A DNA stretch of 64,000 nt. Origin: Phoronis australis. Its lineage: Eukaryota; Animalia; Phoronida. Below are positions 1 to 64,000 of this stretch, piece by piece (within the stretch, counting starts at the first letter, position 1; every line of letters starts with the position of its first letter). The translations under genes were made by a program, and so were the position numbers. The DNA lies in contig NMRA01000013.1 of NCBI GenBank assembly GCA_002633005.1, positions 826,374 through 890,373 on the forward strand. The letters run 5' to 3'. The notes under the pieces are model-generated. The model was not told where the DNA came from and did no database searches. It saw only the letters and a list, made by a program, of their open reading frames with translations.

Positions 1-79
1 TCTGAAAGAAGTCGTGGTCATTCACCAGGACCAAGACTGTCTAGAAGATGTGAAGACACTGGAAAAGTATATCTTGGAG
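1..79 (+). CDS. IARS1: Isoleucyl-tRNA synthetase (cytosolic), internal exon (5'-truncated by window)
   Basis: Frame 2 reads LKEVVVIHQDQDCLEDVKTLEKYILE, resembling human IARS1 LKEIVVIHQD..LEKYIIE; donor GAG|gtgagt at 80. Confidence 0.9.
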
Positions 80-1022
80 GTGAGTTGCAATACTGTTTTG
101 TACTGTCATCTATAGATCAGTCTTGTGATTGGCTCTTGGTGTTTAAATTATGCACAGTGGACCAGGTACAATTCAGGAGAAATTTGTGGCAGCGAGGTAG
201 TGGCTGGAAGTTTGAAGGATGACTAGGGCCAACCAGTCGCCATGGGAGACAGGTCATAGATACATCAGCCATCCAGAGCAGTCCTCCCGATGTCTTGCAT
301 CTAGACCTGTCATTCAGCTAGTGTCCTATCGATGTCCGACGTCCCGACTTGTCAGCCAAGTTTACTCTCAATGTATAAACCCGTCCCCCAGTTGTCCTCT
401 CCTCTCCATGTCCAAGCCCCTTCCCCAGCCATCCTCTCGAAGTTCACAGTCATCTCTCAGACATTTGTCATCCAGACCCATCCTGCAGCCCCATTTCACC
501 GTCTGGTGTCCAGTGCCGTCCCCTAGCCGTACTCCCAACATCCGTCCACAAAAATTTCATGAACTCCACTGCTGTCGAAAATATGAGTGGACCAAGCTTT
601 TATCACTGTTTCATTCATGATGATTATGTACAGAAATGACCTCTGAAACAAGGTGTAAAAGACTGGTCGTCTGATTGGTCAAGTGTGAAAGAGATTTTTT
701 TCATTAGAAATGCACACAGTTTGCATGATGCAGTTATATAATGCCAATTGTAGATAATGACATAAAACAGAAGGCTGAGTTGTAAGTAAATATTGCTTGA
801 TCTTTGCACCATTGACGGAGGATTCTGCTCATTTAAAAATTGTAGAAAATGTACAATTATTATATTTTTCTGACTTTGTTGTAGAGGTTATTTCCGCAAA
901 ATAGAGTAGATCCTGTGTTCTGATTGGTCTAAGTGTATGCTCGGACTCTGTCAACAAACATACTTCAGCGTTCTCTCTTTCAATATTTTGTGCCTCATTT
1001 CTCTCCTGTTCCTTTCACTTAG

Positions 1023-1313
1023 GAACTAAATGTGCGTAAGCTGACGACTACCTCTAACAAAGAAAAATACAATGTTCGTCTTCGCGCCGAGCCTGATCAC
1101 AGCACTCTTGGCGCTCGCCTCAAGGGGGAGTTCAAGAAGGTTACAGCCGCCATCAGGGACCTAACGAATGACCAACTCAAAGAATTCGTAGACAGCGGAG
1201 AGATAATGGTGGAAGGGTACAAGCTGGGATCTAAAGATCTTCGATTGATGTACACGTACGATAACACTAATGAAGAGTCTCCTAGTCATTACGAGGCTCA
1301 CTCAGATAATGAG
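1023..1313 (+). CDS. IARS1: IARS1 exon
   Basis: ttag|GAACTAAATGTG: ELNVRKLTTTSNKEKYNVRLRAEPDHSTLGARLKGEFKKV...HYEAHSDNE; donor gtcagc. Confidence 0.92.
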
Positions 1314-2433
1314 GTCAGCATTTACTTCTTAAGCACGTTATCATACTCGGATCTTTTCAGATTATCGCCTCACATAACCACATGTGGTACGTTCAGACGA
1401 AAAAAACATCGCATTGTCTTGTAATAGCCAGACATCAAAAGCAACTGATCATTTTTGTTTTTGATAACTTCCTCTGTTTCCCTTTCTCGTAAGTTCCCCT
1501 TTTGCCGAACTAATTTTTGAGTGGTCTCACGAAATATCGATTTCCTCTGTATTGTTGTTCGGCAGTTCCAGGTGAGCCGACTCGTGGATTATATGGTCTC
1601 ACCACCTAGTGACTGATGACGTCAGCGTAAAAAAGGGTGAACTGTGCTTTGTTTTTTGTGTAACTAAAGATAATCATTAATGAAATGCTTGCCCATCAAT
1701 GATAATCCAAGCACTGTGTGTGATGTCTGGGATATTTGTGAAACTAGGATGTTTGTATTGGTAGTTAGCTAGTGCAAGTGGTGTGTCACCGAATCATTAA
1801 GTGTCTCAGGATTGTGATGGGGGTCAGTGGAGATGGGTTATGTTGGTGCGTGTTCCAATCTGAAAACACGCTTTTTGATAGAACTGTGGATCTTTTGAAT
1901 GTTTTCTGTGAATAGAAACTTCACTGGTCTCGTACTTGTGACTTACAATTGCTACACAGAATTGATATTTGCGTGTCTGAATTTAAAGGAAGACTGCATG
2001 CTTATGCATGCTGAAAAATCTACCATGTCAAAGAAACAAGCTTGTTTGCTGGTTACGCGCATAGTACAACACGGTAAAATTTGAGATAATTCGCTTTATT
2101 TCAAAACTTTAGTTATTCCTTATGGCAAACTCGAAATTAATTAAAATGCGACCTCCCCAGCATAATTTATAGACACAAGTTGTAAGCCTGGGATTGATAG
2201 ATCAATCTCACTCTAAAGAAGCTTTTTCTGCTTCATTTTATATTTCAAGACTTCGTAAAGCGCATTTTTCAGCTGAAAAGTATATCCATAAGCATTTATT
2301 CTCAAATTATACTCTGTCGACATGCCATCAAATTTTCTCAAAATGCTGTCTTTTGATTACTGAGACTTAAGCAAGAAAAGAGACAGAAGTAGTAAGACTA
2401 AGATCTTTGACAAAGTTGTTTCATTTTATGCAG

Positions 2434-2529
2434 GTGTTGATCCTACTAGACGTCACCCCTGACCAGAGTATGTTGGACGAGGGCGTGGCCCGTGAGGTCA
2501 TAAACAGAGTGCAGAAGTTGCGTAAGAAG
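2434..2529 (+). CDS. IARS1: IARS1 exon
   Basis: cag|VLILLDVTPDQSMLDEGVAREVINRVQKLRKK|gtaggg, the EGxAREvinRiQkLRK motif of eukaryote-type IleRS. Confidence 0.95.
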
Positions 2530-2797
2530 GTAGGGTGACTTGCTTCTAATAGGGGGCGTGCAGTGCTGACAACCACCGTGAACCATGAATGGTCTTTGGC
2601 TAAAGCGGGCAATGCCCATAATTCAATTGTAATTTGTCAATCAAAAATATCGTATGAATTGCCCTTAGGAGAGTGAATACTAATATCTTAAGAAGGATTT
2701 GATGGGAGAAAATATCCTGTTGAAAATTTTGTTATTTATGCCAGTGTAATACTGGAATGAGATAAACATTTCAGTTTCATTTTTGTTTTCATTCCAG

Positions 2798-2962
2798 GCT
2801 CATCTTCAGCCAAAGGATGACATCACTATTTTCTACCAAGCCTCGGAAGACCTCGCGCGCATCATTGAGACCTTTTATCAGTTCATCTATTCAACCATCA
2901 AGCAGCCAATGAAGAGTTTCCCTGTGGCGCATGGCGAGGTTGTCATTGCCGAGAAAGCGAAG
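2798..2962 (+). CDS. IARS1: IARS1 exon
   Basis: cag|AHLQPKDDITIFYQ...IYSTIKQPMKSFPV...EKAK|gttagt. Confidence 0.9.
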
Positions 2963-3944
2963 GTTAGTGTACCAGTCCAACACTGAAATGCTTGGCTTTG
3001 TAGAGATGTGAAGATGGCCTGTTTTATACTTGCACTTAAGTTATACTCTCTTGACTTTTTTCTACCCGATTTGCCTCCACAGAACACACATCGCAAAAGT
3101 CGAGAAAGTCTCTTCCTGTCGAAAAAAAGACATTTTGGGGCAGGCAGTTTCAATTAATTTTCAAATGATTGCCAAACCAATGCTATTTTTGTTGTGGTTT
3201 TCTTCGAAACCGTTTTTTGCCCATGACCTTGACTTGGTCAGAGCAAATTCAAATTTTGTTATCTTTGTGAAAACTCTTGTAGGATCTTGATACTAGAATA
3301 GGGTCAAAGAGCATTCCTTCACATGGCGATGTCGTGACCCCGTTAAGCTAGGGGTCCTGTCGCTGACATCATTCCATGATAATGGATCTGCACAATCCCC
3401 GAATTTGCTGGATGATGAAAATAATATGCCTGGTCTGCATTTCGTATACTTGAGCATTTTGTGAGTAATGCACAGATGGCGTGAGAAGTCATGAGAAATC
3501 TTGCATGTGTGTGAGTTTCTTGGGTCTGTTGAGTGCAGATGACGGTGTCTTCCTAGGCTGGGCTCAAAGTCGATGGGTGTTAGTCAAGGACGTTATGTTT
3601 TTGTAATGCATAGTTTATACATACCTGTCATGTTAGTCCATGGAGGTTTGACTTTGAAGTCATTTTGAAGTCATTTTGAGCTTGAGACGTGTATACTTTA
3701 AGAAGAATAACTCAAACAAATAGTTATGTGCTCTGTGTATTTATCGCTAGAATGGTATGTCAAAGATGTTGCAAAGCCATTGTTAGTGTTTACTTACTGA
3801 ACATTTTTTATTTTATCGTCAATTTTCAAAGCCGGAATTTATTATACCCCTGCCTCCAGACTAGTGAATTACTCCCAGTTATTGATGAATCATACTTTAT
3901 TTTTCAAAACCCTCAAAATAGAGTTCATTATCCACAACTTGTAG

Positions 3945-4184
3945 GTGAAGGAACATACTCTGGAAATGGTCGTCATCTATGGTCACGTCGCTGACGTACC
4001 CACGCATGCCAAGATCTCGGCCAGCCCCTCAACCAGCAACAATGTGGGGCCCATCTGTCGTTTCATCAACGTGGAGTTGTGCGGCGTCAACCCAGGAAGT
4101 GGCGTTCACGGCAAACAAGGAACAGTTCTGCTAGAGAATCCTAAGGGTGACTTCCCATTGTCGTTCACCCAGTTGTCCAATCAA
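3945..4184 (+). CDS. IARS1: IARS1 exon (C-terminal UNE-I appendage)
   Basis: tag|VKEHTLEM...GPICRFINVELC...GTVLLENPKGDFPLSFTQLSNQ|gtgagt; LLENPKGD motif of UNE-I. Confidence 0.92.
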
Positions 4185-4724
4185 GTGAGTTGTTCACCTT
4201 TTGACCCGAGAGTTTGACCTCTGAACCTTATCAACAGTCATAATGCTGGAGATGAATCAGAAACTACTGCATTCAGTAGTTCTGATGATGGTTGCAATAT
4301 TCAGTTGTAAAACTTGAGTAACGCATATAAAACTGAACTGTGCTATTTTGTCCAAGTTTACGGGAATCTGACGTGTCTGAAAGGCAGAATGCACAAACTA
4401 GGATAATTGTACTGCAGGAGTTTATCGGAGTTGAGGGCATTTAACTTGGGTACATTGTTTTTGTGTTTGCTGCGCTATTGCAAACGATTAAAATTTTCAA
4501 GGGTTGTTGAGATCATGATGGAGGAGCATTTGTTAACGTACCCATCGTCAGAAACACAAGTTTTCCATGCAGTTGCATCGCTTGAAGGTTTAATGCATTT
4601 TAATTTCTTATTTGAATTCTCAACTTTAATGAGTGTATTTCTGTAAGTGGCTGATACTGGCATTGGTGTCTTGTCATAAATTGTGTTCATGCACAGTACT
4701 TTAATTTTGTCTACCTCGTTTCAG

Positions 4725-4859
4725 GTTGACGGGATATTTGGACTGCATGGGAAAAAGTTTCATTACTACTTATCAAAAGATAAGAAAGGTGAGGTTACAG
4801 AAAGTACATGTAACCTCTTTGATCTCCATGGAAAGACGTTGTACGTGCACGCAAAGTAA
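4725..4859 (+). CDS. IARS1: IARS1 last coding exon
   Basis: cag|VDGIFGLHGKKFHYYLSKDKKGEVTESTCNLFDLHGKTLYVHAK*; resembles human VFGLRSRKL..KTVYV. Confidence 0.88.
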   Translation, partial: VDGIFGLHGKKFHYYLSKDKKGEVTESTCNLFDLHGKTLYVHAK

Positions 4860-5262
4860 TCTGATGCAACCTAGTGTGGTGACATGCCAAAATTTAAGCC
4901 CAGGTGAAGTTGTTCAGGCAGGTGAAGTTGTTCAGGCAGGTGTTTATTATGTGGAGAAGTGACGCGATGTGGATGCTGAAAGCTGAATTCAGAAAATAGC
5001 ATGTCAGAAGTGAAAATGACCTGTCGTTCACGATTGTGACATTGTCGAAATCCATGAAAAGATTTTGTCAGAATAGCAATCTGTTTGTGCTCATGACACG
5101 ACTCCATTAATAAGTTAGAAAGCGAGGCTGTCATTTGATGACGATTGAGAGCTCACTTGCATCTTCTTAATTCCTAGTTTATTAATCCAAATGTATGTTA
5201 CAAAATTGTATATTGTAAAATAACAGGCCTTGGATGGAATAATTATCAAGACCTATTATCAA

Positions 5263-5268
5263 AATAAA
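5263..5268 (+). promoter_or_regulatory. Candidate IARS1 polyadenylation signal
   Basis: AATAAA about 400 nt after the stop codon in AT-rich UTR-like sequence. Confidence 0.45.
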
Positions 5269-6408
5269 TAAGCTATTGGTGATCATCACTCCGTAAAAAT
5301 GCAGTTATCGTTTAAGTATAGACTTACCTGGTAATTCAATTTGTGTAAAATTGTTCAATTCCATGCACAATATGGTGGAATTTTACTGCATTTAGGAGCA
5401 GAAGTAATATGTTGATGTTTACTTCAATCCTAACATGGATTGTTAGTGTGGCAAGTTTTTAAAAAAAGTTTCAGTTTTGGCCAACTCTTAAAAATTGGAC
5501 ACCGTTGGTGATTTAACCTGGATGGAGTATAGTGTTTAGTGTTATTTAATTTGAATTTCACTCATTATTGTTATTTATCATAACCTTGGGTGCTCAGTAA
5601 GCAAGAATCATTAAAAAAAATCTCAAAAACAAATCTGTGTTGTTCGAACCTCCAATCAAGAGTGGAACTGGCGATTCATGGCCAATCAGAAAGAATTTAG
5701 ACTATACTCGTCCAATCAGCGTGTGGCTTGCAAAATATAGGACCAGTTGGCGAAAGAAGTAACTAGTGGTATTCACTAATCAACCAATCCTATCCACTTT
5801 GCTGCTTTGAAACAATTTTTCCTTGCGTTTAACGAGCAACAGACTGTGTGGGCCAGAAATAAACAATCCCCCCAGAATGGGGAAACTCATCTAGGATTTG
5901 AAGAGTGGGGGATCCAAATTAGCAAGACTGACACTTGGGTGTGCTGGGACTCTGTACCATTCACCTTGACAAAGAAATCCTCCCAATAATAGTTGGCAGT
6001 AGTTGTCGATCTTCTGTAAAAAATAGACTGTGATAGTCTGTGGTCTTGACTTAGGTCTGAATATTTATTGAACTAAAACAATGAATCAGAAGATTTCAAT
6101 AAAATTTCTTAATAATCAGAAATGTTAAAATTCTTTGTTTTTACGCCCTTTTTGCCAAGGTCGTCTCGAAGCCGTCTCTTTTCTTTTGGTCCTGCTGTCC
6201 AAGCCGTCATTCTTTTTAAAACTGTCCCTGTCAGTGAAGGAGTGTCTGTCCCATTGAAGGCCACCGGAGGCTTCTCCATGTGGAATTACCAGATGTTCAA
6301 CTGCAGCCAGAGTTCACCATCTGACCCGGAAAACAAGAATTTTATCCAATTTCGTTTACCCTATACTGTCCTCAATTTGAATTCTGACTTAGAAACATTA
6401 TGTACGTG

Positions 6409-6680
6409 NNNNNNNNNNNNNNNNNNNNNNNNNNNNNNNNNNNNNNNNNNNNNNNNNNNNNNNNNNNNNNNNNNNNNNNNNNNNNNNNNNNNNNNNNNNN
6501 NNNNNNNNNNNNNNNNNNNNNNNNNNNNNNNNNNNNNNNNNNNNNNNNNNNNNNNNNNNNNNNNNNNNNNNNNNNNNNNNNNNNNNNNNNNNNNNNNNNN
6601 NNNNNNNNNNNNNNNNNNNNNNNNNNNNNNNNNNNNNNNNNNNNNNNNNNNNNNNNNNNNNNNNNNNNNNNNNNNNNNNN
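6409..6680. other. Assembly gap
   Basis: Run of N. Confidence 1.
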
Positions 6681-9106
6681 AGGGGAGGGGGGCTTCGGGG
6701 AAAGGGTCCAGTTCCAACATATCCGTTTAAGATACTTTTATATAAGGATATTGGTGGACATGAATAAAAAAATATTGCATCTACTGGCACTACTTACTAC
6801 AGTGATAACAGAGTTTTATTAGTAATTATTTTGAAATTGCTTCCGATTCAAAGCGCTTCACATGGCATCCGGCTGCACCCGGCCAACTTCGCCCGAGTGG
6901 TGTCCCAGAGATCGTGCAGACGATAAAAGGAGGCTTTGTCAGCATTGAACGCGCATGGTGGCAACAGCAAAGGGTAATGGGAATCCAAAAGTGAATGTCT
7001 ATACCTAGGCCTACCTTAGACATAGATATCTAACCTAAGTAAGCTAAATAGCAAGGAGAGAGCTCCCAAAAAGTAGTGCGATGTGAATGCTTTAAAATCG
7101 GCCAAGAAACAAAACGGACGTAATTTGTTATTCTGCTATTTTGGTTTAGTTTCTAGCTTAGTACTGAAAAGTGCAGGCATTTTCAAATTTTGAATTGAAA
7201 GTGATCGTCAAATATGCAAATATGTTTTTTCATCCAGTGTCCACTCTGATTGTGGATTGGTGGATTGTTGTGCATGCGTGTACACGTGTGTGCGTTTCCG
7301 TTCTTTAAAATTCAGTACACGCCCACTGTAAGTTCACTAAAAGCAGTTCTCCGCCGTGCTAAAAAATCAGACATTCAACTACGGTGTTTTCTTGCACTGG
7401 GAAAACACCGTCAAGCATTTTCACTTCTTTAGGGAAAAGAAGGCCACGACCTCAACTTTGGTCAATAAAGAAAGTCTTCTCTTGTCAATCAGTGTCCATG
7501 GTGTACAGTCCCGCAGAATTCATACAAGTAACAAACTTGATGGAAAAGATTTCCAAGGTTACATGTCACTACATGTATGCCATGTAGGTTCACTACTCCG
7601 AAGGTGCGCTACCACCGAAAATTCACTAGGCCTACTTCGAATTTCCCCAATTACAAAATCTGAACTCCAACAATTCACTGCTATGATTGTCTGCTCACGA
7701 CTCATTCTAAAGCATGCAGGGACAACATCTGGGGCCTGGGCACGTCCATGGGCGACGCACCATAGGGGGCTGGAGGGCTTTAGCCTCCACTTATTTCAGT
7801 GCTGCACTTCCCATGGGCATGGATGACGCGCACCCGGCCACTTATTTAATTGCTGCACCGTCCCTAGGGTCAGGCTGCGGCGACCAACGACGGTTTTAAA
7901 TTTAAGAAGGCTGGCAGGGACAGGTTGCCCTACCAATTTGTTTCAACTCGGTCGTGCGTGAGATTACTGGGCTGAGGCTGAGGCGCAACGGCCCTAAACT
8001 TTTCAGTCATGCTGCCATCCGATCTTGACATGGATTTGATGAATGTATCGTGGTTGATAATTCATCAATATACCTACTTTATAATGTTTTAAAAATGCAA
8101 ATACCGATTCGTTTTTCCGTGTTAAGACATGCCGGCAATTTCGCTTGCACGTTGAAAATGAATCTAGACAGTGGCCACCATCTCTAGTTGTACTGGCCAG
8201 CTAGATGGTGGTCACTGTCAGCATGAAATCCAAACAAAGTGGTTTAGTATTCGGGCGTTGTTTTCGGTATAGGTGTATCTAATAAGCAAAAAATCGTTTA
8301 TTTTTGCACCCGAGTCTGAAAGTTCAGACATTTTCGGAGCAGTGAACCTTCGGAGTAAAGAATCTTCGAAGTAGTAAACCTTCCAAATAGTGGGCTGTTC
8401 CCATTTCCAGCGATGTAAGAAACTCCAGTAACGCGCAAAAATACAAGATAGAGTATCGTCAAAACACTCTCCGACTACGGTACGAGCATGTAATAAGGTG
8501 AAATAACTCATTTCAGCATTACTGATTTCAAATTTTGGCAGGAGGTAACGAGAATACGTTCTCTTGCTGGACCACATAACATCCGAATTTGTGTTCCGTT
8601 CTTTGCAAGCAACCGCCATAGACATCCTCATTGGCTGGTATTACATCGACCAGTTCCGTCTCGTCTCAGAAACAGAGCCGAGAGTCATCGTCGTCTATAC
8701 AGATTTCCCTTACCCCCCAAGTTAAGTTGCTACAAGGGCCTTACTGAAAGCTCTGCAGTGTCGACGTTTGAAAAATACCAAAGGTCCAACGGTCTAGAAA
8801 TTCGAACCACACCGCCGCTCATGTTGGCTGCGGGCCTTCGAGGTACGTTCAGAGCTGTGAATTGTGCGTTCGCCGAATTTCGGTAGTTCCTGCCTTTTCA
8901 GAGGACTTTTTTGTCTCGTTTTCGCGGACTTTTCGTTTCTCGTTGCCCACTTTGCCAAATGGGGTGCGCGCATGATATGTAGATCAGTTGTTTAGACTGG
9001 CTGCCATTACTGAGTATTGGGAACATTTTACAGCACAAGTCCATGTTTGGTTTATGTTTGTAGGCTGAAAATGATCAAAAGCGGATTTACTAGAAAATGA
9101 TGCGTT

Positions 9107-9112
9107 TTTATT
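9107..9112 (-). promoter_or_regulatory. Candidate distal SLMAP polyadenylation signal (implies about 4.4 kb 3'UTR)
   Basis: TTTATT on plus (AATAAA on minus) at the end of a long U-rich minus-strand stretch. Confidence 0.4.
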
Positions 9113-12089
9113 GAGTGTATAATACAAAGCTAATATGGTAATAATAACAATACGCAGTAACAAAATATTAATTAAATTAACAAACAAGTAACAAAATAGT
9201 TGTCTAAAATTGAATTTGGATAGTTTCCTTGGTGTCCAACAGGGTGCTCTGTGAAATGTTATCTGACAACAAATGTTCGGCAACACAAGGTCCTTTTGAA
9301 ACCACACAGACATCTGCCAGCATCATGTTCCAGACGCGAAGCACATGATCTCATTGGCTTTCCCCTGTGAGTACCCAGCACTGGTAACATAGTAAATTAA
9401 ATGTTTCAAAGGACTTGGTAGTTGCGCCACCAAGTGGAATTCAAGAAAACTACTTATACCAAGGTCAAAATGTACTGACACAATACACGCACAGCATGAT
9501 GCAATACTTTGAGGTAATAGTCTCACACTTGGTCACCCTCAAAACAAAATGACTGCTGCTTCAACAGCGCAATAACCGAGAAAAACCAAAAACTTAAGAA
9601 AAGAAAATATTTGAAACGCTGACACAAGATACCATGGTATACTAATTAGGACTCTCCCTCATGAAAGATGAAGTTGAGAAAACCAGTTATGTGAAAATTC
9701 TATGTGGTGCTGTGCCAAATCTAAACATCCGAAATATGGTACAGTAATTCAAACAAGGAATGTAGCTTTTAGATAACAGATACTGGCAATGAACAGCTAT
9801 CTTCTATAAGCCAATCGCAGGAAATATACTCAAGAAAGGTACGTTCTTTTTCGAAATAGGTTTCTCACAAACGTGCTGTGTTAAAAATATGAGGCTTCAC
9901 TGCCAAGTTGCCTTCTTCCACAAGAACATATTTGATATCTATTAAAAGAAACACCAATCACACAAAATTCTGCTGCTACAGCTCATACAATGCACTGTGC
10001 TAGCAAAAACGCCAGTAATGAGAACAACTGCAAGGCCCCCTTTTCAAGCGCTTTGCTGGAGGTTAGAGATACCTCAACTCCTGGAGTTTCGCCACTTTTA
10101 TAGCCAGACCATTTACTTCGAAGGACACCCATATGCAGTAGGAAGCAGACTTTGTTTATTGCCACCATGGCAGAGAGGGAGAGTGTTTAGAATCAATTTT
10201 AACTTAAGTGATTCGGGAGGTGAGGAAACACTAACTACTGTCGAAAATCATCCCTTCGCAGACAGCTTGTCTGTCGGGCTAAAATTGCCGTTCTTCGCTA
10301 CCGCCTTAGCCACTCATGTGAACCCAGTATAAATCACTCCAAGAATGACTCGTGCATAATTAATTACGACCAGGGGACAGCAATCAAATCTAGAATGCCA
10401 GAATGCCAATGTATTTTAGTAAAACTAATGGCAAAAATGTGGGATCACTCTCTCATCGAGCGGCACACATAAACATCCTCAGCGACCATCGTTTTGGTTC
10501 ATATTTTTGGTTGGAACAGTTAGCTTCATTTTTCTATTACCGTGAGTTAGCATTCCTAATTACAAAACAGCCACAGTTGAGCTCATTATACTTAAACAGG
10601 AGGATACATCACCACCAACTTCGACTTATTTGCATTTAAAGTATGTCACTTCAACTTGACCTTATTAGCATAGCACGGGGCTTCAGTCAACGGGTTGAAA
10701 TCTTTTAAAGCCTTCCTTAAATGGATTTTATTGTTATTCTAGATATTTTAGACTAACCACTAGTCCTGGCTATGCTTTAGCAACACAAGAAAACACAATT
10801 TTAACACTCAAATGCAGTTAACCTTTTCGCGCCACATTGTGTTACAATTAGAAAACTGTTGATAGCAGAAATTTTGAAGATTCGCCAGTAACTTGCAGCA
10901 GAAGATCTACTTAAAGCGGATACCAGAGTATACTGAATAAAACACCATTATCTCCTGGTTTTACTTGGACCTGTTTGTATTAATTGTGGATTCTGTTGGT
11001 CATGGTAGACTAAAGTCAGGCAATGAGTCTAACTGTTACTCACATTTGGTAAGTTATGCCTTTAAAACAGTGAAGGAAGTAAATATACATGTGTTGCTAA
11101 TTTTAGTGTTTCTTCAACAATGAAATGCATGTCAAGCAATGTCCAACAGATTAAATTCCAACTGAACGATCAAATTCCAATGCCTGACACAAATGAACAC
11201 TAATCTTAAGTACTTAGAAATGATAACACCAATTTGTCCTGCCTCATCAGCTACACTTAACAAAATACAGACAGGAACTTGCAATGTGAACTCCAACTTA
11301 CATCATAATAACAAAATGCTTAATGTTAGAAAACAATTATTTTTTCCATACAAATACACCTTAATTTACACAAGAAACACTTAATATAAACATCCTTTCA
11401 CTTCAATTTACAAAACTACTATTTACAGTTTTATGGTACAAGACATCTGATTAAATCTGTTGGACTTATCAAACGCATTTGACAACATTCACCGAATTTT
11501 CCCTTTCTCGTTCTCTGGCAGGCTTCTATTTCTTAGCAATACAACATGCCGACAACACTGATTAAATTGGAAAATAAAATCATAGCGAACAGACGACAAA
11601 CTGCCATGCAGATTTCCTGAGAATAATACTGCCCGTTTCTTATTACTATCAAATACCAGCTAAATTTTCTGGCACAACGAAAAGGAAACCAACCAGAGCT
11701 GAGTTCCGTAGACGCAAGACACTGGCGCTGTACTTGTGACAATAAATCTCCAGTTACAGAATGAAAACGAAATTCTGACCATAATTCATCATTCCTATCT
11801 CACCGAGCAATCAATTCAGTGGCTGTCATGTTTTGTAAGGGTACAATAGTAAGCCCTCGAGACTACTTGTGAAACACTCACCTTCCACTTGCATGATTTT
11901 GCGTGGTCTTGGGAGATTTTGCCTTTTTTGCAAAATCCTTACATCTACAGAACACAACCCAGACTTGCTTCATCTTAGGAATAAAGTCTTAAGTAACAGT
12001 AAAAATCCTCAGTTTAGGGCATGCTACGAATTTCCCTTTTCAACAAAAATTCTCAAGAAGAATATTTGACTTCCTTGTTCGCATGGTTT

Positions 12090-12170
12090 GTACAGTACAG
12101 CAGAGCACAGCACAGCACGGTATAGTACGGCGATGCAGTACAGTGCAGCGGTACTCTACAGTACAGCGAT
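12090..12170. repeat. Degenerate pentanucleotide microsatellite (CAGTA/CAGCA)n
   Basis: tacagtacagcagagcacagcacagcacggtatagtacgg... Confidence 0.7.
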
Positions 12171-13538
12171 CACTTAAACTAGATTTGATACAAATCCGAC
12201 TTCTCCAATCAATGTTGTAAACCACTGGAAACTTGAGAAATGGAAATTCTTTATTATATAAAGTTTAAGAATTCTTACTGTACTTCAAACGGACAACATC
12301 AACTTAATTCACAGCTGGACAAACACTAACAATTTAACTAACTCCAAGAGGAGCTACCAATACCATGCCGTAACGCTGACAGACTGAACTTCCTGACATG
12401 TTTATTCAAACGGACATCCCCGAGGGTTTGTTTCATGAAATTTTTTTCTGAAGTTACAAAACTGAAAATTTGTTAAGAATCAACAAAGTTATGGCCTATT
12501 TAAGATCAAATTCAGACAAAGTTTCCATTTTACAACTTTGATGAAACAATTTCGAATAAAGACCATCAAATTCCATGAAACAGGCCATTATTTAAAGATA
12601 TGTAGGACCTTATCCACAGTTAACCAAATGTTTACAAAAATATTGATTTTAACTCGGTAAAAGACTTAGAGTACACAATTTGTTGAAGTAAAAATAAAAT
12701 TCTACAAGCTTTCTTTCTACTTAAAGAAATTGTATACCGAGTTAAAATCAATTTTTTGTAATTAATTGGGTCACATGACCACATCTTTTTAGTACAATTT
12801 AGCAAAACAGAAAGTGACATCTATTGGCAAAACAACGGCATCAGCAACATGATCAAATTTCATTTCATTTCATAAAAATATTTAAGGTGAAATCTAAAAA
12901 ATGCTATTACAGTTTTTTAAATAAATATCGTTTTGTTTTCGTTTTATGCAACATTAATTATTTTTGCATAAAAACCAAGAGTCTTGTATAAGAAAACCCC
13001 TCGTGCACAGGAGAAACATTTATAAACAATTCCAAACAGCAGTTGGAGAACAGTGCGTAAAGCATAGTACCTGAAAGTTTTACAAGAATCCAGTCTGCCA
13101 TTTCTGAGACACGTTGTTCTGAAGTTGGACATTATTGTCAACTTCTACATAACCATTAGTATCAATCACCAGAATGTCTTTTGAAAGTAACTTGAAGACA
13201 CAGATACATTGTGTGACTAGCCAAACTCACACGATGATTTGCTGAATAACTTCATGGTGTTACGCAATACGTTAAAATCTATACATCAGTAGAGACACGT
13301 GTACTCAATCTACAAGCTATTGACTTAGTGGTGACCACACAGGACTCAACAAAGCACCAGATATTCAGCAACCTTACACAAACGTCAGTAGACGGCGACA
13401 TAAGGCTATGTACCAAAGTTCAAAAAGAGGAATAAAAAATAACCCGACAAGTATTTCATTCATTTTGAAGGAATGGCGAATTTGTTGTCTTCAACGAAAA
13501 AGAGGACGTTCCCTCTTATTAATTGGGTTAATAACCTG

Positions 13539-13637
13539 TCAGTCCACGGTGGCCGTCAACTCTGACAGGGCTGGATAGAAAGCCAGAAGTAGGGCAAACA
13601 TCAGCGCCACCAATGGGACCATGGAGCAGATGGTTAT
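13539..13637 (-). CDS. SLMAP: SLMAP last coding exon, tail-anchor TM helix
   Basis: ttcag|[32 protein letters not shown]. Confidence 0.88.
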   Translation of the reverse strand: MTICSMVPLVALMFALLLAFYPALSELTATVD

Positions 13638-16600
13638 CTGAAATGCAAACAACAGACACGTTCAAACAAGAAGAGACACATTGGGAATTAAAGAGGAACA
13701 AAATATCCAGAACTCTATACTTAGTTGTTTGTCAATTGCGTCAATATTTAACTGTCTCTGAATGATTACAGCATATTGGACAACGAATCAACATTATTGC
13801 AAACAACTGAACACTGTCAGTTTCAATTAAAATGTCCATTTTTGAAATCTATAAAGGTGGAAATGCTTAATACTTGATTAGCACTAACTGAGAGACATCA
13901 CATGATTGTACACACTTCATTAGGTCACCAGTTTAAAATCTTACAAAGAAATACCCACAAGCATTTCAATATTTTTCCACTTACTCAGCAACAAAATATT
14001 GTTTTTACTGTTCAAAATACGAAAAATAAATACCAACCGAAACAATTTCTACTCCTTTGTTCCAAGAAATGCTCTTAGTGAATCAAGTTACGGACCAACA
14101 CAAGGTCATACCACTAAACTACCACAAACACACTCATTCCCCAAACGAAGATCACGTGACTGTCCCAAGTCCACCCACCGTCCGACTCCTATCCGCCAGC
14201 ACTGTATACTCCATGCCCATCTCGTCCAGGTCAGACTTAAGCAGCGTTATCTCCTCCTTACATTCGGCACATTTCTCTCGCCACGTCGTGATATCTTGGT
14301 TGGCGGTTTGCAGCTGTCAAAAATCAGTAAAAATTAATAATTAGTATATACACTAACCTTATATTCTGCAATGCATTCACCGATGATTTTCACTAGTTCG
14401 TTAAAGCTGATTTAGTCATGTACTTTATTTGTAGTACACGGCAATATCTTACCAAGACTTGTGAGAAAGTGGTTATGTCACGCTCATAGTAACTACTCCA
14501 TATTGGAGATGAATAATATGGCGGTGGTCTACTCCCTTGCACTAGCATGCTTTTCAAACACACAAAATTCAAAAACTTAATTTATTACAATCTAAAGCTC
14601 ATGCCACGGCATCTGAAAACCATACGTTATATTACATTCACAACATGCATTCTAAAACAGAGTTCAACTGCTGATTCTCCAGTTACAAATTTGACCTATC
14701 GTAATTTCCCCCACAAAGAAGTGGCAGAATCTTCTAGACTACCCCTCTGCCCAGTAAGGTGACGTCGCAGTTTATGTCCCTAATAGCGACCAGGCCTTCA
14801 TCAATAAGCTATGTTCAAAACAACAGCATTACAGCAGCACGTACATGCACATTCAGGCTTACACCCCCGTAAGCAACGCTACCCGGCTGTAAATAAGTGT
14901 AAACTTTGGCAGCACAATGTGGCTCTAATTTTACAAAACAGTACCTGTGGCAATGGCAATGGTTAGTGAAGTAAGACACTGCGCAACATGCTTTATGAAA
15001 TGGATCAACTGGCATAAACCGACAATTCTGTATTCTCAACAATCACTCTTGCAATTTTTTTATTTTTACAAATTATATTCAACATGCTGAGATGACCTTT
15101 TGCTTTCGGAACCCATGGAGTGTCTGGATTAAATGGGACAGTTGAATGGAACTTATTTGCATATGATTCTTTTTCATCCAGGACTGTTATAGTTGCCGGA
15201 GTAAAAAACAGCCAGCGTCCCTTTTAATTTTCCAACCTGCTGCTTGGTAATATCAGCTTCTTTCTGAGCGTCCGTCAAGTTGAGCCGCCACGCCTCTTCT
15301 TGACTCTCCAGCCTCTCTTTCAGTGCCTCCAGCTCATTGTACGACTCCTGCAGCCGACTGTAGTCAGAGGTCAACTGTGCATTCTCCTTCCGTGTCCTAC
15401 AATTGACATACAGCTAAGTGCATAACATACAGCACAGTGCATAACACACAGTACAGTGCATAACATACAGCACAGTGCATAACATACAGCACAGTGCATA
15501 ACATACAGCACATAGCATAACATAAACCTTGAGGTAATTGGCCAAACTTTTTTCCATGGAATTTTTTTCAAAAACGTAACCCAACGATTATATTGTGACT
15601 TTTGACCAACCCTGACCAGCTCTTTTAATACATTATTCAACACGCATCAATATGTAAGTAGCCGGGGACACCTTCACGAGACTGTAACCATGGAGGCAAA
15701 TTTTCAACTTTTTTGGCAGTTTTGAACATTAATTTATCTTTTACACAAAGGTCAATTCACACTAAAGTTAACTCGATTATTTTATAACCCACTGACTAGA
15801 GAAGCGAGTCTCAGATTTTTAATTTACCTTAAAACAACAGAGTCTTTCAATGTTGTACAAAAAGAAATTTGATTGCTCATATCTATGTAGTTTGATGGAA
15901 TATCGGGGCATTCCAATACAGGATAGATTAATGTTTCAAAATATCAAAGAAATTCTTTTTAAGAACACTCATTAAGGTTCGTGACTACTCACGTTTTCAT
16001 ATCAGCTTCCAAGTTTTGTATTCGTCTCCTGAGTCCAGCACATTCATTCTTTAATGCTACGAACTCGGCTGAAAAATGGAATGCGACAAAACTGAATGCT
16101 ATGCAAAACTCAACAGCCGTGCTAAGTACATGATCAATCAACTCTTTAGAGACATTTTTTCACGTGGCATTACATGCACGAGTGACCTCTTTTGGTTCCC
16201 AAGTAGTCTCTAGCGATTGGGAACCATCGTTACCAGAACTACAGCAAAAATTCTTCAATTTTGGACACAATTACTAAAATAACCACGAGATTTTCTACAT
16301 CGTAACAAATGCTGAAAAATTTACCATATCTTGTTCAGTGAAGCTACACAGTATACACACCATGCTCAAAACAATAGTTCTTTTCGTTCAAAATTTTGAT
16401 GAAATAAAAACTCACTTAATATATGCCGTATCATGCCCCAAAATGAAGAATTTGCACCGTAATGTCCATGAACAAGCAAAATTAGTACATACATCACAAG
16501 GAAAGGCCACATACGCTAAAGGGACAAACCGATTGCCAGCTATCCAAACACATCTTACATATTTATGAACACGGCTCACAGACATGGTAATTTAGTTCAA

Positions 16601-19600
16601 CGACTCACACACTTGTGCAGCACATACAAAACAAAGCTTATACACCCAAAAAGCATTGTTCAATGACTACCATCCCCTCACAAACAAGTGAGTAAGCAGG
16701 GAAGAGTCTATAAGTTGGGTTTGTGAGTGGACTTCATTTCGTGAGCCAAGTATTATGAGTGCCGGCACTAGCTTGAGTCAGTGAACTCAGTTTATAGGTC
16801 TATCAGCCGAGTTCATAGTTAAGGAACCATTTTCACTAGTGCATGAGCTGTGTTGTTTGGGTAGTCTGGATCAGACAACATTCAATTTTTATTAAGTAAA
16901 TCGGGGATCACAAATATTTAAAATAATTTCTCTTCACATTTTTAGTTGCGCAAAACAGTAAATAGCAAAAACCACAAATAACAAAAATCGCAACAAAATT
17001 AGCATCAAAAACAACAGAACAAGCTGGAAAAGAAAGACAATTTTTGTCATTTAACTCCATTCCAATAGGAGGCTTACAGTCAGTCTTTAATAGTTTATTG
17101 CGAGTCCACTCGTGGGCACAGACCTCCTGTGAGAGAATGCCTGCAAGAAACAGATACTTTACACTGTTAAGATACAAAAAGAAATAGATACTTTGCAATG
17201 TTAAGATATATACAGTAATATCAGACATTTTGCAATGTTAAGCACATAAAGAAATATCAGATACTTTACAATGTTAATACTTTGCATAGAGACAAGGACT
17301 TCAATGTAATAACAGAAATATATAAATGCCAGCAACTGACAACGACAATGGAATATGTAAAACATCTGAATGAACAAAGTAGTACAGATAAGATATAATT
17401 TCTCCGACAATGATAAATTAACATTATGCACAGGTTAAATATAACACCATCCAATAACCATTTAACGTATCTATAACAAAATATTACTTTAAACACAAGC
17501 CAACAAAATCCTGAAGCAAGTAATAATAATAAAAACCAACAGCACATGACACATTACGCTCAATTTCATCCAACTTATTGTTGAGGTTTCCACAGTGACA
17601 TCGCTCATCCTCGAGCTCAGCCGTTACCGAAACGAGCTGTTCTTTTGTTTGTTCGATACAACTGCTCTTTTGTTGAATTTCTTTGAGTGCTTGATCCAGT
17701 TCCAACTGTACATTATGGAGGGCAGCTGAAATGCCAATGGAAAATGGAAAAAAGTCAAGACATCTTTAATTCCCATGAAAGTAATTCCTTAAGACCAACA
17801 ACAACACTAACTTCTAATTCTGAGATAACAGTGAATTATTTCTTGAAGGCAATCATGTAGAATCATAGCAATTAGCGTCCCATTTTATAAAAGGTCATAG
17901 ATAAGATCTTATCCTACATTTTTTCCAACACAAAGTTTATGAAGATAATCGGTGAGTGACAACATGGTTTATGTTAGACTTTACCTTTGTTCTAATTTTG
18001 TTGTAGTTCAAAGAGCATAGTGAGATAGTATTCTTGTTCCAGCTTAACACAAATGATGCATTGATACACTACAACAATACACCAGAGAGTGAACAGTTTG
18101 TTTGCCCCTAAATATGATTGAACACCAATGTCTATCCAAACACTTACACTCCTGGTGGATAGACAAGAAACAAACCAGGTGTGAATTGGCATGCAGTGTA
18201 TCTCTTAAAAGTTGGCGAATGCTTGTTTTCTTTTTAGGGCTGTTCCAGCAAAATCTGTATGGGAGGGGGGGGAAGGCACTTTTATTTCGTACCCACCGCC
18301 CATATTTTTCATTTATTTCTCCAACCCATGACCCATAATTTTTTAATTATTTTTAATAGGTTAAAATATAAAATCCAACACTTGCAAACAAATTGCCTCC
18401 AGGAGGACCTGTTGAGAACTTAAATGATTGACAGACAAGAACTAGTTGTCTTGTCCAATATTGTCAAAAACTAAAGTAGCCTGTGAGCAATACTTTTGGC
18501 AGCCACCAGGTGTCTCTGTTCACCATGTGTCTAAAATTTCAATGAACATTTTTTCAATTATAAGGATCTATGAATCTCAAACTGTCTCCACGAACTCTTT
18601 TATACTTCTATCTCAAGTGAATATTGGAACTTGTTTAGCTTACTCCTCATACTTTTTATTTAAAAATCATCAATTTTCTTATATGTGTTAAAACCAGTTT
18701 TGTGTTGCATAACTTCAATTCAATAGGACTGCAGACAAACAGTTGACTCAAATCAAGTTGCCCATGACTTGTTTAATGGCTTAGTGAACATATAGCACTC
18801 TGTTCACTGGCAATATGGGCTCTTTTTTTATTGGGATCAACATTAACAGGTCAAAAAATACCATCTATTTTTAATGCATCACTTCTTACAGGAACGACCA
18901 CCCATAATTTGAGTTTTTTTCTGAAGACCACCACCCATGAATTTTTATTTCTGCTGCCGTCCCCCCCCTCCCACACGGATTTTACTGGAACAGCCCTTAC
19001 ACTTTTTCATTGGCTTTGGTTTGGAATTGAAACTTGACAAGACAGAAGAGAGCACCGTTTCCATGTAAAACATACACAAAATTCAGTTTAATTGGAATTT
19101 TATCTGTGTCATATTCGCCAAACTCGGGTCCAACAACCTAAATAAATTTCACAACTCCCTCCTGCATTGCTCAGTACGTTCAATAAGCAATCTGCTGACA
19201 TTGGGTTAAGTACTGTACATTGTGTCTGTGCCAGCTTGGCTAGGGTCGACTGCAGCTCCATCTTTCTTTCCTCCAGAGAGTTCTCAGTCAGTAATAAACT
19301 CTTAGCTGTGGTAGAGTGACTATCTCCTTCGGCCTCAAGATCCACTGCAAATAACACAACATAACCTGACAATACATTACAACACCGCCTAATTTTTACT
19401 GGAAACACTAACCAAGCAAAAGGGTACCCAACCATATTCAAGCTTGGTCAATGTTTTTCAATTATTTTATAACCTACCTCATTCAAGTTTGCACACTAAG
19501 CTCAAATGATCTTGCAAATTTTTCCAATTCGAACGGAGACGTCACTTCTCCAGCATAGAGGATATCACTCAGAAATGTCAGTGAACGATATGTTCAATCG

Positions 19601-22600
19601 GGAATAAGAAACTTATGATATCAATATTCAAGTTTTATACAACATACCGGTTTCAATCTTTACGTGCTACGAAAAAAAATGAGATATACAAAACATAAGA
19701 ATTAAACTTTGATATCTTTGAAGGAATTTCTTTAAGAATCAAAATTTCCTTCTAAACTGGTGAGTATTAAAATCCTAGAATATTAAAACCGTGCTTAATA
19801 TCAAGGCCAAAACTCGTTCTTACGTTCCAATTGGTTAATTTGTCTGAGCAAGGCATCGTTCTTACGTTCCAATTGGTTAATTTGTCTGAGCAAGGCATCG
19901 TTCTTACGTTCCAATTGGTTAATTTGTCTGAGCAAGGCATCGTTCTTACGTTCCAATTGGTTAATTTGTCTGAGCAAGGCATCGTTCTTACGTTCCAATT
20001 GGTTAATTTGTCTGAGCAAGGCATCGTTCTTACGTTCCAATTGGTTAATTTGTCTGAGCAAGGCATCGTTCTTACGTTCCAATTGGTTAATTTGTCTGAG
20101 CAAGGCATCGTTCTTACGTTCCAATTGGTTAATTTGTCTGAGCAAGGCATCGTTCTTACGTTCCAATTGGTTAATTTGTCTGAGCAAGGCATCGTTCTTA
20201 CGTTCCAATTGGTTAATTTGTCTGAGCAAGGCATCGTTCTTACGTTCCAATTGGTTAATTTGTCTGAGCAAGGCATCGTTCTTACGTTCCAATTGGTTAA
20301 TTTGTCTGAGCAAGGCATCGTTCTTACGTTCCAATTGGTTAATTTGTCTGAGCAAGGCATCGTTCTTACGTTCCAATTGGTTAATTTGTCTGAGNGTCTC
20401 ATTCACTGCTGCTGATTCTGCTCTAGCGTTGGACAGACACTCTTTAGTTTCACTATGAGCAGACTTCTCAACTTCCAGTCGTTCTGCAGTAAGAGAACAA
20501 ACACGATCACTACTAATGGCGTCAGGTCAAATGATCACTGACAACCACGGTTGTTATATGCAAAAAACTGAAAGGCAAACATGACCAAAACCAGAGGCTG
20601 CACAATGACAACAAAATAGCATTTGACCATCATGACACCTTATTTTGCAACAGCAAAAATGACTGAAAATTACTATTATGATGCCAAAACTCTAATTACC
20701 GAAAGGCTTAAGCCAACCTATAAACTTTCCAGTTAATTTCCCATAATTCTCGGTCATGAGGGAGGCCACTTTAGTTATGAATTCGACTTTCGCCTAGCAG
20801 TCATGACTGGGAATTCCAAGTAATCTTGTCTTTCAACTTTAAGCATACAATGTACAATAAACCATTTGTTTGATCTCCTAATGGACTCGACAGTTTTCCA
20901 ATTTCCAGACTTCCTACTTATTAACCAAAAGTTCAAGAAAAATTATTACTGTTCTGGAATGCCATCTATTGTATAATTAGCTATTGAGATACCTCTGATC
21001 TGTCACAAGCACACCTGGAGTTTGTTTATAAAAAGTGACTGAAGACTTCAATACTAATTTGTTCTTACACTCCCACTTCCCAGGTACAGATTACAGAATA
21101 AAGATATAGCAACGTAATTATTAGTACCATCAGTCTAGAAATAATGTGTAGAAATCATCTTAGTAACTAGTCATTATGAATATACTCTACGAGACTACAT
21201 TAAGAGAGATTCTATTATTTTTCAGAAATAGTTGTGTGGAGCGTAAGATCAAATTTCTTACTCAAGTCTCAAGTCACCTTTCATAGAACAGATCATAGAA
21301 CAGCAGAAGGAATGGAAACTGTAGTCCAGATTACATTCACTTGTTTATCATTTGTGACTGTTAAAGTTTCATGTACCGCAATTTCACAAAAACACCATTA
21401 AAAACACTGCCACTAACTATGAAAAATCCCAGACACAATTTTAAAGCATTTTTATCAAAGTTTTGATACAGAAAACTTGGTGAATGCTGTTGTAAGGACT
21501 TGACAGTGGCTAGAAACTTAGATATTTCAAGTAAAAGACATCATTTTAATTAGGGGTACACGTAACCTTAATGACATATGAGGGATTTCACTATCTAATG
21601 ATGCAACAGATGGCATTAGAGACCTGTCAGACAACTGTCAAACATCTTACTTTCAAACAGAGACAGTTTTGTAACCGCTATTTCATGATCCTCGGTGGCT
21701 CTCTCCACTTCCTTGGTAGACAACTCCAGTCGTTCCTTAGTCCTGGCATGGCAGGTTTGTTCTTCAGATAAAAGGGCTGAAAGTGGAACGCAAACTGAAC
21801 AGAGAAACTTGACTCAAGATTGAACAGAGTATAATCTAAGTTGATAGATAAATCTGAATTTTGATGACAGAAAATGGCGCAAACACTTAGCAGAAACAAA
21901 ATTTATTTGAAAATTCTGTTTGCACACATATTAAGTTGATGCCCTTGTCCCAGGAAATGCCATTTCACAGTATTTTTCTAGTTACAGAGGCTATCATTTT
22001 ACATTATCATATTCATTCAATCTAATTGTAAATCTAATCCAGCTAGAATGAACCAGTTTCAAGGGGTACTTCAAGAGAATTACATCCTCAAAATATACAG
22101 TAACTAAACTGTGGATGGTTAACTTCAATCACAACAACCAACAGACGTGCTAATCTCTATCAACCAGGGCTTGGAATGACCAATGGCGAAAAACGCAGAA
22201 ATTTTTACGGCCCGTAACATGCGTGCAACCAGCCTTGAAAAAGTCGGTGTGGACCTTTTGCCGACCAAAATCAAGGACTAAAAAAAAAGAAAAAGAAAAG
22301 AAAAAAAAACGGTACCACCTCCGGAAGCGTGCGTCTGCCTGTCTTAGCTCGTCTGCCACTCCCACCTCCAAACATTTTTTGGCTACAGAGTCGTAGTATT
22401 TGTCACCGCGGTTTACAGTCACACGAGCCGCCATGCCGCCATTGAGGAAATCCACCATGCTATCCCAGATGCCCCGGCAATGTTGACAATTTACGTTCCT
22501 CCGAAACATTAAGAGCAACTTCCGCTTTTCGAGGTGAAAGTCGGCGGCAACGCGGCGGTAAGAAAGACATTTGCCGCGGAAATTTTGTATCAAATCCGAT

Positions 22601-25600
22601 TTTTTTTACGCGGAAATATAATAAAATACGCGGAAAGAACACTTGAAAAAAGTGGAAATCCGCGTTTCCGCGGAAAATTCCAAGCCCTGATCAACCCATC
22701 CCAGACTTTGGTTCTACTTCGATTCGCTCCTGTCAACCACTTGAAGCCCATTCCTAACAGGAATTGGGTGCACATCGAGGATCATATCATGGCCACAAAG
22801 AGTCTCACAAAATGAGAAAAACATAAAGGGGAAATTGGTACATTACAAAAATATTTAAGTGAACAGACAGGGGGAGGGGGGGAACCGGGACTCCTTTGGA
22901 TCCGCACCTGGGGGTGGCCCCCATGATGAAAATTAATGATGAATGCATTTGTGACATTTAATTCTTTAAAGCAGGAACATTACCCAGAGACTAGCAAATG
23001 ATATATGAACATAAATGGACTAATTAACACACAACCCCCCAAAACATTTAACTGACACCAATTAAAAAGATTAGCCACAGATGGGACTTAAAAATAGATA
23101 AGTTTTCCACCCCAGTCATTGACTGCATTCCATACATTGGGTAGCCATGACAATGCAAATCTGCCAAGTTCAAACTGTGCGGTGTTTACCTTTGATGAAC
23201 AACTCTCAAACTCCTTACCTTGAGCGGTAGCCAGATTAGTCATGGCCGCCACCAGTTCATCATTCAAGTCGTCAACAACAGCAGAGACATTCTTCAGTTG
23301 GATCTGAGTGTCACAGTGACTTGATGTCTCCTCTTCCAACAGAGCTGTTGATACAAACAGCCACAAGTTCAGTCAATAGGGGTACACTAACATTGAGAAA
23401 TCTAGTCTATTACACAATGGTAATGGTGATTATTTTGGGCATTTACTTACCTGCAGTTTTCCTTCAAAAATCAATATTCTGGTATAGCTGTGGACACGTT
23501 CAGCAGCAGTCATTTCACTAGTGCATGCTAGCTAGACAGGTCATGTGATCTTGTATCGCTTTCGTAAGATTTTGTGAGATCTCGCCTAACTCAATTCATA
23601 AGATACTAGACTTACTAATTAAAAGAATTATACAGCTGCGATATCTTCACACTTCTCAAATGCTTTTCAATTTGTTTCCAAGACATCAAACAGCAGCTAA
23701 AGTAGTGCTTATGCAGGACACACACTAGAGAGATTTGCTCAGCAATCCAATTCCCTAAATCCGTAACTGAGGTGTGCACAGAGTACTCCCTCGAAGTGTT
23801 GAGGAGAATAACCAATGCGCCAATACCAAATATAGGTTCACAGGCCCAACACGTGGAAAATTTATGTATATCTGCCCATGAGCCTACTTTTGGAGTATTA
23901 ATTATCATTTAACAAGGTTTGCTGGGCTTCCCAAACTGAACGGCATAATAGGAAAGTAATAGACAAGTCTACTCTGTTGCACTATTTCATAAGATCAGTA
24001 CTATGTACCTGAAAACAAATGGTTCAGTCCAACACCCCAATTTCACTAATAAGCGAGGAAGGCACATACACAAAAAATTGCAGAATCCGACAGTTGTCCT
24101 AAAGCAGAATTTTGACAAACCCACTTACTTTCCGAGTCAGACAGTTGAATGTTCAAATTATCCAATTCAGCTTTTACTCTTTCATATTCCGCTCTGACAC
24201 AGCTTAACTGGAGCTGCGAGTTGTTGTTGGCAGTTCTTTCATCTTGCAACAAAGCTGAAACAACCACAGACAAAGCTGGCAGTCAAAGACTCAACATGCA
24301 AACTTTAATCATGGGTAAAAAAGATTATCAAACACAGTGATTTTCCAAACAATTGTTGGAATATCACATTTTTAATTATAGGTAAATTCACTGCTGGTGA
24401 AAGGCAGAGACTGGAATGCTGTCTAAGGTGTTAATACGACTTCAGCATCTAGTCAGGTGTAGATGTACAAACATGCTACATTTAAACGGGCACTTGACTA
24501 TTGAGTATTTTAACGTATATTAGTGAGAAGTAGCAAAAAATCTGACAGGAACTTTTGTATTGAAAAAGTTCAAGAAAAAGGCCCAGAATGGCATTTCAAA
24601 TTATGAATGCAGTAAGCATGCAAGATACGGACAAACTGCAAATAAAAACACATAAAAGTGACAAAATTGGTAAAGGTATAAAACATTTTAAAAACACCAT
24701 ATATTTCAGGCCCAAAACCCTCTACAGTGGTGGGTAAAACCACTGTGGAAGGGATGGAGCCTAAAACGTATGGTGTTTTTTAAAGGGTTTTAATTTATAC
24801 CATTATGTAGCAGATTTATTGTATGTGCGTGTTTTTATTCTCATTTCGTCTGAAATTTGTGTATAATCTCAGTGTACTATGATTGCCAAGCAAACTATTC
24901 ACTGTAATAAACATATTTCCAAAATATGTCAACGAACAAAACTTGAAGAGTTTTAAAGGTAAACAATAATTGAAACACAAAGTTATCCAAAACCATTACT
25001 TTCCAACTCCAGAATTCTTTTCCTGGTCATGTCTAGTTGGGCTCTCACATCGTAAAGCCAAGCTATTAGAATACAAAAATCACGGCTTGTAACACATTGA
25101 TACCATTACAGATGTCTATGTTTCTCATTGTATCATTATGATACAGGCAGGGAGACTTTTGCTTTACAGTTGGCTTTTGCCCAAATCATTACCAGGACGG
25201 CAAACAAAAACAAGAAAGTAGGTTCAAATTTGAACAAAAAACAAAGTGTTGTTTGATAATGAAGATTCCCGAAAATCACACAAACTGTGTTGTTGTTTTT
25301 TTCAAAAAATCAATGATGCCCAAAGACAAAAAACACCCCGATTCTGAAAGAGAGGAGCTCATATCAACATAGTATGAATCAGATTTCCTGATATACCCTA
25401 CCAAATATTTTTCATTTAGCCTTAATAAACGCCCACCTTCAACTTAAAAGCCCACATGGAATTTTCAACAGGTTACACACATTCTATTGTACTCAGCTTC
25501 GTGCCCACCACCAAATTTTCGTGTTCTCCAATTTACGTGCCCAGGGCTTTTCAACGGACTAGTTTGGTAAACAAGCCAAACAAAACTAGACTCGTAAGTT

Positions 25601-28600
25601 TCTTTGTCACGACAGCATACTCATTAACATTCAGTTGATAATAACAAACAATCTGGGATGGAACAGAAGGGCCGGCTTGCCAGCCAAATGACTTAACTCT
25701 GAAACAGTTTTCACTCATAAATGCTCTGAATGCTTTGCATGACAACAAAATGAATTTGTGTGAAGGTGCAAAAAATTGCAAAACCAACTTTGTAGGAGCA
25801 AATGGACTACTTTTGTGTTTTCAAACTGTTCAACTGATGAAAATACAGTCATAAGATACAAATAGTAGTTTCTTATCACACCTTAGCTAAATATTGAAGT
25901 GAAAACTGTCACCTAATTTCCATTAATTTAGCTTTGTAAAATTTCCTTCTTACGTCAATACGTCGATGAAGCCGAACAAATTTCGACAAAATTAATAAAC
26001 TTTTTGTTATTTTTGTTTGAAAACAACCACACTAGCTCTTCAATTTCCACTTGTCTAAAAAGCATACTCACTCTCCATTTCCTTTAGGTTGTTGACAGCC
26101 AGGTCATGAGCGGTTTCTTCCACCTTGAGTTTGTCTTCAAATAGCACACCAATAAACAAGTGGTCAAGTCCCAAATGCATCGCCCGCTTTAGTATGTAAC
26201 ATTCAGAACAAAACAAAACAAAAAACAAAACAAGACGTTTTGCAAGATAAGATGACGCTGAAAGGAAACAATCGTTTGAAACTCTGAAATTATTAAAAGC
26301 AGTAACTTTGTGAATTAACAAAACTGAAAACAACAGGAAGTCTTTGCAAAATTGCATGTACATATACAAGAAGGGATTGAGTTGTGGCATCGTAAAGTCA
26401 ACCAAACAACACACAAGGTCCCCTGATGGTTATATTTCTGTAGACATTCATTCATTTACTTTCACCAGTAGATTTTCATCAATTCAGAGAAGTTCAATGT
26501 TGTTCAACTGCGGCGGCCATTTTGATGGTGCCCACCAGACATTTGAAAATTATTTTGAAAATTCCATAACTTATCAGTTAAAACAGCATCAAACGGAAAT
26601 AACTTTCAACTAGATTGGTTTGAGGGCAACTTCGTTTCAAGAAGTTTTTAACTGAAAAGAAGTGCCTTTAAGATAATATACTTAATATGTGACAACATGT
26701 TCAGTACTTCACAGAAAAAACAGGAAATTCCTCCATGTTCATACAATTTTGCTAAAACCCCGGATAACAAAATGTTAAAACAATATGATTCCATTTGAAG
26801 AAAACATGTGGTTACAATAAATGTACCTGTTTGTGTAACGTCAGAAAAAACTTTCATTTGCTGCAGCATGCTGCGATATATTGAGGTGTATTCAATACAA
26901 CTTGTGATGGCAAACAGCAGCATGCAAAAACAACATTATTCAATCTGCTTCCATAGTTTAATACACTTCTCAAAAGCAAAATAAAACCAATCAAACGATG
27001 TGAAATTCATTGACATGAATTTGTATAAAGTATGAAGAAGAAATCAAGTTGACGTTTTCTTCAAATGGAAACAAACATTACGGAAACTGGAAGAAGCGTC
27101 CTACTTTCAGCCTCGTACATCCTCTTGACCGCGTCATCCAAAGAGACCTGCATGTCTTCCAGCTGTTCTGAAAGTTCTGAAAAACCCATGTTGAGATTGC
27201 CAGAGCAAAGGATAACAAAAATGCATCGGGATGCCAACTACACAGGCTGCGCATAATGAGGGAATTTGCAGAGGTCAAAGGGCACAGAATCTCACCTTGG
27301 TTCTTGGCCACCTGATGTTCCATTTCTTTCCGAGCACTCGACAGTTCTTCGGACTTTTTCGTTTCTGTATTTTTGAGTTGTGTCTGGATATTGCCGAGTT
27401 CAACTGAAAAACAAAAACCTTTAATATCAAAACTGCAATCAAATGTAAGTTTAAGCTAGTTTATGTAAACTGTAAAATACACCAATAAGAAAGTGCAGGC
27501 AATCAATACATAAAATTAAGATAGATGGCAGCACTTCAGAATATGCAAAAGAGGGACAAATGAAAAAAAAATCGCATCAGATACTTAATACAAGAAAAGA
27601 AGTACTCTTCACGGAGTGAACAATTCTGATTTAAAAATTTGTGAACAGCCACGAACAGAGATTTCAAAACAAGCTAAAGTTGTCAGTTCTATATGGATAC
27701 TACAATCATTTACTCAGTGAGAAAGAACGAGTCAGTTGAAGATATAACGTCGAAAACATCCCAAACACAAACTGTGTTCAAATAGAATACAAGAAACAGC
27801 AAATGTTTAATGTGAGCGTATACAGCTGTACATTGTGACAGGTTCTAATAAGCAATTAAAGTTACAACACAAACCTTGCAGTTTACTATTCTCATTCTGA
27901 GCCTGGTCTAGCAAATCTTCAGTAATGGACATTTGAGCTTTAAATAGACAACATGCAGATATCATGCATCAGGAACAACAGCAACAATGACAACGACGAC
28001 AACAACCTGACAACATGGTCAAAAGGCATATTAACAACATCCAATTAAAACTACAAACATCCAAGTCAAAAAGGATGACGTAATAACCTGAACATTCATA
28101 CAGTCAAAATCATATTAAATTACGGGTTCAACTACAAAAGAATTGCATAATATAATGCATCACTAATACAAGACAGGGTAAAAACCTACAACAGTCAGGG
28201 CAAAATTATATCCAAGAACTTTTCAGTTACAAGTTTTCAGAAGAATTTAAATGGAGAAGTCTAAAAAATCCCAAATCACAAAACACTAAAGAGCTCTTAA
28301 TTGATCTGGGAAGATAACCATATCACCACAGTTCTGTCTAGCCTGCCATCAACAAACTTGACTATAATTAGACCTGTGCTTTTTGAATTTTCTTCCTGTT
28401 GTACCTTGCATGAAGTGCAAATAAGTGAAAAGCTCAATGTTACAAGAAAACAACAAGAATTTGTAAGAAACGAAAATGTTATGAACCCACGATATAACAC
28501 TAAAAAGGAGTTGAGCAACTGCCTTCTGTAAAAACATAGCAATGTAAAATTGGTCTCAATTTGTTCACAATTCCACTTAGAAGTGATTTCTGAGATTGGT

Positions 28601-31600
28601 AAGAAGTGACAGATTGCTGTTTCTTAACACAAGACTCAACGAATCTGGTGGACAAGCTCACCACATTATGCACTGCCTAAAAGCAGCAAGACTGATGCAC
28701 CAACTAACTCCATCTAGTGTGCAAACATTAAACACGCCGACATTAAGCAGTATCAGAAATTGCTTCCAATGCGAGAATGGAATAAATTGAGATCAACTTC
28801 ATAATTACAACTGGTGTTTGTCAAAAAGTAGAAGCATAATGGCTTGATAAATGTCAGATTCAATCGTTTGTGACGTTGGAAAGAAAGGTTTAGTCAAATT
28901 GTGAAACGACATGACAGCATGCACGTGAAACATGCAGTAACAAAAATGTGAAAGGCGCTAATGAGCAATTTATTCTCAATGGGTAGTTACATTGATTCAG
29001 AATTCATGCAGACCTAACAGTGTGTTCGATACCTTTTCCATTGCGCGGGGGAACTGTGGGTTGCAAGATAACGCATTAGAAGAAGAGAGAGAAATGAGAG
29101 CAAATGAGAGAAATCAGTGAACAACATGGAGTTCACTAGGTGGCGCTAGTGGAAAAACGAGCCCACATGAAGAAATGCATGGATTTAGGTAGTCTCGTCT
29201 AACCCCTATTGTACGAATCTTTTAGTGCTGGCGACTAACTTTCTGTTCTAAATCTGCTCATGTGAGAAGAAATGTACTTTCTTCACTAGCATCAACCAGT
29301 GAATATTGAGTTGCTCATAGGACCACCAGATTGTTTTATTATATTACAGGCTTCATCAATTTGTTATAACATACTTTATCATAAAAACCATGACATTTGA
29401 ATCAATACAAGATGTCGGAACAAACAAAGGAAAAACAAAACTAACATAGGACTTTTAATCAAAGCCACAGTCAGCGCCATCTTTTGGTTCACATTTTGGA
29501 TTGGAACCCCTCGTTTAGGTTCTACAAGATGGTGACTCACCGGTCCTAACATCATGGACCGAACAGAGGCCCATGATGTTCAAAGAGGAAGTAGCATTTT
29601 TGCCAACGCATTTGAACTTTTCAATTTCGTATTGACCCAATTAGCACTGTCGGGCACTTTAAAGCAACAACTTGGAAACGTGTTAGTGTTAAACAGTAAC
29701 CGTTTTTGTAATATCTTACAGCTCATGTTGGACAGCTTAGCTATAGTTTCCTGATGTGAGATGATCTCGAGTTTCAGTATCTCTGTAGAATGAAATACCT
29801 TAGTCCATGAATGACAGTCAATCGTATCAAGGAGGGCAATTTACGAAACAAAATCGAGGTCGAGGGAAAAAAAACTTCTGCCAAAACAGCACAAAACAGG
29901 AACTTCTTTGACAAAAGAATAACAATTGAGATTCCAGCTAGCATTTAAAGTAACAGCTTCACAGTTTTCGATAACATCTGAAACGTGACTTTCCACCAAT
30001 TCTAAGGGGAGATCTTAAGTAAGGTAGCTGTCAACACAGCCTTCTTCAAAGGGAAATAGTCCACAGATGTGATCCGATTGGTTAAACAGGCCCATCGGAA
30101 TTGTAATGCATCGTGATAAAAACTTTGAAGAATAAAAAATATAACTTGTGAGGAAAGAATCATGTCTCTAACAAAAAGAATGGTAAACGACTGAGAAAGT
30201 CCAAACAGTTTCAGCAGGAAGAAAACTGCCTAACAATGTATTTGATAGACACCCAGTAATATACTGCATTCTGTCCACAAAGCAAGAGTATCGGTTTCAT
30301 AACTCTGAAATGAGTAAACAAAATCCAAGTGATTTAAATTTTACATTCTCCAATCCTGGTGAAGGTAATCAGAGATGCGTTTCATTGACCTGTCCAAAAT
30401 TTATGCTCGAAAATTCCCGATAAGCAAAATGACGGACATTTTCAGTGACTCCAATGCAGAAACTTCATAAAATAAAATGAAACCAATAACGCCTTTCACA
30501 AAAGATTTTTATTTTTTATATCCCATGATAGGATGACAAAATACCTCAGTGCTAAACAGGATAGACGTCCAACAAAAAGAACATTCTCAGACTTTTACCA
30601 TGGATTCAGGGCACAAGCTGGGATAGGCAGAAAGCACATCGCGTGTAGGAAAACAGACGCAAACGTGAGCTAGACTTTAGTAATCGTAGGGCTAGTTTCA
30701 TACCTTGATGTTTTTCTGTCTGTTTGTCCATGTCTCCCTGAAGGCGTTGCGACGACTCTCGTTCTCGTTCTTTCGCCGTGATCTCGTTTTCGAGCTCCTG
30801 TTTGACTTTGAGCAGTTCCGCTGCAATAAAAATTTTCACTTGACAATGCCAACTTGCTTTGTGCATACAAATCACTATCTCTCTACCTCTCTGTGTCACA
30901 GACAACAATATTGCTCCCAACTTTACATTATACAGAACTTCTGCATTCAGGTAAGTTTAAGAAAAGTACTTAGAAAGTAAAAGATAAAGCTACATGCAGT
31001 GCCACCTTTGGGACGTATTGCGAGGTGAAACCTTTTGTTTTGGTACTTTACTACGACGCGATAGCGTTCGTGATTACACATAACACCACAGGCAGAATGG
31101 AGTTTATTGATTGCTTCAACAAGATTCACTGGCACTAACACGATTAATTCAAGTGTGAACTTCAACTTGACCTAATTAGCATCGTATGGGACTTTAAGGT
31201 ATAGAAAAGATACACAAAAAAAATAAAAGATACTAGACAGAAGTCTTTAGAATTGTGAGAGCACAAAAGCCACTTCACTTTGACCTAATTTCTAATTTTG
31301 GTGATAAAGACGGGCAGAGTTAGCAAAGACTAAATGCAGTTACATTCATTCATGAACACGTAATGGCGTCGGACTTCTTGAACATCCCGCCATACAAAAT
31401 GGAGATTTGGCAGTATGTGAATAGCAATGAATTTAAAAAATGTGAAATTGTACTGCCTCAGAATCTTCGTCCAAGTTAATGCAAATTGCACAATGACATT
31501 GCCCGTTTGGACACAAAATACTCTACTGCCATCTAGCGGTAAAACAAATTTTAACATGTTGGTGCTATATCAGAAAATGACCATTAACGGAAGATTTTAC

Positions 31601-34600
31601 AATGTGTTAAATGTTGAAATGTTGCCAAGTAACCTCTCCATCCATTTTCCATCACAGAAGTAGTTCCATTAAGCACAAAATAACCAACTACATCAAATTA
31701 AAAGATTCACAATAATCCAAAAATTAGTCATGTTTCACGAAAATTAAATCAAAATCCGTTCTACACCAGGCATAACTACTAAACAAAGCAACTTAAGATT
31801 ATCACCATAAAGTTCTTCAGGTGGTTAAAGTTAACAATTCAAAGCGGCCAGAAACCTGCCTTCTATCAAAAACACAAACTTTTAATGTAGCCCACTGGTC
31901 TCAACTTGTTCCTTACTTACGACAGACAAAAAGCCATTTTTAGGCATCGTAATAACAAATTGTTCTGAAAACCAGACATCCCCTTTAACTTCAATAAGGA
32001 CCAGCTGAGAAAAGTTTCATAATATCAAGTAATTTAAACAAAAGACAATTTTTGGACATAAGGCAGGTTTACAGCATCTTTAATCTTCTCGTTGCTTAAC
32101 CGACATCATAATGGTTATGAACAAGCAGCTCTCTCCTCCCTTCTTTACTAGCCTTAAATGAAATTACCTGACAGCGTTTGCACCTGAGTTTCGCTATTGT
32201 GCAAGAGGTCCCGCGTCTTCTCGAGTTCGGCTAGGAACAGAAGCAGACAGAGACATGCACTAGCAGCTAGGTACAACATGCAACACAGTGTGGCGTCGAC
32301 GTGCAAAGTACAAGTCCGAGGTACGGTACTCCAAGCATGGGAGACACATAACATAGAGTACACGCCAAAAATAATAAGACAAAATTCCATTTCACCACAT
32401 CATGGTGGACGAGACTCGGTCAAAACTCAGCTACTCTGATGGTCAATTCTGCTTGCACTCGGCTGCATTGACAGGGAATTCCCCTTGAGCTTGGCAGTCC
32501 TGACAAGGAACTCCGCTTGCACGATGGGGGATTCCATGGCCATATTGTCCCATTATTTGTGGCGAATACAGTACAATAGGGGGAATCTCGAGTTGGATCA
32601 AATTCTGAGCTATCCTATGATGTACAGTCAACTATTTCAGTCTTACATACTCATGAAAACATATAACAAGTGAGCGTGTATAAATTTGCTTAGCTCACAA
32701 ATTCACTTTCATTTTGTTTTTAAATACAGCAAGATAGAGTTCATAGTAATTAAACATGATAATATCAAACTGAACGACTCACAACCAGAAGATTTGCCGT
32801 CGCTAACTGGATATATTCCATTTTGAAGTTACAGATTTCCCTTCGACCAACTTAGTGCTGTGTGCGACTTAAGAAATATATGTAACTTTGTAAACATTGA
32901 GAATTTATGTACTTTCTAAATGGGATTGTACAGACATTCATCAGGATGAGATACTCCAAAATACTCCAGAATTTGATCCAACAAACTAGACAGTGAAAAC
33001 AATCAGTGAAGCAAACCGCTAGGAAAGAAACGGATGATTACATATCTTGAGACTGTATATTTTATGTCAACATTAATAACAAATAACATACATTCCACCT
33101 TCATGTAATGCAGTAAAGGGTAGTGCGGTATATCACAGACAACAAAAATCAAAGCACAGTCAATACACAACAAAAGCTCACCAACTTCAGAGAAAAATAA
33201 ATGACCTTTTTTCATTTTTCAAAGCATTCTTACGTCATTTCGAATACGCACAATTCCCTAAAACATTGTGTAGTGGTAGCTATGATATGGAACCAAAAGT
33301 TGAAAAAGTATTTAATTTGAAGTAACATGCCTTTGATGAAAATTTGAAATATATAATTTCATGTCTGCCATATTGAGCAATAAATTGGTGACATGTTAAT
33401 GTATCTATTAATATTGCCATAAACCGGGCTTATGTGAAAAACTACCCAAGACCACTTACCACTTTAGAACCAGGCTTGGGAGAAACTAACAGTTTGTCAC
33501 TGCTTGAGACTAGGCTTAAGAATTTGACTTGACGTGCCCAGCCTGATTTAAGCGTGACTTATACAAGCTGTCAGTTGTTCCAGAGCCCAGAAATCAATTC
33601 TCATCTTTGTAAAAACAAGTTGAGACCAGTTCTATGATGGTAGGTAGGCTCATTAGTAATTTGACAAACGACGGATGTATACCATTATCAAGCAGCGAAG
33701 AAAAACAGAACAAAATGCAACGAGTGAATGAACAAACAGTATGTCTCACAGTCTCTTTCCCGCCAATTCTTTACTGCCACCTGTTGGGCTTCGTTCATTT
33801 GGTCAAGCAGCTCTTAAAGCAAGACAAACACAGACATGCATAAACGAATTGAAGGAAGGGGCTTTACTAATCTGGACCCATTATTCCTCACACCAAAGTT
33901 TGGACTCGGGCAGATATTCTAAGTTCACCAACTCCTATCCATATAATGGAGTCAGTTGTAAGCACACGCACAGTGGTTTTCAAACAAAAGCAACAAAAAT
34001 CTTAACGTCAAAGTAATCCAATATTGTCAGTTACAGCACACAGAAGAAAAGTGATGGCAATTAACAAAATTTAATAGCTTAATCTTCTGTTCCGATATTG
34101 GAAAATTTATGACAACAAGAAATTTTTGTCATTTTTTGAAAATTGCTTTACATGGTACTTAGCACTGCTCAAAAAGCAGTTCCTATGATTTCGAAACTAA
34201 TCTAAGGATCTCACACTTAGATAAATGAACAAAACTGTACAAAGAAACTATTAGTTGATTTTGATACTTAGCTTTTATCAAGACTTGTCGTCTTACACCT
34301 GACTTGGGAGGATGAACAGAAAATCAATTTTTACTAACACGAGTCCAAACTTCAGTAGAAGTCATAAAATTTGAAAAGGAACATATATGTACACCAAACA
34401 GGCAACGACTACAAAAGACAGAAACTTTTGGCAATGGCACTGAAGCAAGGTCATGACCTCTGACCTACCTCTGAAACACTGAATCAGATTGAGCCTGAAT
34501 TTGAAAAACAACTTACCTTTGTTCTCTGTCGCTTCTCGCACTCTCGCCTCCGAAACATCTTCTAATTTTTTCTTCACCTGAGCTAATTGGTCTGTAACGG

Positions 34601-37600
34601 AACAGAACAAAATATAATTGTGTTTTTAATACACTACTCCCATAATAGGTCGAAGACAGACGCAGGCTGCTTTTCCACCAGCAATAGACGGCCAGCACGA
34701 AGGTAATCTGTGGCCATGCGCAAAAGATCCATAAGTCTTTGTTTTATTTTAAATATTAACAGTAAATGTGAAATACAATAGAGAATCGCACGACGTAGTA
34801 TCAGTATTGTGATCTAGTATATGACTGTAAAAGTTGACGTTCTTGTGTAAAGTGAGGCTTTGCAAGGTCAGTGTTTATCATCGTAATTTCAACCCCCAGT
34901 TCCCATCCAAAAACACAAAAAGGAGATAAATGAGCAGACAAATCCAGCGGCCCACTTTATGAAAAAAAAATAACTTGAGGCCTAAGTTACATATTCTGTC
35001 ATACAATCCTAACAACCATTTCTGAAAAATAATGTACTAATATGAACTCTGCAATGTGCATTGTCTCTGAAAATGTACCAAACATCACTAATGAATCGGA
35101 CAATTTTTTTAGAATAATTGCTTTACTATGACGTGAAAACAATTACTTTCAATTGCATAATCATTTTTCAGAAACAGGGAAGTGCCAGCAGAAGATAAAA
35201 TTTATGTTTTTTGAGTCTTAAGTTGCTTTTCACGAAACGGGCCCCCGACAACAGCATAACACAACACAGTTGATAATAAAATAGAGTCAGGAACTGAACC
35301 TTTTAATGCCTGTATCTCTTCTTGACTTTCTTTGGCTTGGTCTGTCATACCATCCAGCTGACCTGTTAGGAAGACAGCAAATTAAAGACACATAGCGTTG
35401 TACAGTGTTTAAATCAAGCATCAACAAACAAAACTGAAATCAACTATGAAACTTGAAACATGTCTAACACAAATATTGCAAACAGGTAGCAAACAGAAGT
35501 GGGGCGCACATTCATCACGTTTGTCGAATCGTAGCTAGAACGGTTGTTAAACTGTGATGTTTCTTAAATGTATTGGTCTATTTACACCAGCCAATTTAAA
35601 TTGGCACGACACTTCTCAGACCATTTTCATGTGTTACAGCATTCTTAGAAGAAGGAACATGCCTTTGGGTATATGGTACACTCATGGTGGTCAGTGATAG
35701 GAACATGGGAATATGGTACAATCATGGTGGTCAGTGATAAGAACATGCTGTGGGTATATGGTACACTCATGGTGGTCAATGATAGGAACATGGGTATATG
35801 GTACACTCATGGTGGTCAATGATAGGAACATGGGTACATGGTACACTCATGGTGGTCAATGATAGGAACATGGGTATATGGTACACTCATGGTGGTCAAT
35901 GATAGGAACATGGGTATATGGTACACTCATGGTGGTCAATGATCAACACTTTGTTTCATTTGTTTTGGCACAAGCTGGGTTTGAACCTGGGACCTTTAGA
36001 TGTCAGTCCAGTACACTACACCACCGAGACATTAAGTCTTGAAAGCTTCATTAAAATGGCTTTTAGAAATTACCGTTGAGTGGAAATACAAACTATGATC
36101 AATTAGAAGTTAGTTCCCAGGTTTGGTAATCACGAAGATCACGGCAGCACACTATCAATCACATTCATACGATCGTATTAGCTTCCACTAGACGTAACAT
36201 TTCCAATAAAACAAAATAACAGAATTAAAACCGTACTTTCTAATTGGCAAAGTTTATTTCGTGTCTCCTGGAGCGCCTCTGTTTCCTTGTTCAACAAATC
36301 TGGATGTGACACAAACATAGTGTAAAAGACAGCACACACCCAAAGCTCTACCTCATTTACCATATACATATAAGGACTCTAACCTTATGCCAAAGGTCAC
36401 ATCAAGGAACTATTCATGCAAGACAATGCCCTATTAGTGTTCTTCAGTCTTATGAACACTTCAAGCTGATATTTTGTTGGTTCTTTAATTAACACAATTC
36501 AGCATTTAAGACCCACACAGTGCTAGTACAGTCAAGGTTTGAAATCGTAAGCATCAAACTACTATAAAGGCAGTAGTCACTTACAGGGATCCAAGATTTT
36601 GAGAACCAGTTTGACGACTACTATCCAGAAGAGAAAACTGGTTCTCCAAATGCAGGACCCCTGTAAATGGCCATTCAATACCAGGATAAATCAAGAAAGT
36701 GGCGACAACTTTTCCGATGAAGCAATCAATAAACTAAATTCAACAAATAATCGATATCAATTTTTGACAGTCACTGAATTTATAGCACAAATAGGAAATT
36801 ACTAAGTCAATACCCATTCAGGCTACATTCAAAGCTAGCTAAAGTTCAACATGTTTCTGCACAAGCAAGGCGGAGTTATTATCAAAAAGGCAGAGCCATT
36901 ACCTTGATTGGCACACGCAAGCACCGCCTCCTCCTGTCTGTCAGCCAATACTCGATCTAGTTCAGCTTCAACTTGTGACAGTTGGGCTGCAACAAAAGCC
37001 AGGGTGGGTTGGGCAAAAGCAATGTTTCTTGAATCATGCCAATTTTGGGAAGAGCAACAGCAAAAATAAGTCTTGGAAGCATGAAGATACAAAAGTCACC
37101 ACAACATTCACAAGAGCAATGCAGAGCGTTAATATGCGTTGTGAACATGGCTACAGTGCACATTTATGGGATGATAATTACTTTACACACTCTCACTACA
37201 AAGAATAACAATAAAAATAAACTTCAAATGGGCCTCAGGGGATACGAAGCAAGTCAGCTGTGCCATCCTATATATGAAAACACCTTTCATCATGATTTTA
37301 TGGAAAAATGTGTCAAGGAAATCTGAAGACACAAAGAAGAATGTAAAAAAATAAATTACATAGGAAAGTCGTCATCATACATTCGTCACATTCCTTGGAG
37401 TAAATTTGCCAAATTCTACAAAGATCCTGCAAGGGCTTTAGGCGGAAAGGCCAAGGGAAAAATGTCACCAGGAAGTACTACAGTATTCACACCCATCAGA
37501 AAATTAATGTCAGCTGCGCTCTTCTCAGTAGGAGCACACACTACCAAATTTCATAATAATTATTTGAGCGGTTCACCAGATAAAGAGGTGGGCGCTTAAA

Positions 37601-40600
37601 AACAGACTCAAGTATTGTAAAAATGGTTACTAGGTGGCACAGGATAAGTCAAATCTAACTGAAAACATGAAGGCACCGTTGTCTCTTTAATAGATACATA
37701 CTTAACAAATTTCCTGAAAATCCATTAATTAACTTTGAAAATGCAGAGGCAAACATAAAAAATCAAATAGCCACTAGGGAGCACAGTAGTCGGATCCGTC
37801 TGAAAGTGGTCGCTTTCTGCTGTCATGTCTGTACAAACACAATTCTGCAAATTTCACAAAGATTCTGCAAAGGTGAACGGAGATGAAGCAGCGGACGCCC
37901 GACAACGCACAACAGAGATGACAGCAATATGCGTCCATAAGTATACTTGGGCACATAAAAAGAAGTTCCCTCATCCTGTACCTCACTTCATTTATCATCC
38001 AATGATGCATGTGGCGAATAAGCAAATAAGAGGGGCAAACATCAGTGAGAAAGAGAGTAAGAAAGCAAAAATCAAATCTTTCGTGAATTTAGAGTGCAGT
38101 TTACTTTGGATACATCTACCTACACCACCAGCATTAATAGTAACTAAAACATTACAAACCTTGTATCTCCTGAGTTTCATCTTTACTTTTTTGAGCTAGC
38201 TGTCGCGCTTCTTCTAACTCAGCTATTGGAGAAAGCAGACAACACCGATCACTGTACGTCAGTTCAGTCTATTATACGAAAGAAACTTACAGTCGCTAAC
38301 ATCGAAAATCAAAACAATCGATACACATCAGAAATGGGTGAAATTTGGCCTATACTCTGTTAATTTTAACATGTACACTAAAAGCCAAGAAATATTCAGA
38401 CAAAATTATCCTGAAGTCCCCATCATGACGGCTAAGCAGAAGTCAACTTCATGGTGAGAGTAGTCTCCCCTGATGACCATCAGAGTAGTCTCCCCTGATG
38501 ACCAAGAATGAAGGGGAATTAACAGAAAAGTTAGCAAGATGGCCGAGCACCCGAATAGTTATTACAAGCCATTTTTACTGTTACAAGAATTAGCCGTCAT
38601 GATGGAAAATGGCATTTTGTCTGATTATATTTGTCTTGTACTGTACATGAAATGAGATGATTTGGCATAATTCATTTAATCTTTACACAATTATTGCCGA
38701 TACAAAATAATTTACAACAAACGTAACAGCTTTCAGAAGGATGCGGTGAATTGGCGAGGTTGAATTCAAGAAAAATAATTCAACTGAAGACAGAATAGAA
38801 GCAGTATTGTTAAATAAATGACAATGAATGTCACAAAGAATTTGTCCAATCAACAAGACCTACAGTTAGTTTTTAAGAAACTGTCAAATATCTCATCATT
38901 GCGTCAGAGTGAAAACAGCCAGCCATGTCTGGCGATTTGGAATTGAAAAGCAAAAGGTTATATCATGATTGACAAACAGCGCACCTTTTACCGTTTCCAG
39001 GGTGGTGAGTGCCCTCTTGTGAGTATCTTTTTCCTCGTCTAATTGTTCTACAAACGACATTTAGAGAAAACTGAATTTGCACAACAATAATACAGGAAGA
39101 GTACTGACAGAAATTAGTAGGAAGAGGTAAAGAAAAATAAGAGAAGCAGGCACCAAGATCATTTGCATAAGGCTGCAAAATAACCATTTTCTGCAATTTG
39201 GATTGTTGAAATGGACCACTGTAACAAAACACTTTGACGTAACCATTAATTAAAATACAAATTGCTGGTAACTTCGCAGAGATTACCATTTACCTCAGTA
39301 GTGATGCATGCAACATCCTGCACAAAATGGCCACCACCTATTTCTGCACTTCGAAAGCACAAAGCCCAACATAAACGAAGTTCAACAGCAAGTTGATCAT
39401 TGTGCCTGTTCAAAGGAAATGAATGTAGACAGGAGATGCGGTCCTTTTGGAATGTTAATGTCACTTTTTATTGTTGCAGGCAGGGGAACACCATTTAAAG
39501 TACAGCTAACAATAAAAATGCTTGCTTTCTTCTTCAATGTTTCAATTTATTATTCTTCAAGCTATGACATAAAGGAAGAGATTTATGAGCTTTAGAAGAG
39601 CTGACAAAACAAAACTGCTTCTGACCAATCTCACAAAGCCAGCCCTGTGTATGACACCACATTTAGGCACCATAAGCAACAGAGTTGGCTGCAGGTTAGT
39701 GAATAAGCAGGTTCTCAGTCCGAACAGCAGATGGATTTACTGGTAAAAGAACCCAGGATTCTTTTGGCTTTAACAAATTACTCACACTTGGCATTTGTTT
39801 CGATGAACGCAACTTTAAATGAAAATTCGCACAACTAACACAGAGATTTAGTCCAGAACTATGCCAATCTAGAGGTTGCATGAAATTTATCAAACGATCA
39901 TAGCAAAGAGACAAACGTGAACAGTTTTAGACTGTTCTGACTTTCGACAGGAGAAACTCACTTAATATATTTTCTACTTCTTCTTGCTTTTTCAGTGATT
40001 CCTCTTGTTCTTGTGCGAGACGTTCTGAACGAACAAGACAATATATATTGTAATCACAAAAACTCACACGTTAGTCTGACATCAACAATGAAAGTCAATC
40101 GGCATTTACGCAATGACAAGATAAACAGCTACAAGTTTCTCAACTTGACATTTGGCAAAGGTGTTCTGTAAAGCTTTGAGAATGAAAAATATAATCCCAT
40201 ACCATATATTTACTCTTCTTTTGACTATAACACACAGTCTAGGCTTTAACCTTTAAGTGTTGGCGCACATTTAACTATTTTTAGTAATAATGAGGGTATG
40301 AAAAAACTGGTGCTTACAAACAATGAAAGAACAAATGACGGGGGTTAATAGAGCAAATTCGGGACAATCATGCAATCACAGAAATATGGCAGAAAACAAT
40401 CAAAAGACTTGGACAATGTGACGAAGGAGAAAAACGAATAACATTTAACTTTCTGAACATCGTACCACAAATCAAATTATTTCCAGAACTGCAGGGGTTT
40501 GATTCAGTCTGGGACAAACTGAAATTACCTGTTAACTGTAATAATTGACTGTTAACCTCCTCGTTTGATGATTCCGCTTTACTAAGTTGTTCTGGAAAAT

Positions 40601-43600
40601 CAAATTAATAAACCATTAATAGTATTATAACTGCACGTGATCTGGCACGTTGTACCAAACATGCACAGGCCGCTCTGGTGGGTCCATTGAATAGATCACC
40701 AAGAACTATTCTTATACTTTATTAATATATAGTTAAAACCGAGCTGAGGAGCTGCAGACCTGACTCAAGGGTCTACCAGTGTGGCCCAGTAGGATACAAA
40801 CCCACAACCAAACTATAGCCAGGGGAATTGAGTTTAAAATCAGTCAACCGTAATTAGAACAATTGACTATTGTCGCCCTCAGTCCATGACATGGCGTTGC
40901 TTACTTAAGTTATTCTGGAAAACCAATTTAACAAACTTCATTAGCACGACTTGGTAACCAACTTCCACTACATAGTCCATCCATCATTCTCTATCTAATT
41001 CTTATGCCTTATGCGTATTAACTTTAATCCACAAATCTGCAATATAAGAAAATATCTCCACATCTTGTCAACACAACCACACATGCAGAATTGCATTAAT
41101 TTTCGTTTGACCCAACTATGGCGGTGGAATAAGAAAGAGACGTACCCTTTAACTCCGCCACCTGATCAGCGTGCCTCCTGGCTTCCTTCTGCGCCAAAGC
41201 TAGCTGTGTCTGGAGTCTGTCCGTCTGTTCGTCAGCTGTCGCAACGCGAGACTGAGCATCGACTAGATCTCCTGCGATGAAAGTAAATTTGACAGTTGGT
41301 CAACGAAGAAAGGTTCATTTCCGTTTACTATCTGAGTGAGTGAGTGAGAACAGAAAGTTGGGGGGTTATTCAGAGGAAGGAAACGGGTCCCTGGTCACAA
41401 CCTGAATGCACACAGTTTTCTAATACATGCGTTATTTCAACAGCACAACAGAGTGTAACTCTAGTTTCTCGTAACAATAAGGTTACTGATACAACTACAA
41501 CTGATCTGGCATGTTCGAAAGGTGGGACAGACTATAAGCAAAAAAATTGATGTAATTACTACTCTACATCCAATAGATTATGGGCAAGAATACTAGTCTC
41601 CAAAGTCAAATGGTTCTTTACTTTGGTATTTTTCAACTTCTTCGTCTTTCCTTCTGGCTGTGTCCTCTGCTTCTCGTAATAAACCTGCAAAACATCACCA
41701 TGGTTACGGAAACCTTAGACATGAAATCAGCACGAAAAGGCATCAATGAATCATTCAATGCACAGAACCATGATGGGACATAGCTAAGATCGCGTAGGAA
41801 CTTGTCGACAAGTCTCACCATTTAGCCAAATATCTAGAACACTATAGAGTTTAACTCGGTAAAAGTACAAAGTCATACTCTCTGACAGTAAAAAAGCCTG
41901 TTGAACTTGATTTTTAACTTTAAACCAATCAGCCATTAATTGGGACACACATCTCTGGGTTTGGCGAAATTTAAAGAAACAAAAAAACACAAGATACATC
42001 CGTTACAAAAGAATGTTGTTAACAACATGACCAAACTTCACTTGGATCAAATGTTCAAGATGAAATCTCAAAAATGCCGTTACAATTTTCTAAAAACATC
42101 ATTTCATTTTCATTTTAAGCAATATTTATTCATGAGAACCATACCAGTGGTACACTTTGATGGACCCTCACGCAAATAAGGAACATATTTTAAAACAATT
42201 CTGAATAGAATTTTAGAGAATAGCTTAGCATCTGAAACTTTCACACGAATCGGATAAACCATTTCCAAGGTATGATATTCCAAAGTCAGCCAAATTTGAA
42301 CATTTTTAAGGTCTTACACAAACTTAACTTATCAAACATCCTAAATCTATTTACCTGACAATTTCAGTTTGTGTCTATCATTAATCACACACGAGAATAT
42401 TCCATTGTTAAAAAACATAAGCGTTTCGAATTGTGGGTATGTATTGATGAAGCAGATTTTGTTCTGTCAAATCAAAAATGGTGAAAAATGCATATTATCC
42501 TTCAGTTTCAGAGTTCTCAAGCAAAATCACCATCCCAAATTCAGGAATTTTTATGATAATTTCATTCATAGGTATTTTGAACTGCAAGTCATGTCACTAA
42601 GAACTAACAATCCTGCATCAAAATCGCAACACATCTATCACGAATCTCACCGTTCAGTCTATCGATCTCCAGCTGACATCGTGCAACTTCCTGTTGATTG
42701 TCTGCGCCAGGCTCTCTCTGCTGCAGTGTCTCCACCTGTTGTTTATATGATTTTAACTCGCTCTCCAATGCTGCGATTTCCACTGCAACACAACAGGACA
42801 CACGTACCACACACTGGCGAACGTAACTGAAGGGACAGTATCGAGTTTAGGGATGAGGAACGCATTTTAAGGATGACTGTTGGATGGGACAAACTTCTTG
42901 AAGTTATTAGCTTTGGCCAGAGCAATAAAACAACAAAACCTATAGTATTTTTGTGATTTCTACTACAAATCACCAATTCACGCACACATTTGCTGACATC
43001 AAGGTGGGTGACTTCACCACTTCAATATGCTCAAAATACTGCGCCATTTATCAAGAGTGGCCAGCTCCACCAACAGAGTCATACTGAGACCTCGGGGGTT
43101 GCAAGTTTGATTCCATGCTCAGGTCAATTTTAAAACATCATTTTGTTTGCCTAATAATGTCCCTATAAATGTGCATATAAATACGCCATAATGAACCAAC
43201 CCAGAGTAACACAGTGACACTTGTTTGTGGCAATGTTCGACCAGGATAGGATGGCGTACACTAGATTTTGTAATACCATATTCGTCCTAATAAGCGCCTA
43301 GGGCGCTTACAGAATTTTGTTTCAGGATGGGGAGCGCTTAATATGGCTTAAAGTGGTCGAAACCCGGTCTCCGAAACGGGTGAAATCTTAAGCTAGGATT
43401 TGTCAAATTTACGCTCTGTAACCTATGACAGACTTACTACAAAATTATGGTCTATTGCTATCAAACTACGAAGTTATATTATGATCATTTTTCAGAAAAT
43501 TGAGCTAAATCCCAGGAAAAAAACTCGTCAATTGAGGCGTCGCTACCACGCGATCGTCAATAGGGCAACTTGAATTCTTGAATAAAAATATAGTTTCGAC

Positions 43601-46600
43601 TCAACAAATTACCTGAAGTCCTCTTTAAGTTTTCCAAATAGTGTCCCCAAGATTTTTAAGTTCCTGTGGAGTCAGTATTAACTGCATAGAAGTCCAAATC
43701 TGAGCTAGATCGTTGCCCGCAACACGAGAAAATTTCTGAATGAACACACGTTTTTGTCACGTGACGTTTGTTTTGAAGTTTGTCTGCGTGTGAGTGAGTG
43801 AGCGAGGGCGTGTGAGCTCATTTGCCAGGGTAAAGGCAGTGTAACGATCTGGGTGTTCATTGTAACTAAAGAAATTAACACATTCTAGCAGTAAATCAGA
43901 ACATTTTTTTCGGCACTTGTCGATATCATCTGCAAAAAACGTTTGAGAATTGTCTCGGTGAGTCGGCAGATGACTGGATGTGTGACAGTCCAATAACAGT
44001 TATTTTCCAGGAGATTTGGGGGGTGTAAGGGAGCGGACGTGCTGACTATCAGTGGGTTATTTTGACTTTAAAAACACCAATTATGATTAATTAAATAATC
44101 CGTTGAAAATAACGCACACGTTTTTATGGTATTAGAAATTTTCTGATATTAGTGCCAAAATTTATTTCTTGCCGATGCTATGCTACCCATATCTTGAATG
44201 GATAGTTCCCAATACTAATGTTTTCGATGACAGGTATGTAGCGCGCGCTTCCTCGCCACGTGCTTTTAACATCGATCAAGTTTTTATTAGACTTCGATTC
44301 GCAGTTTTCCTGTGTACAAAGTAATTTGGATTCCTGTTGAGAGAGAAGATACAATACAATCCCTTTGACAAGTACGCTGCGTCTGTTCTGAAAGGGACAC
44401 GTTCCTCGCAAGATCAGCAAAACGTGCGTTCGTCTTGAAGCGCGGCGGAAGTTCGAAGTTTATAGTCACGGCTAAATACCGACATAGCGGTGAGGCTCGT
44501 GGTCTACAAATTCCGCGCACAATGATTTTTTCAGGACTGTTGGATCTTATTGATAAATTGAAGATGTTACTGTAGAATTTTAAAACTGTAGGAAAGGCAT
44601 TTTTCGCATGCGGACGGCGTTCATGGACTGGGCGCTTATTTTAGATAAGTCTAAAAATGCGTGGGGGGCGCTTTGAGGGCATGGGTGCTTATTAGGGCGA
44701 ATACGGTATTTCTGTTATCGGTCAGTGTACCAGATAACTCAGTGGACAAGCGTCTGCAATGATTACAGCAGGTTTCGAGTTCGTGCCCCAATCAGTAAAA
44801 AAGCCTTCTCAGACTTGAGTTTATTACAAATGGCGTGACCTGGCCAACAGGGGGCGCATAAGAGACCATCAATAATTAGAAGAAAAGAAAAAATTGTATG
44901 ATTTACCAAATCGTATTTCGTTGATAAACGGTACAGCTATGGGGAACAAATAACGTTTACTACCACACATAACAACACTCACGTCGTAACTGTGATGATA
45001 AATCATTACTTTGACCGCTCTGTTTTTGGGATTCTTCTAACTGAACTGTAGAAAAATAAAGATGGATACAAACATAAAATAAAAACACAAACTTGAGCTC
45101 CACAAAACTCATTTCTTGAGTACAGAAACACATTAGCTGTCAGTACAAAACCAAACCATGCTGTTATGAACAGAGCAATGACAATTGGATTCTAATACAC
45201 AAATTAGAAACAAAAGTTAAAACAACATTGATTACTACTAGGGGATTTAAATGAACATCCATGCCAACCACAGTGATTAAAAACAACGCAACAAACATGG
45301 TTGGCAATATAAAAGTCAAATTTTGAAAAAACAGCACCATAACTGACCACCACCATAACTGACCACCAGCATAACACAAACGGAGTTTTGAATTTTGTCC
45401 CTTAATTTTCTGAGTTTTGAATTTTTATTCGTCTTAATTTTCCCCAAGAAGCCTTCTATCAACGAATACAGTCACCATTAACTTAGGATTGGACAACAGA
45501 TCACATGACCACTTACGCTTCAGGTCGGACATAGTGTTCTCCATAGCCTGGTTCAGACGCACATCCGACTGACGGAGGTTCTCTAGAGTTAGCAACAACA
45601 AACAGAACGTGAAATCACAAAACGTAACTGAACTGGAAACAAAACGGCATGCCAAAAATACAGCAACATTTTGCATAATGGTCAGATTGAGGGTTGACAC
45701 AAGTCGGACAAATGTATAAGAAAACTAAGTTACGGGGACTTTTCCGTAAAGGAAAGAAGTTAGGAGGTACTTTAGGTCATGCACTGATTATGTAACATTT
45801 CGATAATGGTTCAGGGTCAAGAGCATGGGAATCCAAACAATTGATTTCATCCACAGGATGTTGAGAATTGGCCATCTGATATGAAGTTGACACAAAACGT
45901 GTAATGTTCTAAGGTGAACATGGTACAAACTTTTTATCAATCGTTTTGATTAGACTTCTGAAGAGATTGCGATCAGAAATCTACCTATCACACAACCCTA
46001 CTTCTACTTGAATATTCTCGGATCAACGATATATCAAATATGTTTTGGAATGTTTGTAATAAGAAATTCTACAAATGAATAAGTTGAGCAATGACATGAT
46101 AAAAATCTCAAGTTTTTGGAAACTTTTAAAAAATAAAACTTTAAAAGGAATACCTGGAGATTATGCTTAGATGTGTGAATTCTGTTTAAAAGCAATGTAA
46201 CAGAAATGATAAAGCCACAAAGTCAACAGGCGCAACCAATGAGTCACATTAAGACAGTGATCATGTTTAAAACTACCTTCTAATGCCGCCACCCTGGCGA
46301 TGTACATTACAACTTCCATCTGAGCTTGCTCCAGTTGACCTACAGGGGGCAGTGAGAAAAAAGCGGTATGAAGTAGTTGCATTCTGACATTTATAATAAC
46401 ATGAAACTGAGCAAAAGCAGTACCAGGCTCAAGTGTTTGTGCGCTGCAAATGAATTCGCAAGGGCCACAGCAATGTGACTTAGCAACTTGATGTGAGCTC
46501 TTTGCAGATTCCTCAAAAGACTTTCCACAGGAAGACATTAGCTAAGCACAATTTAATCAATATCCTGAGACAAACACGAGTGCCACAATCCATGTTTTGG

Positions 46601-49600
46601 AGACACCCATATGTACCACAATCCATGTTTTAGAGACACCTACTCTGTAGCTGCTCCACCTTTTCCCTGCTCTCCTTCAATCGTGATTCCGACTCTTCAA
46701 GCTTGGCTTTGTATTGCTCTATTTGGTCGCGAGTCTCTTGTAGTTTGTCTGAAAATACAACACGACACAACATACACTCATGTAGTGTTGAAAGTCTGAG
46801 AAGCATTGCCGAATTTGTAGCGTTCGAACAAATGAAATAAAACATTGTGATTGGGTCTTAATTCATTAAGAAGCTGTCCGATTCTAGACGATCTCACTCA
46901 CTTGCAATGAATGGTGCCTGTGCCTTCTTAGGGGTATTTTTAATTTTTTGGGTCGCTACTCCTTTTTGGCAATGCATCAAGCAGCCAAAACTAAGGTTTT
47001 GCAGAAATGATTCTGATCTTGAGGGAAATTTTTGAGTCATTGGAGGGAATTTTTGCAACTGAGGGGATAATTTTGGATGATTTTGTAATTATATTTCATA
47101 GGGAATGGGGACGATAATCAAGGCAGCGAGGACGCTGTATTGGCATACACTTCACCACCAGTGGCTAAACTTTTTTTTAATCATATTATGTGTTTAATAC
47201 CTCCCAATGAAAAGAGGAAGGTTGGTTTCAAATTATGGCAGTCAAGTTACTCATTCCAACATTATATTCAAAAGTAACAACCATTCTAGACAACATATTT
47301 TGGCCACTAGACAACAAAATTCTGATAAATGTAATGGGTTGTTTGACTTCAAATACAAATAACATTTCAAAAAGAAATGCACTGCCCTTCACAGAAAAGG
47401 TGCGCTGGTTCTACCGAGAACAAAAAGCTTCATTAATCACTACAAAGAATCCATCATCTCAAAGACCAGGCATTGACCTAACATGAACTCTTGACCTCAA
47501 TACACAAATGACAGAATTATGCAGTGTACCTTTCAATTCCTCTTTTTCTATTATAGCATCAAAGTTATCGAGAGATTCAGTTTCCTCTCTATCACCTGTA
47601 AAAAAAGTCAAGGAAAGAATAATATCGCTATTTGCAGAGGTTCGTAACCGATCCAATTTCCAGATGCAGATAATTGACAAAATCAAAATTTTGTGAATAA
47701 CTATAATACAGACACAAGCCAGCTGAATTGAGATGAATGAGGCTATCTGCACACATGTTACACATAATGACGAATAGACACAAATGACAATGCTGAGTCT
47801 CAATTAGGGCGCTATGTAAAGGGGAATGCGGGAAAATGTGCTGTGGGCCCTCATTTGGTTACCCTTGTTAAAATGTGCCGTGGGCCCTCATGGGGTTACC
47901 CTTGTTAAAATGTGCTGTGGGCCCTCATCGGGTTACCCATGTTAAAATGTGCTGTGGGCCCTCATGGGGTTACCCTTGTTAAAATATGAAAATATAAAAA
48001 TTCTTTAATAGCATCTTTGAAGCAGCACCTTTATAATGCTCTTCAAAAACTTAAAGATAGCCTGTATCAGTGATTCCATACCTTTGAAGCAGCACCTTTA
48101 TAATGCTCTTCAAAAACTTAAAGATAGCCTGTATCAGTGATTCCATACCTTGATCATTCTCTGCCACGTCTTCAATGGTCTCCTTGGCGACCGATGACTC
48201 CGTCGGCGAAGATGACGACTCGCTATTGACCCGGTTCTTCAACTCCTCCATACGACTCCTCATCTGTGTCAGTTGTTGCCCTGCGAAGTCGTTATCTGCC
48301 TGCAATGCCTCGACGCGTGCCGACAACACGCCTTCCTCTTTAATCATCTCATTCAGTCGTTCTTGAATCTCCGCATTCTCTTGCGTAGTCTTCATGAGCT
48401 CCTCCTCATGTTTCTTTTCAGCGTCCTGGTGAAGACAAGTCACTCAATACAAGTGGCCCTCATTTTCCGCAATGAAAATGAATGGAATTTATGGTGTGTG
48501 ACTTTTTTCAAAGCAATGACATGTCAGTATCAGATCAAAAATTCCAACATTCTTTAGTTATTAATTACCAAAAACTAATTAAGAATCTAAGCTATTTAAT
48601 TCGACATAAGCTGGTTGCAAATCTATCGTGTTCCAGCAGACTTGTTCAAGTAATTGCTCATGACTCTGTGGTGCAGTGGTTAAAGTGCTGGACCAATTAT
48701 CTGTAGTTTCAAATCCTGCCACGGACAAAAAAATCACAACATGAGTGTACCACATATCCGTGCTCTTACTTCTAACAACGCGGGAACACCTGACGATGGC
48801 CGGAGAATAGACCAACCGAAACATCATGACAAGAGGTCGGTGTACATAGACCAAGAGATTTTAATAATAGTAACATCTAGGAACACTACATTCCCCCAAC
48901 TTACTGCCAGTGTCTGCTGCTTTCAATATCTAGGAACATTACATTCCCCCACTTACTGCCAGCGTCTGCTGCTCTTTCAACATCTAGGAACACTACATTC
49001 CCCCACTTTCTGTCAATGTCTGCTGCTCTCTCAGTACATAGGACCACTACATTCCCCCCACTTACTGCCAGCGTCTGCTGCTCTTTCAATATCTAGGAAC
49101 ACTACATTCCCCCACTTTCTGTCAGTGTCTGCTGTTCTCTTAGTACATAGGACCACTACATTTCGCCCAGTTACTGCCAGCGTCTGCTGCTCTTTCAATA
49201 TCGAGGAATACTATATCCCCCCCACTTACTGCCAGCGTCTGCTGCTCTTTCAGTATCTAGGAACACTACATTCCCCCACTTTCTGTCAATGTCTGCTGCT
49301 CTCTCAGTACATCGGACCACTACATTCCCCCCAGTTACTGCCAGTGTCTGCTGCTCTCAATATATAGGACCACCACATCCCCCACTTACAGCCAGTGTCT
49401 GTTGCAGAGTCTGAATCTCCTTCAACTGCTCGTCATGTTTCTCGGCCAATGTCTGAAGCTCCGCTTGCGTAGTTTCACACATGGTTTTCAGGTGGCTGCA
49501 CTCGTCTTCCGTGTTACTGAATGAGTTCTATAAAAATAATTTATGACACACACCTATTAATAATAAGAGGTTGCTTTAACACAACTTTCCTTTGGATAGA

Positions 49601-52600
49601 CTGCATGTTATACATCCCAATCTGCATTTGTTGATACTTATTTAACTAATCATTATATAAACCTCCTCATTCTCTGGTTCACCAGTCACCAAGAGTTTTA
49701 GTTTGACTTAGACCTTTAATGCTGTCATAATCATTATCATTTTACTTATTCATTGGGTGCAAACTTTGATTAAACTTTCCCTGAACTCAATACACTAAGC
49801 GTAAAATAAGTTATGTTTGCTATGGAACAAATTCTAATTAGGCTCATGAATGTAACAAGTGAAAAGTTGACTGCTAGATTACACTTCGGATCAACAATTC
49901 CTAAACATTCCTAACATTGACATAACTACATTCAACCGTAAGGTATCAGAGATAAGTAAAACTTAAAAATAGACTCTAAGAAAACAACACCAATCTGACA
50001 GTCGGGTAAAACACACCTCAATTTCTGAGAGTTTGCGTACAGCCTCCAACTTTTCTTCCAGAACCTTCCGGAGTGATTCCTTTGCCGTGTTCTCATATTT
50101 ACTCTTGTCTTCCTGAAGCGCTATTAATTCCTGCCGCAAGCTGTCTTCAGTTTGGTTCTATGGGGTAACAGTAGCCAAGGATAATAAGTCAAGAAAGCTG
50201 AATTTTATGATCAGATAGCAACTAGTACTGAATATACATCCAATGAAAACTACATTCACTCTGAATATGTTCTCATTTAGTGTGAGACCATTTGGACGCT
50301 TTAGACCCAATCAAATAATATTGATCTAGCAGAATTAAACAAAACATCCTCAAAACGTTCATACCAACAATGACAAGTACACAAAAGCCATCTCCATGAG
50401 AATTACTCCAGCTTTTAATTGAAGAACCAACACACCTTAGAAGTGATTAACAGTTGATTCTCGAGGACCTCCAACCGTGAAAGCAGACGATCTTCGTCCA
50501 CCATCGCCTGCCAGCCGTTGTCAGACGACTCCTGTGTTGTCTGCACTAGGCGTTGCAGCGTGGCTAGTTTCGTCTCCAGCATTTGCTCACGATGAAGAGC
50601 TTCCTACAAAATATAACGGAAAAGATACTAGAGAAAACTGTGGAAACATGTAATTTTAGATCTGTAGAATTAGGTCAGAAGAACAGCCACCAATTCTTAG
50701 TCCCTTTAACAGCATTGAAACTGGGTGCAAGTTTCTCTGGATTTGACTCTGGGTTGTTCACATTTTGCTCTTGTTGGCTGTTGAGTTTACACAGTGATTT
50801 GTGCCCAGAATAAGCTGATGTGGTGCAATTTGCACTACCTGCCGGCTGAAGCAGAGCAAACTGGTGTCAAGTTGATCTGGAATAATTCTGGTTTATATGA
50901 ACTCGCGTACATGGAAAACTTGCATCCACTTTCAGCATAATGTATAATAAAAATAATCGTCTGATGTTTACTGTTCATGTCCAGCAAGCAACAATCGATT
51001 GCTTTCGATGAACTTTCAAATATCCCGCAACGTGATTGGTCAATTATTTAATGAAGTCTCGAGTACGGTTTGGAGGTCATGGGCCCTGATATTCATGAAT
51101 TCAAGAAGGCACAAACCTGTAAATACTGGGAGAGTTGGTAAAGCTCTTGAGACTGAACCGCTGTGCCCTGTAAAGTGGAGTAGGCACTGTTGTCGGAGAA
51201 TCTGAAGAGAAGAACACACATGGTGAGACTAGCTGCTTAATATGTGGCTAATGGACGGGCATCTTAACGCTAGTCATCAACCATTAAAGATCACATACAG
51301 CAGAGTCCGCTTAATGTCATACCCTTGGTTTCGACGTATATCATAATAATAAGCAGCATATTCCATCCATTAAGTGGATTTCGACTTGGCGGTGATTAAA
51401 ACCAGTCTTTTTAACTTATGACGACAGGTGGACAGAAAACAACTGATTTTTAACCCCAGAACCAAGATCAGATAATGCAAATAAATAAGATGAGTTTGGT
51501 TACTTTTAGATGGAAAAGCCAAGGCAGACATGCTAATGAGCAGGCGAGAATGAATTTTGCAGACTTTAAGCTGCTGACTAGTCAGCTGACCTACAAAGTG
51601 GTACTCTTGACTTGGTCTGTGACATAACTCCCAGACAAATCAAGCAGACATGGTATCGTAATGAGAGTGCGGCAATCTAGTTGCCTCTACAATCAATTTC
51701 TGAAGGTGAATATGCACTCGTCGGTCATGTTTATTTTGGGACTGATATTGACGGCCATATCGAGATCTTGATATAATTGAATGAGTTTAAAAAGCATTCA
51801 AACCTGTTCCAAGCTTTAGCGACGATGGAACTTATAAAATGTAGGAGGAAGTACAGAACACACACAAAAAGTAGCAGTTCACAAGCTGAAGTGTTAAACA
51901 AAGTAAAATTTCAATAAAATCACAACAATTTCCATTTCTGTTACTGGCAATGAATACAAATAAGACCATTGCTCCAACAGTCTTCTTTTGAAGAGGAGCT
52001 AACACAATGGCAGTTTTCAACAACTGAAGCAGTTTCTTAGGAACAATTCACTGACCAAGGAATTCAAAGCGCTTCATCAGAGAAAAGCGAAAACAAAAAC
52101 AATCCTTACAATCAACAACTCACAGATCCAAGTTTTTGATTGGCTGACGTGAGAAAATTTAAAAAAATTCAGACCATATTTTTTTTAAATGAAGAGACTA
52201 GAAACAGGCACTCGTAAACACGACTACTTCGTTCAAGATTTGCATTTTTTAATTCAATGTAGCACACACTTTGTAATGCCAATGTCAGACTTACTTGGGC
52301 TTTGCCTCTGTTCCATTGGGATGAAATAAGGTAACAGTTGCAATGATGCAGCCATGCGTGACTGAAATACAAGAGATGGGTAAGACTTCCTTGTACAACA
52401 CATCTACAAATGTCAACATGTCTACAAAAGTCAACACAGTTAAGTACGCCATACTACGATTACAAACAAAAACAATGCATAGTGCATTCATTACTAATAT
52501 CAATTGGCCTTTTTTTTGCTAATCAGGAAGTGTCAGCAATGCCACTGATCATTAATCAATAATACAAGCTTGGCTGCATTACAATGACTATTTGCATATT

Positions 52601-55600
52601 AAGAAGCATAAGAGATTTGACTACCACAAGTGCATGCAGAGAAACGTTGCATTGTGGGAAAATTCCTTAAAGTGAGTGTGGCACTTTGCTACTTCAGGAC
52701 GGGCCTACTTTTATGAAGCTAGTCCAGGGCTCTTCCTTGCTCCATGGGAAAGGATGCTGTGCCCTCTGATTAAGAAGTTTTGCAAAATGAAATTCAATCA
52801 AATCCTACCTCTACGAGAATTCTCCATGACATCAACTCCAAACTGTATGATGTCTGAGGAGAAGATCTCTCTTGGCGGGCTCTCTTCAGACCCTTTGCTG
52901 AGACGGGTGTTGTTGACGAAAGTTCCATTACTGCTCTTGGTATCTTGCAGAAAAAACTGGAATGAAAGACGAAGGTTTTCAAGCTCAAGTAATTCTAAAC
53001 CAAAATGACAGAAATGATACTTAAACAATCAAAGTGAGTAGGAACTTTGTGTGGGTTGACATTTCCGCTGTATGCTTCACCAAATTCATACCAGCGGAGT
53101 ACAATCCCATTTGTACGTATGGTTTCCTAAATCCCCCATAATTGAAAACCATTTTACATAATAATGCCACCAACCAAATGGAATTCATTGACAGCTAGTA
53201 ATTTGAATTACTTGAGTATGATGTAACATATTTTAGGACTTGAACTGAATCTAATGACCAAAAAATTTGGGAGGCACACTATTTCACAGCTTTGCTCTCA
53301 ACATTACAACCTGGAGAACAAATTACAGTGCAACAAAAAATCAAACCAAGAAAATCCACAATAACGTGTAACAATTCTATGAAAAACCCTACTCAAAAAT
53401 GTCATTTGAGGCAACCTCAAATGTTAAGCCCCCAGACTTTTAAAGGTCAGGCAGAGTTTCAGCACTGGACAACCTATCCAAAGAAAATAATCCACCTACA
53501 ATTAGCCTACCAATTAAGGCCAAAAGGTCATGATCCTAAAACAACTACCATCTGGCACAGGCAATTCATGAAACATAAACATTCATAGAACACAGGAAGT
53601 TGCCACCTCATATTCTCCTAGTGAAACTGTAGGTGTGCTGAAGTCTCACCAATAATAATTGCCAAAACTACCGTTTTTCGATTTTGAAGGTCTTCTAACA
53701 TTGCTGTGAATGCCAACAAATTTTAAAAATATTTTCTGAGCTATGGTACAGAACTTGAAAGCATTAATTTGACGTTACATGTCTTTTGTAAAAAAATGAG
53801 ACAATAAAATTTTACCACCATATTGATTTCCAAGTTTGTACAAATTAACGTAATGACAAAAGCTATAATATTGCTATGGACATAGACAAGTACCCCGTTT
53901 GAACTGTTGCCTGTACGTGGCTAGCAGACCATTGAACTCCCATAACCCGCTGTATTTTTCTGTTTGACCGCGAGCACATTGACCAAATGGCATTCAGTCT
54001 TACAATTTTGTTGAGGGAAGGAATGACTACTTGAAAAAATGTTGATGAGTGAACTAGGTGGAGGAGTTGGAAGTACTTAAAGGTGTCCATCTACACTCAA
54101 ATGGTACACATAGTAACGAAACTTTGATAGTTTATCAAAGGTTAAGTGCCATTTGCACAAAATCTTTCAGCATGCAGGCTCGACTAGGATGTGAGTCTGA
54201 GAAAGTTTCTGATGGCTGTGCATTATTGTCCTTGTCTGGTATTGCTACATCAACCAGCTCACAAAACCCAACAGTTTTCCTATTACTGATCAGCAGTCTA
54301 TTTATCTGTACAGTGGAAATGACCTAGTTGTCATTTAATCCGCCGCTTTGATGTTTAATTGCGGAGTTTGCCCATGACCTATATTGTGAATTGTGATTGC
54401 AATTTAGTTATTCCCAAAAATTTAGTCATCACAGGTAACAGTCGGATATAACGTGCCTGCATTTTGAGAACCAGTTTTCTCCACTGAATAACGGGCATCA
54501 AACTGGTTCTCAAAATCCAGAACCCAATGTAACTGGCTCTCAAAACGTGGTTATGTTACATCAGGCCTTTATGCAGCGTACGTCCTGGGCGTCCAAATGG
54601 ACGCCCTAGCACTAATCTGGACGCCCTGGCAAGGACGCCCAATGTATCATTTGGACACCCACTGTCAATAGCAACCTTTCAAGTTTGGACTCACACATTG
54701 TAATGAATACTAGGAAGCCTCTGAAGGCTCACAGTGGGGTCTCTTTTTTTCAAAGCAGGAAGAAATATACAATGTATATACAAAGTATATGCATTGTTGC
54801 TATTTTGACACTTGATTGACAGCATTGTAAAAGTCTTGGTCTACACAGTTTTTTTGAGTAAAAATGCTCACCATAGAAGGCTGTTTTATAAACTTAGANT
54901 TCTCAACAATAATCACTTTTCAGAAAATTTTAATAGTAGACATTGTTGTACACTAGAAACATTTTGCACATTTTGAGTTTTCACAATGTAGCAAACGCCT
55001 AGAAAAAAAACAACAGAAAAATGGTAATTTAATAAATTATTTTTGTACCAAATCCAACAATTCTCACCACACTTCATGACTGAATTCTACACTTTCCAAC
55101 CAGACATAACCTAATAGAACATTCTTAATGAAAACCTAATCTGAAACTGCAAATTATGTTTCTTTGAGATCTACAGTCAGTGAACGTGAAACTATTAAGA
55201 ACTTGTCTTAGTGAAATTAACTCAGAATATTATAAACGTGGTAATTGGCTAACGGAATGAATGAAGAAAGGCTTCATCCGTCAGCCAAATGTGCATGAAA
55301 TAAATTAACTGCCGGGTTCTTTGTGTTCATATAATTAGGAAGTAATGATAGCCGCACAAAGTTCAGGGTTAAATCTTGAAATTTTATCTCTCATTATTCT
55401 AACTTTTGAAACTTGAAAGCAAGCTAAGGAAATTGAAAGCTAAGAACAAAGAACAAATTGTAACAAGCAATTTTGCGATTCTCGTTTCTAAGCCTACATG
55501 CAAAAATGGAGGCATTTTGCTCTTTAGTTTAAGTTAAGTTTAAACCCTAAAGTTAAGGTAGAACCCTATAAAATCTCCAAATTTGGCTAACTTCGGAACG

Positions 55601-58600
55601 TCATAGCTCAGAAATGGCTGATCAGGTTCCTCCCAGGATTTTTGCTAACAGTGCAGATGCTATTGGGACCACCATTCCATTGCAGAAAATGCAATCAGAC
55701 TTAATCAGAGGCGATACACAAACTTGTGAGGTTTCTGATTTTTATGAAAAAACACAAAACATATATAAAAATGAAAACAAGATGATATTTCAGGAAACTG
55801 TAGCAACACTTTTGCAATTTCACCTTATACATTTACCATATCAAATAAATTTGGTCAAGTTATCAATGCCATTGTTTTGCTTTGAACGCTTTTCTTTCTT
55901 GCTAAATTTTATCAAACAGACATGGTCACATAACCCAGTTAATAAATGAAAGATTGATGTGTTGCTAAAAATCCAAGTCTGTAGGCATTTTAGTTTCAGA
56001 ATATATATGTCTCACATGGTCAACTTCTACAGTTTTGCAGATAGTTGGCTAAATATAGAGGCTTGTCACTAAGTTGCTACATAATAAAAGATTGGTTAGC
56101 AACAGCAATATTGTATGGCAAGAATAGCAAATGCTGAACATTTCAACAGAAATTATATGCGATGGAGGAGGATATTTTATGTCACATTTCTCAACAAAAA
56201 ACACTCAAGTTTGAGTCTATTTTTAACACAATTTGCATGGTGTGTGCATGTGTTGTTGAATTCTGAGCACTTCCACCTGAGAGTAATAATTAGTCATACA
56301 CAAATAGAAAAATATTAAATTACTTCATCAACTCTTTGTGTCCCAATTTGACAAAAATTCGATCTCTAAAATCGAAAGAATTCTTCAAAAAGGGTGGAAA
56401 ATAACAATTGAATTCTAGCTCCGCTAACAGGAAGTTGGAAATTAAATCAAATAAACCCATAATAAACAATGCCCCATGGTACATTGTTCATAACATCTAG
56501 ATAAACTCGGACAGTACTTGAAGACACTTCCTCAATCCTCAAAATACGGATGTTCTAAACAGACGGTATGAACATGAACAGACTTGAACACTTCTCAAGA
56601 AACTCGAGGACATTGAATAGCCTGGCTGCGACATTGGCAGTAACAATCCAAGTTTTCTTCCCCATTAAGTAAAGCTACTTATAAATCGCAAGCTAAATAG
56701 AGGCATTGTCAATTGTACCGCACTTTTCTAAATCAACGAGACAGACTTTGACAGAACTCTGCCAAACTTTTGCACAATAAAATACTGTTTTGTCGAATTC
56801 TCGTCGGAGTTAAACCTGACGATATTGTGCCTACTGATAATCCGTTTATTTTTAAACTGGACTTGCGTAGTAAGTTGTTGTGATTTCAACAATGTGGACG
56901 GAGCAACACTTGCCAAGATTTTGTCGAAATCCAACTAAAATTAAAACGGATTGTAGTCAAAATAAATTCGGCCCATCTTTTCCCCTAAGACTTTGTTGAA
57001 TTTCAACATTGTCCAGGTAATTTTTTTAAAGCTACCCTTATATTTTCAAAAAAAATATTTTTAACAGCCATAGTAGGAAGAATGCCCATCTAATTGTTTT
57101 TAGTTTCTGAATTGAAACTGCAGCAAAATCTCTCCAATTTAGGTCACAATATGGCGGGGACAGGTGAAATTTCACTTCCTCATTTCCTTCACCAATGAGA
57201 GATGGTAGGAAAAGGCACACTTTGCCAGCTACTAACAAAAATTTATGGGAATTCACAACAATGCTAGAAACCCTTAAAAAATGAAAAGTGCAATTTCCGT
57301 AATAATTTTTGTGAAAAATTGGTGAAACTTTACAGAATATTTGGTAAGTACATGGCATGACTATTACTTCTATCACCAGCTATTTCATAACTTTCCCACG
57401 CATTACTTCACCAAAAGTGCAGAAATTGCTCGTCCTCTTTCTCCCCATTACGCTGCCATTTGGAATCTAGTGAAATATCAAATGCAAAAATGGCCATCTA
57501 CAAAGGGATGAAAATTAGCAGAAATGTACTCGATCAAAGCAGGATATATTAATAGTACAGCTTTAGAGTTCCATCTGAAGCTTAAAGCAAGAGTATATGA
57601 CTGTCGTTTTATTTGTTGGAAAATTCATGAAGTCAAAATCACTACAAAAATAAAGGGAACCTGGAAGCATATGCATCAGAGATATGCTTTCCTATTTAAT
57701 GTCTATCCTCAACTGCAGACTATGAACAGTTGGCTAAATGAACTATGCTTGATAAGTTAAGGGCAAATTAATGTCCTTTGCTATTCAGTAGTATGTGAAA
57801 CATCAATAACGATGGAGTCCATATGTCACTGTGTAAAGAATTGTTTTTATTTAAGCAGGGCATAGTGTTCTCCCAACATGCATTACAACAAGTATTAGAG
57901 CAACATTTGGTCAAATCTTGAGCCCATTTGAAAAAGCTTAAGGTTTTACGCTCAGGTAAAATCCAAAGTCGATATATTCAAGCATGCCCCTACTACAGGA
58001 TAAGTGTAGGAATAGTTTGGTGAAAACCGCAACAGCCCGTTCATAGCTCATGCATTTCTCATGCACAGACAACAAGTTCTAATCGTCTGCTCATCCATAT
58101 CAAGCACAAGAGCGAATCCAGGCCTTAAATAGCACATCAAGTATTCCTAATTTTTCGTTCGAAAAAAGGTCGTATGGACCGTCTCAGGTGTTATGCAAAT
58201 TTCATCAGCTTGCCAGTTCAAGTATTCCAGTAACTATTTCGAAAAGTCCTTAAGTATGTGTCGTTTGCGGAGGCCGCGACTTTCGCAACCCCCCATACAA
58301 GGTTTCTTTTTTGGGGAACCTCATTTCCTATTTGGCAGCCTGGGAATTTTGTCAGGTCGTATTTGGTGCAATTGCATATTACCTGGGGAACCAATGACAT
58401 CATCAACAGAAACACTGTAGGCAGTGTTGATGACGTCATGTCCAGAACCAATGACATCAACAACAAATGTGTAATAAGCGCCGTGCACTGAATAGTCCAT
58501 AGATGTCATACATAGGTTCTTCGTTCTTCAGTTGAGTTAATAATGTGATCATTAACTTGGGACATCCCGTTTCACAATGGCAAGAGTTGAATTCTCTGAT

Positions 58601-61600
58601 TTAATTCCATTACACTGCTAGTTTTTTTATGGCTCATTGTGGTAGGAGTGGTGCTCTTTTTTGCTTAATAAACCGGTTCATTTTTATTTTATCTTACTTT
58701 GAAGTTCACCATATTTGGCTTGCCTCTGTAATGCTTAATATAATTTTAACAACAATGTGTTCCACTGGGCGGTTTTATATAAACTTTACCTAAATCAAAT
58801 TCAAACATACTGAGTCTTTTACTTGATGACAGTTTCAAGTAATCTTCAACTGAAAATTTTCACAGAGTTTGATGTGGTTAAGATAATTGATAGTATCCAT
58901 GCTTCTAGCCTCTTCAGCACTTAATGTGATATGCGGAATGCAGAATGACAATGACATGAGGAGAACATCTCCGATTAAAACAAAAAGTGTCAGGAAATGT
59001 AGCTTGTGAGACGTTTTGACAGGAAACACTGTTTCAGGTTTAGTTCTAAAAATCAATAACAACAATGCATTTCAAATGTCAAACATTCATGCACAGGCTT
59101 CATTCATGGGAAATTTAAAATACATTACATACTACGAGGAAATGTCAAATTCAAAGACTTTCAGGAACAAACTTATAACTCGACTGCAGATTAGGTGTCA
59201 TCAATACTAGAGACCCTGGTTTCATGTGGTAATGGAAAAAAATGTCAGAATTCACAGAACATTGACCTAGAACTAACTCCTGGAAGGACTTGTTGTTAGG
59301 TTTAATAATAATGTGAACATTTCCTGCACTAGGACAACTAACTCCACCTTACTGAGGTAGGGTAACTCGTTCTGGGGTACTAATAACTTGCCCCAGCACG
59401 AGAACTAGTGTGCACGGAAACATGCAGACAACGCGGGATTACTATGCGTTTGCTCAGATACGTACACATAGGGGTCCCCAATCACTTTTGTGCCATATTT
59501 GGTGAAAAATGTAGGGTATATAGTATGGATGTTGGGCTGAAAACATGGGCAAGTAGCTCTATAGAAAATTATTCTAGGATATAGAGATGCAAAATAACGG
59601 TTGCTGCAAAACTAAAATTGCTACTAGGGGGCGCACAAGGAGCCATCTGACTTGGGCAAACCTGCAAAGCTTGGTAAAGATCCATCATGAGATTTAGAAG
59701 ATATAAGAGTAAATGCAAAAACTAAAACTGCCACTAGGTGGCACAGCAGAACTTCAATTTGTCTGAAAGTAGTCATCATCTGATGTCTTGCCAAATTTCA
59801 CAATGATCCTGCCAGGAATTTAGGAGATACAGCTGCGGATACCGTATGGATGCTTGGATAAAAGGACTCGGGACAAACAGACAGACGCAGGATGGACAGA
59901 CGTAGGATGGACGGACGCAGGATGGATGGATGACTGTGTGCATTGCTAAAATTTCTAAAACCTTATTTTCTTTGAGAAAAGATAATATAATGCCAGAAAA
60001 CAGACTGCATGGACGTTCATGACACAACACTTTGCTTAAAACATGGATCTTGTGAGACTTTGGAAACAATATAGTTTGCATTTTAAGGCACTTGATCTGA
60101 ACTAAAATTTCACACTTTTGAATATAATCCATAAGTGTTGCACGCCTAAAAGGTAATTAAACAGAAGAACTCAGTTTATTATTGAACTTTCTCAGGTTAG
60201 AGAAGTGATGGCCACATTGTAGCCAGAGAACAGAAAACCCCAATGCAAATGCAAAACTCGCAAGCTAGGCCGTTGACAGCGCACTCTAGTGACCAAAAGG
60301 AAGAAGTGAACTACTTGTAGTATGACTGAGCTAAAGGTACATGCTAGTGTTGACTTATAAAATGACCAGAATATACATTTTCCTTAAATTTATGTTGAGG
60401 AATTTGACAAAACTACTTTCTACTTTTCCGACATATCGTGCATCACATTGAAGACGTTTCATCACCCAAAACATGTGCGCAACCAAAATCGAAGGTGAAA
60501 TGAAATGATAGACACCTTTCCAGCAAAATAACAGACATATTGATCAGGACTTAATCTGGTGCAAGTACAAGAAAGGCAAACTATTCAGCTACGAACCCAG
60601 TTGAAGCACTTGTTAATTACATTCATTCAGAATGACGAAAGGACTCAACATAAAGAGCCAATACAGGCATAGGAGATGTGTTAAACAGTTTCGTGTTGAG
60701 ATTAGCTCGATGAATTTAATCTAAGATTTATCGGTTAGAAAATGCACACTTGAGGGATTTTATATTGAAGGGGTTACCATGGTGACTAACTGGTCACCAT
60801 GGAAATAAGTTGGAAATGTGAAAATTGACAAGACAAGAACTAAAAAGTGAATACGCTATTCTCAAAGTTAAAAAATATTTACGGTAAAGGGAGATTACCG
60901 TTTTGTTTTTAGCAACTTTTAATTTCTTCATAAAATTCACTGAAGTTCCATTTTTTGATTAGCTTCTCATGCAAATTTGGCACATCTTCTAAAAATTCCT
61001 GACAGCCTTTCAGAGAACACTGCATGAACTTAAGCATAATACTTGAACATTTCCCATGAATCCAATCAGCCATTTGACATTCTGAATTAAGGCTTATTGG
61101 GAAACCTTAGACACCCAAAATGTTGGCCTGTCTATGCTTTGTTTCAAGACCTGTTCTATAACGTTCATCATACCATCAATACCTTTTCATTGAACTTAAA
61201 TTCATAACTGTAAAAATTCTACAATTTGGGACAGTGGGAAATTAAATCATTTTGTTCAAGGTCGCAGCTTGTCAAAATTCTAAAATACTGGCAGTCCCAA
61301 ATTCAAGAATCACCGAAAAGACAGCAAAACTACCCACTTTGTAGGTTGAAGACACATTGTCTGACATTTGAGAAAAATGGTGAGTGCCAAAAACACCCTT
61401 GTCCCAAATTCCAGGATCAAGAAAATTCAATTTTTTGAGTCCCAAATCTAGAGACTGTCCCAAATTGGAGGACCTTTTTAAGTTCACTAGAACCAACAAT
61501 GCATGCATCAGTTATCCGAGTCACGTCTCCCAACACAGCCAACACATAATCTAAAAAGTTATCAATATGTCACGACAAAAAGGTATATGAATTACGTAAA

Positions 61601-62120
61601 TCTCGTTTTCAGTCAAAACATGGAAAAAGGTTTTGCAGGACCTTAGATGTAATTTCTGACAAGTGAGTATAATAGGTCAGTAGCCCTTCTTGCACGCAAA
61701 CATGGTTGAAAACACGACAGTACTCTACAGGTAGGTCTATTGCCACTTGCTCTAAACCTGTACGTCAGAATAAATGTGTATGCAGCAAATCTGAGCGACT
61801 TTGCATCAAGCTGTTCAACAGACAACACTCGCATTTTTAACCATTTCTGACGTGTAAAATACATAAAATCACAAACATGCCTTTGCTCATTAGGTTAACA
61901 TTCAGTACTCAAGGGAACTTCATCCACTAACCTTTTCACCGTCATACCACAAGAGGGCGTGGTTCCGCGACAGCACCTTACAGTCAAATATGCCATTGTT
62001 GGGCGTGGGTCGTGCACGGGCGACCGAGCGACCCACCTTGGCGGGCTCGTGTAACGAGATGTGTCGCTCCTGGAATGGGTGCGAGTTGGGCCGACACGTG
62101 AATATGGCGAGCGCGGACAT
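13539..62120 (-). CDS. SLMAP: SLMAP, sarcolemmal membrane-associated protein (STRIPAK component): whole spliced CDS span, about 44 exons, about 1,470 aa
   Basis: N-terminus [32 protein letters not shown] nearly identical to vertebrate SLMAP FHA; conserved [35 protein letters not shown]; C-terminal TM; exon phases join into one open frame. Confidence 0.95.
14179..14313 (-). CDS. SLMAP: SLMAP exon (135 nt)
   Basis: cag|[45 protein letters not shown]|gtgggt. Confidence 0.85.
15237..15396 (-). CDS. SLMAP: SLMAP exon (160 nt)
   Basis: tag|[53 protein letters not shown]|gttgga. Confidence 0.88.
15410..15525. repeat. 19-bp minisatellite, about 5.5 copies
   Basis: Unit cataacatacagcacagtg, just upstream of an SLMAP acceptor. 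Confidence 0.85.
15993..16068 (-). CDS. SLMAP: SLMAP exon (76 nt, phase 1-2)
   Basis: cag|[24 protein letters not shown]|gtgagt. Confidence 0.85.
17078..17140 (-). CDS. SLMAP: SLMAP 63-nt phase-1 cassette exon
   Basis: tgcag|[20 protein letters not shown]|gtaagc. Confidence 0.75.
17151..17285. repeat. Degenerate about 35-bp tandem repeat, about 4 copies
   Basis: cagatactttrcaatgttaagata...aagaaata units next to the acceptor. Confidence 0.65.
17558..17725 (-). CDS. SLMAP: SLMAP 168-nt phase-1 cassette exon
   Basis: ttcag|[55 protein letters not shown]|gtaatg. Confidence 0.82.
17985..18068 (-). pseudogene. Candidate 84-nt pseudo or poison cassette exon with in-frame TAG
   Basis: tgtag|[27 protein letters not shown]|gtaaag; phase 1-1, 4x21 nt. 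Confidence 0.4.
18237..18996. mobile_element. Non-autonomous PIF/Harbinger-like MITE
   Basis: TIRs gggctgttccagcaaaatctgtatgggaggggg / cccccctcccacacggattttactggaacagccc; TTA target duplication on both sides. Confidence 0.85.
19219..19344 (-). CDS. SLMAP: SLMAP 126-nt phase-1 cassette exon
   Basis: tgcag|[41 protein letters not shown]|gtacag. Confidence 0.78.
19814..20394. repeat. Perfect 42-bp tandem array (about 13.8 units, 14 donor copies) of an exon 3' end plus splice donor
   Basis: Minus unit CTCAGACAAATTAACCAATTGGAAC|gtaagaacgatgccttg; open in the exon frame as [14 protein letters not shown]. Confidence 0.95.
20370..20483 (-). CDS. SLMAP: SLMAP phase-1 cassette exon (114 nt to first donor; contains one n)
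   Basis: tgcag|[37 protein letters not shown]|gtaaga. Confidence 0.75.
21651..21776 (-). CDS. SLMAP: SLMAP 126-nt phase-1 cassette exon
   Basis: ttcag|[41 protein letters not shown]|gtaaga. Confidence 0.8.
22165..22689. mobile_element. hAT-like MITE with CAGGG termini
   Basis: TIRs cagggcttggaat / attccaagccctg, subterminal CCGCGGAAA repeats, flanking direct repeat ATCAAC (6 bp). Confidence 0.8.
23219..23344 (-). CDS. SLMAP: SLMAP 126-nt phase-1 cassette exon
   Basis: aacag|[41 protein letters not shown]|gtaagg. Confidence 0.8.
24129..24254 (-). CDS. SLMAP: SLMAP 126-nt phase-1 cassette exon
   Basis: ttcag|[41 protein letters not shown]|gtaagt. Confidence 0.82.
24620..24860. mobile_element. 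Imperfect palindromic (foldback) MITE-like element
   Basis: aaaaacaccata...aggc...ccctctacagtggt / accactgtggaaggg...gcct...tatggtgttttt nested inverted arms. Confidence 0.65.
25000..25062 (-). CDS. SLMAP: SLMAP 63-nt phase-1 cassette exon
   Basis: aatag|[20 protein letters not shown]|gtaatg. Confidence 0.75.
26072..26134 (-). CDS. SLMAP: SLMAP 63-nt phase-1 cassette exon
   Basis: tgaag|[20 protein letters not shown]|gtgagt. Confidence 0.75.
27105..27167 (-). CDS. SLMAP: SLMAP 63-nt phase-1 cassette exon
   Basis: ttcag|[20 protein letters not shown]|gtagga. Confidence 0.78.
27296..27403 (-). CDS. SLMAP: SLMAP 108-nt phase-1 cassette exon
   Basis: ttcag|[35 protein letters not shown]|gtgaga. 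Confidence 0.8.
27875..27937 (-). CDS. SLMAP: SLMAP 63-nt phase-1 cassette exon
   Basis: taaag|[20 protein letters not shown]|gtttgt. Confidence 0.72.
29033..29053 (-). CDS. SLMAP: Candidate 21-nt SLMAP microexon (xPPRNGK)
   Basis: Long CT tract, ctaat branch-like site and TGC motifs, cacag|TTCCCCCGCGCAATGGAAAAG|gtatcg; three downstream TGCATG. Confidence 0.55.
29121..29320. mobile_element. Small MITE-like element
   Basis: Imperfect inverted ends ttcactaggtggcgctagtggaaaa / ttcttcactagcatcaaccagtgaa. Confidence 0.5.
29720..29782 (-). CDS. SLMAP: SLMAP 63-nt phase-1 cassette exon
   Basis: tacag|[20 protein letters not shown]|gtaaga. Confidence 0.75.
30704..30820 (-). CDS. SLMAP: SLMAP 117-nt phase-1 cassette exon
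   Basis: tgcag|[38 protein letters not shown]|gtatga. Confidence 0.82.
32168..32230 (-). CDS. SLMAP: SLMAP 63-nt phase-1 cassette exon
   Basis: cctag|[20 protein letters not shown]|gtaatt. Confidence 0.8.
33750..33812 (-). CDS. SLMAP: SLMAP 63-nt phase-1 cassette exon
   Basis: ttaag|[20 protein letters not shown]|gtgaga. Confidence 0.68.
34517..34591 (-). CDS. SLMAP: SLMAP 75-nt phase-1 cassette exon
   Basis: tacag|[24 protein letters not shown]|gtaagt. Confidence 0.8.
35300..35362 (-). CDS. SLMAP: SLMAP 63-nt phase-1 cassette exon
   Basis: aacag|[20 protein letters not shown]|gttcag. Confidence 0.72.
35610..36032 (-). mobile_element. tRNA-derived SINE with internally amplified minisatellite
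   Basis: Minus strand has A-box-like ggtggtgtagtg and B-box ggttcaaaccc; body atgagtgtaccata...cttctaa matches the copy at 48661. Confidence 0.6.
35655..35945. repeat. 39-bp minisatellite, about 7 copies
   Basis: Unit gggtatatggtacactcatggtggtcaatgataggaacat-like. Confidence 0.9.
36237..36299 (-). CDS. SLMAP: SLMAP 63-nt phase-1 cassette exon
   Basis: tccag|[20 protein letters not shown]|gtacgg. Confidence 0.75.
36903..36986 (-). CDS. SLMAP: SLMAP 84-nt phase-1 cassette exon
   Basis: tgcag|[27 protein letters not shown]|gtaatg. Confidence 0.78.
38160..38222 (-). CDS. SLMAP: SLMAP 63-nt phase-1 cassette exon
   Basis: aatag|[20 protein letters not shown]|gtttgt. Confidence 0.75.
38420..38605. 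mobile_element. Small MITE
   Basis: Perfect 16-bp TIRs ccatcatgacggctaa / ttagccgtcatgatgg; internal gagtagtctcccctgatgacca duplication. Confidence 0.7.
38985..39047 (-). CDS. SLMAP: SLMAP 63-nt phase-1 cassette exon
   Basis: tgtag|[20 protein letters not shown]|gtgcgc. Confidence 0.75.
39962..40024 (-). CDS. SLMAP: SLMAP 63-nt phase-1 cassette exon
   Basis: ttcag|[20 protein letters not shown]|gtgagt. Confidence 0.8.
40529..40591 (-). CDS. SLMAP: SLMAP 63-nt phase-1 cassette exon
   Basis: tccag|[20 protein letters not shown]|gtaatt. Confidence 0.78.
41146..41271 (-). CDS. SLMAP: SLMAP 126-nt phase-1 cassette exon
   Basis: cgcag|[41 protein letters not shown]|gtacgt. Confidence 0.82.
41622..41684 (-). 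CDS. SLMAP: SLMAP 63-nt phase-1 cassette exon
   Basis: tgcag|[20 protein letters not shown]|gtaaag. Confidence 0.8.
42651..42782 (-). CDS. SLMAP: SLMAP 132-nt phase-1 cassette exon
   Basis: tgcag|[43 protein letters not shown]|gtgaga. Confidence 0.82.
43276..44706. mobile_element. Non-autonomous Tc1/mariner-pogo-like DNA transposon (about 1.4 kb)
   Basis: TIRs ccatattcgtcctaataagcgcc / ggtgcttattagggcgaatacgg with TA on both flanks; no transposase ORF. Confidence 0.8.
44983..45045 (-). CDS. SLMAP: SLMAP 63-nt phase-1 cassette exon
   Basis: tacag|[20 protein letters not shown]|gtgagt (weaker in-frame internal donor at 45010 would give 36 nt). Confidence 0.75.
45517..45582 (-). CDS. SLMAP: SLMAP 66-nt phase-1 cassette exon
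   Basis: tctag|[21 protein letters not shown]|gtaagt. Confidence 0.78.
46277..46339 (-). CDS. SLMAP: SLMAP 63-nt phase-1 cassette exon
   Basis: tgtag|[20 protein letters not shown]|gtagtt. Confidence 0.78.
46644..46748 (-). CDS. SLMAP: SLMAP 105-nt phase-1 exon
   Basis: ttcag|[34 protein letters not shown]|gtaggt. Confidence 0.85.
47530..47595 (-). CDS. SLMAP: SLMAP 66-nt phase-1 exon
   Basis: tacag|[21 protein letters not shown]|gtacac. Confidence 0.78.
47833..47986. repeat. 37-bp minisatellite, 4 copies
   Basis: Unit aaaatgtgctgtgggccctcatggggttacccttgtt. Confidence 0.9.
48015..48151. repeat. 67-bp tandem duplication copying an SLMAP donor site
   Basis: ctttgaagcagcacc...gtatcagtgattccatac twice; gives two AAG|gtatgg donors on minus. 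Confidence 0.88.
48149..48425 (-). CDS. SLMAP: SLMAP exon (277 nt)
   Basis: ccag|DAEKKHEEE...[18 protein letters not shown]...ENDQ G|gtatgg. Confidence 0.9.
48661..48812 (+). mobile_element. tRNA-derived SINE fragment
   Basis: A-box tggtgcagtggtt, B-box-like gtttcaaatcc, body atgagtgtaccacatatcc..cttctaa shared with the 35.6-36.0 kb copy. Confidence 0.6.
48873..49400. repeat. About 54-bp minisatellite (about 10 copies) derived from an exon/donor junction
   Basis: Unit atatctaggaacactacattcccccacttactgccagcgtctgctgctctttca; minus reads CAGACGCTGGCA|gtaagtggg. Confidence 0.9.
49390..49527 (-). CDS. SLMAP: SLMAP exon (138 nt)
   Basis: tag|[46 protein letters not shown]|gtaagt. Confidence 0.92.
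50017..50157 (-). CDS. SLMAP: SLMAP exon (141 nt)
   Basis: tag|[47 protein letters not shown]|gtgtgt. Confidence 0.93.
50436..50603 (-). CDS. SLMAP: SLMAP exon (168 nt)
   Basis: tag|[56 protein letters not shown]|gtgtgt. Confidence 0.93.
51117..51201 (-). CDS. SLMAP: SLMAP exon (85 nt)
   Basis: cag|[28 protein letters not shown]|gtttgt. Confidence 0.9.
52295..52361 (-). CDS. SLMAP: SLMAP exon (67 nt, end of FHA region)
   Basis: cag|[22 protein letters not shown]|gtaagt. Confidence 0.92.
52809..52956 (-). CDS. SLMAP: SLMAP FHA exon (148 nt)
   Basis: cag|[49 protein letters not shown]|gtagga. Confidence 0.95.
54562..54665. mobile_element. Probable DNA-transposon terminus
   Basis: CAGG start followed by clustered GGACGCCC/GGGCGTCC subterminal motifs; other end not identified. 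Confidence 0.4.
61222..61466. mobile_element. MITE-like element
   Basis: Inverted ends aatttgggacagt / actgtcccaaatt with internal gtcccaaat repeats. Confidence 0.5.
61932..62120 (-). CDS. SLMAP: SLMAP first coding exon (FHA N-half); exon acceptor at 62199
   Basis: [63 protein letters not shown]|gttagt; upstream ttttctgttacag acceptor implies a further 5' non-coding exon. Confidence 0.96.
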
Positions 62121-63857
62121 GATTGCTCAATCCGAGAGCGGGGACGTTCACACACTCAGTAGACAGTAAACAACGCCGTCACATGGAGATGATAAGACTC
62201 TGTAACAGAAAACAAAACTAACACATGCGAATACAATGACAACAACCATACTGTCAAAGATTTCCATAAACCCAAAACAGAAAAAAAGAACTGTTATGAA
62301 ATGTACAATCTTCTGCATTTAATACCATCTAAAATTCAAAATTATGCCCGACGACCCAGCGCGTAACTTTGAATATACGTCAACGCCTTTGCTAACCACG
62401 AAGTAACCTCCACTTTAACGTTTATTGTCTATGTGAAGGTGTAACACCGACTGTAGCAATGCCAGCAGCCTTGGTGCAAGCTGTATAGTAAATATACAGC
62501 CATTGCACCGACGTGGGTAAAAACTGATCAAATAAAACTTGACACAAAATTGTGTCCTTAAAAATTACACTCTTCCTTGGGTAAACTAAAATATTTACTG
62601 ATGTTGAAAAAATTGGCGTTCTGTCATTCACCCTGCTGCTAAAATTTGGGTGTGCTCTTTAAGGTCGACTTTCAGCGCAGTCACCTATTGCCTTATTGGC
62701 CAGTTTCGCTCCCCGAGTTGTTCTTCTTCCAAGTACAACAAGCGATCGAACTGTTTTGCGTACATGTCACAACAAATTATTATTGAGCATACTGTTTTCT
62801 TTGTTGTAAAAAGGCTGAAAATTATGAAATAAAATAAAGTTTACTAGAATGTTTTTAACTTAAATGGCTCGAGCGGGCAAGGTGATTGTCGGTTTACACC
62901 CAGATATTTGGACACACCCCTGCTGGTTTATAGCTCTACATGTTGATATAAGTTCCGCGACGAGGTGACAAGTCGCCAAAACTACCCGAGCTATGTAAAA
63001 TTTCGTAGCCTAACGGCCGCTCAACACACAGTGCCTCTGGTACCTAGCTGTATTTTGAAGCTGGTCTCCATACATCTAGCTGGCTGGCTAGGCCCCTGGA
63101 TGAATCAATATCACAGAAAAGAAAGACAATATAAATATAGGTTGTAAGTATGCACATGTTGATCTGCCGACTGGACTATGCAGTGTTCTCCGCATTGTAA
63201 ATTCCAAACTCGATGCAAATATTTAGTAGCAGTTGTTGGCATTATGTCATTTCTAATCATAACCATGGGTGTGCTGGAGGTATTTATATATGGTTTAAAA
63301 CTGCACACTGCACTGGTGTGACCTACTTTTTAGACACTTCAAAGTTTAGCTTTCCTACCAATATATCTCATAATTCCTCCAAAGCATTTGACAGACCCAG
63401 AGCATCAAACAAAAGATTAAGAGTTCTTTTAATAATATCAATGCCGATTTTAATATCAATTAGACATATTAAGTACTACTAACACGAGTTCTGATGTGAC
63501 CTAGTTTTTAGTGACACCTGTTGTCAAGTTGAATAAGCTCATAAAAGCTCCAACTTGCCACTAGATGTCAGTCAAAATCAAAATTGTCTTTATTAAGCCA
63601 ATTAAATTGTTTCTTTACAGATTGACTTGCAAAATTTTAAAGTTAGAATGACAAAGTAAATTAGACATTTGATTAAGCAAGCTAGATGACTCATGAAATT
63701 TTTGTTATTTGAAGATTTTTGCAGATTTTATTAATGATAATTTAAACTCTTTTTGTAGCGTCATACAAAGTTATACATATAGTGTTGACTGCCTCTAACA
63801 TTCTGTAATGGGCTTGATGTTGGTTAATCAGGTCCTCCTATAGTCAAGGTACCTAAA

Positions 63858-64000
63858 CTACACGGTCAACGGACTCATAAACACGGGCACGAACGCATGA
63901 ACACGACTCACGGACCTGCAAACACCGTCCACTGACTCACAAACACGGGAACGGACTCACAAAACACGATCTACGCACCCAAATACACGGGACACGGACT
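63858..64000. repeat. Clustered CACGG/GGACTCAC motifs, likely transposon subterminal repeats (runs off window)
   Basis: acacggtcaacggactcataaacacgggcacg...acggactcacaaaacacg. Confidence 0.5.

Follow-up and report, generated by a model that had tools for sequence, protein, structure and literature searches.

The window, a stretch of 64,000 nucleotides from Phoronis australis, carries an SLMAP gene on its minus strand. SLMAP connects Hippo kinases with the STRIPAK phosphatase and is located at membranes. The identification had been made in an earlier note on this DNA and was confirmed by the FHA domain in Pfam, the identity of the first coiled coil (CC1) and the match to Lingula SLMAP. The full join from position 62120 to 13542 consists of 8 upstream, 32 stalk and 4 downstream exons and encodes 1,475 amino acids (aa) free of stops, with 915 aa coming from the stalk block between 47595 and 17078; the previous estimates of about 1,470 and 910 aa agreed well with these values. 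The N-terminal FHA domain matched PF00498 in two exons (E values 5.9e-8 and 0.018). Its kinase-docking residues, R32, S52 and R53 of the described SLMAP (PMC6323126; statements from cited papers, here and below, refer to the available excerpts of these papers), are in place as R31, S51 and R52 in comparison with relative P0046. CC1, which in mammalian SLMAP is the SIKE1-binding region (PMC6323126), was 71-84% identical across 120 matches listed, most of them named SLMAP. The conserved ends of the gene are as follows.

61932..62120, minus strand: first coding exon, start of FHA; 78% identity to Lingula SLMAP 1-63, Pfam FHA E 0.018, open frame
52809..52956, minus strand: second FHA exon; Pfam FHA E 5.9e-8, 82% to Lingula
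51117..52361 (52295-52361, 51117-51201), minus strand: two short exons after FHA; tblastn with Lingula SLMAP, open join
50436..50603, minus strand: CC1; 71-84% identity to relatives
48149..50157 (50017-50157, 49390-49527, 48149-48425), minus strand: three conserved coiled-coil exons; scan, Lingula comparison, open join; the last ends in phase 1 with a terminal Ser/Glu-rich linker
14179..16068 (15993-16068, 15237-15396, 14179-14313), minus strand: three conserved membrane-proximal coiled-coil exons; 47-72% identity to Lingula
13542..13637, minus strand: tail-anchor exon; 57% identity to the Lingula tail, best 17-residue hydropathy 2.59

The exons were first picked by a phase-free exon scan and then curated to the set of 32. 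The scan picked 27 of these as phase 1-to-1 exons, among them exon 29, which overran into a repeat. It did not pick up exons 15 and 20, and for exons 30 to 32 it chose a different boundary. Two picks in another phase were dropped, one at 43750-43783 inside a repeat read on both strands and one at 23451-23531 with a depth of 0 over most of its bin, which is bypassed by the joint of exons 26 and 27. AG/GT ends and no stop were present in all 32 curated exons, and the GC content was 45% in stalk exons versus 37% in introns. The claim of 32 consecutive exons that begin and end in phase 1 was thus borne out by the stop-free join and the splice site ends.

The transcript was present in three RNA runs (X1, X2 and X3), leaving most tissues unsampled; a fourth run, X4, had no cover of the SLMAP exons and was excluded from the evidence. 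Of each raw run, 18-19% was read. The RNA comparison covered exons 1 to 29, while exons 30 to 32 and the tail-anchor exon lie outside it and are known from sequence only. At least one boundary was confirmed by RNA joints in 20 of the 32 exons (8-12, 14-17 and 19-29), and 15 of the 31 consecutive junctions were seen, both numbers referring to the joints listed; exons 1, 3, 4, 5, 13 and 18 had no joint among these.

About 13 of the 32 stalk exons appear from sequence comparison to occupy the same stalk position as in relatives. Exon 13 was placed as the last of this ancestral part by position only and had no significant match among relatives.

47530..47595, minus strand: stalk exon 1, 66 nt, linker-like; scan, stranded depth in its bin
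46644..46748, minus strand: stalk exon 2, 105 nt, ancestral; z 19 to Lingula, X1 contig piece
46277..46339, minus strand: stalk exon 3, 63 nt, ancestral; z 16 to Lingula
45517..45582, minus strand: stalk exon 4, 66 nt, ancestral; z 13; 22-aa equivalent optional, absent from some Lineus, Mercenaria and oyster isoforms
44983..45045, minus strand: stalk exon 5, 63 nt, ancestral; z 9
42651..42782, minus strand: stalk exon 6, 132 nt, Pro/Gly break; X1 contig piece, register break in the heptad model
41622..41684, minus strand: stalk exon 7, 63 nt; z 5.4 to relative P0005, inferred in RNA from a 62-letter gap separating the parts of an X1 contig that match exons 6 and 8
41146..41271, minus strand: stalk exon 8, 126 nt; RNA joint with exon 9
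40529..40591, minus strand: stalk exon 9, 63 nt, ancestral; both boundaries joined in RNA, z 7 to Lineus
39962..40024, minus strand: stalk exon 10, 63 nt; both boundaries joined in RNA, relatives' profile p 0.0006, equivalent optional in relatives
38985..39047, minus strand: stalk exon 11, 63 nt, E-x3-H-x6-L type; joints on both sides, profile p 0.0006, equivalent optional in Lineus
38160..38222, minus strand: stalk exon 12, 63 nt, ancestral; joint with exon 11, z 5.8
36903..36986, minus strand: stalk exon 13, 84 nt; scan

The new part of this SLMAP is a 19-exon, 575-aa extension, exons 14 to 32, which harbors two further features, a transcribed intronic block and a tandem array.

36237..36299, minus strand: stalk exon 14, 63 nt, start of the extra block; joint with exon 15 in X2 and X3
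35300..35362, minus strand: stalk exon 15, 63 nt; both boundaries joined in RNA
34517..34591, minus strand: stalk exon 16, 75 nt; joints with exon 15, exon 17 (X2) and exon 19 (X1)
33750..33812, minus strand: stalk exon 17, 63 nt; left out in X1, with likely read-through in X2 and X3
32168..32230, minus strand: stalk exon 18, 63 nt; scan, left out in X1, none of the listed joints includes it
32100..34250 (ends approximate), minus strand: transcribed intronic block of about 2 kb around exons 17 and 18; stranded depth
30704..30820, minus strand: stalk exon 19, 117 nt; joints with exons 16 and 21, depth 10 in X2
29720..29782, minus strand: stalk exon 20, 63 nt, cassette; both forms within the same run
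27875..27937, minus strand: stalk exon 21, 63 nt; both boundaries joined in RNA
27296..27403, minus strand: stalk exon 22, 108 nt; both boundaries joined in RNA
27105..27176, minus strand: stalk exon 23, 72 nt by RNA; RNA joints on both sides
26072..26134, minus strand: stalk exon 24, 63 nt; both boundaries joined in RNA
25000..25062, minus strand: stalk exon 25, 63 nt; joint with exon 24
24129..24254, minus strand: stalk exon 26, 126 nt; joint with exon 27
23219..23344, minus strand: stalk exon 27, 126 nt; both boundaries joined in RNA
21651..21776, minus strand: stalk exon 28, 126 nt; both boundaries joined in RNA
20370..20483, minus strand: stalk exon 29, 114 nt as assembled; joint with exon 28, assembly N at 20395
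19814..20394, minus strand: perfect tandem array of a 42-nt unit in 13.8 copies, covering the exon 29 end and its donor
19219..19344, minus strand: stalk exon 30, 126 nt, predicted
17558..17725, minus strand: stalk exon 31, 168 nt, predicted
17078..17140, minus strand: stalk exon 32, 63 nt, predicted

The stalk exon lengths were 16 times 63, 5 times 126, twice 66, and once each 72, 75, 84, 105, 108, 114, 117, 132 and 168 nt. The heptad-sized pattern of the earlier length list remained, with 16 instead of 17 exons of 63 nt, because RNA joins exon 23 at 27176 (4 reads in X2) and gives it 72 nt; a second AG in the sequence, 9 nt further in, would yield 63 nt. Multiples of 21 nt still form the majority, 24 of the 32 exons after this correction and not 25 (binomial p 2e-14 versus 1 in 7, with draws that are not independent if exons were duplicated). 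Exon 29, with the N at 20395 next to the 42-nt array, likely has a true length of 126 nt, which would result if the N hides 13 bases. Tandem repeats occurred at exon edges, the 42-nt array and a 67-nt duplication of a donor. The array is in frame, with two heptads per copy and 14 donors, and a 72-nt contig from X1 gave an exact match to it.

When each exon was scored singly, 24 of the 32 shared a common heptad register at the exon start, and 27 of 31 exons started in one register in a joined-chain model. Any stalk exon may be dropped in frame and most skips keep the heptad register, both as predicted before, and the step of about 3 nm per 63-nt exon agrees with about 1 nm per heptad (PMC5082667). 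The heptad model gave a and d positions that are 58% hydrophobic in the old and the new stalk alike, seven register breaks across about 1,000 aa, and a linker ahead of exon 2. The joined-chain model placed register shifts at exons 17 and 20, two of the three skipped exons. Composition differed between the parts, with 9 Cys and 13 His in 574 aa of the new block versus 2 and 2 in 340 aa of the older stalk.

Skipping of three stalk exons, 17, 18 and 20, is real. Exon 20 was skipped in 8 versus included in 3 reads in X2, and in 2 versus 2 reads in X3. Exons 17 and 18 were skipped together by a joint of exon 16 to exon 19 in one X1 contig, with 0 reads in X2 and X3. A block of pseudoexons skipped as a whole is ruled out by the RNA joints within the block and a fully constitutive block by the skip joints, so that neither of the two cases named in advance as refuting the splicing idea was found. 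Exons 14 to 29 had 17 joints, all but 2 of which were listed, with 11 consecutive and 2 skip joints among those listed. The very large combinatorial isoform space proposed before was not recovered in these two skip joints, at a depth of 5-15 reads per joint where skipping of 10-20% is mostly undetectable and which is insufficient for calling the other exons constitutive.

The intronic block around exons 17 and 18 had a depth of 4-11 in X2 and X3, compared to 0-0.6 in other intron-only bins outside repeats, and near 0 in X4. It is a candidate for a retained intron or an alternative last exon. A nested coding gene was ruled out by the lack of any stop-free stretch of more than 94 codons on either strand. 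The block hints at read-through after exon 17, which would yield an additional, shorter protein of about 850 aa. The read-through tail has a hydropathy of 1.86 versus 2.59 for the tail anchor and would be a weak anchor; 4 of the 32 possible read-through tails reached at least 1.8.

Known lophotrochozoan and vertebrate SLMAPs (SLMAP3, a STRIPAK subunit) share with the window protein the FHA domain, the conserved CC1, the long stalk and the C-terminal tail anchor. The window protein differs from them by its 19 extra phase-1 exons, by 1,475 aa versus a maximum of 1,073 aa in 338 proteins, by one tail-anchor exon found instead of two, and by the possible mid-stalk 3' end. In 190 full-length relatives the length was 516-1,073 aa with a median of 863, and a representative search again gave 1,073 aa as the longest among 150 listed of 304 matches. 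Removal of exons 14 to 32 would leave 900 aa, within the range of the relatives. The segment between the equivalents of exons 9 and 12 contained 0, 1, 2 or 3 units of 21 aa in each of the 91 relatives that carried both anchors, out of 102 carrying the left one and 338 proteins in total. Annotated isoforms carried optional units of 21-22 aa in Lingula, Lineus, Owenia, oysters and a chiton, with all four on/off combinations of two 21-aa units in Lineus, and vertebrate isoforms lose in-frame mid-protein blocks, mainly of 17, 20-22 and 41 aa. These sequence comparisons indicate that the modular layout is old, with optional 21-aa units recurring across phyla; the novelty suggested before for the architecture holds for the 19-exon extension and was overstated for the modular layout. 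Weak negative results were obtained with exon 31 as query, for which none of 425 candidates at E 10 shared the extra block, and with Lingula region 465-570, for which 1 of 186 candidates matched, Lingula's own isoform.

The 21-aa modular exons of invertebrate SLMAP have apparently not been described in the literature searched. A J Biol Chem paper from 2000 reportedly treats SLMAP exon structure and may cover vertebrate mid-stalk exons. Splicing described for SLMAP concerns tail anchors and short forms devoid of FHA (PMC2712456, PMC9926302, PMC11484480).

Against a register-keeping null, 14 of 780 unit pairs were above the 99th percentile (7.8 expected) and none above the 99.9th, and 2 of 24 new units matched the exon-11 profile of relatives at p<0.05. 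Recent exon duplication with clear similarity was not supported by these two comparisons. A His was located at one fixed place in 9 of 39 units but in none of 78 comparable heptad places (p 3e-5, the site being chosen after the data were seen); exon 11 also has it, as do 6 of the relatives' 15 units. Copying as the source of the new exons is weakly shown by sequence.

The reading we prefer, at a probability of about one half, is that the SLMAP stalk gained 19 in-frame exons, likely by copying, and that splicing likely sets a few coarse steps of reach. Older three-heptad exons would have been copied repeatedly, and the predicted coiled coil would have been lengthened from about 65 to about 150 nm, more than double. 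Since the exons share one heptad position at their start, the helix interface would stay in step when one is copied or skipped; such gains and losses may therefore be tolerated and accumulate. Because RNA shows three exons skipped, reach would be adjusted in a few coarse steps, not in millions of combinations. The long form would be a longer tether that allows the FHA/STRIPAK end to be further from the membrane, and the stalk would set the greatest reach and not a fixed distance, because a non-helical linker separates it from the N-terminal part.

Many of the 32 exons might instead be regulated cassettes with which tissues tune the FHA-to-membrane distance in 3-nm steps and with it STRIPAK/Hippo output. 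The run-dependence of the skipping of three exons, with the joint of exons 16 to 19 confined to X1, the independent loss of several equivalent units in relatives, and a transcript found in only three runs speak for this, but 11 consecutive joints stand against 2 skips in exons 14 to 29. Moreover, FHA with its MST binding and CC1 with its SIKE1 binding are both N-terminal to the stalk (PMC6323126), so that the kinase-phosphatase spacing should be unaffected by stalk length. Described coiled-coil rulers are constant in length across species (PMC5082667), whereas SLMAP varies widely, and we consider regulated tuning by many cassettes unlikely. Similarly unlikely is neutral growth, under which copies of register-safe exons would have persisted as largely harmless additions, with skipping as tolerated splicing noise that serves no role. 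The divergence of the new exons to near-background similarity, the failure of the exon 31 query to find a relative with the extra block, and the ongoing local copying visible in the 42-nt array and the 67-nt donor duplication would fit. However, open frames and splice sites are intact in all 19 new exons, their hydrophobic a/d stripe equals that of the old stalk, most RNA-tested new exons were included, and the optional 21-aa units recur across phyla. The least probable explanation, that the optional exons are not spacers but docking patches adding partner-binding surface, has a precedent in kinectin exons V2 and V3/V4 (PMC12768868) and fits the Cys- and His-rich new block and the register shifts in skipped exons 17 and 20, but no partner is known, heptad-multiple units matter more for length and register than for docking, and the new exons tested in Pfam gave no match at the curated cut-off.

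Among known systems, heptad-sized exons and a splice-varied tail length occur in the chicken BG genes of the unrelated butyrophilin family, whose cytoplasmic tails form a coiled coil from 27-37 exons of heptad size, the first codon being split, with varying exon number and shortening by intron read-through (PMC5938342, PMC4046983). The window stalk shares the symmetric split-codon exons, the heptad multiples and the splice-varied length, but its exons have mostly 63 or 126 nt versus 21 nt in BG. BG proteins possess an Ig-V domain and a membrane segment N-terminal to the tail, whereas the window protein has an FHA head and a tail anchor and is not a BG member. Kinectin (KTN1) is likewise a membrane-anchored long coiled coil with in-frame optional exons, V1 to V5, which are tissue regulated; V2 brings in the multi-synthetase complex, and V3/V4 coincide in part with the kinesin site (PMC12768868). 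Unlike in SLMAP, its anchor is N-terminal, it has five alternative exons and the demonstrated role is partner binding, not length. The long coiled coil of ROCK keeps the signalling end at a distance from the membrane (PMC5082667, PMC4686654). Its shortening was shown to impair function, and conservation of length marks such spacers; SLMAP differs by its variable length across species, 516-1,073 aa in the 190 relatives and 1,475 aa here.

A length code, in which tissues choose among the 19 exons, a mid-stalk stop yielding a short membrane-anchored form and the 14 in-frame donors with two heptads added by each to set a STRIPAK/Hippo-to-membrane distance from about 60 to more than 150 nm, is improbable, more so than regulated cassettes or neutral growth; if true, signalling or organelle spacing would depend on the stalk setting. 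A natural SLMAP whose stalk exceeds the usual length more than twofold and consists of register-safe removable pieces would provide a set of spacers for the question of membrane distance. It would also illustrate clearly how a coiled coil can grow in steps of whole exons, and the 21-aa modular exons appear to be an old feature of invertebrate SLMAP.

The SLMAP gene, two exon-like segments, and the neighbouring gene are positioned as follows.

62120 to 13542, minus strand: SLMAP gene
11882-11944: exon-like segment of 63 nt with a strong donor, 3' of the tail-anchor exon
29033-29053: AG-GT segment of 21 nt in phase 1, which would encode a Pro-Pro helix breaker
1-4860, plus strand: neighbouring gene, possibly for isoleucyl-tRNA synthetase, represented by its 3' exons, of which one matches Pfam DUF5915 (E 2.7e-6)

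The gene is an SLMAP family member on all four sequence features tested. One conserved exon was 71 to 84% identical to 120 relatives among the matches listed, the FHA domain was found by Pfam, and the C-terminal tail matched Lingula SLMAP. A quick tree of 32 rows, with exons 14 to 32 omitted, paired the protein with Lingula at an SH-aLRT of 92, under the bar of 95, which makes a lophophorate-like source animal likely. The kinase-docking residues of SLMAP, as named in PMC6323126, were retained.

All 32 curated stalk exons, numbered from 47595 to 17078, possessed canonical ends and contained no stops, and joining them to 12 flanking exons yielded an open 1,475-aa protein with 915 aa in the 32-exon block, so that the 32 consecutive symmetric exons of the earlier note are real. 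When AG-GT exons were scanned for with the phase left free, 27 of the 32 came out as phase 1-to-1; exons 15 and 20 were not picked, and the boundaries of exons 30 to 32 were placed differently. The exon lengths were mostly as listed in that note, except that exon 23 comprises 72 nt according to RNA and that exon 29, which spans an assembly N and adjoins a 42-nt array, is likely 126 nt long by inference. Heptad-sized exons prevail, although multiples of 21 nt were found in 24 and not 25 of the 32. The proposed common heptad register held: the start register was shared by 24/32 exons scored one by one and by 27/31 in a simple joined-chain model, a crude one of our own design, which also contained seven register breaks and hydrophobic residues at 58% of the a/d positions, in old and new parts alike. 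In the 574 aa of exons 14 to 32 (36299-17078), Cys occurs 9 times and His 13 times, nine of the latter at core positions, versus 2 and 2 in the preceding 340 aa; metal or pH sensitivity would be a guess. Neither X2 nor X3 had any RNA depth in the bin of 29033-29053, and this segment is probably a chance occurrence. Joined to the last coiled-coil exon, 11882-11944 gives an immediate stop and a would-be protein without anchor; the oyster isoform P0056 likewise has none.

Four RNA runs with one species label were used, X1 as contigs (RNA nature presumed, spliced contigs present) and X2 to X4 as raw reads (18 to 19% of each), mapped to two intervals that together covered 20240-48800. Among the joints listed, GT-AG joints between exons confirmed a boundary of at least 20 of the 32 exons and at least 15 of the 31 consecutive junctions, and two were skip joints. 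Exon 20 was skipped by the exon 19-21 joint (eight reads in X2, two in X3) and included by the exon 20-21 joint (three and two), indicating that both forms coexist. Exons 17 and 18 were dropped in one X1 contig by an exon 16-19 joint, for which X2 and X3 had no reads. The other exons were mostly included; with 5 to 15 reads per joint, 10 to 20% skipping would mostly escape, so "mostly included" does not mean proven constitutive. The claim of skippable cassettes thus stands for exons 17, 18, and 20, and a broad, regulated splice tuning of the stalk is unlikely. X4 gave no read cover of SLMAP exons in either interval. It shares species label and study with X2 and X3; its tissue or label may differ. 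Interspersed repeats at 22160-22690, 36500-36680, 38440-38650, and 43300-44700, likely intronic mobile-element copies, also collected RNA reads, with numerous loose ends.

32100-34250, minus strand (that of the gene): transcribed intron block of about 2 kb around exons 17 and 18

This block had a depth of 4 to 11 in X2 and X3 versus 0 to 0.6 in other intron-only bins outside repeats, and could reflect intron retention or an alternative last exon. At 32325 and 32394, the depth was 0 in X3 and 4 in X2, and the end of transcription may differ between samples. Reading through the exon 16 donor would end the protein at 862 aa, and through the exon 17 donor at 852 aa with a 20-residue, moderately hydrophobic tail. 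The hydropathy of this tail was 1.86 versus 2.59 for the true anchor, 4 of 32 read-through tails scored at least 1.8, and the block contained only ATTAAA and no AATAAA sites, so a short membrane-anchored SLMAP form remains a candidate.

Exons 2 to 5, 9, and 12 matched relatives directly and exons 10 and 11 matched profiles built solely from relatives, while exons 1, 6 to 8, and 13 were placed mainly by position. Without exons 14 to 32 the protein would comprise 900 aa, near the median of 863 aa of 190 full-length relatives; the longest of the 338 relatives compared had 1,073 aa. The left anchor was present in 102 relatives and both anchors in 91; in all 91, the equivalents of exons 9 and 12 were separated by 1, 22, 43, or 64 residues, or 0 to 3 units of 21. 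Annotated isoforms, taken as database gene models, included all four combinations of two units in Lineus and dropped units of 21 to 22 aa in Lingula, Owenia, oysters, and a chiton. These segments and isoforms indicate that the modular design, thought novel in the earlier note, is old and widespread, and that the 19-exon extension, not found in any relative by the searches made (a weak negative), is what distinguishes the Phoronis gene.

The same phase, the same register, and the sizes of 63 or 126 nt point to an origin of the extra exons by exon copying, with thin sequence support: 14 of 780 unit pairs exceeded the 99th percentile of the null (7.8 expected), and 2 of 24 new units matched the exon-11 profile. 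A particular place held His in 9 of the 39 units, compared with none of the 78 equivalent places (p 3e-5, tested after being noticed), which suggests one old family of copies. Tandem repeats occur at several exon edges.

19814-20394: perfect 42-nt array of 13.8 copies, built from the end of exon 29 and its donor
48015-48151: perfect 67-nt duplication over an SLMAP exon donor, creating a second, frame-shifting donor
48872-49405: 109-nt array over an SLMAP exon donor
46567-46638, 17151-17277, and 15406-15524: tandem repeats adjoining SLMAP exon edges

The 42-nt array is in frame with two heptads per copy, and its copy number beside the assembly N is doubtful. An exact match in a 72-nt X1 contig shows that another sample carried at least a short array.

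Coiled coils rise by 0.148 nm per residue, which puts the predicted stalk length between exon 2 and the anchor at about 150 nm; the new part would account for 85 nm. In PMC5082667, a heptad measures about 1 nm and coiled-coil rulers are described as conserved in length, a mark that Phoronis SLMAP fails. Neutral growth of the stalk is unlikely. Chicken BG tails, an unrelated family, work similarly, with many heptad exons and intron read-through varying coiled-coil length (PMC5938342 and PMC4046983). The splicing of SLMAP described in PMC2712456, PMC9926302, and PMC11484480 concerns tail anchors and FHA-less forms; a report of this exon layout in SLMAP was not found in the mainly open-access literature searched. 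That optional exons might serve as docking patches, by analogy to those of kinectin (PMC12768868), is very unlikely.

The SLMAP exon extension is real, expressed, partly skipped, and makes the protein far longer than any relative compared. The most likely reading, with a probability of about one-half, is that the extra exons lengthen the tether and that splicing offers a small number of coarse settings; a ruler role of the stalk is a hypothesis. Since FHA and CC1, the first coiled coil, both precede the stalk (PMC6323126), its length would alter the distance to the membrane and not the kinase-phosphatase geometry.
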